From IMG/VR virus record IMGVR_UViG_3300021141_000706: a DNA stretch of 64,000 nt. The stretch is one strand, 5' to 3'. Within the stretch, counting starts at the first letter, position 1, and each line of letters starts with the position of its first letter. A program made the position numbers and the translations under genes. The notes under the pieces are model-generated. The model saw only the letters and a list, made by a program, of their open reading frames with translations, was not told the DNA's origin and made no database searches. The DNA comes from a virus. Shown here piece after piece: positions 1 to 64,000 of the stretch.

Positions 1-1
1 G

Positions 2-277
2 AAAGTTTATTGTAAAAGAACTTGCTTTGAAAAGAATACAAATGCTTTTCCAGTAAATGGAAAAGAGTATGGTCAAGACTATGTTAAATGGGCTTGGGGT
101 AAGATATATGAATGTCACGAACCAAAAGATTATGAAAAATCGGCTACTTATTTAATAATAGAGTCTGAAGTAAAAGAATCTTGGTATCCAATAAGTGAGA
201 AGAATTTTAACAAACATTTTGAAACTTTAGAAGAAAATCGTAATAAGAAAATAGAAAAAATTTTAAAAAATGATTAA
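2..277 (+). CDS. 5'-truncated small hypothetical protein with C-terminal RxxKIxxIL tag
   Basis: Open frame from the window edge, KVYCKRT...WGKIYE...ENRNKKIEKILKND, TAA at 275-277; not in ORF track. Confidence 0.75.
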   Translation, partial: KVYCKRTCFEKNTNAFPVNGKEYGQDYVKWAWGKIYECHEPKDYEKSATYLIIESEVKESWYPISEKNFNKHFETLEENRNKKIEKILKND

Positions 278-779
278 AGAAATACCAAATTATTTAACCG
301 AACATGAATGTAGCATGTTGATTGGATTAGGAGAGTCTGGTCAATTAGATGCTGGTCGTGTATCTAATCATAAGTTGGCTTATAGAAAAGCCAGAGTTAC
401 TTGGTTAAAAACACAATCACCTTTAGTTGATAAAATTAAAAGTGATGTTGCTGAATTAACAGGATATCCAGTTGAAAATCAAGAAGATTTTCACTTTGTT
501 AAATATAACACTGATGGTGAATACAAAGTACACACTGATGGTAAAGATAGACCAAAAACTGCTTTAGTTTATTTAAATGATGGATTTGTTGGTGGTGAAA
601 CTGAGTTTCCAAAATTAAATACTATCATAAAGCCAGAAATTGGAAAGTTAGTGATATGGGACAATACTTTAGAAGATGGATCAAGTGATCCTAATAGTTT
701 ACATGCTGGATTGCCTGTAATTGTTGGTACTAAATACATTGGTGTTATTTGGATAAGAGGGGAAAAATATAAAAAATGA
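270..779 (+). CDS. 2OG-Fe(II) oxygenase, prolyl 4-hydroxylase-like
   Basis: HTD...H iron triad, YLND..GGETEFP, LHAGLPV..GTKY motifs. Confidence 0.85.
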   Translation: MIKEIPNYLTEHECSMLIGLGESGQLDAGRVSNHKLAYRKARVTWLKTQSPLVDKIKSDVAELTGYPVENQEDFHFVKYNTDGEYKVHTDGKDRPKTALVYLNDGFVGGETEFPKLNTIIKPEIGKLVIWDNTLEDGSSDPNSLHAGLPVIVGTKYIGVIWIRGEKYKK

Positions 780-1519
780 AATATTTATCAGATACAGAAA
801 TCCTTAACTGGAACAGAAGATTAGAAAGAAGTGATTACGCAGTTTATCCACTTTCCAATGTTAGATCAGGTCATCCTGACATCATCTTTAGACAAAAAAT
901 CAATAATGGTTATAGTCCTATGGGTGAACAACTTGTTGAAACAATTGATCCATTTATTCGATATGACTTTACATTCTCAGTAGCTTCTAACAGGAAAGAA
1001 ACATTTCATGACTTATTTGAAAAACTATCAAAAGATCCATTTGGTACTAAATCTATTTATAGAGATCAGAAAAGTGAGAAGATAATGGATATTACTTTTA
1101 ATGATACTGTTATTGAAAGTAAAGAAGTAAATACACACTTAGTTTTTGAAAAAGAGTATATTAGATTTACCATACATTTTGCTGGTAAGTTAGGATCTAT
1201 AATGGCTTATGTTTCTTATTTAGAAGATACTATTAATTTCTTCTCTGAGATTTGGGGTTATAATGAAGATGGTTCAGAAGTTTGTTTATTAAAATATCCA
1301 ATTGGTACAATTGTTTCTTTACCTAAAGATAAGTCTACTGATTATTTAGTTTTAGAATATAAGTATAGAAAATTAGATGATAAGTATTTTATCGATTTTA
1401 TTGCTAGTGAAATGTTAAATAATAAAGGTTCGGTTATAACTTATGGTGAGATTTATACATTTAGAGAATCAGAATTATGTTACAGTCGTAATTCAAGAAT
1501 TGATGATATTTTAAATTAA
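776..1519 (+). CDS. hypothetical protein with C-terminal tag
   Basis: 247 aa ORF with ATGA overlap; ends SRNSRIDDILN. Confidence 0.75.
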   Translation: MKYLSDTEILNWNRRLERSDYAVYPLSNVRSGHPDIIFRQKINNGYSPMGEQLVETIDPFIRYDFTFSVASNRKETFHDLFEKLSKDPFGTKSIYRDQKSEKIMDITFNDTVIESKEVNTHLVFEKEYIRFTIHFAGKLGSIMAYVSYLEDTINFFSEIWGYNEDGSEVCLLKYPIGTIVSLPKDKSTDYLVLEYKYRKLDDKYFIDFIASEMLNNKGSVITYGEIYTFRESELCYSRNSRIDDILN

Positions 1520-1527
1520 TAATTGAA

Positions 1528-2493
1528 ATGAAAGATTTAATAATAGTAACCGCCTATTGTAAAACTGAAGAGCAAGAAAGGTGTTTAGAAAAATGTATTG
1601 ATTCAGTAATTAAATCAGATGCTCACGTTGCTCTTATTTCACACTCACATGCTCCAATACATATTCAGAAAAAGTGTCAATATTATTTTTATGATTATCT
1701 AAATGATATTTCAGATGATTACAAACTACTGGGTTTAAAGTATTTCTCATTTAATAATAATGTTAATAATGTGATTCAATCTATATTTTTTGAAAAATAT
1801 TTTTATGGATTTGCCATTTATAGAATGTTTTCAATTGCTAGTCAAATAGCTATAAATTTTGGTTATCAAAATATTCATCATATTGAATATGACTGTGAGC
1901 TTTTAGATGTAAATCTTATAAACGAACACAGTAATTTACTTGAAGAATGTGATTCAGTAATTTATACAAACACTGGTAAAGAAGATGGTTTTCTTTATGG
2001 ATCATTCAAGTCATTTAAAGTTAGCTCACTTCCAGATAATTTCAAAAATTATAATCGTGAATTTATTAAAAATGAAATTTCAAAAATGAATCCAGCCGCT
2101 TTGGAGTTTTTAACAAAAAGAATTTTTATGAATTCCGGAAAAGTTTTATTTAAAAATACAAATGGATTGTATAATAGATTTAAGGGTGGTGAGCATTTTT
2201 ATAATAGAAATCTACACTATACTTTTTATTATAATCCTGATGACGGATCATTAAATTTATTTTATAAAGGTTTTGATTTTGAAGAAAAAATAACTGTTAT
2301 TGTTAATAAACAAAAAGTTATTAATTTGGATGTTAAACCAAATCATTGGTATGTAAGACCATTAGGTACATTTGATGAAATAGATAATGTTAGAATTGAT
2401 AACTCTGTTAAAATTTTATTTGAAAAGAATTTTGACCAAATCGAAAGAGAAATCTATAAAAATAAATCATTTATTTGTGAACAAAATAATTAA
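1528..2493 (+). CDS. hypothetical protein, possibly glycosyltransferase-like
   Basis: GT-A-like start (LIIVTAY...LEKCIDSV) and HIEYD acidic motif; sits in a glycan-related operon. Confidence 0.5.
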   Translation: MKDLIIVTAYCKTEEQERCLEKCIDSVIKSDAHVALISHSHAPIHIQKKCQYYFYDYLNDISDDYKLLGLKYFSFNNNVNNVIQSIFFEKYFYGFAIYRMFSIASQIAINFGYQNIHHIEYDCELLDVNLINEHSNLLEECDSVIYTNTGKEDGFLYGSFKSFKVSSLPDNFKNYNREFIKNEISKMNPAALEFLTKRIFMNSGKVLFKNTNGLYNRFKGGEHFYNRNLHYTFYYNPDDGSLNLFYKGFDFEEKITVIVNKQKVINLDVKPNHWYVRPLGTFDEIDNVRIDNSVKILFEKNFDQIEREIYKNKSFICEQNN

Positions 2494-3304
2494 TTTTACT
2501 CCAACTGGTACACAAACCACAAGAGATAATTCGTATGCTCCTTTGATTCCAAATGAGATAATTGAGTCTGTACATGAGGCTAATGAATTAGGTATATCTA
2601 TAGTTCATTTACACGCAAGAGATGAGATTACATTAGAGAATACTTATAAGAAAGAAGTATATCAAAAGATAATAGAGGGTATAAAAAAATATTGTCCTGA
2701 GTTATTGATTTGTGTTTCTTTAACGGGTAGAAATTTTCCTGAATTAGAGAAAAGATCAGAAGTGTTACAGTTACTACCTGATATGGGTTCACTAACTATG
2801 TCTTCTTTAAATTTTCCATCAGGTGCCTCAGTTAATCAACCTAATATGATTCTATCTTTGATAGATGAAATGAATAAATATGGAGTACAGCCAGAGATAG
2901 AATGTTTTGATACAGGTATGTTGAATTATACTAATTATCTTATATCAAAAGGTAAATTAAATCCACCGTATCACATTAATATAATCTTAGGTAATATATA
3001 CAACGGTCAGTGTGATTTAAGTAATTTATCATCGATTAAGACCAATCTACCATCTAATTCATATACTTGTTTAGGTGGTATAGGCTCTCAACAATTAAAT
3101 AGTAACTTATATGGTTTATTAGATTTTGATGGCGTTAGAATTGGACTTGAGGATAATTTATATCTTAAAGAAAAGAAAAAAACAACAAATAGTGAACTAT
3201 TAAAAAGATTACATAGAATAATGAATGAGTTAGATATAACTCATTATACATCAAAAGAATTAAAACAATTAGGATATGGAAACAAAATTATTAATAATAG
3301 GTAA
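2477..3304 (+). CDS. 3-keto-5-aminohexanoate cleavage (BKACE/DUF849) family protein
   Basis: FTPTG, SIVHLHARD, PEIECFD, GVRIGLEDN motifs; start moved to GTG at 2477. Confidence 0.85.
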   Translation: MNKIINFTPTGTQTTRDNSYAPLIPNEIIESVHEANELGISIVHLHARDEITLENTYKKEVYQKIIEGIKKYCPELLICVSLTGRNFPELEKRSEVLQLLPDMGSLTMSSLNFPSGASVNQPNMILSLIDEMNKYGVQPEIECFDTGMLNYTNYLISKGKLNPPYHINIILGNIYNGQCDLSNLSSIKTNLPSNSYTCLGGIGSQQLNSNLYGLLDFDGVRIGLEDNLYLKEKKKTTNSELLKRLHRIMNELDITHYTSKELKQLGYGNKIINNR

Positions 3305-3914
3305 AGGAGATAATATTATAACAATGATATTAGATAATTTATATTCTAATAAGAGTACACCAGAAATTCACATATACAATAATCTAAAACTTCCTATACT
3401 GAACACATTTGAACATGATGAATTTGATATAAAAGTATTAGAGGATTTAGACCTAAATGAATATGATAAAATGACTCTGGGTGTTTATCAACCTCAACAT
3501 AAAATAAAAATAATAGAATCATTAAAGCCTGATGTGAATAAATTTACTAATATTATACATAGTGGTTTAGATATATCTAAAATGAGTAAAATAGGAAGAG
3601 GAGTTTTAATCAATTCAAAAGTATCAATTGCTGCTCATACAACAATTGGTGATTTTGTTTCAATTAATAGACACGTTTCTATAGGACATCATACTATAAT
3701 AGAAGATTATTGCTCTATTAATCCAGGTGTTAATATTGCTGGAAATGTTGTAATAGGCGAAGGCACAACAATTGGAATGGGTACAAACATTCTTCATCAA
3801 GTTAAGATAGGTAAAAATTCAATTATTGGAGCTGGTTCAGTTGTTACAAAAGATATACCTGATAATGTTGTAGCATATGGATCACCGTGTAAAATAATCA
3901 GAAATATTATTTGA
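3276..3914 (+). CDS. NeuD/PglD-like sugar acyltransferase (hexapeptide repeats)
   Basis: Left-handed beta-helix repeats; IGAGSVVTKDIPDNVVAYGSPCK. Confidence 0.9.
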   Translation: METKLLIIGKGDNIITMILDNLYSNKSTPEIHIYNNLKLPILNTFEHDEFDIKVLEDLDLNEYDKMTLGVYQPQHKIKIIESLKPDVNKFTNIIHSGLDISKMSKIGRGVLINSKVSIAAHTTIGDFVSINRHVSIGHHTIIEDYCSINPGVNIAGNVVIGEGTTIGMGTNILHQVKIGKNSIIGAGSVVTKDIPDNVVAYGSPCKIIRNII

Positions 3915-3940
3915 CAATTCAAAAAGTTTTACTATCTTTG
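3910..3940 (+). promoter_or_regulatory. Bacteroidota sigma70-type (early) promoter for the tRNA-CUA operon
   Basis: TTTG-N19-TATCTTTG. Confidence 0.8.
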
Positions 3941-3951
3941 TAAAACAAATT

Positions 3952-4031
3952 GCGAGTAGAGTCTAATGCGGCGTGGAAGTCGCGGGCGCCTCTAAAACGT
4001 CTAACACCGGGTTCAAATCCTGCTACTCGCA
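3952..4031 (+). tRNA. tRNA-like gene with CUA (amber suppressor) anticodon and atypical fold
   Basis: GCGAGTAG/CTACTCGC acceptor stem, GGTTCAAATCC T-arm, CTCTAAA anticodon loop; no encoded CCA. Confidence 0.7.
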
Positions 4032-4044
4032 CTAATTTTTTATT

Positions 4045-4221
4045 ATGAAATATATTCTTGTTGCCCTATTATCTATTGCTCTTTTTTCTTGTAAAACACA
4101 AAAGACATCTTGTGATGCTTATTCCGTAAATCAAAGTGATACTACTTTTATCACACCCAATCATTATCATATAGAGTCAGAATATAAATGTGTTTGGTTG
4201 GATACGGCAGTTAGAAAATGA
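4045..4221 (+). CDS. small lipoprotein (58 aa)
   Basis: MKYILVALLSIALFSC signal with lipobox, then KTQKTSCDAY; below the ORF-track cutoff. Confidence 0.75.
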   Translation: MKYILVALLSIALFSCKTQKTSCDAYSVNQSDTTFITPNHYHIESEYKCVWLDTAVRK

Positions 4222-4508
4222 TAGTTCAAACTAAATTTCTTTGTAAAACAGGTAGCAGAACCGCACCGAGAGGTCCACTTGATGGTATTAAATGGCAAGA
4301 TAGATTCATTGAAGATAAGTGGTATGATGGTGAGTATGAAACTTGGTCTTGGGAAGATGGCTATAGAATAAATAGTGGATGGAGAAGATATTGGGTTATA
4401 AATGAACAAGGTGAGAAAGAAGAAATATCAAAACCAATGTTCAGATTACTTTTTGAAACTGATACACAACAATTAAGAGATAGAAAAATAGAAGACTTAA
4501 TAAAATAA
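4218..4508 (+). CDS. hypothetical protein with C-terminal tag
   Basis: Ends QLRDRKIEDLIK. Confidence 0.75.
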   Translation: MIVQTKFLCKTGSRTAPRGPLDGIKWQDRFIEDKWYDGEYETWSWEDGYRINSGWRRYWVINEQGEKEEISKPMFRLLFETDTQQLRDRKIEDLIK

Positions 4509-4514
4509 AATAAT

Positions 4515-4916
4515 ATGTACGATAACGAATCAACCAAAGAGAACCAAATTCATGTTTCAAATGAGTTTGTTGATATATTCTCAAACTTCAACGTTGTAAC
4601 ACAAGTTGAAAAAATGAAACAACTTACTAAGCGTGAGTTGTATTTACTTCTAACCGTTTGCTTAGATAAATTCTCTGATGAAGATCCTGTTGTTAAACAC
4701 AACTTACTTCCTTTCAAAGAAGAAATTATGAATATCTTTGATGTTCAAGATGATAAAGATGCTATTGACTCAGTGCTGATTGATTTAATCACTGAATCTG
4801 GTGATAAATACATTGAAACTGATAACATCGTTTATAATGACGACCAAAAGTTACCAGAGCCTTTAACCAAAGACCAAGTTCGTGATGCTAAAATTAATAT
4901 CATCAACGAGAACTAA
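4515..4916 (+). CDS. hypothetical protein with C-terminal tag
   Basis: Ends QVRDAKINIINEN. Confidence 0.75.
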   Translation: MYDNESTKENQIHVSNEFVDIFSNFNVVTQVEKMKQLTKRELYLLLTVCLDKFSDEDPVVKHNLLPFKEEIMNIFDVQDDKDAIDSVLIDLITESGDKYIETDNIVYNDDQKLPEPLTKDQVRDAKINIINEN

Positions 4917-4933
4917 TTCTAAATTATTTTTAC

Positions 4934-4941
4934 TATATTTG
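4934..4941 (+). promoter_or_regulatory. early promoter -7 element
   Basis: Intergenic TATATTTG upstream of 4960. Confidence 0.6.
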
Positions 4942-4959
4942 TAATCTAAATAAAAATTC

Positions 4960-6759
4960 ATGGAAGAAACATTAAATACTGAACAAGAAGTGAAACAACC
5001 TGTAATTGGTGAGTTCAAACCTAAGCGCAAGTTCTTAAACTTTGTATCGGCTGTAAACGGAGCAAGAATTCGTTTCATCCGTGATATCGCATTTGTAAAA
5101 GGCGAGAAACTATCTGGCACCTTAGAAGGTGTCGTTTTCAAAATCACAATCTGTGATGAAGGTACAATTAACTTTGAAGAAGTTGATACTACTGTAACTG
5201 ATGCGGCTCAACGTAAACGTCTTATTGATGATATTGATTCAACTGATGTTACAGGTTACGCTCAGAAATTTGTAGTTGCTGGTATTCAGTTTGCTGATGT
5301 TAATGGTGACCTTTGCTATCTTGAAGTAGAACAAATGAAACCAATTGATAAATTGAAATCTATCTTTGACGATGAAGAAACTCCTTCTTTGTCTAATAAA
5401 GGTATGAGTTTTCTTGATGATTTACTAAGTGGTTCTAATGAAGTTGAAACATTAGAATTGTCTGAAAAAGATGCTGAGATTTTTGTTGAAGCTATTGAAA
5501 ATCCACCATCACCAAATGAAAAATTAATCAAAGCTTCTGAGTCTTATTTGGAACAACAATTCCGTAAGATGAATGAAGATAAAATTAATGAGTTAAAAAA
5601 CCGCATTGAGGATGCTGAGAAAGAGTCTGCTCGTTTAAGAAGAGAGATCTCTATGAATGAAACTAAGTTGAAGAAACAAACAGAAGATTTAGGTGTATTA
5701 GAAACTCGTTTAGATAGTTTCAATGCTAATGATGAATCTACGGGTTATGTATTCTTCGTTTCGGAAGAACAAAAGCCAGAAGAAATTGGATTAACAGAAG
5801 ATAACAGAGCAATGGCTGATAAGATTGCGGATATCGTTGGTCTTAAAAAAGATGTTCTTTTCAAAATGTTAACAGAAGGTCACTACAAAATTCGTATTGC
5901 TGAGAAATCAGATATGACTGCTGAGAAAGTAAAAGTTACTAATGATATCTTAGAAAAGATGAAGGCTTTGGTTAATGGTGATAGTTCACTTGAAGCTAAA
6001 GTAACTATGACTGAACCAGGTCAGTTTGAGTATCGTGGTAGTATGACTTGGCATCAAATTGTTGGTAAGATGATTCGTAAAGGATTTGAACAAGAGCCAG
6101 AGTTTGATAAGATTTGTCAATCTAACTCTTACGATTCTAAAGAAGAGGTTAAAGATGAAATGTCTGATATGAAATCAGACATTCAAAAAATGGCTGATGG
6201 TTTAGGTCTTGGTAAAGTTGATTTTGGTAAAGACGGAATTTCAGTAGAAGGTGAGACAAAAACACCTTCAATTGAGATTAAATCAAAAACTGTAAGAACA
6301 TACAAAGAAGAAACTACATTAGTAGTTGTAGGTACAATCGACCACGAGGATAACCGTGATGTTGAAATCACTGACGACTATACCGGATTTGAAGTTTATG
6401 TTGGTAATAAAAAGATGAAGGGTGGTTATGAGTCCGATGGATTTATTTCAATTATGACTTTAACAGAGTTTGCTAAATGGCAAAAACAATACCCAGATGC
6501 TATGACTGATGGTGGTGGTATAGGTTCATTCTTATTACCTAACTTCAAAGGAACTATTGGAGTAACTGCTATGTATGATGTAGGTGAATTCACAAATGAA
6601 TTTGATTTGGATGATTACATTCTACACCAAGATGGAATGGAAGATGCTTATGTGTCCTTGACTCTACCAGAAGGAACTCAAATTATGAAGATGGATGATT
6701 ATCATCAAGTTCCAGTTGCCGCAATGAGAGATATTAAAATCAATAAAATAATTAAGTAA
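4960..6759 (+). CDS. hypothetical coiled-coil protein with C-terminal tag
   Basis: 599 aa, central heptad region; ends AMRDIKINKIIK. Confidence 0.8.
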   Translation: MEETLNTEQEVKQPVIGEFKPKRKFLNFVSAVNGARIRFIRDIAFVKGEKLSGTLEGVVFKITICDEGTINFEEVDTTVTDAAQRKRLIDDIDSTDVTGYAQKFVVAGIQFADVNGDLCYLEVEQMKPIDKLKSIFDDEETPSLSNKGMSFLDDLLSGSNEVETLELSEKDAEIFVEAIENPPSPNEKLIKASESYLEQQFRKMNEDKINELKNRIEDAEKESARLRREISMNETKLKKQTEDLGVLETRLDSFNANDESTGYVFFVSEEQKPEEIGLTEDNRAMADKIADIVGLKKDVLFKMLTEGHYKIRIAEKSDMTAEKVKVTNDILEKMKALVNGDSSLEAKVTMTEPGQFEYRGSMTWHQIVGKMIRKGFEQEPEFDKICQSNSYDSKEEVKDEMSDMKSDIQKMADGLGLGKVDFGKDGISVEGETKTPSIEIKSKTVRTYKEETTLVVVGTIDHEDNRDVEITDDYTGFEVYVGNKKMKGGYESDGFISIMTLTEFAKWQKQYPDAMTDGGGIGSFLLPNFKGTIGVTAMYDVGEFTNEFDLDDYILHQDGMEDAYVSLTLPEGTQIMKMDDYHQVPVAAMRDIKINKIIK

Positions 6760-7229
6760 TGACTAATATAAAGAAATTAAAGTACAAGTATTTACGTCTA
6801 AGAGTTAAATGGCGTAATTTTAGAAATTCGATCGATGATAAAATGGTCGCTGAGAAATCTAAACTAACCCCATATGAAGAAAAAGCCATTAGACTTTGGA
6901 AGATTCTTCTAAGAGACGAAGACACTAAAATGTCGTATAATACTTACGGTGTTCGTCAAATTGAAAAGAATAATGTATTTATGACTTTTCAATCTGGCGG
7001 TAATAACGATTATATAATGACACTTATTGACATCACTGATGAAAGAAGAAGTTTATATGAGTTACATATTCCACTTAAACACGCTGATGTTGTATCAGAT
7101 CACTTTGACTATGAGTTAGAGAAAAGAATGAAAAGAGCTGAGACTAATAAAAGAGCAATTATTGAAACAGATATTGATAAGTTATTAGAACAAGAAGAGA
7201 AAATTCTTTTAAGTAGAATAAAGAAATAA
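6759..7229 (+). CDS. hypothetical protein
   Basis: 156 aa ORF, TAATG coupling to upstream gene. Confidence 0.75.
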   Translation: MTNIKKLKYKYLRLRVKWRNFRNSIDDKMVAEKSKLTPYEEKAIRLWKILLRDEDTKMSYNTYGVRQIEKNNVFMTFQSGGNNDYIMTLIDITDERRSLYELHIPLKHADVVSDHFDYELEKRMKRAETNKRAIIETDIDKLLEQEEKILLSRIKK

Positions 7230-7260
7230 TTTGCCAATTAAAAATAAATACATATCTTTG
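7230..7260 (+). promoter_or_regulatory. early promoter
   Basis: TTTG-N19-TATCTTTG. Confidence 0.8.
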
Positions 7261-7282
7261 TAAAAAGAAATAAATAATAACT

Positions 7283-8848
7283 ATGGTATTAAAGAATATA
7301 CACGAAAAACTATTATCAGGTATCCAGACGATGTTGATTGATACTAAGATTAACCTACCTTACTACGGTGAGTTTAACTTACATATTAACTTCATAGAGC
7401 AAGACTCTGTTGGTACTTGTGGTGTCAACGTATCGTCTAAGGGTATGAACTTTTTCTACTCTCCAAAGTTCTTGGAAGATATGTCACAAAAAGAAGTGAA
7501 TTTCATTACTCTTCACGAGGATTTCCACTTATTGTTTAATCACCCAAAACGTACAGTTACTGGTCAATACGACCATAAGATGTCTAACATCGCCCAAGAT
7601 ATGATTATCAATCACGTTATCTGGGAAGATATTCCACACGCTTTCGTTGAAATTCCTAAGAACAAAGATGGTAAGAATATGGCTTTATTCGTTCCGAAAG
7701 AGTACACTGGTAAACTTATCTTTGAAGAGTTGTACGAGTGGTTGAAAGACGAGAAAGAAAAATGGCAGAAAGAGCAAAAGAAAAACTCTGAATGTAAATC
7801 TTGTGGTGGTTCTGGTAAGAAAGACCAAGGTCAAGGTCAACAAGACCAAAAACAAAAAGGTCAAGGTCAACAACCAGGTGATGGTCAAGGCGAAGGCGAG
7901 AAACAAGAAGGTCAAGGCAAAGGTCAACAACCAGGCGAAGGTCAAGGTCAAGGTGAAAGCCAAGACAAACAAGACGGTCAAGGAAAAGGCGAAGGTCAAG
8001 GTCAACAAGGTGGTGGTTCTGGTGAAGGTGAAAGTTGTCCAGACTGTCAAGGTACTGGTAACGAAGGTGGTAAAGACTCAAGTGGTAAACCATCTTACGG
8101 ACCTTACGGAAAGAACCCATCTAAAGATGGTGAGTCTTTAGATACTTGGTCTAAAGAGCAAATCTTCCAAGATATGGAAAATGGTAACGGAGAATACATG
8201 GACAAACACATGGGAGACGATGTTCCAGAAGAAATGCGTGAAGCAATGGTTAAAGACGTTATGGAGCGTTTAGCGGCTCGTGGTTTATCTGCGGGTAATG
8301 TTGAGACTACTCTTAACAAACTTCGTAAGAAACGTAAAGATTATCTTCGTGAAATCAAACGTGCTGTATCAAATATGATTTTCGGTACTGTAAAACAAAA
8401 AACGATTGTTAAACCTAACCGTAGACAAATCGCTGGTTTGAAAGGTAACCGTAAAGTTAAAAACAAAATCAATTGTATCTTAGATACATCTGGTTCAATG
8501 GGTGGTACTTTTGAAAGAGTTCTTTCTTACATCTACCGTAATGATATTGAAATCAACTTGATTGAGGCTGATACTGAAGTTAAGTGGATTGAGAACATCA
8601 AGAACAAACGCAAGTTGGAAACAATGGTGATTAAAGGTCTTGGTGGTACTATCTTACAACCTGCTATCGACTTGGTAGCTGACCAGTTCAATGAGTTCAA
8701 CACTGTTGTCTTAACAGACGGATATTGTGACTCTCTTGACTTGTCAAAAATCAAAGGCAAAGTATTAATGGTTTCAATTGGAGTGAAAGTTCCAATCTCA
8801 AGAAGTAATGGTAAGGTAAAACAAATTATGGTTGAGAAAGAAAGCTAA
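7283..8848 (+). CDS. DUF2201-like metallopeptidase-VWA protein (typical MoxR partner)
   Basis: HEDFH (HExxH), NIAQDMIIN, MIDAS DTSGSM, GLGGT, VLTDG; GQ-rich linker. Confidence 0.85.
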   Translation: MVLKNIHEKLLSGIQTMLIDTKINLPYYGEFNLHINFIEQDSVGTCGVNVSSKGMNFFYSPKFLEDMSQKEVNFITLHEDFHLLFNHPKRTVTGQYDHKMSNIAQDMIINHVIWEDIPHAFVEIPKNKDGKNMALFVPKEYTGKLIFEELYEWLKDEKEKWQKEQKKNSECKSCGGSGKKDQGQGQQDQKQKGQGQQPGDGQGEGEKQEGQGKGQQPGEGQGQGESQDKQDGQGKGEGQGQQGGGSGEGESCPDCQGTGNEGGKDSSGKPSYGPYGKNPSKDGESLDTWSKEQIFQDMENGNGEYMDKHMGDDVPEEMREAMVKDVMERLAARGLSAGNVETTLNKLRKKRKDYLREIKRAVSNMIFGTVKQKTIVKPNRRQIAGLKGNRKVKNKINCILDTSGSMGGTFERVLSYIYRNDIEINLIEADTEVKWIENIKNKRKLETMVIKGLGGTILQPAIDLVADQFNEFNTVVLTDGYCDSLDLSKIKGKVLMVSIGVKVPISRSNGKVKQIMVEKES

Positions 8849-8853
8849 AAAAG

Positions 8854-8874
8854 AGTCCCGAAAGGGACTTTTTT
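8854..8874 (+). terminator. intrinsic terminator
   Basis: AGTCCC-GAAA-GGGACT followed by a T run. Confidence 0.85.
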
Positions 8875-8891
8875 ATTTTAAAAACTTTCCG

Positions 8892-8899
8892 TATATTTG
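8892..8899 (+). promoter_or_regulatory. early promoter -7 element
   Basis: TATATTTG ending 5 nt before ATG 8904. Confidence 0.65.
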
Positions 8900-8903
8900 T
8901 CAA

Positions 8904-9170
8904 ATGACTGAATGTGATATTTGGATAAAAGTATTTGATAAATTGGGATTTAAGTTTATAGAAGAATATTCCTCTCAAAGTAAGATAAACTTTTTAGTTT
9001 ATCGCAATGATGATGGTGACTATAACTTATACTTTAATAGAGAAACCGATGAAGTTTTATCTTTATTTATCAGAAATAGTAAAACTGAAAATCAAACTAC
9101 TAAACAGTTATTTATAGAAGAAAATAAAAATCTATTCAGGGATGTAAAACTTGAATTAATGAATATATAA
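8904..9170 (+). CDS. hypothetical protein with C-terminal tag
   Basis: Start moved to ATG 8904 (after terminator and promoter); ends LFRDVKLELMNI. Confidence 0.7.
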   Translation: MTECDIWIKVFDKLGFKFIEEYSSQSKINFLVYRNDDGDYNLYFNRETDEVLSLFIRNSKTENQTTKQLFIEENKNLFRDVKLELMNI

Positions 9171-9174
9171 TAAG

Positions 9175-9738
9175 ATGAAAGTAATATTTTTAGATAATGA
9201 TGGTGTTGTTTGCTTGTCTACCGAATGGGGTGGACGAGGCAAAAAGAAATCTAAGTACTTGAAAGAATTTCCAGGTACTGAAGATACTATGCCTGCTTGG
9301 GTAAAAATGGATAACTTCAATGATAAAGCTGTTAAGATTCTTAATTCAATCTTATTAGAAACTGATGCTGAAATTGTTGTTAGTTCTGATTGGAAGTTAT
9401 ATTGTACTTTAGATGAACTAAAAGAAATGTTTACTAAGTATGGTGTTATCAAACAACCAATTGATACTACTCCTAGTATTCCTTTGAAGTATGATAAAAA
9501 CTATTACACTGCTGGAGAATTAGCTGACTATAGAATAAGTGAAGTTAATAAGTGGTTAAAAGAACATCCAGAAGTAACTCACTGGGTTGCTGTTGATGAT
9601 TTGCCTTTAGGTGAATTATATGGTCCAATCTCTGGTAACTTTCTTGGTGGTTTGAAGAACTTTGTCTTAACACCAAAGAGTTCCGAAGGTATTAAACAAA
9701 GTGGCATTAAAGAAAAAATATTAAAATTCTTACTGTGA
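9175..9738 (+). CDS. HAD phosphatase, Swiss-Army-Knife RNA-repair type
   Basis: IFLDNDGV, IVVSSDWK, WVAVDD motifs. Confidence 0.8.
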   Translation: MKVIFLDNDGVVCLSTEWGGRGKKKSKYLKEFPGTEDTMPAWVKMDNFNDKAVKILNSILLETDAEIVVSSDWKLYCTLDELKEMFTKYGVIKQPIDTTPSIPLKYDKNYYTAGELADYRISEVNKWLKEHPEVTHWVAVDDLPLGELYGPISGNFLGGLKNFVLTPKSSEGIKQSGIKEKILKFLL

Positions 9739-10202
9739 TATACAGATTAGATTTCGGCAATCTTTATGAGTGGAATAATTGTAATTCTGCTAACTCTAAG
9801 TTACTTGAAATGGTTCATAACTTAGTGCTAGATTCTTTATTACTATATCGTTACAAGGTTAAGAAATCTATTGTTAATAGGTATGGTGTTAGTGATCCTG
9901 AAAAGATTAACTTTGATTTGATTAAACATAAATCAATTATTGTTTATCATTTAGATATCTACAAAGAAAAGCCTACTTTAATAAATGATTTAATTAAATT
10001 CTGCTTAAAAACAGATAGAGATTTGTTTATACCTACCCAAAGAGAAAGATACTGGGGTAAAGATGATGTTTATAGAAAAAAACACGAGTATAGATTTGAT
10101 ATAGCACTTGAGTTAGACACTTATGATTATCAATACTATGATATGAATAAAGATAGCTCTTTAGTACAATTAAAAAGAGAGCTAATAATTAGCTCTCTTT
10201 AA
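9735..10202 (+). CDS. hypothetical protein with degenerate C-terminal tag
   Basis: GTG start; ends QLKRELIISSL. Confidence 0.7.
   Translation: MIYRLDFGNLYEWNNCNSANSKLLEMVHNLVLDSLLLYRYKVKKSIVNRYGVSDPEKINFDLIKHKSIIVYHLDIYKEKPTLINDLIKFCLKTDRDLFIPTQRERYWGKDDVYRKKHEYRFDIALELDTYDYQYYDMNKDSSLVQLKRELIISSL
10174..10200. terminator. hairpin, probable bidirectional terminator within a gene end
   Basis: AAAGAGAGCTAAT-A-ATTAGCTCTCTTT between converging genes. Confidence 0.65.
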
Positions 10203-11618
10203 TTAAAATTTTATGTACCAAGCTTTAACTGGTATACCTAGTTGTAAAGCTACTGTAGTTCTTTTATGACCACCAACTAAATGATATGGTTTACCTTCTG
10301 TATTTTTCAAGTTGATTATAAATGGTGCTGGTTTAGATATTGATTTTTCTTTAACTAATTCATCATAAGTAAATAGGTATCTTTCCATATCTTTTGAATT
10401 TGGTGCTAAATCAGTTTTTAATCTACTTCTTAAATCCTCTATACCTTCTACTCCTGATTTGAAAGATATTTTACTTTTAAAACCTCCTTTACCAGAGTTA
10501 GGACCAAATACTTGAGTTAAATCACCCATATTACCAGTTTTTTTAACTTCATCTAAAGACCAGTCTTGTAGTTTACCTGATTTGATTAGGTTAAATACCT
10601 CTTTCTTAATATCTGCTGGTGTATTTTCTTTAAAACTTTCCATATCAGCACCTAAACCAATTTGGTCTGGATTTTTACCTACAACTAAACCTCTGATTTC
10701 TTCTTTATCAGTAGTTTCTTTCTTTAAGTATTTAGATACAATATAATGATATACACTTGGTAGTTTAGAATAAACTTTATCAAAGTTATCTTTAATAAAG
10801 AATAATTCTATATTATTAAGTAATTCATGCATTTCTTGATTAATCAATTCATCAGTTGGACCTTGCCAAGTTATTGAATACTTTTCATTAAAATTCTCAT
10901 AAAACTTTAAATATTTCATTTTATAATTGAATGACTCAGCTACCGAACCTTTTGAATTTTCAATAACTTCTTTACTTGTAGTTGTAAAGTAATAACCTTG
11001 TTTCATAAAGTCATTTCTATTAGCAACTTCAGCACCATTTTTACCTGGAAAAGCTGTCATAACAGAAAGAACTGATTTATCTCCTATTTTACCAAGTTTA
11101 GCACCAATGAAACTCAAGAAAGTAGTTTTTTCACCTTCACCTTCTTTTACTTTAATATTAAATTCATTACCTCTTGAATCTTTATAAGTATAAACATTCA
11201 TTGATTTGAATTCATCAGCATTTGGTTCTAATTTATGAACATTCTCAACACCAACATTTGTTTTAGAGTCTAAACCTAACCATTTGAACTTTTCAGCTTC
11301 TTCTGGATTAGTTACTTTAGATTCACTTGGTCCAAAACCTTTTGTCATTTCAGTTGGTTTATTATTTGAAACTAAACCAATAATTGCTTTTTTCAAATCA
11401 ACTCCTTTTTCAAATTTAGAACCAGGAATTGTCTCATCAACGTGAGCATCTGTGATGTGTGTTAAATCACCAAGTAGAAGAATAAAATCACCAGCTTCAA
11501 ATACTGTTGAGTTGTCAGCTTTTACTTTACCTTTTAAAAATTGATTATTATCAATCATACTTTGTATTTCTTGATAAAGTGTTTCATTTAAGTCTTCAAA
11601 CATTTTTAAGTGTTTCAT
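10203..11618 (-). CDS. putative internal virion protein with C-terminal ParB/Srx-like domain
   Basis: Begins MKHLKMFEDLNE; second MKYLKFYENFNE motif internally; LVGGHKRTTVALQLG near C-terminus. Confidence 0.65.
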   Translation of the reverse strand: MKHLKMFEDLNETLYQEIQSMIDNNQFLKGKVKADNSTVFEAGDFILLLGDLTHITDAHVDETIPGSKFEKGVDLKKAIIGLVSNNKPTEMTKGFGPSESKVTNPEEAEKFKWLGLDSKTNVGVENVHKLEPNADEFKSMNVYTYKDSRGNEFNIKVKEGEGEKTTFLSFIGAKLGKIGDKSVLSVMTAFPGKNGAEVANRNDFMKQGYYFTTTSKEVIENSKGSVAESFNYKMKYLKFYENFNEKYSITWQGPTDELINQEMHELLNNIELFFIKDNFDKVYSKLPSVYHYIVSKYLKKETTDKEEIRGLVVGKNPDQIGLGADMESFKENTPADIKKEVFNLIKSGKLQDWSLDEVKKTGNMGDLTQVFGPNSGKGGFKSKISFKSGVEGIEDLRSRLKTDLAPNSKDMERYLFTYDELVKEKSISKPAPFIINLKNTEGKPYHLVGGHKRTTVALQLGIPVKAWYIKF

Positions 11619-11619
11619 A

Positions 11620-11874
11620 TTAAAATTCTATTTTTTCAACGTCATTTAAATCGACATTGTATTGTTTTCCATCAATCTCAACGGTGATTAAGCCATCTTG
11701 ATCAATATCAATCGGAGTTATACCTTCTTCAGGTTTATTTTCAGGGAAATCATGAACAATAGTTGAATAAATAAGACCTCTATTTTTTATACACTTGATA
11801 ATATCATCTTGTGTTATAAGAGTTCCTTCCTCATTATTCTTCTTAAAATCCTCAAAAAGTTTCATCCATTTCAT
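11620..11874 (-). CDS. small hypothetical protein with N-terminal leader
   Basis: Start moved to MKWMKLFEDF, just after TTAATATATA. Confidence 0.7.
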   Translation of the reverse strand: MKWMKLFEDFKKNNEEGTLITQDDIIKCIKNRGLIYSTIVHDFPENKPEEGITPIDIDQDGLITVEIDGKQYNVDLNDVEKIEF

Positions 11875-11879
11875 GAATT

Positions 11880-11901
11880 TATATATTAAAAATAATATAT
11901 A
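11880..11901. promoter_or_regulatory. back-to-back putative late promoters
   Basis: TTAATATATA on - (11880-11889) and TAATATATA on + (11893-11901). Confidence 0.7.
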
Positions 11902-11920
11902 CATAAAATTACTTTATAAA

Positions 11921-13225
11921 ATGGCAGTAAGATGGAAAGGTGGGTGGTCCGGCTCCGGTTCACCTGAAACTAGTTTAATCACATATTATAACGGTGATTC
12001 TGTTTTATATGAAAACATAACATACACCGTCCAAACAAATGTATTGAGTGTACCTATTGGTTCACCTCCCCCACCAAGTGACATGGCTAATTGGGATGTT
12101 CTTGTTGCTGGTGGATCTGATGGTACTTCTGGATCTTCCGGTACAAGTGGATTATCAGGATCAAGTGGAACTTCAGGTTCTTCCGGATCAAGTGGCTCTG
12201 CTGGTACAAGTGGTTCATCTGGGTCTTCTGGTGCTTCAGGGTCAAGTGGTACTTCTGGATCTTCAGGTATTTCAGGTTTTAAAGATAACGATTGGTTATC
12301 CTTAATCCCCACTAGCGGAAGCATAGCTACTACGGGTAATGTGTTTGTTTTAAGTGGGACTACGACCTCGTATGGTGAGGTCTCCTATAACAATTCCACA
12401 GGAATAATTACCCTAGCATCCAATAAGACTTATAATATAAGAGCATCATTATCACTTGCTAATGATGTGCTCAATGCCGAAGTTCAATATCAATGGATAA
12501 ATGTAACATCAGGTAATACTACGATAGGAAATTCAGGAGGAGTTTTAGTAGTTTCCAGCACAGCAACAGCAGCTTGGCAACCTGTCGCAGAAGCTATCAT
12601 TACAACATCTGCTTCAACTCAAATTGCTTTAAAATCAAACTTTAGTAATTCATCCGGAAGTTTAAACTTTTACATGTGTTACTTTTTAGTCCAAGAGATA
12701 TACGGATATTCAGGATCGAGTGGATCATCTGGTACTTCTGGATCATCTGGTACATCAGCACCTGGTATAACATCTGGATCTTCTGGTACTTCAGGATCTT
12801 CTGGTTCATCAGGTAGTTCTGGAACAAGTGGTTCTTCGGGTACATCAGGATTGAGTGGTAATGTACCAGTCACGGGAAGTTGGACTTTATCTACAGGTGC
12901 CAATACTGTTAGTTTTACAGTTCCCAGTGCGAATTCATATGTTATGTGGGTGAACGGAAATATTCCAAATGGTATTGTTAATTGGAATGCCACGGTAACA
13001 TTATCAAACTCAAATGTGCCAGTAATAGGTTCGCAATATGGTTGGTACTATTCAGCAGGAAATGCTTTAGTTTTAACATCAATACCAAGTCAAATAGTTG
13101 GAACTCTAGGAAGTATTAGTACCTCAATGCCAGCAGTTTCAAATTCAAATACATTTACATTTGGTATAACAAATAACAGTGTTACATCACAAACAGTTTA
13201 TTACGGATATATTAAAGTAAGTTAG
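11921..13225 (+). CDS. fibre/decoration-like virion protein with Gly-X-Ser triplet repeats
   Basis: Start moved to MAVRWKGGW; CBM-like N-terminus, two (GSS/GTS)n tracts, beta-rich domains. Confidence 0.7.
   Translation: MAVRWKGGWSGSGSPETSLITYYNGDSVLYENITYTVQTNVLSVPIGSPPPPSDMANWDVLVAGGSDGTSGSSGTSGLSGSSGTSGSSGSSGSAGTSGSSGSSGASGSSGTSGSSGISGFKDNDWLSLIPTSGSIATTGNVFVLSGTTTSYGEVSYNNSTGIITLASNKTYNIRASLSLANDVLNAEVQYQWINVTSGNTTIGNSGGVLVVSSTATAAWQPVAEAIITTSASTQIALKSNFSNSSGSLNFYMCYFLVQEIYGYSGSSGSSGTSGSSGTSAPGITSGSSGTSGSSGSSGSSGTSGSSGTSGLSGNVPVTGSWTLSTGANTVSFTVPSANSYVMWVNGNIPNGIVNWNATVTLSNSNVPVIGSQYGWYYSAGNALVLTSIPSQIVGTLGSISTSMPAVSNSNTFTFGITNNSVTSQTVYYGYIKVS
12113..12277 (+). repeat. degenerate 9-bp coding repeat (G-S/T-S)n, tract 1
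   Basis: GGTACTTCT/GGATCTTCT-type units; boundaries approximate. Confidence 0.8.
12704..12858 (+). repeat. degenerate 9-bp coding repeat (G-S/T-S)n, tract 2
   Basis: Same unit type as tract 1; boundaries approximate. Confidence 0.8.
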
Positions 13226-13229
13226 AAAA

Positions 13230-13239
13230 TTAATATATA
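13230..13239 (+). promoter_or_regulatory. putative late promoter
   Basis: TTAATATATA just before ATG 13244. Confidence 0.7.
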
Positions 13240-13243
13240 ACAT

Positions 13244-14008
13244 ATGAAATACTTAAAAAGATTTAACGAAGAACTTAGACCAAGAACATATCTATCTGCT
13301 GCTAAAAAATTAACAGCTATTGGACATACTGATAGAGCTAACACCCTAAAAGATTGGGCTAATGAAACTGAAAAAAGAGAAGAAATTGCTAAATGGAAAG
13401 AACAACTTCAAAATTATTCACCATTTGGTATTTATAAAGTGAATGTTGTTAATCCAGAAAGTGGTGAAAAATTCACTGCTGATTTTGCGTTAGATTTAAG
13501 TTTTGATGAATTAGCATTTGAAGATAACTTTGAATATGAAAAACAAAAAGATCCAAACAATATTAGTGAAGTAAGTATTTTCTTTTTTGTTGGTTTAATT
13601 CCTACATCAGAAGAAGTTCTTAAAAAATGTGAAGAAGTAATGCCTGAACCTGAATTTGGTAACGGTATGTACTGGGGCATGTCTTGTGGTATAGATTTCA
13701 AAGTCGAAAATGGACAAGTTATACTTGATAAATTTGCCTTAGATGATTATGACGATAACTTATCTGGTAATGTTTCTTTTGCTGATAGAGCTTCTGCTGG
13801 TAAATTCAAAAACTTATTAAAAAGTATTTTTAGTAACCCTGACTTAAATTATCCAAGTGGATATACTGATGCTGATAGTATCTATCAGAAATTAGAACAA
13901 GTTATTTTAATTCAACAAGGATTCTCATCTGATTATGGATTTGAATTAAAAAATATTGCCGACTTTATTAACACTCAATCACCAAATACAATGTATAAAA
14001 CTATTTAA
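13244..14008 (+). CDS. putative internal virion protein, paralog 1 of 3
   Basis: MKYLKRFNEE leader; TYxSAAxKLxxxGH motif. Confidence 0.75.
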   Translation: MKYLKRFNEELRPRTYLSAAKKLTAIGHTDRANTLKDWANETEKREEIAKWKEQLQNYSPFGIYKVNVVNPESGEKFTADFALDLSFDELAFEDNFEYEKQKDPNNISEVSIFFFVGLIPTSEEVLKKCEEVMPEPEFGNGMYWGMSCGIDFKVENGQVILDKFALDDYDDNLSGNVSFADRASAGKFKNLLKSIFSNPDLNYPSGYTDADSIYQKLEQVILIQQGFSSDYGFELKNIADFINTQSPNTMYKTI

Positions 14009-14009
14009 T

Positions 14010-14837
14010 ATGAAACATCTAAAAAGTATTAATGAATTAAAATCTAGTACATATGCTTCTGCTGCTAATAAGTTGAAGAATATGGGTCATATTAGAAGAT
14101 CTGGTGAATTAGAACAATGGACTAAAGAAGTCCAAAATAAAGAAAAAGATGCTAGAGAATTAGAAAATTTTAATTCATTCAAACACGGTGTTCCTTTCAA
14201 AATTAACTTAGTTAAAGTTAAATATAATAGTGCTACTAAAAGTAGAGATCATGACATAATGGTTACAGGTAACTTTTATCTAAAGCCTTCTTTTGATTTT
14301 TCATGGGCTCAAGATCAATACAATGATAATGCTGATGAGAATGGAAATACTGAATACTCTTACTATATGCCTTTTGAAGTAGGTATAATGGCAGCAGATG
14401 AAGAAACAAAAGAGAAATTCAGATCAATTGAAGAAAATCTTTCTGATGAAGTATATGAAGGAGTTTATTGGTTACAAAGACTTTATTATAAAATAATTAA
14501 TGAAGGTTCTAAAGAAATAACTCCAACTGGTGAATTTTCTTGGGAATGTAGAGAAAGTGATGAAATAATGTTTGAAAATAGAGCCGAGGCTTTAAGATTC
14601 AAAAAGATGTTTGTTGATGCGGTTCACGGTAGAAATACTTTTGGTAATTCAAAATGGGTACCAAGTATGCATGAAGAATTAAAGAAATTCTTTTTAGGTG
14701 ATTGGTTACAGAGATATAATCGTGATACAAAATCATATGATAAAGTAGACAGACAAGAAGTATTTAACGAAGAAGCTTTCAAAAGATTCTTAGATTCAAC
14801 TAATAAAATGTCAATAAATCAATTATATAGAAACTAA
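14010..14837 (+). CDS. putative internal virion protein, paralog 2 of 3
   Basis: Start moved to MKHLKSINE; TYASAANKLKNMGH. Confidence 0.75.
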   Translation: MKHLKSINELKSSTYASAANKLKNMGHIRRSGELEQWTKEVQNKEKDARELENFNSFKHGVPFKINLVKVKYNSATKSRDHDIMVTGNFYLKPSFDFSWAQDQYNDNADENGNTEYSYYMPFEVGIMAADEETKEKFRSIEENLSDEVYEGVYWLQRLYYKIINEGSKEITPTGEFSWECRESDEIMFENRAEALRFKKMFVDAVHGRNTFGNSKWVPSMHEELKKFFLGDWLQRYNRDTKSYDKVDRQEVFNEEAFKRFLDSTNKMSINQLYRN

Positions 14838-15604
14838 TGAAGTATCTAAAGAAATATAATGAAGAGTTAAAGGCTGATACTTATAAATCAGCGGCTGATA
14901 AATTGGCTAAGATGGGTCATGTTAAAAGACCAGAAGAGTTAATGAAGTTTCATGTTGTGGCTAAAGAAAGAGAAAAAGAAGAAGCTAAAAGAAAAGCCAT
15001 TGAAGAAGCATCTGAATTAGGTACTTATAAAATGACCTTAAAAGGTCGTGGTGATATTAAATTCACTGGTGATTTCTATGTTTATTTTTACTGGAATAAT
15101 GATAATTTTGATGAAAGCTATGGAGATTGGAAATCATTTGATAGCAGTTCTCTTTGGTTACAATTTGACTTTTCTGTTTTACCAGCATCTGAAGAATCTA
15201 AAGAATTTACTCAAAATGTTCTTAATAAAGAAATAGGTCTTAATTATGACGGTAAATGTTATTTAGGTTCATTTGGTCTTAATCTAACACAAGGTGGTGC
15301 CTCTTATGATGAAAATGATAAACCAACATATGTTCTAAAACCTAATGGTGGATTCTATTTTGAGGAGTATGATAGTATAGCATGGTATATGGCTGATAGA
15401 GGATCTGCTCAGAAATTTAAGAAGATGCTTTATGATGTATTTGAGGGTAATATTGTTTGGAGAGAAACTCCACAATTACCTGGTGGTGTGAAAGAACAAA
15501 TCTTAGACTTCCTTTGTTCAGATATGGATCATACCTTAGAAGAGTTTGAAGAATTTATAGAATCTCTAAAACGAATAAGTGTAAATAAACTTTATAAAGA
15601 CTAG
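14837..15604 (+). CDS. putative internal virion protein, paralog 3 of 3
   Basis: MKYLKKYNEE; TYKSAADKLAKMGH. Confidence 0.75.
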   Translation: MKYLKKYNEELKADTYKSAADKLAKMGHVKRPEELMKFHVVAKEREKEEAKRKAIEEASELGTYKMTLKGRGDIKFTGDFYVYFYWNNDNFDESYGDWKSFDSSSLWLQFDFSVLPASEESKEFTQNVLNKEIGLNYDGKCYLGSFGLNLTQGGASYDENDKPTYVLKPNGGFYFEEYDSIAWYMADRGSAQKFKKMLYDVFEGNIVWRETPQLPGGVKEQILDFLCSDMDHTLEEFEEFIESLKRISVNKLYKD

Positions 15605-15972
15605 TGAAATATCTAAAAAGATTTAATGAATCCTCTGACTTTACTCCAGAAGAAATAATGAAAGAATTAACTCTTGGATTATTAGATGCTGGTTTACAAG
15701 TTAATGTTTATTCTGGTGAATATAAAAAATCAAATCACCCAAGATTTGAAGGTGAGTTACATGTTGAGATAACTGATAATAATAAAGTATTTTGTAAAAA
15801 CTATCCTGAAGATGATATGGATTGGTTATATGGTAAACCTGTTATTATGGATTTCTTTGATGAGCTAACAGACTTTGGTTTAATAAGAGATAAAGATTAC
15901 AAAGTATATGGTGGTGGATTAAATGTTAATTTAGTCTTCCAAAAAGAAGGACTTAATAAAGTTAAACTATAA
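15604..15972 (+). CDS. putative internal virion protein
   Basis: GTG start, MKYLKRFNES. Confidence 0.7.
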   Translation: MKYLKRFNESSDFTPEEIMKELTLGLLDAGLQVNVYSGEYKKSNHPRFEGELHVEITDNNKVFCKNYPEDDMDWLYGKPVIMDFFDELTDFGLIRDKDYKVYGGGLNVNLVFQKEGLNKVKL

Positions 15973-15996
15973 CCTGAAACTCTTTCAGGTTTTTTT
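15971..15996 (+). terminator. intrinsic terminator
   Basis: AACCTGAAA-CTC-TTTCAGGTT followed by a T run. Confidence 0.8.
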
Positions 15997-15998
15997 AT

Positions 15999-16017
15999 TA
16001 TATTTGTAGAATATATA
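15999..16017 (+). promoter_or_regulatory. adjacent early (-7) and late-type promoter elements upstream of cca
   Basis: TATATTTG at 15999-16006 then AATATATA at 16010-16017. Confidence 0.6.
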
Positions 16018-16022
16018 CACAT

Positions 16023-17192
16023 ATGAAATTAAAAAGATATAATCAATTTTTAGAATCTAAATCTGATATGTGGGATATCATTCCACAATCAGTGAAAGAG
16101 TTACACGAACTATTTCAATCAGCAGGTAAGAAACTTTACTTAGTTGGTGGTTCAGTGCGTGACTTCTTAACTGGTGATAAACCAAAAGATTTTGACTTAG
16201 CAACCGATGCTCTTCCAGATGAAGTTTTGGAAATTGTCGGAGATAAATTTAGAACTAACCTTCAAGGTAAAGCCTTCGGAGTTGTTGTAGTTTACACTAA
16301 AGAAGTTCCAGAAGGAATGGAAATTGCTACATTCAGAGAAGATGTTTCAAAAGGTCGTAACCCAGAAGTTAAATTGGGTGTTACTATTGAAGATGATGTT
16401 AAGCGTAGAGACTTAACTTACAACTCTCTTTTCTATGATTTAGATACAAGACAAATCGTTGACTTAGTTGGTGGTAAAGAAGATTTACAATCTGGTATTA
16501 CGAGAATGGTTGGTGATCCTATTGAAAGATTTGATGAAGATTCATTAAGAATTTTAAGAGCATTTAGATTTGCTTCAAGATATGAACATCCTTTACATAA
16601 AGATACTGAAAGTGCTATTGAGAAAAGAAAACAACTTCAAAACATTGATCCAGAGACTGGTGAAATGAAAAGAATTTCTCAAGAAAGAGTTTGGGAAGAA
16701 ATGAAGAAAGCTTGGAAACAAGCCAAAGATTACAGATACTACTTATCATTCTTTACTAAGTTTGATATGTGGGATGAAGTATTTCCTGTTGCTAACATCA
16801 ATACTAATTTAGTTGATTCAAAAGACTTTATAGTTGTTGTTGCTAACTTATTTAAGAACGAATCCACTTTAGGTTTGACTGATAGACTAGCTCAAGAATA
16901 TAAGATTGAATTAGAAACAGCTACTAAAGTAACTTTCTTACTTTCGTTATTAAATTTCAAAGTAGAAGATGTATTTGATATTTACAAGAAAAGACAACAA
17001 TGTGCTATCACTGATGCTACTATTTTAGAGTGGTTAAAAGTCGAAGGTATTGATACTGATACTTTAGTTAAGTTTGTTGAATACAAACCAAGTGTATCTG
17101 CTCAAGAACTTATGTCTCAAGGATTCAAGGGTAAAGATCTTGGTGATGAAATCAAAAGATTAGAGATAGAAAAATTTAAACAAATGCTATGA
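16023..17192 (+). CDS. cca: CCA-adding tRNA nucleotidyltransferase (class II)
   Basis: LVGGSVRD..KDFDLAT, EIATFR, RRDLTYN, EDSLRILRAFRF, SQERVWEE. Confidence 0.9.
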   Translation: MKLKRYNQFLESKSDMWDIIPQSVKELHELFQSAGKKLYLVGGSVRDFLTGDKPKDFDLATDALPDEVLEIVGDKFRTNLQGKAFGVVVVYTKEVPEGMEIATFREDVSKGRNPEVKLGVTIEDDVKRRDLTYNSLFYDLDTRQIVDLVGGKEDLQSGITRMVGDPIERFDEDSLRILRAFRFASRYEHPLHKDTESAIEKRKQLQNIDPETGEMKRISQERVWEEMKKAWKQAKDYRYYLSFFTKFDMWDEVFPVANINTNLVDSKDFIVVVANLFKNESTLGLTDRLAQEYKIELETATKVTFLLSLLNFKVEDVFDIYKKRQQCAITDATILEWLKVEGIDTDTLVKFVEYKPSVSAQELMSQGFKGKDLGDEIKRLEIEKFKQML

Positions 17193-17653
17193 CACATAAA
17201 TTAACTTATTTAAAAGATGCGGTTGGGAATAATTATGTTGGAATTAATATTCCAAATGAAGTTGTCGAACCACATTTAGAAAAACTAAAAGAAATTTTAG
17301 GTGAAGAAGATTTTGAAATCTTTACACAAAATCAAAAGACGAGAGATCACGGACACTATCACATTACTGTTATTAATGTAATGGATTGTAACCGACTTTC
17401 TAAAGAAATGGGAATGGCTAACTTTGTTAAATCAGTTGAATTAGCATTTGATTATACTGTAGAAGATTTAGAACTATTAGGTGTTGGCATGGCTTCTAAG
17501 AATGCCAATACCGCTTACTTTATAGTTTGCTCATCTGATAGTTTAGATGCCGTTAGAACTCGTTTTAACTTACCTAAACAAGACTTTCATGTTACACTTG
17601 GTTTCAATACTAAAGATGTGTTTGGTGTTCCAAAAAATTTGGTAATAAATTAA
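17189..17653 (+). CDS. 2H phosphoesterase (candidate cyclic phosphodiesterase)
   Basis: Two HxT motifs, YHITV and FHVTLGF; ATGA-coupled to cca. Confidence 0.85.
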   Translation: MTHKLTYLKDAVGNNYVGINIPNEVVEPHLEKLKEILGEEDFEIFTQNQKTRDHGHYHITVINVMDCNRLSKEMGMANFVKSVELAFDYTVEDLELLGVGMASKNANTAYFIVCSSDSLDAVRTRFNLPKQDFHVTLGFNTKDVFGVPKNLVIN

Positions 17654-17704
17654 AACTTTTTTTAATTTCTAAATAAGAAAGAAACAATTATAAATAAATT
17701 TAAA

Positions 17705-17980
17705 ATGGAACTATTTAATTATTACAGCATGGACGAGTGTCCAGAAAGAAAAGTGATCAAAAAAAGACTTACTCAATTAGAAGAAGAAGGCAAAATCGAT
17801 TTTGATATCGATGGAGACATTCTTAAAATATCAGACTTAGATTTAGATGAAGATGAGGTTGCTGAGTTAGTAGAAATGTTTGATAAATATGATGTCTTTC
17901 CTTATCCTGATTATGAAGAAGGAATAGATGATGAAGAAGATGATTACTATGATGGTTTTGACGAAGAAGACGATTATTAA
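17705..17980 (+). CDS. small highly acidic protein
   Basis: About 36 of 91 residues are D/E. Confidence 0.75.
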   Translation: MELFNYYSMDECPERKVIKKRLTQLEEEGKIDFDIDGDILKISDLDLDEDEVAELVEMFDKYDVFPYPDYEEGIDDEEDDYYDGFDEEDDY

Positions 17981-18007
17981 TATCAAATTGAATCAATAAG
18001 ACCTAAT

Positions 18008-18038
18008 AAAAAAACCCAATCATTTGATTGGGTTTTTT
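18008..18038. terminator. bidirectional intrinsic terminator
   Basis: A7-CCCAATCA-TT-TGATTGGG-T6 between converging genes. Confidence 0.85.
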
Positions 18039-18040
18039 AT

Positions 18041-20854
18041 TTAGAATGTATATTTAACTGAGGCTGATATTGTTTGACCAAAGTTTATGTTTTGCCAATT
18101 GTTATCACCTTTATCATACTTTTGATTACCGTTCAAGTCTTGGAAGTAAACTAAGTCTTGAGCTAAGATATCTTTTATATTAAGTTTTGTTTCAAAGTGT
18201 TTACCAAACTTTTTAGATACTTGAAAGTCTATAACATTTCTTCCATTTTCCCAAACTGAAGGCTCTTGAATATTACCTACAATGTAAATTCTTTGACCAA
18301 TTACATTATAAGATAAAGTTACTGTCATATCTTTCTTAGGTGTATTATAGAATATACCAGAGTTTATAATGTAAGGTGACTGACCTTGTAGTGGTCTGTT
18401 CTCACCAGAACCAATGAAGTGACTCATATCAACTGTTGACTTTATTAAAGACAGGTTTGAATAAACTGTTATGTTATCCCATACTTTACTTTCTTTCTTA
18501 CAGAATGTTCCTAAGTTATATCTAATTTCAAATTCAGCACCGATATTTGTTACTTTATTTACATTAGCGTAGTAAAGTTCAGGTGCTCCTGATGTACCAG
18601 TTCTATTGATTAACTCAATTGGATTCTCAAATGTTTTATAGAAACCAGATACAGATATGATTTGACCTTTACCAGGATACATTTCCCATCTAACATCAAA
18701 GTTATCTATGGTAGCTCTTTTCAAATTAGGGTTACCACTTACTATATTATCAATAACAAAGTTATAGAAACTAAATGGTGCTAACTCTCTAAACTCTGGA
18801 CGAGAAACTGTTCTATAATAAGAACCTCTTACTTTCATCTTTTTGTTTAACGAATAAACTATATTAACTGATGGTAAGAAATCAACAACTGTTGTATCAA
18901 TATGTTTATTTTCGTTAGAACCAAACTCAATATAATTAAATTGTTGATTATATGACTCTATTCTTAAACCACCAATGATTCTAAACTTCTCACCAATCTT
19001 TGTATCTGTCATTGCGAAAGCCGCATTTAGAAAAGAGTTGGCTTGATAACTATCATCAACATTTGTAGCTTCATCTAATTTGAAACCTCCTTGACCATTT
19101 GATAAAAGACCCATATTTTCTTGAGAGAATATCTCATCTGGTCCTAATAGTAGTAAGTTACTATTGAATGTGCTACCTGTTGGTTTGTATTGAGAGAACC
19201 CTAAGTTTCTTGATGAGAAATCACGAGTTCTGTATTGATGCCATCCACCTATCTTAAATTCATTTTCTATTTTATTAAAAGTAAAAGGAATAGACCAATC
19301 ATAATTAGCACTGTAGATTTTCTCAGATGATTTAGACCAAAACATATTACCAGCCGCAGTTGGAATAGTTCCATTTTGTTGAATAATAGCTGTCCATTGT
19401 TGAGTTGTATCATCTTCAAGTAATGAATACTTACGATAAACTAATCTTCTAAGATTTGGAATATCTCTTTTAACATCACTGAATCCTAAATTCCAGTTCA
19501 ATTTAGTTTTCTTAATCTCATGTTTACCATATAGTTGTTGAGTTAATAAATTGTTTTGTGTATACCAGAAGTTTGTTGATCTTTCCCATTGACGAGGATC
19601 ATTATCCATCTCTCTAACACCGTTTCTAATATTTACTTTATCTTCTGAATTGATAGAATAAAGATTTTTGAATCTAATTATGTTCTTATCATTAATCTGA
19701 TAAGCAAAGTTTAACATAGCACTATTCAAAATAGTTTGAGTAAATACAGAATCTTTCAATTCCATTTTTTGAACAACACCTGCTGATTGTTCTTCAAAGT
19801 CTCTTCTTACTGAGTTATTCATAGTAGAAGCACTTTGATAACTATAAGCGAAAGTTATACCAAGTGAGTTATCTTTTTTGAATTTGATATATCTACCAAT
19901 CGAGTATTGTAAACTACCAATTGGTAAAGCCAATCTTGATTTAGTTGACCAAGAAGTGTTAATCATTTTTGATAAATCCGCCTTATCTGACTTATTTAGA
20001 GTAGAAAAGTCTAAAGTACTTGGCATTGATTCAGGTAAACTTCTATAGTTAGAACCAAACCCTAAGAAGTCAGTAGAACTTCCTTGATAAGTTTTGAAGT
20101 TTTGAAATGTAGATATCGCATTGAATCCTAAACCATACTGAATACTTTGAAACTTAGAATCTTTTGGTTCAGATGTGCTGATATTAATAACACCACCAGC
20201 AAACTCACCTGGCATATCTGGTGAACCAGACTTCATAACAATTAGATTATCTAACATATTAGAAGGAAAGATATCAAATGAGAAAGCTTTTCTATCTGAT
20301 TCTGAACTTGGTAGTGGAGAACCATTTATTAGAGCGAAGTTGTATCTATCATTTAGACCACGAATAACTACAAACTTATTATCTTGTACAGAAGCACCAC
20401 TCACTCTTTTGAATACATCTGATACTTTCGTATCTGGTGTTTTCTTAAAAGTTTCAGCATTAACACCATCTTGAACGACAGCACTGTTGCTTTGTTGTTT
20501 AACTAAATCAACTGTTGATTCTTTATTAGCTTTAGCTTTAACTGTAACAGTTCCTATGTCTAAAGTTTTTTCCTTTAACTTTATATTTAAAGTGTCTTTT
20601 GATGTCGCTTTAATGAATTGTGAATGATAACCCATGTATCTAAATTCTAAAGAGTAAGTAGGTTTATCTAAACCTTTCAATTCAAATTTACCATTTATGT
20701 CAGTTGTGGTTCCTTTTCCGGACTCACCTTGAATTAGTATCAACACGCCAATGACTGGCTCGTTTGAAATCGAGTCAGTCACTGTGCCTGATATTTGTGA
20801 AAATGCTGTAAGTGTCGATATTAAGAATGTAAATATCAGTAAGAGTTTTTTCAT
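18041..20854 (-). CDS. TonB-dependent outer-membrane receptor
   Basis: Signal peptide, CarboxypepD_reg-like N-domain, plug (IRGLNDRYN...GEFAGG), beta-barrel ending in terminal Phe (VKYTF). Confidence 0.9.
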   Translation of the reverse strand: MKKLLLIFTFLISTLTAFSQISGTVTDSISNEPVIGVLILIQGESGKGTTTDINGKFELKGLDKPTYSLEFRYMGYHSQFIKATSKDTLNIKLKEKTLDIGTVTVKAKANKESTVDLVKQQSNSAVVQDGVNAETFKKTPDTKVSDVFKRVSGASVQDNKFVVIRGLNDRYNFALINGSPLPSSESDRKAFSFDIFPSNMLDNLIVMKSGSPDMPGEFAGGVINISTSEPKDSKFQSIQYGLGFNAISTFQNFKTYQGSSTDFLGFGSNYRSLPESMPSTLDFSTLNKSDKADLSKMINTSWSTKSRLALPIGSLQYSIGRYIKFKKDNSLGITFAYSYQSASTMNNSVRRDFEEQSAGVVQKMELKDSVFTQTILNSAMLNFAYQINDKNIIRFKNLYSINSEDKVNIRNGVREMDNDPRQWERSTNFWYTQNNLLTQQLYGKHEIKKTKLNWNLGFSDVKRDIPNLRRLVYRKYSLLEDDTTQQWTAIIQQNGTIPTAAGNMFWSKSSEKIYSANYDWSIPFTFNKIENEFKIGGWHQYRTRDFSSRNLGFSQYKPTGSTFNSNLLLLGPDEIFSQENMGLLSNGQGGFKLDEATNVDDSYQANSFLNAAFAMTDTKIGEKFRIIGGLRIESYNQQFNYIEFGSNENKHIDTTVVDFLPSVNIVYSLNKKMKVRGSYYRTVSRPEFRELAPFSFYNFVIDNIVSGNPNLKRATIDNFDVRWEMYPGKGQIISVSGFYKTFENPIELINRTGTSGAPELYYANVNKVTNIGAEFEIRYNLGTFCKKESKVWDNITVYSNLSLIKSTVDMSHFIGSGENRPLQGQSPYIINSGIFYNTPKKDMTVTLSYNVIGQRIYIVGNIQEPSVWENGRNVIDFQVSKKFGKHFETKLNIKDILAQDLVYFQDLNGNQKYDKGDNNWQNINFGQTISASVKYTF

Positions 20855-20860
20855 ATAGAA

Positions 20861-22444
20861 TTATTTTCTAACTATAATCTTTTTTGTTGTATTATCAACT
20901 TGTAAGAAATAGATACCATTCGTAAGTGTACTAACATCTAAACTAAGATTTCCTGATACTGTTTGAGTATTAATTACTCTACCCATACCATCGATTAAAG
21001 TTACTTGTACTAATCTATCAGTTGTGATGTTTACATTGTTTGTAGCAGGGTTAGGGTAGATAGATACGTTTGTAGTTTTAGTAATCTCATTTACACTAAC
21101 AAATCCACCAACAAATTTAGAGTTTGTGAAATCAGCTCCTGTTGCTACTAATGAAGTAGAATCTAATCTACAGTCAGGTGTAGTTCCTAATGTTGGAAAA
21201 GCATTGACCCAATTGATTTGAGATACTGAAGTTGTTGTATCATTTACTGAAGCAACTGTTGTAAAGAAAGTTGGTGTGGCAGTTACATAACTAGCACCTA
21301 AAGGTAGTTCAGTTAAAACATTGTTTGAGAAAACTAATGTTCCAGATGTTACGTTATTCTCACAAGAAGGACCTTCGATTGATAATCCTTTTTCCCAACC
21401 AACTACTAAAGAGTTGAATACTGAGATAGAAGAGTTTCTTCTAATTCTAAAAGCTTTTTCAAATTTTTCACCAACTGGTAAAGATAAAGAACCATTTCCT
21501 TTAGCTCCAATAATTGTTAAGTTTGAGAATATTGCTGCTGTTTGTGGTGTGTTAGCTGAACCAGCCGCATCGTTATCTGATTCTAAACCGTTTGAGTCAC
21601 CAGCCGCATCATACATAGTATTATCACGAATGATTAAACCAAATTGAATTCTACCTCTGTAACCAAAATCAGTATCGAAGTCATCATCAATTCCTCTGTA
21701 AGCGATTAGATGTTTACAATCAACTGTGCCACCAAACCATTCGTAAGAGTCATCACCTGAGAAAGAAACTTGTATAAAGTCTACTTGAGTTCCTCTACCA
21801 ACTGAACCAAAAGTAATACCGTTGATTTCTTTGTTTGGTTCTAAAGCGATACCAGCAAATTCAATTCTTACATATTTTAATGAACCTGAGTTATCATTGT
21901 CATCTGATCCACCATATTGTGTATTAGCAGTTGGTACAATACCTTCAATGTTAGCAACACCACCTGGTTGATTATTTGTAGCTTGACCTAAGATAACTAA
22001 ACCACCCCAGTCACCTTCAGCTCTATTACCAACTGATTCATTTGAAGTGAAAACGATTGGTAAGTTTTGTGTACCTTCAGCTATTATTTTACAACCTTTA
22101 GTAACGATTAAAGTTGCTTGTGTTGCTTTGTCACCTCTGATAATTGTACCAGGTAAGATAGTTAATGTAGCTCCGTTAGTTACATAGATTTTATTTTGTA
22201 ATAAAACATTACCACCGATTGTTGTGTTTGTTGTAATGTCTGAGTTAAGTGTAGAAGTAGTTGAAGGATAGTTAGTGTTTTCTGGGTCGAAATTTGACCA
22301 TCCATATGTCCAGTTTGTACCTGGTGTTCCATCAGTTACAGGGAATGCTCCTTTGTAAGATGTTGCTGTCCAAAATGTAGACTGTGCGTTTAGACTAAGA
22401 TTAAGACCAAGTCCGATTAAAATAAGAGTAAATAATTTTCTCAT
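20861..22444 (-). CDS. secreted beta-helix-like protein with T9SS type A C-terminal sorting domain
   Basis: Signal peptide; GDWGGL, DDNSG.LKYVRIEFAG, DDDFDTDFGY; CTD IYPNPA...GIYFLQV...KKIIVRK. Confidence 0.85.
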   Translation of the reverse strand: MRKLFTLILIGLGLNLSLNAQSTFWTATSYKGAFPVTDGTPGTNWTYGWSNFDPENTNYPSTTSTLNSDITTNTTIGGNVLLQNKIYVTNGATLTILPGTIIRGDKATQATLIVTKGCKIIAEGTQNLPIVFTSNESVGNRAEGDWGGLVILGQATNNQPGGVANIEGIVPTANTQYGGSDDNDNSGSLKYVRIEFAGIALEPNKEINGITFGSVGRGTQVDFIQVSFSGDDSYEWFGGTVDCKHLIAYRGIDDDFDTDFGYRGRIQFGLIIRDNTMYDAAGDSNGLESDNDAAGSANTPQTAAIFSNLTIIGAKGNGSLSLPVGEKFEKAFRIRRNSSISVFNSLVVGWEKGLSIEGPSCENNVTSGTLVFSNNVLTELPLGASYVTATPTFFTTVASVNDTTTSVSQINWVNAFPTLGTTPDCRLDSTSLVATGADFTNSKFVGGFVSVNEITKTTNVSIYPNPATNNVNITTDRLVQVTLIDGMGRVINTQTVSGNLSLDVSTLTNGIYFLQVDNTTKKIIVRK

Positions 22445-22551
22445 GTTTGTTTTTTGTTGTTTTTTGTTTGTTTTAATGTATATATGAATGGAGTCTGAAT
22501 TGGAAAGTGTCTAAAAAAATTAAAAAATCCTACAACATAGAGCCAGTCTAA

Positions 22552-22602
22552 TGTTCTGTCTTTATTAACTAATTGTTAATTTTTGGTTGATCTATTGTAA
22601 AT
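22552..22602. promoter_or_regulatory. 11-bp-periodic direct repeats, OmpR/PhoB-type box candidate
   Basis: TGTTCTG/TATTAAC/TGTTAAT/GGTTGAT/TGTAAAT at 22552, 22563, 22574, 22585, 22596. Confidence 0.5.
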
Positions 22603-22606
22603 TTAA

Positions 22607-22730
22607 TTTGGTGTAATATAAAATCTTCCGTATCTTTGTATTCACAAAGGAAGAGAAAGATTAAGAGATAAAAAAAAATAAAAAAATCTCTAAAAAAGTT
22701 TGACAAAACGAAAAAGTCTCCTTATCTTTG
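22607..22730 (+). promoter_or_regulatory. two tandem early promoters
   Basis: TTTG-N20-TATCTTTG at 22607-22638 and 22699-22730. Confidence 0.8.
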
Positions 22731-22770
22731 TAAAACAAATAAGATAAATCACTACTTAAAAAAAGAAAAT

Positions 22771-23391
22771 ATGGCAAATCTATTCGCAAAAGCAAAGAAA
22801 TCAGCACCAGCTAAAACAACTAAAGCTAAAGACGAGAAAGTTCGTATAGCTATTGAAGACAAAACCTTCTTCGATAAAATCGAAAAGTTAGAAGTACTAC
22901 AAGACCAAATGAAAGTTGCGAAAGCGAAAGCAGATATGATTTCTGACGAGCTTCGTGACCTTGGTAAATCAGAGTGGGCTAAACTTTATGACCAAACAGG
23001 TAAAAATCCTGGCTCTGTAATGTTAGAGCAAGTTAATGCTGAAGATGTTGCTCAATTGATGTTTATCCCTACTGATAAATACATCACAATCACTCCAGAA
23101 AGAGCTGAAGAATTACAAGAAACATACGGTGCTGAAATCGTTGAAGAAGAAACTACTTTCTCTTTTGACTCTGCTATGATTGAGAAATATGGTGAAATCC
23201 TTTCTCGTCTTATCGAAGAGTCTGATGAAATCAAAGACACTGATAAAGAAAAAATCATCAAAGCTACTACTAAGTACTCTGTAGCTAAAGGTACAATCGA
23301 CAAGTTTGCTACCTACGGTGATGTAAACGAAGTGATGGATGCTGTAAAGCCAGTAGTAGCACTTAAAAACGTAGAAATTATCAAAGGATAA
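22771..23391 (+). CDS. hypothetical protein, probably abundant early product
   Basis: 206 aa, basic N-terminus, TTC/ATC/GAC codon bias, double promoter. Confidence 0.8.
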   Translation: MANLFAKAKKSAPAKTTKAKDEKVRIAIEDKTFFDKIEKLEVLQDQMKVAKAKADMISDELRDLGKSEWAKLYDQTGKNPGSVMLEQVNAEDVAQLMFIPTDKYITITPERAEELQETYGAEIVEEETTFSFDSAMIEKYGEILSRLIEESDEIKDTDKEKIIKATTKYSVAKGTIDKFATYGDVNEVMDAVKPVVALKNVEIIKG

Positions 23392-23440
23392 TATAAACTT
23401 TCTGAAAGTGAGTACATATATAATGAACTCACTTTCACTT

Positions 23441-23525
23441 GGTCGGGTGGTGGAATAGGTAGACACGAGGGACTTAAAATCCCTTGCCCCTAAAGGGCGT
23501 GCGGGTTCGATTCCCGCCTCGACTA
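23441..23525 (+). tRNA. tRNA-Leu(TAA)
   Basis: Cloverleaf with AGGGA-CTTAAAA-TCCCT arm, long variable arm, GGTTCGATTCC; no CCA. Confidence 0.95.
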
Positions 23526-23533
23526 CAAATATT

Positions 23534-23607
23534 GGTTGCGTAGCTCAGCTGGATAGAGCAACTCACTTCTAATGAGTAGGTCACAGGTTCGAATCCTGTC
23601 GCGATCA
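23534..23607 (+). tRNA. tRNA-Arg(TCT)
   Basis: ACTCA-CTTCTAA-TGAGT anticodon arm, GGTTCGAATCC; no CCA. Confidence 0.95.
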
Positions 23608-23620
23608 CAAATCAAATAAA

Positions 23621-23878
23621 ATGAGAACATCAATACTATCAGTGGCTGCTTTAGGAATTCTATCAATTGGTTTTATGTTTGGTTCAGTTGTATCAAACGG
23701 TAAACGTGAGAAGATAGAACAGTCTTATCAAAGTAAAATTGACTCACTAGGTCTTATAATTGAAGATAAAGACTGGCAAATTGAAGAATTAGAAAAAGAA
23801 ATCTCTTTTAGAGAATCAGAAATTAGCTACTGGGGTCAAAAGTACGATTCGCTTCGATTCGAAGAAAATTGGCCCTAA
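23621..23878 (+). CDS. small membrane-anchored coiled-coil protein
   Basis: N-terminal hydrophobic helix followed by heptads. Confidence 0.7.
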   Translation: MRTSILSVAALGILSIGFMFGSVVSNGKREKIEQSYQSKIDSLGLIIEDKDWQIEELEKEISFRESEISYWGQKYDSLRFEENWP

Positions 23879-23961
23879 TAAAGTAGCCCTTGGGCCTCGT
23901 TAAGCCTCTTACCCTAGTGGTAACGTAACGAGTGGGAGTAGGGTAACACCGACGCCTCCCA
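23871..23961 (+). ncRNA. candidate structured RNA of unknown class
   Basis: GC-rich intergenic island with three hairpins and 8-nt loop-loop complementarity; strand assumed from flanking tRNAs. Confidence 0.45.
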
Positions 23962-23966
23962 AATTT

Positions 23967-24040
23967 GGTCCTGTAGCTCAGTTGGTTAGAGCAACTGACT
24001 CATAATCAGTAGGTCCACGGTTCGAGCCCGTGCGGGACCA
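23967..24040 (+). tRNA. tRNA with CAT anticodon (Ile2 more likely than Met)
   Basis: ACTGA-CTCATAA-TCAGT arm, GGTCCTG/CGGGACC stem; lacks initiator features; no CCA. Confidence 0.9.
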
Positions 24041-24057
24041 CTAAAAAAGAAAAGAAT

Positions 24058-24240
24058 ATGAATATGAATTTTATAAATGAAAACATCGAAGTTCTAACTC
24101 AGTTAGAAAAAGAATTTCCAAATAATATGGAGTTTGGAAATGCTATTAGAAGTAGATTTATGGATGAAGAGTTCGTAAGAAGTCTACCCAATGACCAAGA
24201 GTTTGGTAAAGAAGTTAGAAAAATAATTAAAAATATCTAA
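24058..24240 (+). CDS. small protein with internal duplication
   Basis: FPNNMEFGNAIR and LPNDQEFGKEVR. Confidence 0.7.
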   Translation: MNMNFINENIEVLTQLEKEFPNNMEFGNAIRSRFMDEEFVRSLPNDQEFGKEVRKIIKNI

Positions 24241-24247
24241 AATAAAT

Positions 24248-24278
24248 TTTGTCGGTTCGAAAAAAGTTCCTACATTTG
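24248..24278 (+). promoter_or_regulatory. early promoter
   Basis: TTTG-N19-TACATTTG. Confidence 0.8.
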
Positions 24279-24310
24279 TATAAATAATTAAAAAACATAA
24301 AAAATAAGAT

Positions 24311-25450
24311 ATGGCTGAAATGACACAAAAATCCACAATGCCTCAATCAGTGATTGAGAATCTTTCAAAGTTAACCGAGAAAGAGCGTAAATACTTTGCC
24401 GTGATGTGGGCAAAATATGGTGTATTGAATATTACATCTAAACCAGGCGTTGCGAAGTCTGCTATTGGTAAATCAATTGCCGATAAAATGAACTTCCGAT
24501 ATATGGATATTCGTTTGTCAATGGTTGACGAAACTGACGTGGGTTTGTATCCATCTATCAACGAAATTGAAGTTGATGGTAAGATGGTTAAGTGTTTGGA
24601 CTTCGTTGTTCCTCGTTGGGCAGTTGAAGCTAACAAGCAACCAACGATTATCCACTTTGAAGAGTTGAACCGTGCTTCTCAGCAAGTTCGTAATGCCGCT
24701 CTTCAAATCCTACTTGAGCGTCAGATTGGTACTGACTTCAAATTCAACGATAGCGTACTTATGATGTCTTCTGGTAACTTAGGTGACGAAGACGGAACAG
24801 ACGTTGAAGAGTTTGACTCTGCCTTGAACAACCGTTTGGTTCACATCAACCATACATTGTCAGTTGACGAGTGGATTAAAGACTTCGCGATGGATAACTG
24901 TCACAAGTTAATCACCTCTTTCATCAAAGCTCACCCAGAGCAAATGTACAAAGGTGCCACTGAGAACACAAAGGCTTACGCTACTCCACGTTCTTGGACT
25001 ATGATGTCTAAGTTCATCACCGAAAACTTCGGTCAAGATGCTTCACCTCGTGAGTTCTTGCCTTTGTTGAAAGAGGTGGCAAGTGGTTACTTAGGTAACT
25101 CTGCTGTGAAGTTCGTTCAATACTGCGAAGATATGTTGAATATTTCTATCAACGATGTAATCAACAACTACGACGGTATCAAGAAAGACCTTGAGAAGTA
25201 CAACCGTGATAAGAACTCTGAATTGATTCAATCATTGAAAGAGATCGATATCACCAAGTTGAATAAGAAACAACTTGACAACGTTGTAAAGTTCTTGAAC
25301 AACGTGGGTGATGATGAGAAAACCGCTTACTTGCTTTACATCTTAGATAACATCGCCGATGTAACGAACCCAACCTTGAAGACTTTCTTGCTTCAGTTCG
25401 AAGACCTTCTTCGTACTATCAAGAAAATCAACAAGCCTGGTAGTAAGTAA
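24311..25450 (+). CDS. MoxR-like AAA+ ATPase
   Basis: Variant Walker A SKPGVAKS, Walker B IHFEELNRA, DSALNNRL, TPRSW. Confidence 0.85.
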   Translation: MAEMTQKSTMPQSVIENLSKLTEKERKYFAVMWAKYGVLNITSKPGVAKSAIGKSIADKMNFRYMDIRLSMVDETDVGLYPSINEIEVDGKMVKCLDFVVPRWAVEANKQPTIIHFEELNRASQQVRNAALQILLERQIGTDFKFNDSVLMMSSGNLGDEDGTDVEEFDSALNNRLVHINHTLSVDEWIKDFAMDNCHKLITSFIKAHPEQMYKGATENTKAYATPRSWTMMSKFITENFGQDASPREFLPLLKEVASGYLGNSAVKFVQYCEDMLNISINDVINNYDGIKKDLEKYNRDKNSELIQSLKEIDITKLNKKQLDNVVKFLNNVGDDEKTAYLLYILDNIADVTNPTLKTFLLQFEDLLRTIKKINKPGSK

Positions 25451-25471
25451 TCAGAACCAGCCAATCTGATT

Positions 25472-25507
25472 AAAAAGGGGATGTCAGTATTGATATCCCC
25501 TTTTTTT
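25472..25507 (+). terminator. intrinsic terminator
   Basis: GGGGATGTCA-GTAT-TGATATCCCC followed by T7. Confidence 0.85.
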
Positions 25508-25509
25508 CT

Positions 25510-25537
25510 AAACAAATTATTCATAAATAGATATAAT
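25510..25537 (+). promoter_or_regulatory. putative middle promoter
   Basis: AAAC-N18-TATAAT. Confidence 0.55.
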
Positions 25538-25542
25538 CTACA

Positions 25543-25809
25543 ATGGAAACATATCAAGTACAACTGGTTCTAATAAATAAATTCGGTGAGTTCAAAGGAA
25601 AACCAGCGGATATTGACGAAGAAAAATATGACAATTTAATTAAAATGTCTAGAACATTTTATGCCAGTGGTGGATTTGAATTAACATGTGAAGATGATTC
25701 ATATGCTATATTTCCACCAAACATTGTAGAAGAATCTATATTAATAATAAATAAAAAAATCATAACTGATATAACATCAGAAGAAGGAGAAGAAAATGTA
25801 CAAGAGTAA
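25543..25809 (+). CDS. hypothetical protein
   Basis: 88 aa ORF at head of operon. Confidence 0.7.
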   Translation: METYQVQLVLINKFGEFKGKPADIDEEKYDNLIKMSRTFYASGGFELTCEDDSYAIFPPNIVEESILIINKKIITDITSEEGEENVQE

Positions 25810-26446
25810 GTTTAAACGTTTTGGAGGTGAATATATTCCAGACATAATAGAATACCTAAAGGACTATCTAAAAGATGATCCTACTGCTACGATTACAGTT
25901 GGTTGCGACTCTATTCAAAAGAGACGTAGAACTGTTTATGCTGTTACGATTATGATGTATAATACAGATTTAAGAAATGGTGCTCACGTTATTTTCTTCC
26001 GTGAATCTTGTGATAAGATTAGAGATAATCAAGAAAGACTTTATAAAGAAGCTCAATATCTTCATGATGTTGGTGTTTATCTTGATGAAGAATTATCTAA
26101 TTTTTATGAAAGAAAAGACTTAACTGAAATAGAAAGAAAAAGATATAAGTTTCACTTAGCCAAGTGTAATCACGAATATTCTCATGTACCACTACATCTT
26201 GAAGAAGGTGTAATGAATGCTATGAACTTAGTACCTGCTGATAGAATGTACTTTAGATTAGTTGATATTCATATTGACTTTAATCCAAATGAAGGAACTA
26301 AGAATGAAAGAGGTGTTAGTAAGAATAAGTCTTATGCTGCCTATAAAGCTTATGTGCCTTGGTTAAGAGGTATGGGATTCAGAACTTGGGCTAAGCCGCT
26401 TGCCTTTGGAGCCACAACAGCGGCAGATCTTTTACTTCAAGACTAA
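25796..26446 (+). CDS. RNase H-like YkuK/DUF458 family protein
   Basis: ITVGCDS, IHIDFN, KPLAFGATTAAD. Confidence 0.8.
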   Translation: MYKSKFKRFGGEYIPDIIEYLKDYLKDDPTATITVGCDSIQKRRRTVYAVTIMMYNTDLRNGAHVIFFRESCDKIRDNQERLYKEAQYLHDVGVYLDEELSNFYERKDLTEIERKRYKFHLAKCNHEYSHVPLHLEEGVMNAMNLVPADRMYFRLVDIHIDFNPNEGTKNERGVSKNKSYAAYKAYVPWLRGMGFRTWAKPLAFGATTAADLLLQD

Positions 26447-26447
26447 T

Positions 26448-26759
26448 ATGTTTCAAATAAATTCAATGCTATTAAGAAAAATGGGGTGGACTGATCACAG
26501 TTCACCTACATTTAATAGTCCTAGATTTGATGATAATGACTTGGTTAGATTTTATATCAGACCAGAAACAATTTATTTTTTTATAAAAGAACTTTCAGAA
26601 GAAGAAAAACAAATATCAAAAAATTCATATAAATTTGTAATTGGTAAAAGAGAAATTCAATTTGATTCTAATATAGAATTAATTAGATTAATAATTGAAA
26701 ATGAAGCTTGTAACGAAGATTATAAAAGGCACTTTAAATTAAATAAAATATTAAGATGA
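26448..26759 (+). CDS. hypothetical protein with C-terminal tag
   Basis: Start moved to ATG 26448; ends YKRHFKLNKILR. Confidence 0.7.
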   Translation: MFQINSMLLRKMGWTDHSSPTFNSPRFDDNDLVRFYIRPETIYFFIKELSEEEKQISKNSYKFVIGKREIQFDSNIELIRLIIENEACNEDYKRHFKLNKILR

Positions 26760-27358
26760 AAAAAGAAGTAAAAGTATTAGGTTTATCCTACAGTCAATCA
26801 CAGTCAGGATCTTATGTTGTTGTTCTTTCTGAAAAGAAAGGCAAACGTAAATTACCTATCGTAATTAAACCATCAGACGCGCAACAAATCGCTTTGAAGA
26901 TTGAAGGAGTTAAATCACCTAGACCTTTGACTCACGACTTGTTCAAAACAATCACAGATTCCTATCAAATTGATATTCAAGAAGTTTATATCTATGCTAT
27001 CTTAGAAGGTATCTTCTATACTAAATTAATCACTTCAAATGGAGTTGAAGAAGCTGAGATTGATTGTACAGCGGGTGATGGTATTGCTTTATCTATTGTT
27101 TATGGTTGTCCTTTATATGCTTCTAAGGAAGTTTTAGATTTATCTGGTGTTTACATCAATGACGATGGAAGTACTCTGGATAATTCAAATATCGAAGACA
27201 TTGATGATTACGAAGAAGACATTGAAGAAACTCCAAAAAGAGTTGTTTCTATTGAAGACTTAGAACATATGATTGAAGATGCTATCAGAAATGAAGAGTA
27301 TGAAATTGCGGCTGAAATTCGTGATAGAATTGAAAAATTAAAAAAAGAAGGTAACTAA
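26756..27358 (+). CDS. bifunctional nuclease (DUF151/BFN) with UVR domain
   Basis: LPIVI..AQQIA, PRPLTHDL, EEYEIAAEIRD. Confidence 0.9.
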   Translation: MKKEVKVLGLSYSQSQSGSYVVVLSEKKGKRKLPIVIKPSDAQQIALKIEGVKSPRPLTHDLFKTITDSYQIDIQEVYIYAILEGIFYTKLITSNGVEEAEIDCTAGDGIALSIVYGCPLYASKEVLDLSGVYINDDGSTLDNSNIEDIDDYEEDIEETPKRVVSIEDLEHMIEDAIRNEEYEIAAEIRDRIEKLKKEGN

Positions 27359-27359
27359 T

Positions 27360-28196
27360 ATGGCATTATCGTATATCGGTGGTAAATCGAAAATCGGAAC
27401 TTGGATTAGAAATTACATTCCAAACAATATTGAAACTTATGTAGAACCATTCTCAGGGATGTTCTGGGTATTCTTTAAGTTGAATACACCAAGTTTCAAA
27501 AATCTTAAAACTGTTGTTTACAATGACGTAAACCCGTTAAATGTAAACTTATATCTTTGTCTTAAAGATTATAAGAAGTTTTGGGATATGACTCAAAACA
27601 CACCAATTGAAAACAAAGAGTTATTCAATAAATGTAAATCAGATTTATTTGATACTGAGTTTGTATTAGATATGAATAACCCTAACTTTGATATTGCTAT
27701 CAAGTATGCTTATGTTTTAAGTCAAGTTTGGTCTGGTACCGATCCTAAAAAAGGTAACCTAATCTTAAAAGGTGGTTATGAAGGTAAAGATGGTGTTTAT
27801 AAATCTAAGTTTGAAATCTTTAGAAGTAAACTAATTGATCCTAAATGGCACAGATACTTTGATGCTATTACGAACATTGAGAATCTTGATTTTGAAGAAG
27901 TTATTAAGAAATATGATTCACCTACAACTTACTTCTATTGTGATCCACCATACTTCAAAACCGAAGACTATTATATCAATCATGACTTTGGTATTCAAAC
28001 ACACGAAAGATTGGCTAATGCTTTGAAGGCTATGGAAGGTAGATTCTCATTAAGTTACTATCATTTTGATTTATTAGATGATTGGTTTCCAAGAGAAGAA
28101 TACACTTGGAAAGATAAAGAGTTTGCTAAGACCGCAATGGCTGTTCCTGGTAAGGCACAGACTAAAGGTACCGAGATTCTAATAATGAACTACTAA
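27360..28196 (+). CDS. DNA adenine methyltransferase (Dam/D12 class)
   Basis: YIGGKS, YVEPFSG, YNDVN, DPPY, EILIMNY. Confidence 0.9.
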   Translation: MALSYIGGKSKIGTWIRNYIPNNIETYVEPFSGMFWVFFKLNTPSFKNLKTVVYNDVNPLNVNLYLCLKDYKKFWDMTQNTPIENKELFNKCKSDLFDTEFVLDMNNPNFDIAIKYAYVLSQVWSGTDPKKGNLILKGGYEGKDGVYKSKFEIFRSKLIDPKWHRYFDAITNIENLDFEEVIKKYDSPTTYFYCDPPYFKTEDYYINHDFGIQTHERLANALKAMEGRFSLSYYHFDLLDDWFPREEYTWKDKEFAKTAMAVPGKAQTKGTEILIMNY

Positions 28197-28197
28197 G

Positions 28198-28536
28198 ATG
28201 ATTATACTTACTTGTCAGTTAATCTTTGATAAAGGCGGTGAAAGAATACTTACCTCAGTTGTTTATGATGATATTACTGATAGATTTGTTAGAACGGCTC
28301 AAAAAATATCACCTGAATTAGTACAGGATTTAAATTCTAACAACCCTATGGTTGATATTAATGATGTTGTTAGTTTAGATTATATTGATTATGTATTAGA
28401 TGATGAAGAGTTAGAAGAAGTTATTGAAATGGTTGAAGATGGACCTGACAATGATATAATTAAAAAAGCAAAAGAATTTATTGTCTTCTATAAAAGAGAT
28501 AAAAAAATAAAAAATATAATAGATGAAAAAGATTAA
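28198..28536 (+). CDS. hypothetical protein with C-terminal tag
   Basis: Ends YKRDKKIKNIIDEKD. Confidence 0.75.
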   Translation: MIILTCQLIFDKGGERILTSVVYDDITDRFVRTAQKISPELVQDLNSNNPMVDINDVVSLDYIDYVLDDEELEEVIEMVEDGPDNDIIKKAKEFIVFYKRDKKIKNIIDEKD

Positions 28537-29113
28537 GTCAGTTTTAATATCAGTTTTTGATAAAGAAGGATTAGAACCATTAGTTAGAATATTAAATGAT
28601 AATGGTGTAAGAATTTACTCAACCGGTGGTACAGAAAAATTTATTAATGACTTAGGGGTTAATGTTATTTCTGTTGAAACAGTTACTGACTATCCATCTA
28701 TCTTAGGTGGTAGAGTTAAAACTTTACATCCAAAAGTATTTGGTGGTATCTTAAATCGTAGAGAAAATGAAAAAGACCAATTAGAAATTTCAGCATTTGG
28801 AATTCCAGAAATTGATATGGTAATTGTTGATCTTTATCCTTTCTCAGAAACAGTTAAGAATGAATCATCAACACATCAAGATATAATTGAGAAGATTGAT
28901 ATTGGTGGTGTTTCTTTAATCAGAGCCGCTGGTAAAAACTATAAAGATGTTCTTATTGTTTCAAATAAGGACCAATATTCTGATGTTTGTGAAATTTTAA
29001 GTACCCAAGAAGTCTCAACGTCATTAGAACAAAGAATGAAGTTTGCTGGTAAGTCATTTGAGTTAACTACTAAATATGATTCTGAAATAGCAGAATATTT
29101 TTATGAAATATAA
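28523..29113 (+). CDS. purH: stand-alone IMP cyclohydrolase (PurH N-terminal domain)
   Basis: LISVFDK, STGGT, GGRVKTLHP, IDIGG..IRAAGKN, YDSEIA; only 196 aa. Confidence 0.9.
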   Translation: MKKIKSVLISVFDKEGLEPLVRILNDNGVRIYSTGGTEKFINDLGVNVISVETVTDYPSILGGRVKTLHPKVFGGILNRRENEKDQLEISAFGIPEIDMVIVDLYPFSETVKNESSTHQDIIEKIDIGGVSLIRAAGKNYKDVLIVSNKDQYSDVCEILSTQEVSTSLEQRMKFAGKSFELTTKYDSEIAEYFYEI

Positions 29114-29420
29114 GAAGATAATTAAAGAGTGGAAAGAAGCAACACCACAAGAAGTCTGGGAAGGAGTTAAAGATAACTTTCTTTTTGGATTTATTGGAGC
29201 TACTTTAGTTGTCTTCATTGCCACAAAAACAGACTTAGCTGTTTTGATTGGTTATATGGCTTACTATATGTTTATGGGTAAGATTGTTAATAGACCTAAG
29301 TATGTAACTGATTTAGGTAGAATGATTGTATTCCCTATCCCGTCTGCGTTAGGTGCTTTCACTGGTTATAAACTATCATATTTAATGATAGAACTTTTAA
29401 ATCAATTGATGGGAAGTTAA
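29103..29420 (+). CDS. small membrane protein
   Basis: Two to three hydrophobic segments. Confidence 0.7.
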   Translation: MKYKKIIKEWKEATPQEVWEGVKDNFLFGFIGATLVVFIATKTDLAVLIGYMAYYMFMGKIVNRPKYVTDLGRMIVFPIPSALGAFTGYKLSYLMIELLNQLMGS

Positions 29421-29457
29421 AAACTTTAATAAATAAGATATAAAAATATCTTTATTA

Positions 29458-29688
29458 ATGAAGTATAAACCCGGAGATGTCGTAATAAAAACCACTGGTG
29501 GAAATAAAATGACTGTCTTTGATAAAGTTAATGATAGTTATAAATGTCTTTGGTTTGTTGAAAGTTCAATGAATGAATCTGAGTTCAAAGAAGAAGAGAT
29601 AGTCTCTCTAAATGAATATAAACGATTTCTAAAGACAGAAGAAAGAGAAGATAAGATTAACCAACTTCTTAATTCTTTTACCAATTAA
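29458..29688 (+). CDS. YodC/DUF2158-like protein with C-terminal tag
   Basis: KPGDVV...GGNKMTV...CLWF then EEREDKINQLLN. Confidence 0.75.
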   Translation: MKYKPGDVVIKTTGGNKMTVFDKVNDSYKCLWFVESSMNESEFKEEEIVSLNEYKRFLKTEEREDKINQLLNSFTN

Positions 29689-30439
29689 TATTTACTACTT
29701 CTGGATTTGAATAAAGTGATTTAGAATAATAGTTATCAAATATATTTCTATACTTTTGTTGCCAAATCTCTACATCTGGAATATTCATTTCAGTCATTTT
29801 TCTACCTAAACCAGTTGACATATAAGCTTGTAACTCATCTGGTAAAACGTGGTCAGCATAACCATATTCAGTAATACACTTATACATCATATCTTTTACC
29901 GTAGGATCACACTCATCATTCATTTTAGACATTTCTGCCTTATATTCAGGTAAAGTAAACCACATAGCGTGAGCAAATTCGTGTTCAAGTAAGCTATTTG
30001 ATAACTCATCAACACCTAAAAGATAGTAGTTATGATCACCTTCTATTTCTTTAATTGTATTAATAGTTGATAACATTAATTTATCCCAGTTGTTTATTTC
30101 ATCTTCTGGTATATTAAACATACACTCTTCTAATATATTTGAAGGAATGTTAAATCCAGACCAATCAGAACCATATGTAAACTGTTGTTTACCATAGTGT
30201 TGTTTGTAGATATTTACAAAGTCTGTTACCTTAAATTGTTTACCAATAATTTCTTCAAATGAAGATTCATAAAACTCTTGAGGTCTCATAAACATTAATG
30301 CTCTAGTGTGAGAGTCTGGAGCCTTTATTGCCCAAATATGATCACCACAATGATACAATTCAATTTGAGCTGAAAAAAGATCTATCTCAGGTCTCATATT
30401 TAATTCTTCTAAGAACAGTTTATACTTTTTAATAATCAT
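29678..30439 (-). CDS. putative zincin-like (HExxH) protein with N-terminal leader
   Basis: MIIKKYKLFLEE; HEFAH and downstream DELQAY. Confidence 0.65.
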   Translation of the reverse strand: MIIKKYKLFLEELNMRPEIDLFSAQIELYHCGDHIWAIKAPDSHTRALMFMRPQEFYESSFEEIIGKQFKVTDFVNIYKQHYGKQQFTYGSDWSGFNIPSNILEECMFNIPEDEINNWDKLMLSTINTIKEIEGDHNYYLLGVDELSNSLLEHEFAHAMWFTLPEYKAEMSKMNDECDPTVKDMMYKCITEYGYADHVLPDELQAYMSTGLGRKMTEMNIPDVEIWQQKYRNIFDNYYSKSLYSNPEVVNINW

Positions 30440-30443
30440 AGTA

Positions 30444-31481
30444 TTATTTAATTTTTAACGAGTAAAGTTTTAGTATATTTCTTTGTATTCTATTACCAGC
30501 TCTATTGATTCTCTTTTGAATGAATGCTAAAAACTTATCAACTGACATAGCTTTAACAGATTCACCCGATAAAGTAGGTTTGTCTTCTTCTCTACTAATA
30601 GAGCCCTCTCTATTTTTTATTAACTCATTAGCAAATCCATTTTTAACTCTTCTCAACATCATTTCAACATCAGCATCTGGATAAACACTTAGTATCTTAT
30701 CAGTCATTTTTTGTTTGAACTGATTAGCATCAAACTCTATCATCTTTGTAGCAAACTTCCAAGATGGTGCTTTTTCTTTTACTTCTTCTATATCATATCT
30801 TTTAACATAAGGATAAGCATCTTGAGTCATTGCGTTAATTTCATGAAGTTCACTCCAGTAAACATAAAACCCAATCTCATCATACCAAATCTTCCAAATA
30901 TCTTTTCTAATCTTAGCTCTATTAGCATCTAAAGCCCAAGTAACATCAGTTGATACTTGACCTTTACCTTTTCTCATTCTATTCCAACCCTCATAACCGT
31001 GATTTAATTCGTGTGTTATAGAAGATTCAATCTCAAGAGATAATCCTTCTCTATCATTAAGAACATCGCTTACAATAGCACCAATCTCAAGTACTAAATG
31101 AAGAGTAGCATCTGATCTATCATCAATTGCTGGTTTGATTGCTGAACCACCTTCTTCACCAATATTATAACAAGCACCAGTACCAATATATTTCTTTTTT
31201 GATGTTGGAAATCTTTTAATAAAATCTTCATCAGTCATTGTTTTAAGTGTGTAATTAACAGACATTGATGAGATAGGATATTTGGACCAAATATCATTTT
31301 GAATAAATTGAGTTAAATCTTCTTGACTATATTCTTGAATGTGTGAATAATCTTTTTCACCGGATTCTAAAGCGATATCACAATACTTATTGAACTCATC
31401 TAATAAGAACTGATTGTAGATAAGAGTAGCTTCTGCTACACCGTGTGCTTCAAATAATTGATATGATTTTAAGTGTTTCAT
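30444..31481 (-). CDS. putative zincin-like (HExxH) protein with N-terminal leader
   Basis: MKHLKSYQLFEA; THELNH and downstream EINA. Confidence 0.65.
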   Translation of the reverse strand: MKHLKSYQLFEAHGVAEATLIYNQFLLDEFNKYCDIALESGEKDYSHIQEYSQEDLTQFIQNDIWSKYPISSMSVNYTLKTMTDEDFIKRFPTSKKKYIGTGACYNIGEEGGSAIKPAIDDRSDATLHLVLEIGAIVSDVLNDREGLSLEIESSITHELNHGYEGWNRMRKGKGQVSTDVTWALDANRAKIRKDIWKIWYDEIGFYVYWSELHEINAMTQDAYPYVKRYDIEEVKEKAPSWKFATKMIEFDANQFKQKMTDKILSVYPDADVEMMLRRVKNGFANELIKNREGSISREEDKPTLSGESVKAMSVDKFLAFIQKRINRAGNRIQRNILKLYSLKIK

Positions 31482-31485
31482 TTCG

Positions 31486-31959
31486 TTATATATTAAAATA
31501 GACTAAGAACTTAACAGGTTTGTATTGTCCGTGACTAGCATTCAAATCCATTTTAACATCATATCCGGATTCTATTAGTCTTGAATTAGCGGTTAACATA
31601 TCATCAAATAATCTAATACCTTCATTACCAATTACAGTAGAACCAAATTCATTTGATTCACCAGGTAGTTTAATATCAACGATGATACAAACTTTATCTA
31701 ACTTCTTTGACTTAGTTCCTAATTCAGAAGTTGATATAATTACTGGTAATTGATAATCTAAAAATCTATTTACATCACCTCTTTTTGGATCGAAACTAAT
31801 ATATCCACCTCTTTCAAATCCAGGAGATACCATAGAGTATGATATAATACCCATATCTTCAAAATCTAAAAATACTTCTCTCACTTCAAGAAACTTACTT
31901 GAAATAATTTCTTTAGAATTACTTGTATTTTCATTAAAAGTAGACCAACGTTTAATCAT
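31486..31959 (-). CDS. putative internal virion protein
   Basis: Start moved to MIKRWSTFNEN. Confidence 0.7.
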   Translation of the reverse strand: MIKRWSTFNENTSNSKEIISSKFLEVREVFLDFEDMGIISYSMVSPGFERGGYISFDPKRGDVNRFLDYQLPVIISTSELGTKSKKLDKVCIIVDIKLPGESNEFGSTVIGNEGIRLFDDMLTANSRLIESGYDVKMDLNASHGQYKPVKFLVYFNI

Positions 31960-31960
31960 A

Positions 31961-31972
31961 TAATATATATTA
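31961..31972. promoter_or_regulatory. palindromic bidirectional late-type promoter
   Basis: TAATATATATTA in the 16-bp gap between divergent starts. Confidence 0.65.
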
Positions 31973-31975
31973 AAT

Positions 31976-32320
31976 ATGAAACTCGATATCAATGAAGTTT
32001 ACCACAATTATATAGTTAGAATAGTAATATTTGCTCTTTTTACTTTCAAAAGACAGATAAGACAACCAAATATTTATAAGATTTCTGTTATAACTTTCAC
32101 TATTAAAAGATTGCCTTGGAAAATTAATTTAGTAATTGATACTGGATTGAAATTAAATAAAGAAGATGAAAGAGAAATACTACTTAATGAATTATTAGAG
32201 GGTATTGAAACAGATTATTTATCAACAGTTGTTGTTACATTTGTGACACCATTAAAAGAAGTTACGATGAGTATTGATTTAAGTGATGAAGAAAAGTATG
32301 AACACTATCTTTATTCTTAA
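31976..32320 (+). CDS. hypothetical protein
   Basis: 114 aa; internal tag-like EREILLNELL. Confidence 0.6.
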   Translation: MKLDINEVYHNYIVRIVIFALFTFKRQIRQPNIYKISVITFTIKRLPWKINLVIDTGLKLNKEDEREILLNELLEGIETDYLSTVVVTFVTPLKEVTMSIDLSDEEKYEHYLYS

Positions 32321-33609
32321 TATTCAAATATTACTTCAGCTCTTCTGTAGTTTAAGTCATATGAACTAAATCCAAAGATATCACAGATTCTTTCAAATTT
32401 ATCATCACAACTTTCTTCAGATGGTAATTCACCATCATAAGCATAAGAACTAAATTCTAATTTTGTTTCATAATCACCTATTCTTATACTTTCAACTCTG
32501 AATCCTAACTTTTCAACTTCTTCTCTTAACTCATCTTCATCAGGCAATTCGAATTTATCATTTTCAATATCTGTCTTACTAAATTCAAAAAATACCCAAT
32601 CAATTTTAACTTCTTTACCTTTTCCACTAGTTTCACTACGCCAAGCACCATCAGATCCTGCTCTAAAAGTAGAAAGAACCCAACCATCTTCACCTAATCT
32701 ACCAATTGTGGATTGCATGTTATCAAGCACTACCATTAAGTTATTATAACTACCATCTTTAGGTGAATAAACAATAGTAAATTTACTAACCGTTTTATTT
32801 TTAGATACAAGAACTGGTTTGAAGTTTTGATACCTTGTATTCTTCTCAAGATAATCTGTATAAGTCATTTCACCAGTAGATGATTTGAATGTTATCTTTT
32901 CACCTTCATCAATAAAGTCTAACATAGTATCAACTATCTTATCAACTTCATTTTCAATACCGTGTGATTCTCTTAAAAAAGAAACATACTTATCTACTTT
33001 TCTTTTCTTTAACTCACCATTATCAAATTTATAGTATTTATAATTACCATCTTTATTAAGAACAACATAGAAAGCATCTGGTTTAACATATTTCAAATAA
33101 CTTTTTGTAGTTTGTAGTTGAGTTGAGTAGACATGGTCGATATAATCATCATCTGCCGTATGACCACCCGTCATTCCTCTTTTTTTGTTTTGTGACTTAG
33201 CAGTCTCAACATCAATTAAAATTAAGATAAACATTATCTTATATCCTAATTTTTGAGCGTCTTTTGTAATTTCAAAAACATTTATATCATTTGAGCCAGT
33301 TGTGTCATAGATAAAGTTTTGACCGCTTTTCATATAATGTTTTAATGAAGTAATATTTAATTCAGAAGCTCCTTTGTAATAGTCAGACTTGTCTTTAGTA
33401 AACAAATAAGAAACATCATCTGTTGAAAATGTTTTGATATTTGAATTATGAGGAACAATGAATCTATTGGCAAATGTAGACTTACCAGAACCAGGTAGAC
33501 CTAAAAGAACAATGCCAAGTTTTTCTTTCATCCTATTGATTTCAGGAATAGGATCATTCTTAGAATACTCTTCATTTACAAAACCACTGAAATTGTTAAT
33601 AACTTTCAT
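32317..33609 (-). CDS. P-loop kinase (AAA_33/zeta/PNK-like) fused to an unknown domain, with leader
   Basis: MKVINNFSGFVNEE; GLPGSGKST, STDD, IYDTT. Confidence 0.75.
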   Translation of the reverse strand: MKVINNFSGFVNEEYSKNDPIPEINRMKEKLGIVLLGLPGSGKSTFANRFIVPHNSNIKTFSTDDVSYLFTKDKSDYYKGASELNITSLKHYMKSGQNFIYDTTGSNDINVFEITKDAQKLGYKIMFILILIDVETAKSQNKKRGMTGGHTADDDYIDHVYSTQLQTTKSYLKYVKPDAFYVVLNKDGNYKYYKFDNGELKKRKVDKYVSFLRESHGIENEVDKIVDTMLDFIDEGEKITFKSSTGEMTYTDYLEKNTRYQNFKPVLVSKNKTVSKFTIVYSPKDGSYNNLMVVLDNMQSTIGRLGEDGWVLSTFRAGSDGAWRSETSGKGKEVKIDWVFFEFSKTDIENDKFELPDEDELREEVEKLGFRVESIRIGDYETKLEFSSYAYDGELPSEESCDDKFERICDIFGFSSYDLNYRRAEVIFEY

Positions 33610-33615
33610 ATTTTT

Positions 33616-33671
33616 TATATATTAAATTTTCAATAATCATTTTGTTTATCAAGAAAAGTTTCCTATATTTG
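33616..33671. promoter_or_regulatory. divergent late (-) and early (+) promoters
   Basis: TTAATATATA on - (33616-33625); TTTG-N19-TATATTTG on + (33641-33671). Confidence 0.75.
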
Positions 33672-33688
33672 TAGAAACAATTTTATAT

Positions 33689-34543
33689 ATGAAAGGCTTT
33701 AGAAACTACAACAAAACAGAACTCTTCAACACAATCGATAAAATTTCCATTGAAAAGGTTGGAAGTCAGGTTGTCACTAAATTTGACAATCGTGTTATAA
33801 ACACATCAAATGTCTCTAATCGTTATGAGATTTTTGATATTGTTAAGTATCTAAAAGACAAGATTGAACTTATTGAGAAAAACTTTACCATCACTAAATA
33901 TAATTTTAGATTGACAAGAGGTCAACAATCACTTACACTTGTTTCCGATAGTGTTGAGATTGGTGGTGTTGAATTCCATAAATCATTTTACATACTAAAC
34001 TCAACTGATAAATCAAGACGTTTGAGTTTCAATGCTGGTCTGAAATCAGATAACTTCTATACCATCGGTATGAACAATGTTGGAATGAATAAGAAACACC
34101 TTACTGGTGTTACACAAGCCGCAGAAGATGCTTCAGTTGGTTTGAACGGTGAAACATTTGACGAACAAATTGAATCTTTACAATCTTTAGTAGGACATCG
34201 TATACATTTTTCTAAACTTCGTCAGATTATTCTTGGTGATAAAGAAGAAATTCCACAAATCAATCACCGTAAGTTTGATGCGTTTAAGAACACAGTTCGT
34301 TATGCTAGTTCTGACCGTAAAATTAACTTAACATCTGAGCAACATAAGCAATTGTTTCAAAATTCTGAAGCAATGAAAGAAGTTGAGCACGATTTTTACT
34401 TAGATGCTTTCTGGTCTTTTCAAATGTATTTGAGATTGTTTAATAAGCAAGATTCTCACATTATTAAGAATGAGACAGAACGAATTATGAAAATGACTCA
34501 GTGGGCTGTTCGTAATTCAGTTTTGGAAGCTTTAGGAATTTAA
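33689..34543 (+). CDS. hypothetical protein, weakly DUF932-like
   Basis: SNRYE, ILNSTDKSRRLSFNAGL; ends AVRNSVLEALGI (degenerate tag). Confidence 0.6.
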   Translation: MKGFRNYNKTELFNTIDKISIEKVGSQVVTKFDNRVINTSNVSNRYEIFDIVKYLKDKIELIEKNFTITKYNFRLTRGQQSLTLVSDSVEIGGVEFHKSFYILNSTDKSRRLSFNAGLKSDNFYTIGMNNVGMNKKHLTGVTQAAEDASVGLNGETFDEQIESLQSLVGHRIHFSKLRQIILGDKEEIPQINHRKFDAFKNTVRYASSDRKINLTSEQHKQLFQNSEAMKEVEHDFYLDAFWSFQMYLRLFNKQDSHIIKNETERIMKMTQWAVRNSVLEALGI

Positions 34544-34552
34544 TTATATTTG
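34522..34552 (+). promoter_or_regulatory. early promoter
   Basis: TTTG-N19-TATATTTG. Confidence 0.7.
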
Positions 34553-34565
34553 TAAAAAGAAAAAT

Positions 34566-35072
34566 ATGTTAAGAGAAGATAATTCAGGATTTGTTAATTT
34601 TCCTATACCAGGTAAAGTTTTCAATCGTTTAGAGACTGGTAAGACATTTGTATATCTTGTTGCGTTTGATTCTGAGGATGTATCAAACAAAGCATATGAG
34701 TTATCTAATCTTAGATTAATATCTACTGGTACTTTCATTGCTGATGATATCAGTATGAGAGCCAGACCAAAGACATCTGGTAAAATGTCTATTGATGAAC
34801 TTATTAAGAATAAGTTAAAAGATGATGAATATGATAATCTTTATTTTCCAAACTCTGGTGATAAAGACGATCTTAAAAAGTTAATGTCTATTCCTTTAAC
34901 AACTTGTATTTGTATGGGTTGGTCTGATTATACTTTTGATGTAAAAGATGATTTAGGATTTTGGAATGCTTCGTTCAGAGACTTAACAAATGAAGGTAGA
35001 AAACTTTACTACTCAATAAAAAAGTTACACAATAATAAAGAAGTTAGAATTTTAACTTTTAACAATATTTAA
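34566..35072 (+). CDS. hypothetical protein
   Basis: 168 aa ORF following a promoter. Confidence 0.75.
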   Translation: MLREDNSGFVNFPIPGKVFNRLETGKTFVYLVAFDSEDVSNKAYELSNLRLISTGTFIADDISMRARPKTSGKMSIDELIKNKLKDDEYDNLYFPNSGDKDDLKKLMSIPLTTCICMGWSDYTFDVKDDLGFWNASFRDLTNEGRKLYYSIKKLHNNKEVRILTFNNI

Positions 35073-35104
35073 TTTGTGTTAGTCAAAAATAAAAACTAAA
35101 TTTG
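35073..35104 (+). promoter_or_regulatory. early promoter
   Basis: TTTG-N20-TAAATTTG. Confidence 0.7.
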
Positions 35105-35120
35105 TATAAAAAATAACCAT

Positions 35121-36506
35121 ATGGCATACGAAAGAAAAACATTTGATTTAATCATATCAGAAGAGTTAAAAGCCGTGTTATCAGAAATTGAATCTGATTC
35201 ACAGGTAGCAAGATTGTTACTAAAGAAAAGACATGATAAAGAAGACTTGGTTGATGATCCAATCAATTTCATTTCTGTTGCTCAAGATAAAACTAAAGTT
35301 TCTTATCTAACTACAGATAGGATTGCTAAAATTGAAGACCCTTCTTTATACTGGTCTTCTTCTCGTAGATTTGCCGTAAAACCGGGTGGATTTATTTCTA
35401 AATTATTCAAAGACATTCCGGCTAAAGAGGTAGAGAAATTCTCTAACCTTTATCGTGCTCAGTCTAACAAGGCTAAGTTCACATTCAAAATAGTTGATGG
35501 TGATTATATCAAAACTTACTACCATATCAACTCATATGCTCAAGAGCGTGGTACGCTTGGTGCTTCTTGTATGAAGTATGACAACTGCCAAGATTATTTT
35601 GGTATCTATACAGAGAACACTGACAAAGTAAAATTGTTAGTTATGTTAAACGAAGATGGTGGTCTTATGGGTCGTGCTCTTCTATGGGACTTTGATACTA
35701 ATAAGATTATGGATCGTATTTATACGATTGTTGATGAAGAGTTTGTATTCCAATTCAAAAAATGGGCAACTGATAACGGTTACCTTTATAAATCAGAGCA
35801 AAACTGGTATAATACTTTGTTCTTTGAAAACCTTTCAACTGAAAAGAAAGAGTTAAAACTTTCTATCAAGTTAGATAACTCAAAGTTTAGACGTTATCCT
35901 TATGTTGATACATTCAAATTCTTCGATGAAGAAAAAGGATTGTTATTGAACTATATGGAGGGTCATGAGTTCAGAACACTTTGTGCTTCTGATGGTGGTA
36001 AATACGGCTCAGACTATTTAGCATTTGATGATATTGACCGTGTTCTTCGTCATAGAGGTGATTCAGTTTATGTTCGTTACTTAGACATCAGAACTTCTCA
36101 TAATAATGTTAACTACTCTGAAATTCATGATCAATACATTCTTTGTAGAGACGCTAGATATGATGAAGAAATTGGTGAATATCTTTTCAATGAAGAGAAT
36201 GATAGATTCAACAACACTGAGAGAATCAATGAGAGAAGAGAATATCTTAGAAAGAGAAGAGAAGAAAAAGAAAAAACTCCTCGTAAAAAGAAATCTACAT
36301 CTTCTTGGATTGAATCTCTTATGGGTAGCTCTGGTTTAACTGAAGATACTATTAACGAAGTGTATCAAAGAATAACTCAACAAACTGGTATTCCTCAAGG
36401 TTACTTTAGTTTGGATTATGATTATGCTAATACTGTAGCGAGAGACAACTACACTGTTGTTCCACAAGATGAAGAACCTGTTCCAGTACCAGAACCTGAA
36501 CAATAA
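35121..36506 (+). CDS. conserved phage protein (SCM...GRALLW...MDRIY motif family)
   Basis: GASCMKY, GRALLW, IMDRIY, YPYVDT; function unknown. Confidence 0.7.
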   Translation: MAYERKTFDLIISEELKAVLSEIESDSQVARLLLKKRHDKEDLVDDPINFISVAQDKTKVSYLTTDRIAKIEDPSLYWSSSRRFAVKPGGFISKLFKDIPAKEVEKFSNLYRAQSNKAKFTFKIVDGDYIKTYYHINSYAQERGTLGASCMKYDNCQDYFGIYTENTDKVKLLVMLNEDGGLMGRALLWDFDTNKIMDRIYTIVDEEFVFQFKKWATDNGYLYKSEQNWYNTLFFENLSTEKKELKLSIKLDNSKFRRYPYVDTFKFFDEEKGLLLNYMEGHEFRTLCASDGGKYGSDYLAFDDIDRVLRHRGDSVYVRYLDIRTSHNNVNYSEIHDQYILCRDARYDEEIGEYLFNEENDRFNNTERINERREYLRKRREEKEKTPRKKKSTSSWIESLMGSSGLTEDTINEVYQRITQQTGIPQGYFSLDYDYANTVARDNYTVVPQDEEPVPVPEPEQ

Positions 36507-36511
36507 TACAC

Positions 36512-36535
36512 AAACCCTCGTCAAGAGGGTTTTTT
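36512..36535 (+). terminator. intrinsic terminator
   Basis: AAACCCTC-GTCAA-GAGGGTTT followed by a T run. Confidence 0.85.
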
Positions 36536-36589
36536 ATTTTAAACTTTATCACTATTTCCGTATAAAACATAAAAATATAGTGATGATAG

Positions 36590-37342
36590 ATGATAGAATT
36601 GCTTCGCAATCAACTAGACTGTTTTGAGGATATTAAATTTGAATTTGACCCGGTAGCTCACCGATACACATATGAAGGTGAACCTTTTATTTCTGTAACA
36701 AGATTCATACAACAATTTCATAAACCGTTTGAACAAGACTACTGGTCTAAAAAGAAAGCCGAACAAGCCGGAGTTCCACAAGATTGGATTTTAGCCGAGT
36801 GGAAAAAATTAAATGATTATGCCAACGAAGTTGGTACAGATACTCACCAATGGATTGAAGATTACTTTAATCAAATATGGAAACCACTTCCAAATAACTT
36901 AGATGTTATACATCGCATAAATAAATTCAATAAGATTTATGCTAAACAATTATTCAAGTTAGAACCATTGAAGTTCGAGGTAAGAGTATTCTCACCAAAG
37001 TGGAAAATAGCTGGAATGATTGACTCTTTATTTTTATATAGAGGTAAGATTTACATTCTTGACTGGAAAACTAATAAAGATTTTACAGATGATAATCATC
37101 CTAAAGGAATCTATGAGAAATTACTTGCTCCTTTTCAAGACCATTTCAAAAATCATCTTAATGAATACTCAATACAACTTTCACTTTACTCACTTATCTT
37201 AGAAGAGTGGGGCTTTCAAGTAGGTGGTGCTTACATTGTTCACATTGGACCAGGAGATGAAGATGCTGAATTATATAAAGTAGTTGATATGAGAGACAAT
37301 CTAAAATTATTCTTAAATGGATCTATACAAGAGTCTAATTAA
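36590..37342 (+). CDS. PD-(D/E)XK exonuclease
   Basis: SVT, GTDTH, AGMIDSL, ILDWKT, YSIQLSLY. Confidence 0.85.
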   Translation: MIELLRNQLDCFEDIKFEFDPVAHRYTYEGEPFISVTRFIQQFHKPFEQDYWSKKKAEQAGVPQDWILAEWKKLNDYANEVGTDTHQWIEDYFNQIWKPLPNNLDVIHRINKFNKIYAKQLFKLEPLKFEVRVFSPKWKIAGMIDSLFLYRGKIYILDWKTNKDFTDDNHPKGIYEKLLAPFQDHFKNHLNEYSIQLSLYSLILEEWGFQVGGAYIVHIGPGDEDAELYKVVDMRDNLKLFLNGSIQESN

Positions 37343-37622
37343 TGACGATGAATTCTTAGATTACTTCTGTGATGTCTTAGAGGATAACATTTCCGAAAAA
37401 GCAAAATATAAAGTTAGTATTGGTTTTAAGAAACATGACATGTCTATATTCTTTTTTATAGATGGTTCATCTATATTACAGGTTATGCCTGATAAGGATT
37501 TACAATACACATATGCTAATGTTCCTTCTTATGAAGATGAAATACAACATTCGATTAATATTATTGAGAAACAATATAAACGAGATAAAACGATAGAAGA
37601 TATCATAAAAAAAGAGAGTTAA
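37317..37622 (+). CDS. hypothetical protein with C-terminal tag
   Basis: Ends YKRDKTIEDIIKKES. Confidence 0.7.
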   Translation: MDLYKSLINDDEFLDYFCDVLEDNISEKAKYKVSIGFKKHDMSIFFFIDGSSILQVMPDKDLQYTYANVPSYEDEIQHSINIIEKQYKRDKTIEDIIKKES

Positions 37623-37640
37623 ATATTTAACTCTCTTTTT
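37609..37640. terminator. bidirectional terminator (perfect 32-bp palindrome)
   Basis: AAAAAGAGAGTTAAATATTTAACTCTCTTTTT between converging genes. Confidence 0.8.
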
Positions 37641-37660
37641 GTTTATAGATATTTTACAGA

Positions 37661-38149
37661 TTAGATTTGTGGACCTACAGCTTCACCTGAAACAGTTTCA
37701 ACTTCAGTGTAGTACACACCTTTTTCTTTAATAACTTCTAAGATTTGCTCAGTAGCATCGATGTTATCTGTATTAAAAATAACTTCCATTTTACCCATAA
37801 CCAAATTGATTGAATTAGCAGTAGCCCATTCTTCAACAATAACTGCTAGTTGTTCAAAAACATTTGTATTTAATTCATCAGACATTTCTTTAAGTTTTCT
37901 TTTAAAGTCTTGGTCTAATTTCATTAATTTGTCTTGGATTTGTCTAAATGCTTCCATATCTCTTTTTTGAGATGCTTCATCCAGTACTAAATCTGATTGA
38001 GATCTTTTAATGATAGTTTCCATTTCCTTTTTATCAGGATCTATACTTTCTAACATTTTTCTTTTTTCAGATTCGATTTGTTTGTAACCTTCAACATATG
38101 GTTGAAAGTTTCTTGTTAAAACTTCAAAGTCTATTACTCTTAATTCCAT
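37661..38149 (-). CDS. OmpH/Skp-like chaperone lacking a signal peptide
   Basis: RVIDFEVL beta-strand, long coiled coil, WATANSINLV, IDATEQIL. Confidence 0.7.
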   Translation of the reverse strand: MELRVIDFEVLTRNFQPYVEGYKQIESEKRKMLESIDPDKKEMETIIKRSQSDLVLDEASQKRDMEAFRQIQDKLMKLDQDFKRKLKEMSDELNTNVFEQLAVIVEEWATANSINLVMGKMEVIFNTDNIDATEQILEVIKEKGVYYTEVETVSGEAVGPQI

Positions 38150-38166
38150 TTAAAATATTTTTTCTT

Positions 38167-38194
38167 ATTATAGATTAAATAGGTAAAAATGTTT
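38167..38194 (-). promoter_or_regulatory. putative middle promoter
   Basis: AAAC-N18-TATAAT on - strand. Confidence 0.55.
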
Positions 38195-38203
38195 AATGAT
38201 TAT

Positions 38204-38755
38204 TTAAGAAAGAAGATAGTCAATAGCCACTTTATATCTATTAACTAGATTAGTTTCCTCTGATGCTTGAGGATTTTCAATATTTACTATTACACTTGAT
38301 GTTGCTCCAAGCTTAGTAACTTCTAAATAAGTAACTCTTGTACCAATCAATTTAGCGTATTGTTTATTTTGTAAATAATATTTAGCGTCTTCTGAGAGTT
38401 GATCCATTTCTAGAATCTTACCAAGATTCTGATTATTATTATCTCTGAAAATATTAAATCCCATTTGATAAACACCCTTTGTATCTAAAGCTTTTTTAAT
38501 TTTTTTAGAAACGGGTGTGTTTGTTTGAAATAATATCTCTTCCCAAGTTTTATTTTTAACATCTGCTATACTAGAATAATCTTTTATGTCAATTTGATAA
38601 CTATAAAATAAAGTTAATTCAAGGTAATTATAATCACCTTTAGAGATTAAATCATCTATTATTTTATGATACTCATAGATTTGTTCTCTACCTTTTGTAG
38701 CTAACTTATCTATTTGATTAAATATCTTTTGAATTTTCTTTTTATCTGGACTCAT
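38204..38755 (-). CDS. hypothetical late protein
   Basis: 183 aa; TTAATATATA at 38760-38769. Confidence 0.7.
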   Translation of the reverse strand: MSPDKKKIQKIFNQIDKLATKGREQIYEYHKIIDDLISKGDYNYLELTLFYSYQIDIKDYSSIADVKNKTWEEILFQTNTPVSKKIKKALDTKGVYQMGFNIFRDNNNQNLGKILEMDQLSEDAKYYLQNKQYAKLIGTRVTYLEVTKLGATSSVIVNIENPQASEETNLVNRYKVAIDYLLS

Positions 38756-38765
38756 AATTTATATA

Positions 38766-39197
38766 TTAATCTTCTACTCCGTCTTCATCATGACTAGAGT
38801 GTTGTATATGACAAACGATAGAAAACATAGAAGATTCAGCAAATGAAAACTCTGGTTCAAATCCTACTGTATATCCCATTGAGTTTAGTCTTTCTTTAAT
38901 ATCATCTAGTAATGAAAATAAATTAGTCATCTCTTTACTCATTGCTAGTAAATCGGTACAACCCCAAGTATTACCAGCGTCAATCCAACCAAATGAATTT
39001 TGAGATTCTTTCTTTAAATCAAAGTGGTATTTACCATAGTTACCCAAAGTGTTTGAGCCGTTGCTATAAAACTTATCAATATATCCTAGGTCAAAAACTT
39101 CAATAAATATTTCCTTTATATCTTCTACACTTAGATATTCAACTTTAGATTCAAATGTTTTGAAGTCTAATATATTACGCTCCTGCTGCTGCTTCAC
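38766..39197 (-). CDS. putative internal virion protein
   Basis: Likely GTG start at 39197 giving MKQQQERNILDFKTFES. Confidence 0.65.
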   Translation of the reverse strand: MKQQQERNILDFKTFESKVEYLSVEDIKEIFIEVFDLGYIDKFYSNGSNTLGNYGKYHFDLKKESQNSFGWIDAGNTWGCTDLLAMSKEMTNLFSLLDDIKERLNSMGYTVGFEPEFSFAESSMFSIVCHIQHSSHDEDGVED

Positions 39198-40299
39198 CGC
39201 CACCAATTATTTTATCAATCTCGGCAACTTTGTCTTTGTTAGCTTCATCGGAAATAAAGTCAACGAAAGTTCCTACTTTCTTTATGTTTTCCGGGTTCTT
39301 GGTTTTTAAATCACCTAGTTTTTTAACTAAGTCTTCTTGACCTTCTGCTTTTACTTCTTCAGTCTTCATAAGTATATCACCCATTGTCTTAGTAAAATCA
39401 GCTCCTTCAAATGATACTTTATCTCCTTCTATTTTAGAAATCTTTTTAATACCAATTGCTTCAGCCTGAAGTTCTTTCATCTTACCTTCATTTGGTTTCT
39501 TCTTATCATCATCTGTTAAGGCATCCCATTTAGCTTGGTCAAACTTCTCTCTTTTATAAACTACATTATCTCCTACTTTATATCCACCTTCTGGACCAGC
39601 CTCAGGTACCGGTATTTTTCTAGATTCTAAATTTTTATTAACCTCTTCCTCTGTAATAGCATCTGCGAATTTATCAAGTTGAGGAAAAAGTGTTTTCTCA
39701 CACCAGTTAACAATAGCATCTTTTTTCTTTTTACCATCAGTAGCAGCAGTTAATAACTTTTTAACATCTGGTAAGTGAGTCATATCTTTCAAATCAATAT
39801 TAATTTTCTTAGGATCTACTTTACCATCTGTTGATGCTCCGAATTTATATTGAACAATAGCCTTGGTTCTAATTGTGTTAAAGAAATATTCAAATGTTGC
39901 GTACTGAGAGCTTGCTGGTTCACCTTCTTGTGGTGGATAAGCTTTCTTCAAAGTTTCGTAAAGTGGAGCTAATCCTTGTTTACCTAAAACTCCAGTTTCT
40001 GGATTTAAGATACTATCAACTAATGTTAATGCGTCTTGATCATTTGCCTCTGGTTTCTTTTTGAACTCATCCATAACATTCTTGAATAAGTAGTTATTAT
40101 CGGCTGGGTTAAACGGATTATCAGCAATCCAATCTTTAACCTCTGTTGTATCAGGATCTTCTCCTAATTTTTTCAACTCCTCCATTGCTTTAGTCCACAA
40201 ACCTTTAAAAAAGTTTATAACACCACCTAACAACTCTTCATTAATAGGTTCTAAATTTTTAGATGTTCTGTGTGATTCAAATGTTTTTACATATTTCAT
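39175..40299 (-). CDS. putative internal virion protein
   Basis: Start moved to MKYVKTFES...PINEE; TAATATATA at 40324-40332. Confidence 0.75.
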   Translation of the reverse strand: MKYVKTFESHRTSKNLEPINEELLGGVINFFKGLWTKAMEELKKLGEDPDTTEVKDWIADNPFNPADNNYLFKNVMDEFKKKPEANDQDALTLVDSILNPETGVLGKQGLAPLYETLKKAYPPQEGEPASSQYATFEYFFNTIRTKAIVQYKFGASTDGKVDPKKINIDLKDMTHLPDVKKLLTAATDGKKKKDAIVNWCEKTLFPQLDKFADAITEEEVNKNLESRKIPVPEAGPEGGYKVGDNVVYKREKFDQAKWDALTDDDKKKPNEGKMKELQAEAIGIKKISKIEGDKVSFEGADFTKTMGDILMKTEEVKAEGQEDLVKKLGDLKTKNPENIKKVGTFVDFISDEANKDKVAEIDKIIGGGEAAAGA

Positions 40300-40353
40300 A
40301 ATATACAATTTATTTCTATGATTTATATATTATTTTTTCATTTTCATTTTATT

Positions 40354-40381
40354 AAACCAAATACCTAAATTTTCATATAAA
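40354..40381 (+). promoter_or_regulatory. putative middle promoter
   Basis: AAAC-N18-TATAAA. Confidence 0.55.
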
Positions 40382-40401
40382 CTTCAAATAATTAAATTAT
40401 A

Positions 40402-40878
40402 ATGGAAAAAATCGATTCACTCAATCAAGTTGCTGAATTTCACAGAACTTTTAACGCACCAATCTTAGACACACCTCAAATCCCATCTGAACAAAGATGT
40501 CAACTTCGTGTATCTCTTTTACAAGAAGAGTTAGACGAATTAGCTCAAGCTCTTAAAGACAAAGATATTGTTGAAGTTGCTGATGCTCTTTGTGATATTC
40601 AATATGTACTTTCTGGTGCTGTATTGGAATTTGGCTTAGGAGATAAATTCGTAGACTTATTCAATGAGGTTCAAAGAAGTAATATGTCTAAAGCTTGTTC
40701 AACTGAAGAAGAAGCTCAAAAAACTTTAGAACATTACAAACAAAAAGATGGTACAGAAGGCTACTATAAAGAAATAAATGGTAAGTGGTTAGTTTACAGA
40801 ACATCAGATGATAAAGTTCTTAAATCTATCAACTACTCACCAGCTGACTTGATTTGGCAATTAAAAAAATATATTTAA
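40402..40878 (+). CDS. MazG-like NTP pyrophosphohydrolase
   Basis: LQEELDEL, EVADALCDIQYV, EVQRSNMSK, KVLKS. Confidence 0.9.
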   Translation: MEKIDSLNQVAEFHRTFNAPILDTPQIPSEQRCQLRVSLLQEELDELAQALKDKDIVEVADALCDIQYVLSGAVLEFGLGDKFVDLFNEVQRSNMSKACSTEEEAQKTLEHYKQKDGTEGYYKEINGKWLVYRTSDDKVLKSINYSPADLIWQLKKYI

Positions 40879-40879
40879 A

Positions 40880-41902
40880 ATGAAAACAATTTTAATAACA
40901 GGAGGAGCAGGGTATATTGGATCACACACAGTTGTAGAACTGCTAAAAAATCCTGAGTATGATGTTATTATAATTGATAACTTTTCAAACTCAAATCCTG
41001 AAATCATTAATCGACTTTATGACTTAGTAAAAAGACCAATTAAAATCTATCATAGAGATTGTAGAGATCAGATGGATGATATTTTATCTGAACACAAAGT
41101 AGATTCTATTATTCACTTTGCTGCTTATAAAGCTGTTGGTGAATCAGTTGAAAGTCCTATTCAATACTATGATAATAATATCAATTCTTTATTGAATATG
41201 TTAGATACGGCTAAACATTTCGGTATTAAAAACTTTGTATTCTCTTCTTCTTGTTCACTTTATGGTAATCTAAAAGAACTACCCGCAACTGAAGAATCTT
41301 CTTTATCTGAACCAGAATCACCTTATGCTTATACTAAATTAATAGGTGAACAAATTCTTAAAGACTTCTCAAAAGTTAATCCTGACTTTAAGATTGTTTC
41401 TTTAAGATACTTTAATCCAGTTGGTGCTCACGAATCTGGTTTGATTGGTGAATCACCGATTAACAAACCAAATAACATCTTGCCTGTAATTTGTAACTCT
41501 GCTGAAACTGGTGAAGAGATGATGGTATTTGGTAGTGATTATGAAACAAGAGATGGTTCTTGTATTAGAGATTATGTTCATGTTTCTGATATCGCTGAAG
41601 CTCATGTTAAAGCATTTGAATATTTAATAAGTGATAACTCTTTAAGTTATGATGTTTATAACTTAGGATTAGGAATAGGTAATAGATTTGAATCTAATGG
41701 ATTGTCTGTACTTGAAGTTATTAATGCCTTTGAAAGAGTTAATAATGTTAAAGTTAATTATAAAATAGGTGATAGAAGAAGTGGTGATGTTGTTGAAATA
41801 TACTCTAACTCAACTAAAGCCAGAAAAATAGGATGGAAGCCAGTAAGAACAGTTGATGATATGGTATCAAGTGCTTGGAAGTGGCATAAAAATAAAATAT
41901 AA
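40880..41902 (+). CDS. galE: UDP-glucose 4-epimerase
   Basis: TGGAGYIGSH, HFAAYKAVGES, YxxxK, LRYFNPVGAH, RDYVHV. Confidence 0.95.
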   Translation: MKTILITGGAGYIGSHTVVELLKNPEYDVIIIDNFSNSNPEIINRLYDLVKRPIKIYHRDCRDQMDDILSEHKVDSIIHFAAYKAVGESVESPIQYYDNNINSLLNMLDTAKHFGIKNFVFSSSCSLYGNLKELPATEESSLSEPESPYAYTKLIGEQILKDFSKVNPDFKIVSLRYFNPVGAHESGLIGESPINKPNNILPVICNSAETGEEMMVFGSDYETRDGSCIRDYVHVSDIAEAHVKAFEYLISDNSLSYDVYNLGLGIGNRFESNGLSVLEVINAFERVNNVKVNYKIGDRRSGDVVEIYSNSTKARKIGWKPVRTVDDMVSSAWKWHKNKI

Positions 41903-41905
41903 AAT

Positions 41906-42751
41906 ATGAATATTGGAATTATAGGACAAGGATTTGTCGGTAGTGCTGTATATGAAGGAATGAAAAATTACTTTGAAACTTACACATTTGATTTAAATGG
42001 AAAATGTACAGAACAATCATTGTTTAGTTTAATAGAAAAATCTGATATGACTTTTCTTTGTTTACCAACACCAATGAGAAAAACAGGAGAATGTGATTTA
42101 TCAATTGTTAGAAATTGTCTCTCTCAAATAGATTTGATTGTTAAATCATTAGATAAAAAAGATTTTATTGTTATTATAAAATCAACAGTTCCACCTGGGA
42201 CAACAGAATTACTAAATAAGGAAAATGAAAACATACATATTGTTTTCAATCCAGAATTCTTAACAGAAGCTAATGCGGTTGAGGATTATAAGAATCAAAA
42301 TAGAATTATTGTTGGTGGTGATAGACCATATACATCTAAAGTAAAAAATGTATTTGAGAAAGCTTTTCCACAAGTTACAATTGTTAAAACAAGTTCTACA
42401 ATTGCTGAGATGATTAAGTATGTAACAAATACTTTCTTAGCAACTAAAGTTTCTTTTGCTAATGAGATGTATCAAATTTGTCAAGGATTGGATATTGATT
42501 ATGATAAAGTAATTGAATATGCTCGTTATGATAACCGATTAGGAAATTCACATTGGTCAGTACCAGGACCAGATGGTGACTTTGGATATGGTGGTCATTG
42601 TTTCCCTAAAGACATTGCGGCTTTACAATATGTAGCTAAAGAAATGAATGTTTCTACTACTGTGTTAAATGCTTCAATTGAAAAGAATAAAGAAGTTAGA
42701 ACTGATAAAGATTGGGAAAAACAAATCGGAAGAGCTGTCTCAGAAGATTAA
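41906..42751 (+). CDS. ugd: UDP-glucose/GDP-mannose dehydrogenase family protein (no C-terminal domain)
   Basis: GQGFVG, KSTVPPGT, NPEFL, GYGGHCFPKD. Confidence 0.85.
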   Translation: MNIGIIGQGFVGSAVYEGMKNYFETYTFDLNGKCTEQSLFSLIEKSDMTFLCLPTPMRKTGECDLSIVRNCLSQIDLIVKSLDKKDFIVIIKSTVPPGTTELLNKENENIHIVFNPEFLTEANAVEDYKNQNRIIVGGDRPYTSKVKNVFEKAFPQVTIVKTSSTIAEMIKYVTNTFLATKVSFANEMYQICQGLDIDYDKVIEYARYDNRLGNSHWSVPGPDGDFGYGGHCFPKDIAALQYVAKEMNVSTTVLNASIEKNKEVRTDKDWEKQIGRAVSED

Positions 42752-42752
42752 T

Positions 42753-42784
42753 TTTGGCTAAAATAAAAATTGTTTGTATATTTG
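42753..42784 (+). promoter_or_regulatory. early promoter
   Basis: TTTG-N20-TATATTTG ending 5 nt before ATG 42789. Confidence 0.75.
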
Positions 42785-42788
42785 TAAC

Positions 42789-43151
42789 ATGAACATTTCC
42801 AACCACGAGAAGAAAAGACGACAACATGAGAAAGAGTTGAAGTCTTTTAGAAATAAAATGGGTAAACATATTGTTTGGTTTGATTCTTTATCAAAGACCA
42901 AGCAATATGATTTGCTATTTGGTTGGAAAAGAGAGAAGAATTCTAACAAGTTACAAGCACCGGAAGAGAAAACAATCCTGAGACCTGCTTATGTTGGTTA
43001 TAGAAGAAAGATGGTAAAACAAAAAATTACTTCTTATCCATCATCACTTAAACACTTTATAGTTAAGTGTAGAGTGAATCCTCAATTTCAACCACATAGA
43101 ACAAGAGTTAGGGATGCGGCTATTGATATACTTTTAAATAGTAAAAAATAA
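42789..43151 (+). CDS. basic hypothetical protein with C-terminal tag
   Basis: Start moved to ATG 42789; ends RVRDAAIDILLNSKK. Confidence 0.7.
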   Translation: MNISNHEKKRRQHEKELKSFRNKMGKHIVWFDSLSKTKQYDLLFGWKREKNSNKLQAPEEKTILRPAYVGYRRKMVKQKITSYPSSLKHFIVKCRVNPQFQPHRTRVRDAAIDILLNSKK

Positions 43152-43166
43152 TAAAAAACAACATAT

Positions 43167-44129
43167 ATGAAAATTTTCAGCGGATCATCAAGTCAAGAAT
43201 TAACAAACCAGATTTGTCAAATTCTAAACAAAGAACAACAACGTTTCTCTTCAATGGGTATTGTTGAACAAGAAATTATCCCAGGTAAATTAAAAATTGA
43301 TAAATTCTCAGATGGTGAAATTCTACCATTATTTCAAGAATCTGTCAGAGACGAAGATGTCTTCCTTGTACAAACAACAAACAGTTCAGATAACATAATG
43401 GAAACATTATTAGTTATTGATGCTGCTAAAAGAGCTGGTTGTAAATCATTTACATTAGTTGCTCCTTTTCAAGCTTACTCTCGTCAAGATAAAACAGACC
43501 ATCTTCGTTCTTCAATTGGCTCTAAAGTATTAGCCGATATTTTAACCACGGCTGGTATGACACGAGTAATGACTATTGACTTACACGCTTCTGCTATTCA
43601 AGGTTTTTATAATGTGCCTGTTATTCACTTGAATGGTAACAAAATCTTTATTGATTACATCAAAGAACATCAAATTGAAGACCTAACAATTGTTGCTCCC
43701 GACCAAGGTGCTGTTAAAAGAGCTTCTGACTTCTGTAAAGCTTTCCCAGATGCTTCATTCGCAATGATTAATAAGAAAAGAATTAAACCAAATGAGATTC
43801 ATTCAATGGAACTTGTTGGTGATGTCACTGGTCGTAATGTTATCATTGTTGATGATATGGCTGATACCTTAGGAACTATGTGTAAAGCCGCTGAACTTCT
43901 TATGGAGAAAGGTGCGAAGTCTGTTAGAGCGATTGCTACTCACGGTATTCTAAGTGGTAAGGCTTATACAAACTTAGAGTCTTCAGTTTTAACTGAGTTA
44001 TTAGTATCTGATTCTATTCCAGCAAAATTGTCACCTAAGTTGAAAGTTATTTCTTGTGATAACATTATTGCTAGGTCTATCTGGGGTTTAGTTAACAAGA
44101 AAAGTATCCACGAATTAAACTCAATCTAA
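43167..44129 (+). CDS. prs: ribose-phosphate pyrophosphokinase
   Basis: FSDGE, YSRQDK, DLH..IQGF, APDQG, IVDDMADTLGT, THG. Confidence 0.95.
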   Translation: MKIFSGSSSQELTNQICQILNKEQQRFSSMGIVEQEIIPGKLKIDKFSDGEILPLFQESVRDEDVFLVQTTNSSDNIMETLLVIDAAKRAGCKSFTLVAPFQAYSRQDKTDHLRSSIGSKVLADILTTAGMTRVMTIDLHASAIQGFYNVPVIHLNGNKIFIDYIKEHQIEDLTIVAPDQGAVKRASDFCKAFPDASFAMINKKRIKPNEIHSMELVGDVTGRNVIIVDDMADTLGTMCKAAELLMEKGAKSVRAIATHGILSGKAYTNLESSVLTELLVSDSIPAKLSPKLKVISCDNIIARSIWGLVNKKSIHELNSI

Positions 44130-44458
44130 TGTTAGACGATACAGATAATTATATAAAAGATAATCTTCAAAATATCATTGATGGTAAGTTTGATGATAAG
44201 TTTTCAAAAGAACAATTAAAGATGATGTTAGAAATGTCATTTTTATATAATCATATTAGTGTTGAAAATGATTCAGTTATATTTGAGTATGATAGTCAGG
44301 AATTAAAAATCTCAGGTATTAATGACCTTGTACATTCAATACCAACCGGTATAGATTATAAAAATCAAATATTTTCAACGATTAAAAGTGATGTAGTTTT
44401 CAAATCGGCTCTTACTCAATTTTTGAGAGATAAAAAAATTAATGAAATATTAGAATGA
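44129..44458 (+). CDS. hypothetical protein with C-terminal tag
   Basis: Ends FLRDKKINEILE. Confidence 0.75.
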   Translation: MLDDTDNYIKDNLQNIIDGKFDDKFSKEQLKMMLEMSFLYNHISVENDSVIFEYDSQELKISGINDLVHSIPTGIDYKNQIFSTIKSDVVFKSALTQFLRDKKINEILE

Positions 44459-44823
44459 AAGTATTTTTAATAGACATAGACGGAACTTGTTGTGATGATA
44501 TAATGAACGAAGATGCTCATTTATATCCAACAGCTAAAGTGATTGAAGGATCACTTGAACAAATTAATAAGTGGTATGAAGAAGGTAATCATATCACTTT
44601 CTTTACTGCTCGAGAATCAAAAGATAGAGAAGTTACAATCAAATGGTTAGATGATAACGGTTTTAAGTACCATGGTTTGGTAACTGATAAACCAAGATGT
44701 ATAAACCCAGAAGATGAATATGTTTGGGTTGATAATAGAAAAGTAAGAGGTATTACATATAATTCAGTTTGGGGCGATCTCAAAGAAGTGAATAAAAAAA
44801 TTTTAACATTTGGAGATGAATGA
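44455..44823 (+). CDS. small HAD phosphatase (PNKP 3'-phosphatase-like)
   Basis: LIDIDGT, FTAR, KP, WVDN. Confidence 0.8.
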   Translation: MKVFLIDIDGTCCDDIMNEDAHLYPTAKVIEGSLEQINKWYEEGNHITFFTARESKDREVTIKWLDDNGFKYHGLVTDKPRCINPEDEYVWVDNRKVRGITYNSVWGDLKEVNKKILTFGDE

Positions 44824-45469
44824 TTTTAAAAATTTAGGAATTAAATACGGTACAGATAAAGTAAATCCGCATGGTTATAACTTTTTCTACCCTAGATACT
44901 TAGAGCCTTTTAGAGGTGATGAATTTAACATGCTTGAAATTGGATATCTAAAAGGTCATTCTTGTAGAATGTGGCAAGAATATTTTCCTAAAGCAAATAT
45001 ATTCGCAATGGACATAAATATAGAAGGTAGATTTGAAAATCATACAGTATTTAAAGGTGACCAATCAAATATAAATGACTTAAATAGAGTCTCTAATGAA
45101 ATAGGTTCAGCTAAATTTATTATTGATGATGGTAGCCATCAACCCACACATCAAATAGAAACCTTTAATTTTTTATTTAAGAATCTATTAGAACCAGGTG
45201 GTGTTTATATAATCGAGGATATTGAGTGTAACTATTGGGATGAGGAATCTTCAATATATGGATATAAAATAGGTTTATTCAATGCCATCGATTATACAAA
45301 AAAACTAATAGATTATGTGAATAGTGAGTTTTCAAAAAAAGAAAATAAACTAAAAATATCGTCAATTACTTATGCTCAAAATTGTATAATAATCACAAAA
45401 CAAACCAAAGAAGAAGAAATCTATTTCAATAGAAATTATAGATTCTCAAACTGTCTAAAATATAACTAA
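44810..45469 (+). CDS. class I SAM-dependent methyltransferase (sugar O-methyltransferase-like)
   Basis: YGTDK, LEIG, IIDDGSH, PGGVYIIEDI. Confidence 0.85.
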   Translation: MEMNDFKNLGIKYGTDKVNPHGYNFFYPRYLEPFRGDEFNMLEIGYLKGHSCRMWQEYFPKANIFAMDINIEGRFENHTVFKGDQSNINDLNRVSNEIGSAKFIIDDGSHQPTHQIETFNFLFKNLLEPGGVYIIEDIECNYWDEESSIYGYKIGLFNAIDYTKKLIDYVNSEFSKKENKLKISSITYAQNCIIITKQTKEEEIYFNRNYRFSNCLKYN

Positions 45470-46110
45470 TGAGTTACTTAAATGAAATAAAAGCTTATAT
45501 GAGAGATATCAATCTTGACATCCTAATGAATTGTCCGGATGTCAAGATTGATATTTCCAAAAGATACTATAATAAGTTTAGACTTTTTTACCCAAGTCGT
45601 AAGCTTATTAAATACACTACCGAAATTGGTGGTGTCTTGGTTGGATCAAGAGCAATTCGTTGCTTTACAATTGATGGTAAGCCAATTCTTGAGAGAAGAG
45701 TAAATGATTGGGATTTTATTGTTACTCTTGATATGGCATTTAAGATTTGTGATGATATGGGAATTGAAGAAATTCCACAAATTGATGGTGTGATAAGTGT
45801 TAAGAATCAAAGAAGATGGGCTCACCCAGACTATCAAAGTGCTTACAGAGTTGGACCAGTTGATGTTCAGTTGATTGTAAAAGAAGAACTGCCTGATTAT
45901 ACAGAGGTTGATGGGGTTAGAATTGCTAACTTTGGTTATTCTGTTTCACAAAAGATTGGATTGACTACTGATTTACAAAGTAAATTGAGTGGTAAAACTC
46001 CAAACCATAGAGTACCTGAAAGTATAGATGAGCAATATCACAAACACATTTCTGATATGAAAGAAATGATTATAAAATTTAATAGTTTAAAATGGAAACA
46101 ACCAGCTTAG
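45469..46110 (+). CDS. putative Pol-beta-superfamily nucleotidyltransferase
   Basis: LVGSRA...DWDF...VDV. Confidence 0.6.
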   Translation: MSYLNEIKAYMRDINLDILMNCPDVKIDISKRYYNKFRLFYPSRKLIKYTTEIGGVLVGSRAIRCFTIDGKPILERRVNDWDFIVTLDMAFKICDDMGIEEIPQIDGVISVKNQRRWAHPDYQSAYRVGPVDVQLIVKEELPDYTEVDGVRIANFGYSVSQKIGLTTDLQSKLSGKTPNHRVPESIDEQYHKHISDMKEMIIKFNSLKWKQPA

Positions 46111-47003
46111 CAAATATATTAGACGGTAAATTAGTATCTAATCACATACTCACAGGAGTTAAAGAAAAGATAGATAAACACGTTGATGAATCTAAAGAAA
46201 GATTAGGATATACAATTGCTAAACCAAGTATGGCTATTGTTCTTGTTGGTAATAATCCTGCTTCTGAATCTTATGTCAAAGGTAAATTAAAAGCCTGTGA
46301 GAAAGCCGGTATCAATCATCATTTAATTAGATTTGACGAATCTATATCTGCGTTTGATTTATTAACAGAAGTTAAGAATCTAAACAAATCTTCTTATGAT
46401 GGTTTTATAGTTCAACTTCCTTTACCTGCTCATATTAAACCTGATCCTATTATCAATGAGATCAGTGCTTACAAAGATATTGATGGGTTTCATCCACTTA
46501 ACTTTGGTAAGATGGCTTTAGGTCAAAAGGCTATGAGACCAGCAACTGCTTATGGTATTCTAAAGTTGTTAGAGTATTATCAAATTGAAACAAAAGGCAA
46601 ACATGTAGTTGTGATTGGTCGTTCAAATATTGTCGGTAAACCTATTTCTATTATGCTAGGTAATGACTTTAACATCGGACGAGCTACTGTTACCTCATGT
46701 GATATTAACACTCCCAAATCGCTCCTAAATGAAGAATGTCAAAAAGCAGATATCGTTATTGTTGCTGTTGGTAAACCTTGTTTAGTAACTGCTGATATGA
46801 TTAAAGAAGGCGCGGTTGTTATTGATGTGGGTATTAATAAATTAGATACTGGTAAGTTAGTTGGTGACTGTGACTTTGGTGCTATTGCTGAGAAAGCAAG
46901 TTGGGTTACTCCTGTACCAGGTGGTGTTGGACCAATGACTATATCTGGTTTGATTCTAAATACTTATGAGGCTTGGAAGATGAAAAACTTTATTCAGGAA
47001 TGA
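46092..47003 (+). CDS. folD: methylenetetrahydrofolate dehydrogenase/cyclohydrolase
   Basis: YVKGK, VQLPLP, KDIDGFHP, GRSNIVGKP, TPVPGGVGPMT. Confidence 0.95.
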   Translation: METTSLANILDGKLVSNHILTGVKEKIDKHVDESKERLGYTIAKPSMAIVLVGNNPASESYVKGKLKACEKAGINHHLIRFDESISAFDLLTEVKNLNKSSYDGFIVQLPLPAHIKPDPIINEISAYKDIDGFHPLNFGKMALGQKAMRPATAYGILKLLEYYQIETKGKHVVVIGRSNIVGKPISIMLGNDFNIGRATVTSCDINTPKSLLNEECQKADIVIVAVGKPCLVTADMIKEGAVVIDVGINKLDTGKLVGDCDFGAIAEKASWVTPVPGGVGPMTISGLILNTYEAWKMKNFIQE

Positions 47004-47260
47004 AAGTAAAGTGTTTGAATATCAGTAAATACAATCAATATGATAGACTACCTCTAACAGTAGGTAAAGTATATGATGTGATAGAGGTTACACATATTCC
47101 TTTCAATTCCAGGAGGTATGATGATTATACAGGACCTTTCTATAAACTAGTTAATGATAATGGTGAATTATCAGGTTACACAGATGAATGTGTTAGAGTT
47201 CTTACTTTAGATGAAAAGAGAGAATTAAAAATTGAAGATTTACTTAATGGAGTTCTATAA
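47000..47260 (+). CDS. small hypothetical protein with C-terminal tag
   Basis: Start moved to MKVKCL; LTVGKVYDV; ends EKRELKIEDLLNGVL. Confidence 0.75.
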   Translation: MKVKCLNISKYNQYDRLPLTVGKVYDVIEVTHIPFNSRRYDDYTGPFYKLVNDNGELSGYTDECVRVLTLDEKRELKIEDLLNGVL

Positions 47261-47540
47261 CTTATTTAAGATAGTATTTTCAATTGTAATTTACATTATA
47301 CTATCACCAGTCATTATTCCTATTTTATTAATCAATGAAGTAAGATGGAATAAAGGTGTTTGTAGAAAGTGTAACTCTGATAGATATTATTTAGATTTCA
47401 GACCAGATAAGTTTATTAATCATCACTATGTTTGTAAGAAGTGTGGATATAGATTCTTATCATCAAGACATAGAATTCAACCAAGTGATAACCAATTAAA
47501 AACTCTTATAAGAGGTAATAAGATAAATAAAATATTATAA
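47247..47540 (+). CDS. membrane-anchored Zn-ribbon protein with C-terminal tag
   Basis: TM helix, CRKC...CKKC, ends LIRGNKINKIL. Confidence 0.7.
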   Translation: MEFYNLFKIVFSIVIYIILSPVIIPILLINEVRWNKGVCRKCNSDRYYLDFRPDKFINHHYVCKKCGYRFLSSRHRIQPSDNQLKTLIRGNKINKIL

Positions 47541-47541
47541 A

Positions 47542-47829
47542 ATGATTTATCCATCAAGAATAAAAGGTCAGGAATATCCTCTTAGTAAGGGGGATATTGT
47601 TGTTTGTATAACTGAGAGTTTTCAAGAGTTCACTTATGGTAAGCAATATCAACTTTATTGTGATTTCGATTTAAACGTTTCGGTGACACACCGTTATTCA
47701 ACTCTTCCAATTAACTCTGACTTAGGAAATCAACCTTTACCTGCTTATTACTCACCAACTGGTTATTACTTTCTACCTCTTCATATTTGGAGAGAATTGA
47801 AAATAAACAAAGTATTGGAAAATGAATAG
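47542..47829 (+). CDS. small hypothetical protein with C-terminal tag
   Basis: KGDIVVC..FTYGKQY; ends IWRELKINKVLENE. Confidence 0.75.
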   Translation: MIYPSRIKGQEYPLSKGDIVVCITESFQEFTYGKQYQLYCDFDLNVSVTHRYSTLPINSDLGNQPLPAYYSPTGYYFLPLHIWRELKINKVLENE

Positions 47830-48076
47830 AATATTGAAAATTGGAGACAGAGTTAGGAATGTAAGAGTAGGTGTTTATAAAGATGAACCTATTGTTATAG
47901 TTGGTGAATCTGACAATAACAATTCACTTAAAATTAAATTTAACAGATATCATATTAAATATCTAAATGTTTTTACTGTTAGTGGTGATAATATGATGTC
48001 TTGGGTAGATGAAAGTGATATAGTTTTAGATATAGAATATTATAGAAACGAAAAATTAAATAAGATATTAGAATGA
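47822..48076 (+). CDS. small hypothetical protein with C-terminal tag
   Basis: KIGDRVR; ends YYRNEKLNKILE. Confidence 0.75.
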   Translation: MNRILKIGDRVRNVRVGVYKDEPIVIVGESDNNNSLKIKFNRYHIKYLNVFTVSGDNMMSWVDESDIVLDIEYYRNEKLNKILE

Positions 48077-48942
48077 TTGCTATATGTTCATTAGTTAGAA
48101 AACCTTTTAATTTTGATACCTGGGTTAATTATCATATAAGTATAGGCGTTTCTAAATTTCTTTTAAGTGTTGAAGACACACCAGAACTTAAAGAGGTGAT
48201 TGATAGTTATGGTGAATTGATAGAAGCTGAATACATTTCAATGGATTCTAAGGATAAGTTTTATGATAGAAACTATTGGACTCTAATGGATAGACAAAAG
48301 ACTTTTGTTACCAAATCAATAGAAAGATGTAAAGAGTTATCAATTGAATGGTTGATACATGTTGACACTGATGAACTTTTATGGTGTGGTGATTCTGTAT
48401 TAGATTTAGTAAATAATGTAAGTAAAGATGTTGATTATATAACTGTCAAAAATTATGAAGCTGTTTATACATCAGATGATTTAGAAAATCCTTTTCTACA
48501 AACTAATACATTTATCAGCTCAAATATGACCGCATATGATAGTGGTAAAAGTATAGGTAGAATTTCACCAAATTTAGAATTCAGAGGAGCTCATGCTTTC
48601 ACTGGACAACACCAAAATATAGAAACTAAAAAGGCAGTTGTTTTACATTTTGAATCTGCTACATTTGAAAAATGGTTTGAGAAATTCAACAATATAACTA
48701 ATTCATATAATTTTTCAGATACTCAAGGGATGGGAGAGTATATGATAGATGATATGAAAAATGAAATAAAAGAAGTTCCTATAACTTTTTATCGAGATTC
48801 ATCAAGACTTGTACGATCAGGTGACATAAAAAAGTGTAGAGAGTATTATAACAAAATGAAAGTTTCTAGATATAACCCTCATACTTGGAAGTTATACTGG
48901 ACACCATTACTACCAGAAAAAAATAGCCACTGGTTAAGATAA
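48073..48942 (+). CDS. glycosyltransferase (GT2/GT92-like)
   Basis: WVNYH..IG, WLIHVDTDE, GKSI, VLHF. Confidence 0.8.
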   Translation: MIAICSLVRKPFNFDTWVNYHISIGVSKFLLSVEDTPELKEVIDSYGELIEAEYISMDSKDKFYDRNYWTLMDRQKTFVTKSIERCKELSIEWLIHVDTDELLWCGDSVLDLVNNVSKDVDYITVKNYEAVYTSDDLENPFLQTNTFISSNMTAYDSGKSIGRISPNLEFRGAHAFTGQHQNIETKKAVVLHFESATFEKWFEKFNNITNSYNFSDTQGMGEYMIDDMKNEIKEVPITFYRDSSRLVRSGDIKKCREYYNKMKVSRYNPHTWKLYWTPLLPEKNSHWLR

Positions 48943-48952
48943 ATAATAAATT

Positions 48953-49297
48953 ATGACAAAAATATATTTAGCAATTCCGTATTCAAGATACGAAGAAAAA
49001 AGTTTTAAGTTAGCCAATGAAATTGCGGCTCAATTAATTAATATGGGCCACGTTGTGTTCTCACCAATCAGTATGTCACATCCAATTGCGGTTCACGGTA
49101 ATCTAAAAGGTGACTGGGAAACTTGGAAAAGAATTGATTTTGAATTCATTAAATGGTGCGATGAGGTAGTAGTTGTAAACTTTGATGAAGAAGCTGTTGC
49201 TAACTCAACAGGTGTTCAAGGTGAATTAGAATTTGCTACAGAACTTGGTAAAAATATCAGATATTACTATGACAAGTCACGAGTGGAGAATAACTGA
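48953..49297 (+). CDS. DUF1937 / nucleoside 2-deoxyribosyltransferase-like protein
   Basis: IYLAIPYS, VFSPISMSH, STGVQGELEFA. Confidence 0.75.
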   Translation: MTKIYLAIPYSRYEEKSFKLANEIAAQLINMGHVVFSPISMSHPIAVHGNLKGDWETWKRIDFEFIKWCDEVVVVNFDEEAVANSTGVQGELEFATELGKNIRYYYDKSRVENN

Positions 49298-49556
49298 TAT
49301 GATTGAAAAGGGATTAGTCAGCTATGTCAAAGGTGAAAAGGTTGTACTATTCCGTAGAAAATCAAATGGTTATCCAAAAGGAATTAAAGACGGTGTTGAA
49401 TATACTATAAGAGGAATCTATGGTGAAGGTATTGAAGTTGCCTTAAATTCTTCTAATGGTATTGGTTTGTTACAATCAATAAAAGTACACAGAAGTTATA
49501 TGATTCCAAAATATGCTCTACGAGATATCAATCTTAAAAAACTTCTTAATAGTTAA
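49269..49556 (+). CDS. small hypothetical protein with C-terminal tag
   Basis: Start moved to ATG 49269; ends ALRDINLKKLLNS. Confidence 0.7.
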   Translation: MTSHEWRITDMIEKGLVSYVKGEKVVLFRRKSNGYPKGIKDGVEYTIRGIYGEGIEVALNSSNGIGLLQSIKVHRSYMIPKYALRDINLKKLLNS

Positions 49557-49566
49557 ATACTATAAT
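49539..49566 (+). promoter_or_regulatory. putative middle promoter
   Basis: AAAC-N18-TATAAT. Confidence 0.55.
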
Positions 49567-49585
49567 AAAAAACAAAAAAGAATAA

Positions 49586-50764
49586 ATGGGAAAATTAGCC
49601 TTAAACTTTATCTGTAAAGATGAATCACATGTAATTGGTAAAATGCTTGAAAGTTGTAAAACTATCACTGACTTAATCGTAGTTAATGATACTGGATCAA
49701 CTGACGGTACACAAGATATAATCAGAAAATTCGGTGAAGAAAATAACATACCAACGTATGTTTTTGAAAGACCTTTCGATGACTTTGAAAAAAGTAGAAC
49801 TCACGCAATGGAAAAACTTCGTGATGTTGTTAAAGAATTAGGTTGGGATCCAAACAAAGTTCATGGATATTGGTTTGACTGTGATGAGACTTTAATAATT
49901 GATCCTAAGTTTAGTAAAGACCAATTTGTTAATGACCTTTATATGATCAACACTTTCATTGGTCAGATGAAATACACTCGTAATACTTTCTTCAAAGTTT
50001 CTAAACCTTTTAGATGGTATGGTCCAATTCACGAATTTATTGTTTGTGATGAACAAAATATCACATCTGGTTTAGCTGAAAATATTCACGTTGATGTTAA
50101 GATGACTGGTGCTTCTTGGCAAGGTGATATCCCAACTAAATATAAGAATCACGCTTTTGTATTAGAAAAATATATTGATGCTAATCGTCAAGATCCTCGT
50201 TGGATTTTTTATACAGCTCAATCATATCATGATTCTGCTTCTATGCCTGATAATAAAGAAGAAAATGAAGAAAGATTGCGTAGAGCACTGAAGTACTATA
50301 AAGAAAGAGTTAATAGAACTGACGGATATGCTGAAGAGATTTATTATTCTCAGTTTCGTATTGGAACTATTATGAGAAGTTTAGAAGAACCTTGGAACCT
50401 AACACATCAAGAGTTATTAAAAGCTTACAATATGGATCCGACGAGAGGCGAATCTATTAAAATCATCATTGATTACTATCTACAAATGAATGAGTGGAAT
50501 ATGGCTTATCTTTACTCTAAGTTTGCTAAAGTAAATTTTCACGGTAAGAATCCTTATCCTAATAGATTATTATTCGTTGATGAAGCACTTTATATCTGGA
50601 AGTTTGCTGAAGCTCATGCTGCCACTTGTTTCTACACAGGTAGAATGGACGAGGCTAAGGCTACATACCAAGAGATAGTTAATATTTCTAAAACATCACC
50701 ACAATACTTTACTCCAGAAGACTTTGCTAAACTACAACAAAATGCTCAATTCTTCAATAGATAA
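49586..50764 (+). CDS. GT2 glycosyltransferase with TPR domain
   Basis: ICKDE, DTGSTDGT, FDCDE, GPIHE, helical repeats. Confidence 0.85.
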   Translation: MGKLALNFICKDESHVIGKMLESCKTITDLIVVNDTGSTDGTQDIIRKFGEENNIPTYVFERPFDDFEKSRTHAMEKLRDVVKELGWDPNKVHGYWFDCDETLIIDPKFSKDQFVNDLYMINTFIGQMKYTRNTFFKVSKPFRWYGPIHEFIVCDEQNITSGLAENIHVDVKMTGASWQGDIPTKYKNHAFVLEKYIDANRQDPRWIFYTAQSYHDSASMPDNKEENEERLRRALKYYKERVNRTDGYAEEIYYSQFRIGTIMRSLEEPWNLTHQELLKAYNMDPTRGESIKIIIDYYLQMNEWNMAYLYSKFAKVNFHGKNPYPNRLLFVDEALYIWKFAEAHAATCFYTGRMDEAKATYQEIVNISKTSPQYFTPEDFAKLQQNAQFFNR

Positions 50765-50766
50765 AG

Positions 50767-51246
50767 ATGATAAAGATAATAGTAGCAACATCAAAGAATA
50801 AAGTTATTGGTAACAATAATGAATTGATATGGAAACTATCATCTGATCTTAAACGATTCAAAGAATTAACTACTGGTCATCCAGTTGTGATGGGTAGAAA
50901 AACTTATGAATCAATTGGTAAACCTCTTCCTAATAGAAGAAACATAATCATAACGAGAAACTTAGAATACGAAGTTAATGGTTGTGAGGTAGTTTCTTCT
51001 TTAGAAGAGGCTTTACTTTTAACAAACAATGATTGTTTTATTATCGGTGGTGGTGAAATCTACAAACAATCATTAGAAGTAGCTGATAAAATTTATCTAA
51101 CACTTGTTCATAAAGACTTTGAAGGTGATACAACATTCCCTGAATTAGGTAAAGAGTGGGCTACAATTGATACTAAAGACTTTGACGCTGATGAAAAAAA
51201 CGAATATAACTATTCATTTATAGAATATGACAGATATGAATTCTAA
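50767..51246 (+). CDS. folA: dihydrofolate reductase
   Basis: DLKRFK, MGRKTYESIGKPLPNR, IGGGEIY, GDTTFP. Confidence 0.95.
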   Translation: MIKIIVATSKNKVIGNNNELIWKLSSDLKRFKELTTGHPVVMGRKTYESIGKPLPNRRNIIITRNLEYEVNGCEVVSSLEEALLLTNNDCFIIGGGEIYKQSLEVADKIYLTLVHKDFEGDTTFPELGKEWATIDTKDFDADEKNEYNYSFIEYDRYEF

Positions 51247-51802
51247 GAAAGGTAAATTAATTATGGTAATGGGTCCACCTGCTAGTGGTAAAAGTACATT
51301 AGCCGCTGAAGTTCATACAGAACTAAAGAAGAAAGGAATCAATTCTGCTTTCGTTAGTGAAGCAGCAACCGATTATATTGCTGAGTATGGAGTTCCTAAC
51401 TCACCGTCAGATCAGATGGTGATTTTCTATAAACAGTTAAACAGAGAGAAGATGTTTTTAGAGTCAAAAGATTATATTATCTGCGACTCTAGTTCTATTC
51501 TTAATTACTTTTACTTTAGATCTTTATTTTCAACAGAACTTACTAATAAAGATATTGCTTCTATCAATCATATTCAAAAGGAAATTCTAAAACATATCAA
51601 TACAATCGATATGGTGTTCTATGTACCACCGATCGATACAGATACTAATGATGGTATCAGATTTCACCAGGGAGATGAAATAAAGAGACTTGGTGTCTTA
51701 ATTAAGTCTTACTTAGAGATGGAGAATATTACTCACCAAGATTTAACAACGGTTGATATGAAAGACCGTGTTGATTACATAATCAAATCTATTTTAAAAT
51801 AA
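51227..51802 (+). CDS. AAA_28/NadR-like P-loop kinase
   Basis: GPPASGKST, VSEAA, IICDSS, DGIR. Confidence 0.75.
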   Translation: MTDMNSKKGKLIMVMGPPASGKSTLAAEVHTELKKKGINSAFVSEAATDYIAEYGVPNSPSDQMVIFYKQLNREKMFLESKDYIICDSSSILNYFYFRSLFSTELTNKDIASINHIQKEILKHINTIDMVFYVPPIDTDTNDGIRFHQGDEIKRLGVLIKSYLEMENITHQDLTTVDMKDRVDYIIKSILK

Positions 51803-51864
51803 GAAACCCATTCATTTCTGAATGGGTCTGTCAAGGGATGCTATCCCAAGAGGGGTTCTTATTT
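51797..51864. other. structured intergenic element between converging genes
   Basis: Hairpins ACCCATTCA/TGAATGGGT and GGGAT/ATCCC enclosed by AAATAAGAA/TTCTTATTT. Confidence 0.55.
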
Positions 51865-52902
51865 ATATGATTTTATAATAGAAGAAATCTCAGCTTTAAT
51901 TTTACCTAACTCTTCATATCCAAATTCTTTAGGGAATTTATTACCTACTTTCTTAACACCAACATAGTCAGATCTAAACATTACCTGACCGATATGTTCA
52001 TCACAACAATGAATTTCAAAGTCATCTCCTGTTTGTTTTACTTTACAATCTTTTTGAGATGTAACTAAATCTTTAACTTTCTTTCTGAAAGAATCTTTCT
52101 TATCAGCTTTTACTTCTGTGTGTTTGTCTTTAGTTCTTACTGATTTCTCAGCAACACCTTCACCTAACCAACTTGGTTTACCCATACCATCTTGCCAACC
52201 GCCTTCTGATCCAGAGTCATCATATCTTTCATCATCTCTTGGGTACATTCCATCTGGATCTTCTTTTTGAGATCTTCTTATTCTCTTTTCTCTTTTCTCA
52301 GCATCTTCTTTAGCTTTATGTGGAAAATTAGAGATTTCTGTTTTTTCTGATGGAGATAATTCCTCATCAGATTCATTAAGAGATTCAACAATTAAATCAT
52401 CTAATTCATCTAATTTATATTTACCTATTGATTTAGAAATTTTATAATCAGATATCTTTTTCAATAACCATTCTAAATCTTCTTTCTTCTTTTCATCAGT
52501 TGCTTTGGCAAAACTTTTTTCAACACTTTCAATTAATTTATTTTTAACCTCACTGAACTTAAATCCATTAGGATATTCTTTTTTGAACTTTTCAACTTTC
52601 TTTTCTAATTCTCTTCTTTCATTTGGTGTTAAATCCGAATTCTCTTTAGCTAGTTTCTTTTTAACTTCTTCAATATCTAATGCTAACTTAACAACATTAT
52701 CTAAAACAGCTTTAACAACCCTCCATTTATTCTCAATTGAAATAGTTTTACCAATTACTTTTAATAAAAGTGGAACTAATGGCTTCAATAAGAAACCAAC
52801 TATTTTGAATGGTAGTTTAAGTATATCACCAATTAGTCCTTCGTTAATCATTTCTTGATTATAAGACTCATTAAATTTTTCCCAGTTTTGGATATTTTTC
52901 AT
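51859..52902 (-). CDS. putative internal virion protein
   Basis: MKNIQNWEKFNES..MINE; TTATATATA at 52925-52933. Confidence 0.7.
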   Translation of the reverse strand: MKNIQNWEKFNESYNQEMINEGLIGDILKLPFKIVGFLLKPLVPLLLKVIGKTISIENKWRVVKAVLDNVVKLALDIEEVKKKLAKENSDLTPNERRELEKKVEKFKKEYPNGFKFSEVKNKLIESVEKSFAKATDEKKKEDLEWLLKKISDYKISKSIGKYKLDELDDLIVESLNESDEELSPSEKTEISNFPHKAKEDAEKREKRIRRSQKEDPDGMYPRDDERYDDSGSEGGWQDGMGKPSWLGEGVAEKSVRTKDKHTEVKADKKDSFRKKVKDLVTSQKDCKVKQTGDDFEIHCCDEHIGQVMFRSDYVGVKKVGNKFPKEFGYEELGKIKAEISSIIKSYK

Positions 52903-52945
52903 AAATAGATTTTATTTTATAGTGTATATATAAAATTATAAGCAC

Positions 52946-52970
52946 AAAAAAAACTCACCGAAGTGAGTTT
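52946..52970 (-). terminator. intrinsic terminator
   Basis: AAACTCAC-TTCG-GTGAGTTT plus T run on - strand. Confidence 0.85.
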
Positions 52971-52988
52971 CTTAAATATTATTTGAAA

Positions 52989-53642
52989 TTATTTACTTAA
53001 TAATCTGATTAAGTCTTCAGTGATTTTAGTAATCATCTTCTTACCTTCAACTTCTACTAATGGAATATTTTTAACCATTGAATATTTATCATTACCATCT
53101 ACACTAATTTTAGAAATAGCTTCAATAAACTTAGCATCTTTACCATATTTCTTAGTGTAATATCCTTTTAACTCATTAACGAATTTAGACAAATCAACAC
53201 CTTCTTTAACGTTATATTTAACCATTTGAAGTTCGTTGTCTTGTTTTTCAACCATAATATACCAAATAGACTTCTTAGAAACTTTAACATTCTCAAGAAA
53301 GTTATAAGCTTTAGATGCTTTAGTGTTTTTAGGGAATTTAGCAACTTTACCAAAAGTTTCTACTTTACCTTCATGAGTTTTATCACCAGTTTCATCAATA
53401 TCATTTTCAAATTCATCTTCGTCAGAAGGTAAATCTACTGTTTGGTCTTGAGGTATCAAGTTTTTTCTTGAAGCTGGTTTTTCAATTTTCTTAGAATCTC
53501 TAGACAAATTAGGATTTGCCGGCAAATCTGAATCAGTCATAGGTTTAACATCCAATGAAGGATTAACCTCTTCTATCTTTGATTTACCTTTGATATCAGA
53601 GAATTTCTTGAACCCAACAATCTTTTTATTTTCTTCTGCCAT
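52989..53642 (-). CDS. hypothetical late protein
   Basis: KKIVGFKKFSD leader-like start; TTAATATATA at 53667-53676. Confidence 0.7.
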   Translation of the reverse strand: MAEENKKIVGFKKFSDIKGKSKIEEVNPSLDVKPMTDSDLPANPNLSRDSKKIEKPASRKNLIPQDQTVDLPSDEDEFENDIDETGDKTHEGKVETFGKVAKFPKNTKASKAYNFLENVKVSKKSIWYIMVEKQDNELQMVKYNVKEGVDLSKFVNELKGYYTKKYGKDAKFIEAISKISVDGNDKYSMVKNIPLVEVEGKKMITKITEDLIRLLSK

Positions 53643-53706
53643 TTGATTTTATTACGTTTTGTCTATTATATATTAAATAATTTATTTAGTTTTTCGATTT
53701 TTGAAA

Positions 53707-53961
53707 TTATCTTTGTTTCCAATGATATTTATCTACCATATAGTTCTTAAAGTTCTTTATAATATTCATTTGGTCAAACATTATAGAAACTAAGGGTTGC
53801 ATTCTTTTCAACCAAGTATTCATTACATCATTCTCAAACATATGAGGCGATAAAGTTTTATCAAGTATTGTCTCATCATATCTAATATACTTATCATTAT
53901 CATCATCGTGTAGATGCTTCATATGAATCATTTCAGGTAACTGTCTTTCTTCGTATAACAT
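53707..53961 (-). CDS. small protein, probably baseplate-associated
   Basis: Immediately downstream of the gp6-like gene. Confidence 0.6.
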   Translation of the reverse strand: MLYEERQLPEMIHMKHLHDDDNDKYIRYDETILDKTLSPHMFENDVMNTWLKRMQPLVSIMFDQMNIIKNFKNYMVDKYHWKQR

Positions 53962-53963
53962 AA

Positions 53964-55685
53964 TTAAATTGGTCTATTTTTTCCGTCAACTGAGCCTTTT
54001 TTGATAATATTAACAGATTTTAAACCGTTACCATCAATATCATCTGAGTAATAAAGACCATTTCTATCAAACCAACCACCTCTAATAATAGGAATTTCAT
54101 TTGGCTCAAATACAATATCACCTAAAATAGAATCTAATCCTTTAGTTTCTGTTGGAATATAGTCAGGATTTATTGTTGATACTGATATATCATTTTGATA
54201 ACTTGAATTATATTTATTCAATTTATTTTGAGCATCAGTCATTGCGCTCTTGTGATAGTCTTCGTTCTTTTTTGCTACAAATTGAACATCAACTGAGTGT
54301 ATATCTTTAATAGTTGAAAGATTTCTAATAATATCTAATTTAGGTATTCTATCAATTCTCGATAAGTCTAAGAAATAGTTAGAAATAACTTCTAAAATTT
54401 GAGAGTTAACTGAATCATCTAAAGCATCTGCGTATGGTATAACATAAACATTCATAACATAATAAGATAAGTCTGGTGATTTGATTCTATACTTTTTAGT
54501 TAATTGTAAATTACCACCAGTCTTCAAATACTTATCAATTTTTGATATCTCATAAGAATCTAAGCTAAATGCTTTAATATCAATTGTAAAGTAATCAGAA
54601 TCTGAACTTTTGAATAATTTAATATTTGGTGTTGCCATTATGAAAATAGTACCACTTCTTTCATAAGCGTTAACGTGCGAAAATACACCTAACTTTTTAA
54701 TTTCATAAGCATATTGTTGAGGTAAACCTAATACAAAGTTATTAGAAGCAATAGGAAGAATGTTTTTAGTAAACATTAAATCTTCTTTATCAGCACCAAA
54801 ATTAATATCTGTATAAATATCAATATCAAATACTTTTGTTATATCTAAAGTATCTCCATTTCCGTCGAATACATCATCTAAGAATTTCCAATCATTTCTA
54901 GTTCTTCTGTAAATATTTCCATTAGCACCATCAGTTTTTATATAACTTATAAATATTCTTGAACTAATTTCAGGAATAGCACCAAAACCACCGTTTCCGA
55001 ATATAACATCAATACCACCATTAAATCCTGTTCTAACTACACAAGCTTTTTCCTCTGGTATCATTTCCCAAATGTGTTTTTTAATTGACCAGTATTCACC
55101 ATTAACTAAAACTTCTACATTAAAGTTTTCAACATCTTTAACTGAACTTTCCGAAAAGTTAAATGTTTGTAATTGAGTACCATCACCTGTTCTTGAGTTT
55201 TCATTCCATTCACCTTGAATGATAGGTATAAAAAATTGATAGTTAGGAGTTATTTTATGACTAACTCTCTCAACACCTGTATTAAGCATGTAGTATAAAC
55301 TATTTGTTTCATTTTTTATTTTAGTTCTATTGACAATTAAAATTCTACCACCAGGTATTTCTTTATCTAAATCAATATTACTTTTTAATGTAAATCTTAA
55401 TGTACCTGTAGCACTTATGCCTCTACCTGGATTATGACCAGCAAATATAGCAGCATTTCTTATAATTCTTTCATTTAGTGAGTTGTTATCACCTAAATCA
55501 AATTGATTAATAGCATTTTTCAAATATAAAAAAGACATTTGGTGTAGATTCTCTAATACTGAAAGAATCTGACCATAAGGTGAAGCAGGGCTGAAAAGAA
55601 TCTGACCTTTATTATGTTGTTCTCTCAGATAAACCTCAATCTGATATTTGATATTTGTATAAGTAATCTCTATAAAATTTGCCAT
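53964..55685 (-). CDS. baseplate wedge subunit (T4 gp6-like)
   Basis: GHNPGRGISATG, FGNGGFGAIP, YIKTDGANGN, FGADKE. Confidence 0.8.
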   Translation of the reverse strand: MANFIEITYTNIKYQIEVYLREQHNKGQILFSPASPYGQILSVLENLHQMSFLYLKNAINQFDLGDNNSLNERIIRNAAIFAGHNPGRGISATGTLRFTLKSNIDLDKEIPGGRILIVNRTKIKNETNSLYYMLNTGVERVSHKITPNYQFFIPIIQGEWNENSRTGDGTQLQTFNFSESSVKDVENFNVEVLVNGEYWSIKKHIWEMIPEEKACVVRTGFNGGIDVIFGNGGFGAIPEISSRIFISYIKTDGANGNIYRRTRNDWKFLDDVFDGNGDTLDITKVFDIDIYTDINFGADKEDLMFTKNILPIASNNFVLGLPQQYAYEIKKLGVFSHVNAYERSGTIFIMATPNIKLFKSSDSDYFTIDIKAFSLDSYEISKIDKYLKTGGNLQLTKKYRIKSPDLSYYVMNVYVIPYADALDDSVNSQILEVISNYFLDLSRIDRIPKLDIIRNLSTIKDIHSVDVQFVAKKNEDYHKSAMTDAQNKLNKYNSSYQNDISVSTINPDYIPTETKGLDSILGDIVFEPNEIPIIRGGWFDRNGLYYSDDIDGNGLKSVNIIKKGSVDGKNRPI

Positions 55686-55696
55686 ATAGCTATTTA

Positions 55697-56029
55697 TTAT
55701 TTATTTAATTCGTTTAAGTACTCTTCAGAGAATCTATTTTTTTCAAAAATCTCTTTAACATCAGATGTTAAATCATCTATGCTTGAAAATCTATCAACAA
55801 AATCAGCACTTTCATTAAGTGGATTTTCTGAATAAGACCAATTGAAACTATAGTTTTCCAATTCTTTTTTAGATACTACCATCTTAACTTCTTTACCTTC
55901 ATTGATAATAGAAACTTCAATGTAGTTACCAAGTTTTAAATTTGATTTTTCTTCTATTTTAATCTCTGAATTTAGAAACTGTGAAAGAAGGTCACCGTGA
56001 ATCTTATTGATATTATATTTAAAGTCCAT
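55697..56029 (-). CDS. hypothetical late protein
   Basis: 110 aa; TTAATATATA at 56050-56059. Confidence 0.7.
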   Translation of the reverse strand: MDFKYNINKIHGDLLSQFLNSEIKIEEKSNLKLGNYIEVSIINEGKEVKMVVSKKELENYSFNWSYSENPLNESADFVDRFSSIDDLTSDVKEIFEKNRFSEEYLNELNK

Positions 56030-56150
56030 TTTTTTGAATTTATTTTATTTATATATTAAATTAGACCTACTACTTATCATATTTTTAGACAAAATTAAAA
56101 TTGGTAGTTTTTATAATAAATATATACCTTATAAAATATAGAAAATAGAA

Positions 56151-56870
56151 ATGGGTTTAACAGACATAGCATCAATTATGGAGAAATATGGTTTCAAAGG
56201 ATCCATATTTGTTATATTTGTGTTTTTGATAATATCAATGCTTAAAAGTAGTTGGTTTAGTGGCGTTTTGAGTAAACTATCTGATAGTTTTGTCGAAAAA
56301 TTTATGAGAAGTAAAGTAAAAGATGTTAACTCTCATGTTAAAGCAATTGCTGACTCTGATATTACTAATCACGATATCTTTAACTATATTGACTTCTGGA
56401 CCTACTCTAAAGTTCCTACAATTCAATTCTCAACTGAATACAGAACTGCTGTATTTAGAAAATACCTAACAATTTATCTTAAATCTTATAAAAGAAAAAT
56501 ATCTGAGTTTGTTAATTCCAAAGAGTATCAAGAGATGGATGATGCTAAAGTTTGGAAAGCACTTCTTAACTTAATTAATAGCATAGTTTATGATTATGAA
56601 AAAGAAATGATTGAGTCTGGTTTACCTAAGATTGTTGTTGATAAGATGAAAGCTAAAAACAATGATACAATCACTTTAACGATTGATTTGATTGAAGGTA
56701 TTTGTAATTCTCAATTTTATGATTCAGAAAAGAACTTCTTAAAAGTTTATTCTATTCTTAATATCTTATTATCTGTATTGGAAAATACAATCTCTAATTC
56801 AGAGAATGTTTGTAACTCTATTAATGGTCAATTGAAAGGTCTAAAATTTGACGGTAAGGTAGAACCTTAA
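56151..56870 (+). CDS. single-pass membrane protein (holin-like topology possible)
   Basis: One N-terminal TM segment; AAATATATA at 56118-56126. Confidence 0.55.
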   Translation: MGLTDIASIMEKYGFKGSIFVIFVFLIISMLKSSWFSGVLSKLSDSFVEKFMRSKVKDVNSHVKAIADSDITNHDIFNYIDFWTYSKVPTIQFSTEYRTAVFRKYLTIYLKSYKRKISEFVNSKEYQEMDDAKVWKALLNLINSIVYDYEKEMIESGLPKIVVDKMKAKNNDTITLTIDLIEGICNSQFYDSEKNFLKVYSILNILLSVLENTISNSENVCNSINGQLKGLKFDGKVEP

Positions 56871-57412
56871 TCCATTAAATCATAAACATCATCTGAAGAA
56901 AATTCATGATCAGTAATCTTCAAGTCATAATCTTTATATTCTTGAAAATCAATATCATCAGCATCTAATCTTCTGCTTATTGAATCATTTTTATCTTGTC
57001 TACCTAAAAGTCTTGATTCTCTTACTCGTCTATCAATATCTAAGTAAACTACAAAACATCCTTTTCTCATTTCAGGTGTTAGATTATTAAACTCACCTGG
57101 TGTCATTATAAATACCTGTGATTCATTGAACTCTTGTAAAGTTACTCCGTAGTACCAAGTCTCTGGTTCTCTACCTTCTGGAGTAACATTAAATGTTTGA
57201 TAAGTTAAAAATTTATTTTCGTTGATTGATTCTGTGAATTGTTCATCGCTAACAAAGTTATAAGTAATACCTTGTTGTTCGTGCTTTCTTTGAGGTCTTG
57301 TTGTCCATTTTAGACATCCTTTTAATCCTCTTTCTACAAGTTTTCTCATTAAGTAATCTTTTCCACTTCCGGATTTTCCTAAGATAATTACTTTTTCATT
57401 CTTAACAATCAT
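56867..57412 (-). CDS. gmk: guanylate kinase-like protein
   Basis: GKSGSGKD, TTRPQRKHEQQGITYNFV, WYYG. Confidence 0.85.
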   Translation of the reverse strand: MIVKNEKVIILGKSGSGKDYLMRKLVERGLKGCLKWTTRPQRKHEQQGITYNFVSDEQFTESINENKFLTYQTFNVTPEGREPETWYYGVTLQEFNESQVFIMTPGEFNNLTPEMRKGCFVVYLDIDRRVRESRLLGRQDKNDSISRRLDADDIDFQEYKDYDLKITDHEFSSDDVYDLMD

Positions 57413-57431
57413 TTAGTTAATAAATTTATTA

Positions 57432-57482
57432 GTTATAATTTGGAATTATTAAAAAGTTTAAGTATAGTTATTTTAATATATA
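57432..57482. promoter_or_regulatory. divergent middle (-) and late (+) promoters
   Basis: AAAC-N18-TATAAC on - (57432-57459); TTAATATATA on + (57473-57482). Confidence 0.6.
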
Positions 57483-57504
57483 ACCAAAATAGAAATATAA
57501 TAAT

Positions 57505-58587
57505 ATGTCGGGGAAATATCTTACTGCTTTCACTAATGGTGTTCCAATACCAGGATTTGAAAATATAGGAAAAATAGCGGTTGATACTGAACCAGGATCA
57601 GGTGACTACTCACTTGGTAATTTTGTTGGTGGTGTTTCAAACTCTTATGATACCAATGGATATATTATTATATCAGATACAACTACAGCTGGTATAGCCG
57701 GAAGATCAACTGGTGGTAATACAACAGGAACAGCATCTGCTAACCAACCAACCTTTTGGGTATCTACTCAAAAAACAGATAGTAGCTTTTTAGATTTAGT
57801 TAATAATTTACCAGCAAGATCAGGACAATCAGCTTTTGATAATGCTACAAGTGGTGCGGTTGAGGCGAGTACTTGGTTATCATCAAATGGTTACTGGACT
57901 TCATATGTAGCTCCTGTTCTATCTTTAGATGCTGGTAATACAGCAAGTTATCCAGGAACTGGAACAGTTTGGACAGATTTGGTAGATGGTAAAGAATTTA
58001 ATTTACTTGGAGCGCCAAGCTCAGGAGTACCAACATATCAATCGGGAGATGGTGGTAAAATTCTTTTCTATGCGGCTGGTGGTCACTATGCTGTTTGTAA
58101 TACAAGTTTACCATCAATGACTAAATTCACATTATCAATTTGGCATTATTGGAATGGTGGTAATAGTGGTGGTCTTCCTTGTATAATATCAGAAATCTAT
58201 CCGGGTACTAATGGAAAAATTAATTATTTCTTAGGTAATTTACAAGGTAATGGTTTAAGAGGTGGGTATTTTAATGGAGGATTTCAAATGTCTTCTGTAA
58301 TTCCTGAAGCCGTTAACATAACTACTAATAATTGGTATCATATAGTTGTTACCTGTGACTCAAGCCAAGTTGTTAAAATTTATTTAAATAATACGTTAAT
58401 TTCTCAAAATCAAACATCGGGAGATCAACCAACATCAAGTAATGGTGGAATACATTTAATGAGAAGATGGGATAATGCTGAGTTTTGGGATGGTTACCTG
58501 GCTAAAGTTGATATCTATAATAAAGATCTTAGTCAAGCACAAATTACTGAAATTTGGGATTCAAACAGATCAAGATTTGGATTGTAA
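57505..58587 (+). CDS. LamG/concanavalin A-like virion protein
   Basis: LDAGNTASYPGTGTVWTDL, WYHIVVT, IYNKDLS..I. Confidence 0.85.
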   Translation: MSGKYLTAFTNGVPIPGFENIGKIAVDTEPGSGDYSLGNFVGGVSNSYDTNGYIIISDTTTAGIAGRSTGGNTTGTASANQPTFWVSTQKTDSSFLDLVNNLPARSGQSAFDNATSGAVEASTWLSSNGYWTSYVAPVLSLDAGNTASYPGTGTVWTDLVDGKEFNLLGAPSSGVPTYQSGDGGKILFYAAGGHYAVCNTSLPSMTKFTLSIWHYWNGGNSGGLPCIISEIYPGTNGKINYFLGNLQGNGLRGGYFNGGFQMSSVIPEAVNITTNNWYHIVVTCDSSQVVKIYLNNTLISQNQTSGDQPTSSNGGIHLMRRWDNAEFWDGYLAKVDIYNKDLSQAQITEIWDSNRSRFGL

Positions 58588-58833
58588 TTATCTAATTGGT
58601 TTGTAATTAGGAATAGCACCTTTGTAATTGTTGTTACTTTTTCTGATTTCTTCGTGTTCAGCTTCTGCTGCCGCTTGATATTCAGGATCATTCTTTTCGT
58701 CTTGTTTACAAGTCATACAGATGACATCTTCGTTAAACATAGACATTGTAGTAACACCATTAGTCGGTTCACCACATCTATCACAGATAGATTTATTCAT
58801 TCCAAAAGATTCGTATGTTTTTAAGTGTTTCAT
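58588..58833 (-). CDS. small Zn-finger protein with N-terminal leader
   Basis: MKHLKTYESF then CDRC...MSMFNEDVICMTC. Confidence 0.75.
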   Translation of the reverse strand: MKHLKTYESFGMNKSICDRCGEPTNGVTTMSMFNEDVICMTCKQDEKNDPEYQAAAEAEHEEIRKSNNNYKGAIPNYKPIR

Positions 58834-58834
58834 A

Positions 58835-59338
58835 TTATTTCTTAATAGTGTTTACATCAGTCTTTTGGAAGTTATCAAAGTTCATAACTTTCTTTTCACC
58901 GTTCTTAGTTTGACCTGCGGTAAAGTCTTGTCTTTTAGCAAAAACATTTTTAAGAGCCTTCAAATCTAATTTCTTTTCTCTGGACTTTTTACCAGTTCTA
59001 GCACCATGATTAGAACCCATCACAGGAATCTTTTGAAACATTCTATTAGATCCACCTGGGTTATAAGGAACAGAGACATCACCTGATCCAGCCTTACCAC
59101 CACCTGATGCCCAACTTGTACCAATTGTTTGTCCTGCTAAACCTGAAGGTTGAGCATTAACAACAGCACCCATACCACCCACTGAACCAGCAGGTCCGCC
59201 GGTAGCTGAAGTATTTTCAATTAATAATTCTCTTTGGGATATTTTCTCACAAAGTTTCAAATATCCTTCTTCAGAAGAAAGATTTTCTTGTTCCATTTTC
59301 TCTTTTAAGAGATATAATTGATGTAATGACATTTTCAT
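58835..59338 (-). CDS. Gly-rich hypothetical late protein
   Basis: YLLKE and LLIE potential cleavage sites; TTAATATATA at 59343-59352. Confidence 0.7.
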   Translation of the reverse strand: MKMSLHQLYLLKEKMEQENLSSEEGYLKLCEKISQRELLIENTSATGGPAGSVGGMGAVVNAQPSGLAGQTIGTSWASGGGKAGSGDVSVPYNPGGSNRMFQKIPVMGSNHGARTGKKSREKKLDLKALKNVFAKRQDFTAGQTKNGEKKVMNFDNFQKTDVNTIKK

Positions 59339-59352
59339 ATTGTATATATTAA

Positions 59353-59655
59353 TTAGTGATTTCTATTTAAATCGAATGTTATTTCATACCCGTTTTTTTC
59401 AGACCATTCTCTAACAACATCTATCTTATCACCTAATTTAAATGGAAGATTAAGTTCTTCTAATTTTATTTCAGAATAAATCTTCATATCAGTGATGACA
59501 TTTTTAACTTGTGTATAATAAATATGTAATTCAAACTTCTTAGACTTTCCTAAGAACCAACTTTTATGATAGCCTTCTATAGCTAAATGATTCATAAATC
59601 TTCTTATGTTTGAACCACCCATAAATTCATTAAAATTTTTTATTTTATTACTCAT
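59353..59655 (-). CDS. putative internal virion protein
   Basis: MSNKIKNFNEF leader. Confidence 0.7.
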   Translation of the reverse strand: MSNKIKNFNEFMGGSNIRRFMNHLAIEGYHKSWFLGKSKKFELHIYYTQVKNVITDMKIYSEIKLEELNLPFKLGDKIDVVREWSEKNGYEITFDLNRNH

Positions 59656-59717
59656 AAATATCCGAACAAATAACTGTTTGTATTATATATAATTTATCAA
59701 ATTCGGAAAAACAATCA

Positions 59718-60350
59718 ATGAATAAATTAAAGCAACTTGAAATAAAAAAATTAATGAAGGAATTAGACTTCGTTGAGTCCGATTTTACATATAAAAACGA
59801 GATAGTACATGAAGCTGATAGTAACTTTATAAAAAGTGTTAATGATTTATTAGAACAACATCCTTTATTGAAAGACGTATTTGATAAAAAGATTAATAAT
59901 AAAATAGATAATATCTTTCAAAGAAGAACTGAAGAGTTAAAAGATAAAATAGAAACTATAAATGAATCATATCAAGAGGATTCAATTGAGGAAGAAGTTA
60001 TAGTTGAAAAGATTATTGATAAAAAAGTTAGAAAGTTATACAGAGAAATAGCCAAAATAACACATCCAGATAGAATTGATAATAGAAAATTAAATGACCT
60101 TTATATTAAGGCAACTATTTATTATAACAATAATGATATTGCTGGTACTTATTCAATATGTAACGAATTAGATATAGAGTATGAGCCAGATGATTCTGAT
60201 AATCAATTAATATCTGGTAAAATAAATGGTCTTAAAAGTAGAATATCATTTATGGAATCAACATTAACTTGGGTTTGGTATCACTCAACAGATGATAAGG
60301 AAAAAGAACAAATGATTTTAGGATATATTAAGAATCAATTAGATAATTGA
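59718..60350 (+). CDS. J-domain-like co-chaperone
   Basis: VRKLYREIAKITHPDR (HPD motif). Confidence 0.7.
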   Translation: MNKLKQLEIKKLMKELDFVESDFTYKNEIVHEADSNFIKSVNDLLEQHPLLKDVFDKKINNKIDNIFQRRTEELKDKIETINESYQEDSIEEEVIVEKIIDKKVRKLYREIAKITHPDRIDNRKLNDLYIKATIYYNNNDIAGTYSICNELDIEYEPDDSDNQLISGKINGLKSRISFMESTLTWVWYHSTDDKEKEQMILGYIKNQLDN

Positions 60351-60971
60351 TACTGTGACTTTTCTGTCGTTTAATAAAGATTGAAGTTCATCTTTTCTAA
60401 AGAATCTTTTGTAGACATCATTTTCTTTATCAAGATTCTGAAGCTCCCAAGTATTACCATCAGATGTAACATAGATATAGTTCCCATCACCATCAGTTAC
60501 TTCAATTGTTTTAGATGATAGTTTATCATAGAACTTTTTAACATCACCATTTATCTTAAAAAACTTAACATCTTCCCATTCTTTATTAGTTTCATTCCAA
60601 ACTTGAAAAGTAATGTAAAGAGGATTTTCTAACTCATTTGAGCTAATATCATAAATAAACATCCATTTACAAGGTTTGTTAACAAATGTTTGATACTCTT
60701 CTGTGTTTTGAACTGGTGATTTCTTTAGACCTAAAGAAGATAATGAGTTAATGAATTCAATATTATCTGATAAGAAGTCTAAACTTAATCGTCCATCATA
60801 AAAATCTTTAGGTAGTTTCAAAGTATCAAAGATATCTTTCTCTTCTGCTGAAATTGCTGATAGAAGTACATCATGCCATATATTCATTGATTCTAATATA
60901 TCAACTGACATAACCATAAGGTCAATCACCAATGACTCTTTGAACTTATTATATGATTTTATTACTCTCAT
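60339..60971 (-). CDS. putative internal virion protein
   Basis: MRVIKSYNKFKES leader. Confidence 0.7.
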   Translation of the reverse strand: MRVIKSYNKFKESLVIDLMVMSVDILESMNIWHDVLLSAISAEEKDIFDTLKLPKDFYDGRLSLDFLSDNIEFINSLSSLGLKKSPVQNTEEYQTFVNKPCKWMFIYDISSNELENPLYITFQVWNETNKEWEDVKFFKINGDVKKFYDKLSSKTIEVTDGDGNYIYVTSDGNTWELQNLDKENDVYKRFFRKDELQSLLNDRKVTVSII

Positions 60972-60991
60972 TTCAAAAAAGAATTAATTAA

Positions 60992-61009
60992 TTTAATATA
61001 TATATTAAA
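60992..61009. promoter_or_regulatory. palindromic bidirectional late-type promoter
   Basis: Perfect palindrome TTTAATATATATATTAAA between divergent genes. Confidence 0.7.
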
Positions 61010-61028
61010 ATACTACAACACAAATCTA

Positions 61029-62408
61029 ATGAAATGGCTAAGAGATTATAAATTATTCAAGGAAGCAAGACAAGAGAAGGTTTCTTATAAGAACCTAGTT
61101 GGAGAAATCTGTACTGCGATGGTTTTGTTAAACAACGAATTCCTTGATAATATATTAGATAGAGGTTTGAAAGCTAGATATTCTGAAAATTCAGAAATAT
61201 TTATCACAGACTTAAAGAATCTTCTTCTAGCTAAGAACAGATTAAACTTAGGTAGATTTGAAGGTGATACTTGTGTTACTGATGATGAGATATCTAAAGC
61301 TAGCCTATTATTTGATTCAATTGAATTTGACATTGAAAAAGATTGGGATAAATTAGTTGCTGCTAGAACAACTGCTAGAAATATTATTGATAAATTATTA
61401 TTAGATTCTAAATTAAAACCTGAGATGATTAAAAACATTTTCTGGATTGGTCCTAATAAAGATTCTGATCATCAAGAGGATATAGTTGTTGAAGATAAAG
61501 ATGGTAATCAATATAGTTTTTACTTAAACAAAAACTTAGCAACTCAAAAGTCTGCTTCATTTAATTTATTTGCGGATGAGTTAATTGGTGCTGATATTGA
61601 TAGATTATACAAAGAAGATTATTTATCTAAATGGGATAAACTAACTCAAGAGTGGATTAGATTAATTTATGAAAATGCTAATAAAAATATTCAACAGTTG
61701 ATTGAGAAGTTTATTGATGCTAAAAGAATTGATACTATTGGTTATTTTGAATACTTTGATATAAGACACAAAGATCCTAAGTTCAAACATTTAGGTGAAT
61801 TCATACAAGAATATGATAAAAACATTCTTAAATTCTCTGACTTAATGAATGAGATTTGGAAAAGTAAAGAAAATAGCTTTATGGATTCTGAAAGAGTTAC
61901 CAAAGAGTGGATGGAAATTAAAATAGTTATTCTTAACTCTAAAATTCTTGAAAATCTTTTAACATCAAGTCTTAAATCAAATCACACAGATGATATCCAA
62001 AAAGCTGAAGATGGTTGGAAACTTGCTGGTGGTACAGTTAAGATGAAATTATTTAAGACTTTAGTTGAGAAGATGGGTTGTTTAGAAAGACCTATTTACT
62101 TCTTAGGTAAAAATGGTGATATCTTTAATTTAGTTCCTTCAAGAGAATTCTTTAGAGAACATTATGATGACTTAAAAATCAAATTTGATTATCATGTTAA
62201 TTTTGAAGTTAGTGAAGAAGAAGAGAATAATGATTTTACAATAAAAATAAAATTAGAGTTAGACGATACTACTTTAATTGATATGTTTATTATTGTTAAG
62301 TTCTCTGGTGGTGAGATGTCTGGTAAGTTATCTGCTAAATATAAATTTGATATTGCCGACAACTTCAACTATTTAATTTCAAAAAAACAGTCTAATCAGT
62401 CAGAATAA
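61029..62408 (+). CDS. putative internal virion protein
   Basis: MKWLRDYKLFKEA leader, 459 aa. Confidence 0.7.
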   Translation: MKWLRDYKLFKEARQEKVSYKNLVGEICTAMVLLNNEFLDNILDRGLKARYSENSEIFITDLKNLLLAKNRLNLGRFEGDTCVTDDEISKASLLFDSIEFDIEKDWDKLVAARTTARNIIDKLLLDSKLKPEMIKNIFWIGPNKDSDHQEDIVVEDKDGNQYSFYLNKNLATQKSASFNLFADELIGADIDRLYKEDYLSKWDKLTQEWIRLIYENANKNIQQLIEKFIDAKRIDTIGYFEYFDIRHKDPKFKHLGEFIQEYDKNILKFSDLMNEIWKSKENSFMDSERVTKEWMEIKIVILNSKILENLLTSSLKSNHTDDIQKAEDGWKLAGGTVKMKLFKTLVEKMGCLERPIYFLGKNGDIFNLVPSREFFREHYDDLKIKFDYHVNFEVSEEEENNDFTIKIKLELDDTTLIDMFIIVKFSGGEMSGKLSAKYKFDIADNFNYLISKKQSNQSE

Positions 62409-62459
62409 CTTTTAGGAATACATGATATAAAAATATATATCTAAAATCTTAAAAATTAA

Positions 62460-64000
62460 ATGGCTTTACCAGGATTATTTCCAATTTACCCAGATCCAGT
62501 TCCAATGTTGTATCAGGTTTCGCTATCATTGCCGATGCCTGAACCAAGTAAGATAGCCTTATCTGTTGGTGTAACATCATCTAATCCATTTTTAGTTCCA
62601 AATGTAGATTTCCTACAAAGTTTCATCAAAGGTGATATTGGTATCAGTGATAAGATGATGAAAGAAGCAATGTTTAAGAATTTTAATAGTCCTATTGCTC
62701 AGAAAGATGAAAAAGTATTCAAACAATTTGCTAAAGTAACAAATTTTGATATACCAGATGTTAATAAATATAAAAAAGATGGTAAGATTAAACTTCCAAA
62801 AGAAGATGTTAATTTACCACCAATGGATGGTATTGGTTTTAAAGGTTTTGAAAAAACAATGCTAACATCAATGTTTGAAACTCAAAAGCCTTACTTTGAA
62901 GTTGCTAAATTAGTAATTGGTAATATTGCTAAGATAGAAGACATTATTGCTAGAGTTATGCCTTTATTGGGTGTTCCATTATCAACAAAGTCGTTAAAAC
63001 CTGTTGGTAATATTGGAGTTAATGATGGTAGACCAAAAGCAATTGGATATCAAAATGCTAAAGAAATAAAAGTTGCTCTTGCTAAGTTACAAGAGTTCTC
63101 TAAAAGTGGTTCTAGAGTAAAGATTGATAAGTATGGTAATGCTGAAAGAATTAAAGATCCAATTGGACCAACTGCTAGTGCTGCCGGCCCTGGTTCAAAT
63201 CAAGATGCTAGCGGTAATAAAACTTGGGAAATAGTATCAACTGTTTATTCAACTGGTGTTTTCAAGCCAGATATTGAGTACAAATATATTTATGTTGACT
63301 TACCACCTGAAAAAGAAAAGCCAGAAGAAGTAACTGATTTAAATTTAGAAGATGATGACCCATACAACAAATATAAACCTGAAAGAATTATCTTAGGTAT
63401 ATTTAGAGCTGATGGTACACCACTTAATCCTAATGAAATACTTAAAACTGTTGGATTAGATTCAAACTTTAATTTAACCTATGTTAATACACCATTCAAA
63501 AGAGCTGATTGGATGTTAAGATCACCAAAGTGGCAAATGGATAATCTTTATCCAAATAATGAAATAACACTAGCAGAGCCTGTCAGAAATGCTTGGCCCT
63601 CTTTAGGTTCTCCAACATTTACTTGGGAAAGATATGCTGGTGTAGATAAACAAAATAGTAAAACTAAACCAAATCATAATAATCCTGGTCAAGAGTGGCA
63701 ATTGAAAAAGTATAAAAAGGGTGACAAGAATTTAATAAACAATGAAGACGCTATTGAAGGTTCTCCAGTTATTGTTAGTTTTGATTTAACTGATACTGAT
63801 TCACATAAGTCATTTTTTACTGATATTGTTAAGTATAAAATGTATCAACAAGAAGAGGTTGCTGATTTTTCAGTAGAACCTAAATTACACACAGAAAGAA
63901 TTGAAAAGGATAAAGTAGCTAGTGTTATAATTAATAATTTTAATGTTCCGGCCCACGTTCAGAATGTTTATTTATATGGACAAGCTAAAGCTTCTGTTTA
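62460..64000 (+). CDS. large late protein, 3'-truncated by the window
   Basis: MALPGLFPIYP... frame open to the window end; AAATATATA at 62431-62439; not in ORF track. Confidence 0.8.
   Translation, partial: MALPGLFPIYPDPVPMLYQVSLSLPMPEPSKIALSVGVTSSNPFLVPNVDFLQSFIKGDIGISDKMMKEAMFKNFNSPIAQKDEKVFKQFAKVTNFDIPDVNKYKKDGKIKLPKEDVNLPPMDGIGFKGFEKTMLTSMFETQKPYFEVAKLVIGNIAKIEDIIARVMPLLGVPLSTKSLKPVGNIGVNDGRPKAIGYQNAKEIKVALAKLQEFSKSGSRVKIDKYGNAERIKDPIGPTASAAGPGSNQDASGNKTWEIVSTVYSTGVFKPDIEYKYIYVDLPPEKEKPEEVTDLNLEDDDPYNKYKPERIILGIFRADGTPLNPNEILKTVGLDSNFNLTYVNTPFKRADWMLRSPKWQMDNLYPNNEITLAEPVRNAWPSLGSPTFTWERYAGVDKQNSKTKPNHNNPGQEWQLKKYKKGDKNLINNEDAIEGSPVIVSFDLTDTDSHKSFFTDIVKYKMYQQEEVADFSVEPKLHTERIEKDKVASVIINNFNVPAHVQNVYLYGQAKASV

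What the first reader, a model, noticed from the sequence alone, without database searches (positions are those of the whole stretch)
10203..62408. T4 capsid-targeting-like N-terminal leader on about 19 diverse proteins
Seen: MKHLKMFEDLNE, MKWMKLFEDF, MKYLKRFNEE, MKHLKSINE, MKYLKKYNEE, MKYLKRFNES, MKLKRYNQFLES, MIIKKYKLFLEE, MKHLKSYQLFEA, MIKRWSTFNEN, MKVINNFSGFVNEE, ..ILDFKTFES, MKYVKTFES, MKNIQNWEKFNES, MKHLKTYESF, MSNKIKNFNEF, MRVIKSYNKFKES, MKWLRDYKLFKEA, and weaker KKIVGFKKFSD. Known: T4 internal proteins IPII/IPIII carry the capsid-targeting sequence MKTYQEFIAE, removed by prohead protease gp21 after a hydrophobic-x-Glu site. Inference: a greatly expanded set of proteins packaged in the head and injected with the DNA, including enzymes.
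Basis: partly seen in the sequence, partly recalled or inferred. Interest (0 to 1): 0.8.

Follow-up and report, generated by a model that had tools for sequence, protein, structure and literature searches.

The report
Capsid-targeting-like leaders on megaphage proteins
About one in six proteins in this stretch of a giant uncultured phage starts with the same short tag, which resembles the signal phage T4 uses to load proteins into its head, so the phage probably delivers a large protein payload with its DNA, though loading has not been measured.

Summary
Fourteen of the 19 listed N-termini are strong matches, two are moderate and three are weak. A profile built only from a related genome (LR745206.1) hits 13 of 87 window N-termini but 2 of 6493 internal control windows.

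The tag is a protein-level linear motif:
- The tagged proteins are unrelated apart from three paralogues.
- Synonymous codon use in the tag matches gene bodies.
- The tag is among the most conserved parts of its families, yet AlphaFold leaves it unpacked.

The T4-like reading is supported indirectly:
- The conserved hydrophobic residues sit at positions 4 and 7, T4's published targeting positions.
- The tag ends in hydrophobic-N-E-S. Relatives carry that motif at the protease/scaffold junction of a T4-type (S77) head protease, in the scaffold, and in the capsid-protein propeptide.
- Tagged genes share a late-type promoter box with portal and protease genes.
- The same enzyme occurs untagged, tagged, or inside polyproteins.

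Cleavage, packaging and injection are untested, and the window's own head genes were out of reach. This scan had already noted the same tag in this genome and similar tags in other T4-like phages. I rate it a new variant of a known kind: over 100 tagged proteins per genome against about three in T4.

The parts
10203..11618 (-). 471-aa tagged protein of unknown function, leader MKHLKMFEDLNE. It looks like two fused modules.
   Evidence: Leader HMM 15.0 bits. No Pfam or PHROG match.
10878..10919 (-). A complete second leader (MKYLKFYENFNE) inside the 471-aa protein at residues 234-247. It is a candidate internal cut site or internal start.
   Evidence: It is the best internal HMM hit in the window, 6.8 bits, aligned from HMM position 1.
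11620..11874 (-). 84-aa tagged protein, leader MKWMKLFEDF. The true start is the internal Met of the longer ORF.
   Evidence: HMM 12.8 bits. The W01 orthologue is 63% identical and has the same start.
13244..14008 (+). 254-aa tagged protein, paralogue 1 of 3. A TAATATATA box lies 5 nt before the ATG.
   Evidence: HMM 23.2 bits. Paralogy shown, box.
14010..14837 (+). 275-aa tagged protein, paralogue 2, leader MKHLKSINE.
   Evidence: HMM 19.6 bits. BLASTP to the other paralogues.
14837..15604 (+). 255-aa tagged protein, paralogue 3. Its start overlaps the preceding stop.
   Evidence: HMM 23.7 bits. In 53 aligned homologues residues 1-11 are among the most conserved segments (0.85 against 0.54 for the body), yet AlphaFold gives residues 2-8 pLDDT below 50. 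No PDB fold match.
15604..15972 (+). 122-aa tagged protein, GTG start, leader MKYLKRFNES.
   Evidence: DNA read. The W01 orthologue (50% identity) carries the long leader variant MIIKKYIRFLES instead.
16023..17192 (+). 389-aa tagged CCA-adding enzyme (tRNA nucleotidyltransferase), leader MKLKRYNQFLES.
   Evidence: PF01743 E 5.5e-30 from residue 38, phrog_2244 E 2e-59. In the AF2 model residues 2-11 form a helix, the first ten residues average pLDDT 54, and the body averages 95. Homologues occur bare, tagged or embedded in longer proteins.
29678..30439 (-). 253-aa tagged protein, leader MIIKKYKLFLEE.
   Evidence: HMM 10.9 bits.
30444..31481 (-). 345-aa tagged protein, leader MKHLKSYQLFEA, with a TAATATATA box before the ATG.
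   Evidence: HMM 15.1 bits. The W01 orthologue (45% identity) has a leader of different length that ends in INE-A before the same conserved body.
31486..31959 (-). 157-aa protein with a moderate leader, MIKRWSTFNEN.
   Evidence: HMM 5.4 bits.
32317..33609 (-). 430-aa two-module protein: a weak leader MKVINNFSGFVNEE, a P-loop kinase, then a second module.
   Evidence: AAA_33/Zeta_toxin at residues 28-189 and a PNK-like PHROG match. Residues 203-418 are homologous to a stand-alone tagged W01 protein.
32965..33003 (-). Internal leader-like joint KVDKYVSFLRES (residues 203-215) between the kinase and the second module.
   Evidence: It aligns to the N-terminal leader of W01 529241-529942.
38766..39206 (-). 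Weak candidate. The leader-like ILDFKTFES lies behind a short extra N-terminal stretch, and the start codon is uncertain (GTG or TTG).
   Evidence: DNA read. The W01 orthologue reads MKQLKNFKLFES from a GTG start.
39175..40299 (-). 374-aa tagged protein, leader MKYVKTFES, with a second PINE-E site about 20 residues in.
   Evidence: HMM 10.1 bits. The W01 orthologue (49% identity) keeps both sites.
51859..52902 (-). 347-aa tagged protein, leader MKNIQNWEKFNES.
   Evidence: HMM 13.0 bits.
52989..53642 (-). Weak candidate, KKIVGFKKFSD, with Ser-Asp in place of the usual Glu. A box lies about 24 nt upstream.
   Evidence: Read. The N-terminus is conserved in the W01 orthologue.
58588..58833 (-). 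81-aa tagged Cys-rich protein, leader MKHLKTYESF.
   Evidence: HMM 14.8 bits, phrog_27033. The W01 orthologue has a degraded leader, MDNLETFESF.
59353..59655 (-). 100-aa protein with a moderate leader, MSNKIKNFNEF.
   Evidence: HMM 6.9 bits.
60339..60971 (-). 210-aa tagged protein, leader MRVIKSYNKFKES.
   Evidence: HMM 15.5 bits. The W01 orthologue (65% identity) keeps the leader.
61029..62408 (+). 459-aa tagged protein, leader MKWLRDYKLFKEA.
   Evidence: HMM 13.5 bits. The W01 orthologue is 71% identical. Only viral hypothetical look-alikes were found.

Best explanation
The tag is a 9-12-residue N-terminal linear motif. Its main form is M-K-[Y/H]-[L/I]-[K/R]-x-[F/Y]-N-E followed by S or E. 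Longer forms end in F-x-E.

I propose that it works like the T4 capsid-targeting sequence, in four steps:
1. The tagged proteins are made late, together with the head proteins.
2. The hydrophobic residues at positions 4 and 7 dock them onto the scaffolding core of the assembling prohead.
3. When the shell is complete, the T4-type (S77) protease fused to the scaffold cuts after the Glu of hydrophobic-x-Glu. That cut frees the cargo inside the head, and the same kind of cut dismantles the scaffold.
4. The cargo leaves with the DNA at the next infection.

Shown here:
- The motif exists, is confined to true N-termini, and is selected at the protein level.
- It heads unrelated proteins and is modular.
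- Its last residues match a motif placed at conserved processing-type positions in the head proteins of relatives.
- Tagged genes share a promoter box with head genes.

Inferred, not shown: docking, cutting, packaging and injection.
For: 1. **N-terminal enrichment.** The HMM at 10 bits or more hits 13/87 window N-termini and 104/917 W01 N-termini, against 2/6493 internal controls. The top 'internal' hits all start at an internal Met near a mis-called start.
2. **Unrelated bodies**. Orthologues keep a leader but can swap variants.
3. **Protein-level selection.** Synonymous codon use in leaders equals that in gene bodies, for example Lys AAA 0.74 in both.
4. **Linear-motif behaviour.** In one family residues 1-11 are among the most conserved segments, yet AF2 gives pLDDT below 50 there. 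In the CCA enzyme the leader is a low-confidence helix (residues 2-11) ahead of a body at pLDDT 95.
5. **Match to T4's determinants.** T4's experimentally defined targeting residues are 4 and 7, and its processing residues are 8 and 10 (review PMC9026906). In 118 W01 leaders position 4 is L/I in 79% and position 7 is F/Y in 75%, and 106 of them have a hydrophobic-x-Glu within residues 5-20 (38% of other proteins), its Glu peaking at position 9 and again at 11-12.
6. **Blind test on T4.** The leader HMM ranks ipI, ipIII and ipII 5th, 11th and 15th of 264 T4 N-termini. My own hypergeometric estimate of the chance of this is about 1.5e-4.
7. **T4-type head and late genes in relatives.**
   - gp23-type capsid protein, PF07068 at 88-96 bits.
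   - Portal, phrog_213, E 2e-59.
   - A protease-scaffold fusion whose N-domain is 32% identical to the PTm1 'prohead core scaffolding protein and protease'. The PTm1 protein scores 45.7 bits on PF03420.
   - A gp55-like late sigma.
8. **Same motif in head proteins.**
   - Hydrophobic-N-E-[S/A] sits at the protease/scaffold junction in three lineages: VLNES at 166, TINES at 171, RVNEA at 168.
   - It also sits in the capsid propeptide as SINEN, QINEN or QMNEN.
   - The scaffold holds 33 hydrophobic-[ASNTQ]-E sites against 8.7 in shuffles.
   - It is the W01 protein most enriched in hydrophobic-N-E (p 0.0025).
9. **Promoter class.** A TAATATAT box precedes 52/118 tagged genes against 134/799 others (odds ratio 3.9, p 2e-10). 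It also precedes the portal and protease-scaffold genes.
10. **Natural experiment on the CCA enzyme.** Among 146 diverse homologues, 27 are bare, 86 carry a 9-45-residue N-extension with lineage-specific leader dialects, and 33 are embedded in longer proteins, several of 800-1900 residues. A hydrophobic-x-E-[small or acidic] site lies in the 25 residues before the body in 61%, against 23% of control windows (p 1e-17).
11. **Cargo profile.** Only 12 Pfam families match 116 tagged W01 proteins, against 84 for size-matched untagged ones. The matches are RNA-repair, nucleotide and anti-defence types: CCA-adding enzyme, 2'-5' RNA ligase/Acb1, NUDIX, MazE-like, M15 peptidase.
Against: - No cleavage, packaging or injection has been observed for any tagged protein.
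- The head module of the window's own genome could not be examined.
- Similarity to the T4 CTS is moderate: 3.7-7.4 bits, below my own 8-10-bit threshold.
- The scaffold prefers Ala or Ser at P2, while leaders prefer Asn.
- A tag on 11-15% of all proteins is far beyond any known head cargo.
- A few tagged proteins match primase and DNA-polymerase-exonuclease families, which is unexpected for packaged cargo.
- Tagged proteins are acidic, unlike the basic T4 internal proteins.
- The cultured relative PTm1 has the protease but only about two leader-like proteins.
Confidence: 0.6

Rival explanations
1. The tag is an address or recognition peptide read by some partner other than the prohead core. 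Candidates are a chaperone, a modifying enzyme that recognises a shared leader (as in RiPP-like systems), a non-capsid assembly, or a timed-degradation system.
For: - The conservation pattern is that of a linear motif, with no structural role.
- The tag covers 11-15% of the proteome.
- Some tagged proteins have primase-like or exonuclease-like bodies.
- A second, mutually exclusive C-terminal tag exists in the same genome, so this phage may use several address systems of unknown destination.
- An earlier scan note on phage RB43 attributed a shared N-terminal tag to a radical-SAM enzyme rather than to the capsid. That note is unverified.
Against: - This reading does not explain why the tag ends in the same hydrophobic-N-E-S motif that marks the protease/scaffold junction and the capsid propeptide.
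- It does not explain the match to T4's determinant positions 4 and 7.
- It does not explain why tagged genes share the promoter box of head genes.
- Tagged genes are scattered over the whole 635-kb relative, not clustered beside one candidate enzyme.
Confidence: 0.2
2. The tag is a genuine prohead-core and protease signal, but most tagged proteins are not injected effectors. They would be expendable core or filler proteins, degraded or expelled at maturation like T4 gp67, gp68 and gp22, or proteins that act only inside the producing cell until they are cut.
For: - Most tagged proteins have no recognisable function.
- They are acidic, like T4 gp67 and gp68 tails.
- Several carry additional hydrophobic-N-E sites inside the body, for example W01 251044-252558 with four.
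Against: - Well-folded enzymes carry the tag and have few internal sites. Examples are the CCA-adding enzyme at pLDDT 95, the kinase, NUDIX and an Acb1-like protein.
- Their functions (RNA repair, anti-defence) are most useful at the moment of entry.
Confidence: 0.12
3. The shared N-terminus is a nucleotide-level feature, such as a translation-initiation enhancer, a leaderless-mRNA signal or a recombination cassette, and not a protein signal.
For: - Many tagged genes have the TAATATATA box only about 5 nt before the ATG, which suggests leaderless mRNAs.
- The genome is AT-rich, and the tag uses AT-rich codons.
Against: - Synonymous codon use in leaders is the same as in gene bodies.
- Trp replaces Phe or Tyr at the aromatic positions.
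- Variants with different spacing are interchangeable between orthologues.
- Leaders occur with the box at 5 nt, with the box at 20-30 nt, and with no box at all, including translationally coupled genes.
- 60 of 94 genes with the close box have no leader.
Confidence: 0.03
4. The shared N-termini are leftovers of common descent, that is, one expanded paralogous family.
For: Three tandem genes (13244, 14010, 14837) are real paralogues.
Against: - The other 16 window bodies show no similarity to each other.
- Tagged bodies include unrelated known folds.
- The same CCA-enzyme body occurs with and without the tag.
Confidence: 0.02

Closest known systems
Phage T4 capsid-targeting sequence (CTS) of internal proteins IPII/IPIII (MKTYQEFIAE), IPI and Alt, removed by prohead protease gp21 (Mullaney and Black 1996; reviews PMC3012670, PMC9026906, PMC9958956)
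   Same: - It is a tag of about 10 residues at the extreme N-terminus of otherwise unrelated proteins.
- Hydrophobic or aromatic residues lie at positions 4 and 7.
- It ends in hydrophobic-x-Glu followed by a small residue.
- Relatives of this phage have a T4-type capsid protein, portal, S77 protease, Glu-site-rich scaffold and gp55-type late sigma.
- The review already suggests the CTS is a general way for T4-like phages to load varied proteins.
   Different: - Scale: over 100 tagged proteins per genome (11-15% of genes) against about three to five in T4.
- The commonest form is one residue shorter (Glu at position 9), with Asn at P2 where the T4 IPII/IPIII tag has Ala.
- There are lineage-specific dialects: MKYIKEYEEF-x-x-E in LR756500 and MIKKF-x-x-F-x-NE in LR756501.
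- The cargo is acidic and includes enzymes and two-module fusions.
- The protease is fused to a scaffold made of 14-residue tandem repeats.
- Nothing has been tested experimentally.
Head proteins of phiKZ-like giant phages (phiKZ, 201phi2-1, SPN3US) processed by their prohead protease, including ejection proteins (PMC5694885, PMC7411985, PMC10052503)
   Same: - Large capsids carry tens of different internal or ejected proteins.
- These are trimmed after Glu by a protease related to T4 gp21.
   Different: - As far as I recall, the propeptides in those phages vary in length and do not share one conserved leader. I did not re-read the papers for this point.
- Those phages are a different lineage from this T4-type megaphage clade.
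Polymorphic internal-protein loci of T-even phages (Repoila et al. 1994, cited in PMC9026906)
   Same: - A conserved CTS-like leader heads hypervariable cargo genes.
- This is interpreted as an arms race with host defences.
   Different: - In T-even phages it is one or a few loci per genome with basic proteins.
- Here the tagged genes are scattered over the whole genome, with runs of up to five adjacent tagged genes.

Membership tests
T4-type capsid-targeting sequence (CTS) cargo | A short (about 10 aa) shared peptide at the extreme N-terminus of otherwise unrelated proteins | tested here: met
   13/87 window N-termini against 2/6493 internal controls. Bodies are unrelated. 'Internal' hits are mis-called starts.
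T4-type capsid-targeting sequence (CTS) cargo | Targeting determinants at residues 4 and 7, which are Tyr4 and Phe7 in T4 (PMC9026906) | tested here: met
   In 118 W01 leaders, position 4 is L/I in 79% and position 7 is F/Y in 75%. Most window leaders follow the same pattern.
T4-type capsid-targeting sequence (CTS) cargo | A processing site hydrophobic-x-Glu at the end of the tag (residues 8-10 in T4) | tested here: met
   106/118 leaders have hydrophobic-x-E within residues 5-20, with the Glu peaking at 9 and at 11-12 and P1' mostly Ser. The register is shifted by one residue relative to T4 in the main variant.
T4-type capsid-targeting sequence (CTS) cargo | Detectable sequence similarity to the T4 IP leaders | tested here: inconclusive
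   The leader HMM ranks ipI, ipIII and ipII 5th, 11th and 15th of 264 T4 N-termini, but at only 7.4, 4.3 and 3.7 bits.
T4-type capsid-targeting sequence (CTS) cargo | A gp21-type (Peptidase S77) prohead protease and a cleavable scaffolding core in the same genome | tested here: inconclusive
   Met in relatives:
- PF03420 scores 20-24 bits in LR745206, LR756502 and LR756501, 44.8 bits in LR756500 and 45.7 bits in PTm1.
- The W01 N-domain is 32% identical to the PTm1 protease-scaffold protein.
- The scaffold is rich in hydrophobic-x-E sites.

The window's own genome beyond these 64 kb could not be searched.
T4-type capsid-targeting sequence (CTS) cargo | The tag is removed by the prohead protease | not testable with these tools
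   The only support is motif identity with the conserved junction, capsid-propeptide and scaffold sites.
T4-type capsid-targeting sequence (CTS) cargo | The tagged proteins are present in the mature head and delivered into the host | not testable with these tools
   The phage is uncultured and no virion proteome is available. The cultured relative PTm1 has only about two leader-like proteins.
Sec/Tat or lipoprotein signal peptides | A hydrophobic core of 10 or more residues after a basic N-region | tested here: not met
   The leaders are charged and amphipathic, and an acidic stretch follows them. True signal peptides in the window, at 18041-20854(-) and 20861-22444(-), look quite different.

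The most novel reading that the evidence does not exclude
A giant phage lineage uses lineage-specific dialects of the T4 capsid-targeting signal to load over 100 different proteins into its head. That is about one eighth of its proteome, and it includes RNA-repair, nucleotide-metabolism and anti-defence enzymes and protease-jointed polyproteins. The phage would then inject a ready-made takeover proteome with the DNA. A second, mutually exclusive C-terminal tag would mark a different, non-late class of proteins, so that much of the proteome carries an address label.
Probability: 0.35. Interest if true: 0.8.

Novelty: new variant of a known kind. Interest (0 to 1): 0.62.

Why it matters
If the tag does load proteins into the head, this phage lineage carries by far the largest predicted set of virion-delivered proteins. 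It is very abundant in lake metagenomes: thousands of near-identical copies of one tagged gene turned up. The tag alone would then identify which of hundreds of unknown genes act at the first moment of infection, which is a practical way to find new anti-defence and takeover factors.

The tag would also show how the T4 loading mechanism scales with capsid size and diverges between lineages. The natural tag variants could be tried for loading proteins into engineered phage heads, as is already done with the T4 CTS. If the tag has another reader, it marks an unknown protein-sorting system in giant phages.

Tried and rejected
1. **Leader as a copy of the scaffold repeat.** The scaffold's 14-residue repeat core (Y-S-E-Y-I-A-E) looks like the T4 CTS core (Y-Q-E-F-I-A-E) and like some long leaders. 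However, an HMM of the repeats does not score N-termini above internal controls (3.2% against 3.3% at 2 bits). I dropped this as a general claim.
2. **Paralogy.** Rejected by all-against-all BLASTP.
3. **An RNA- or DNA-level signal.** Rejected by the codon-usage test and by the lack of coupling to promoter distance.
4. **C-terminal tag as a by-product of a downstream start site.** 22% of such genes have no same-strand downstream gene, so this is not supported.
5. **Single-sequence search of the capsid protein and protease-scaffold against PDB sequences.** No hits.
6. **Locating the window's own genome.** No whole genome is held. There was no match in viral contigs. The only metagenome hit was a 6.6-kb contig.
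7. **Cultured relative PTm1 as a proteomic proxy.** It has only about two leader-like proteins, and its paper was not in the library.
8. **Protein-atlas look-ups of two large cargo proteins.** Only viral hypothetical proteins came back.
9. **Fold searches of the 255-aa cargo family.** Nothing convincing: Foldseek E values were 0.04 or worse, and VIA Z was at most 6 on a helical hairpin only.
10. **First homologue search for the CCA enzyme.** It returned only copies at 94% identity or more, so it said nothing about tagged versus untagged forms. The representative search was needed for that.
11. **Literature.** Five searches found the T4 CTS and phiKZ-type processing, but no description of a mass expansion of CTS-like tags in huge phages.

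Full report
**What the window is.** The 64-kb window has about 30% G+C and is densely coded. Its only near DNA relatives in the phage collection are two uncultured huge phages, LR745206.1 (634,780 bp, called W01 here) and LR756502.1 (642,428 bp). Identity is about 80% over a tenth of a 20-kb query. No whole genome is held for the window. The exact sequence is absent from viral contigs and occurs only on a 6.6-kb metagenome contig. I therefore fetched W01 whole, LR756500.1 (W05, 462 kb) whole, the first 320 kb of LR756501.1 (W06, 735 kb), the cultured relative Tenacibaculum phage PTm1, and phage T4 for comparison. Window genes have orthologues in W01 at 45-80% protein identity, mostly in the same order.

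**The observation.** A crude regex hits 11 of 87 gene N-termini and 0 of 530 internal 30-residue windows. In W01, an independent genome, it hits 55 of 917 N-termini against 29 of 5147 internal windows.

A profile HMM built from 47 W01 N-termini only gives these counts at 10 bits or more:

| Set | Hits |
|---|---|
| Window N-termini | 13 of 87 |
| W01 N-termini | 104 of 917 |
| Internal control windows (each given an artificial Met) | 2 of 6493 |

When whole W01 proteins are scanned, the best "internal" hits all begin with a Met a few residues downstream of a start that my crude gene caller placed too far upstream. The tag is therefore a feature of true N-termini.

One of these is the GTG-started gene at 15604, which overlaps the preceding TAG. 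Two are moderate and three are weak. One weak case, 38766-39206, has a W01 orthologue with a clean leader from a GTG start.

**It is a protein-level, modular linear motif.**
- After removing the first 16 residues, the only similarity among the 19 window proteins is between the three tandem paralogues 13244, 14010 and 14837.
- Orthologues keep a leader but may carry a different variant. Window 15604 has MKYLKRFNES, while its W01 orthologue has MIIKKYIRFLES before the same body. Window 30444 and its orthologue have leaders of different length, both ending in Glu-Ala before the same conserved sequence.
- Synonymous codon use in codons 2-12 of 118 W01 leaders cannot be told from that of gene bodies. 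Lys AAA is 0.74 in both, Glu GAA is 0.74 against 0.72, and Asn AAT is 0.82 against 0.81. Two adjacent window leaders use different codons for the same residues.
- In the 255-residue family, all but two of the 96 homologues down to 28% identity begin with a leader of the M-[KR]-[YH]-L-x-x-[YF]-x-E kind. The two exceptions are truncated. Longer relatives have an extra module inserted after the leader.
- In the alignment of that family, residues 1-11 have a majority-residue fraction of 0.85 against 0.54 for the body, the third most conserved of 245 windows. Yet AlphaFold (mean pLDDT 91) leaves residues 2-8 below pLDDT 50.
- In the CCA-adding enzyme (mean pLDDT 95), residues 2-11 form a helix, the first ten residues average pLDDT 54, and a short linker follows.

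High conservation without a structural role is what a short recognition peptide looks like.

**Comparison with the T4 signal.** T4's ipII and ipIII both begin MKTYQEFIAE, and ipI begins MKTFKEF. The review PMC9026906 reports three things:
- The first 10 residues of IPIII suffice for head incorporation.
- Targeting depends mainly on residues 4 and 7, and processing on residues 8 and 10.
- Asp at position 10 blocks processing but not targeting.

The same review suggests that the CTS may be a general way for T4-like phages to load varied proteins.

The profile of the 118 W01 leaders is as follows:

| Position | Residues | Share |
|---|---|---|
| 1 | M | 100% |
| 2 | K | 64% |
| 3 | Y/H | 72% |
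| 4 | L/I | 79% |
| 5 | K/R | 81% |
| 7 | F/Y | 75% |
| 8-9 | N-E or E-E | not computed |

The two most conserved hydrophobic positions are thus T4's two targeting positions. Of the 118 leaders, 106 have a hydrophobic-x-Glu within residues 5-20, against 38% of other proteins. The Glu peaks at position 9 and again at 11-12, and the next residue is usually Ser, Glu, Asn or Ala.

As a blind test I scored all 264 T4 N-termini with the megaphage HMM. ipI, ipIII and ipII rank 5th, 11th and 15th. My own hypergeometric estimate puts the chance of that at about 1.5e-4. The scores are only 3.7-7.4 bits, so the resemblance is real but moderate.

**Head machinery in the relatives.** W01 and its kin have the following:
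- A gp23-type capsid protein (PF07068, 88-96 bits).
- A portal (phrog_213, E 2e-59).
- A gp55-like late sigma factor (phrog_234).
- Directly before the capsid gene, a 630-810-residue ORF. Its first ~160 residues match Peptidase S77 at 20-24 bits in W01, LR756502 and W06, and at 44.8 bits in W05.

The W01 protease domain is 32% identical (E 6e-23) to the PTm1 protein, which its depositors annotated as "prohead core scaffolding protein and protease" and which scores 45.7 bits on PF03420.

The rest of the ORF is a scaffold. In W01 and W06 it holds 12-13 tandem 14-residue repeats (K-N-I-A-Y-S-E-Y-I-A-E-N-L-D). It carries 33 and 32 hydrophobic-[ASNTQ]-Glu sites, against 8.7 and 7.8 expected from shuffles. 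T4 gp22 is similarly full of such sites.

**The link between the tag and the protease.**
- I asked beforehand whether the scaffold is enriched in hydrophobic-Asn-Glu, the end of the main leader form. It is the most enriched of all 917 W01 proteins, with 6 sites (p 0.0025).
- The motif hydrophobic-N-E-[S/A] lies at the boundary between the protease domain and the scaffold in all three lineages: VLNES at 166, TINES at 171 and RVNEA at 168.
- It also lies in the N-terminal propeptide region of the capsid protein as SINEN, QINEN or QMNEN. PTm1 has TINEN there. In a four-way alignment this region sits in T4 gp23's cleaved N-terminal segment.
- PTm1's two leader-like proteins end in INES and IQES, and INES-type sites recur in its own scaffold.

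The leader therefore ends in what is most plausibly the preferred cut site of the head protease. This is an inference from motif placement, not a demonstrated cut.

**Timing.** The 8-mer TAATATAT/AATATATA lies within 60 nt upstream of 52 of 118 tagged W01 genes, against 134 of 799 others (odds ratio 3.9, p 2e-10). It also precedes 13 of 28 proteins of 700 residues or more. It sits either about 5 nt or about 20-30 nt before the ATG. It precedes the portal and the protease-scaffold genes. The box resembles the T4 late promoter TATAAATA (from my own knowledge), and the genome has a gp55-like sigma. I read it as the late promoter. In the window it stands before 13244, 16023, 30444 and 32317, among others.

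**Modularity.** A search of 1.8 billion representative proteins with the tagged CCA-adding enzyme gave 150 diverse homologues, and their shared body starts at about query residue 20.
- Of the 146 with an intact start of the body, 27 begin directly with the body.
- 86 have a 9-45-residue extension, many with recognisable leaders in several dialects. One dialect is of the L-L-R-E-Y-I-x-E-x-x-E-S kind.
- 33 are embedded in longer proteins, several of 800-1900 residues.
- A hydrophobic-x-Glu-[small or acidic] site lies within the 25 residues before the body in 61%, against 23% of control windows (p 1e-17). Similar sites follow the body when another module comes next.

Inside the window, two tagged proteins look like such fusions:
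- 10203-11618 has a complete second leader at residues 234-247.
- The kinase protein 32317-33609 has K-V-D-K-Y-V-S-F-L-R-E-S at residues 203-215. This aligns to the N-terminal leader of a stand-alone W01 protein that is homologous to its C-terminal half.

**What the cargo is.** In the window only two tagged proteins have known domains: the CCA-adding enzyme and a P-loop kinase of the AAA_33/Zeta/PNK kind. Of 116 tagged W01 proteins, only 12 Pfam families are matched:
- PolyA_pol
- NFACT-R_1 and NFACT-R_2
- NUDIX
- Peptidase_M15_4
- 2'-5' RNA ligase and Acb1
- RNase_T and a B-family DNA-polymerase exonuclease domain
- Toprim_2
- MazE-like
- DUF6576

A size-matched untagged control set matches 84 families, including tRNA synthetases, DNA polymerase, helicase and sugar enzymes. 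PHROGs adds primase-like, polymerase-exonuclease-like, RNA-ligase and endolysin matches.

None of the structural proteins whose N-termini I read carries the tag. These are the portal, capsid protein and protease-scaffold in W01, and the baseplate wedge and a virion structural protein in the window. Tagged proteins are more acidic than others, especially in residues 13-40. The triplicated 255-residue family folds confidently but has no convincing PDB match.

**Lineage dialects.** W05 favours MKYIKEYEEF-[IL]-x-E and W06 favours MIKKF-x-x-F-x-NE. PTm1, with the same kind of protease, has about two leader-like proteins. The mass expansion therefore belongs to the huge-phage clade.

**Weighing.** The capsid-targeting and cleavage model accounts for all of these facts together, and I give it 0.6.

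The main doubts are these:
- There is no direct evidence of cutting, packaging or injection.
- The window's own head genes could not be reached.
- The similarity to T4 is moderate.
- The P2 preference differs between leaders (Asn) and scaffold repeats (Ala or Ser).
- The number of tagged proteins is very large.
- A few replication-type bodies carry the tag.

My probabilities for the rivals are:
- A tag read by another partner: 0.2.
- A true core signal on proteins that are not injected effectors: 0.12.
- A nucleotide-level explanation: 0.03.
- Paralogy: 0.02.

An attractive idea, that the leader copies one scaffold repeat, failed its test.

**Prior work.** The T4 CTS, its determinants and the idea that it loads varied proteins are published. 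Processing of many head proteins in phiKZ-like phages is also published. Five literature searches found no description of a CTS-like tag on a hundred or more proteins of a huge phage. Earlier notes of this scan had already flagged the same tag in this genome, in another Bacteroidota megaphage and in several marine and freshwater T4-like phages, together with the TAATATATA link and the polyprotein idea. I tested those leads here and did not rely on them.

Noticed in passing
window 4218-4508, 4960-6759, 26448-26759, 28198-28536, 29458-29688, 44129-44458, 47000-47260, 47247-47540, 47822-48076: A C-terminal tag R-x-x-K-[IL]-x-x-[ILF]-[LIFG] never occurs together with the N-terminal leader. The counts are 0/13 tagged against 9/74 others in the window, and 0/118 against 100/799 in W01. 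C-tagged genes almost never have the TAATATAT box (4/100). A downstream start site does not explain the tag, because 22% of such genes have no same-strand downstream gene.
   Followed up: partly
window, e.g. 13229-13237 before 13244, and before 16023, 30444(-), 32317(-), 38204(-), 58835(-); W01 genome-wide: The TAATATATA box stands at two preferred distances from the ATG: about 5 nt, which suggests leaderless mRNAs, and about 20-30 nt. W01 encodes a gp55-like late sigma factor.
   Followed up: partly
L004/L006 (W01 198546-200669); L076 (W06 73913-76336): The head protease is fused to a scaffold built of 12-13 tandem 14-residue repeats (K-N-I-A-Y-S-E-Y-I-A-E-N-L-D). The repeat core resembles the T4 CTS core Y-Q-E-F-I-A-E, but a profile of the repeats does not pick out leaders.
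   Followed up: yes
window 18041-20854(-) and 20861-22444(-): Two large proteins (937 and 527 aa) have Bacteroidota-style signal peptides ending in ...AFSQ and ...LNAQ. They have no Pfam or PHROG assignment in my searches. They may be secreted or surface proteins, and they are consistent with a Bacteroidota host.
   Followed up: no
window 23441-24041: Three tRNA genes, Leu(taa), Arg(tct) and Met(cat), are similar to tRNAs of Bacteroides phages.
   Followed up: no
T4 NC_000866 18966-19130 (gene 61.1; L071): The T4 hypothetical protein gp61.1 starts MKTFKEFIKED. It is the second-best T4 match to the megaphage leader profile, ahead of the three internal proteins.
   Followed up: no
protein P0004: A 99%-identical copy of the tagged CCA enzyme lies on a database contig of 816,658 bp. 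That is longer than the 735-kb record in the phage collection. Thousands of near-identical copies show that this lineage is very abundant in metagenomes.
   Followed up: no
window 40880-51802: A long run of untagged metabolic genes, recognised from their N-terminal sequences only: a UDP-glucose-4-epimerase-like protein, a PRPP-synthetase-like protein and a DHFR-like protein. One glycosyltransferase has a PHROG match.
   Followed up: no
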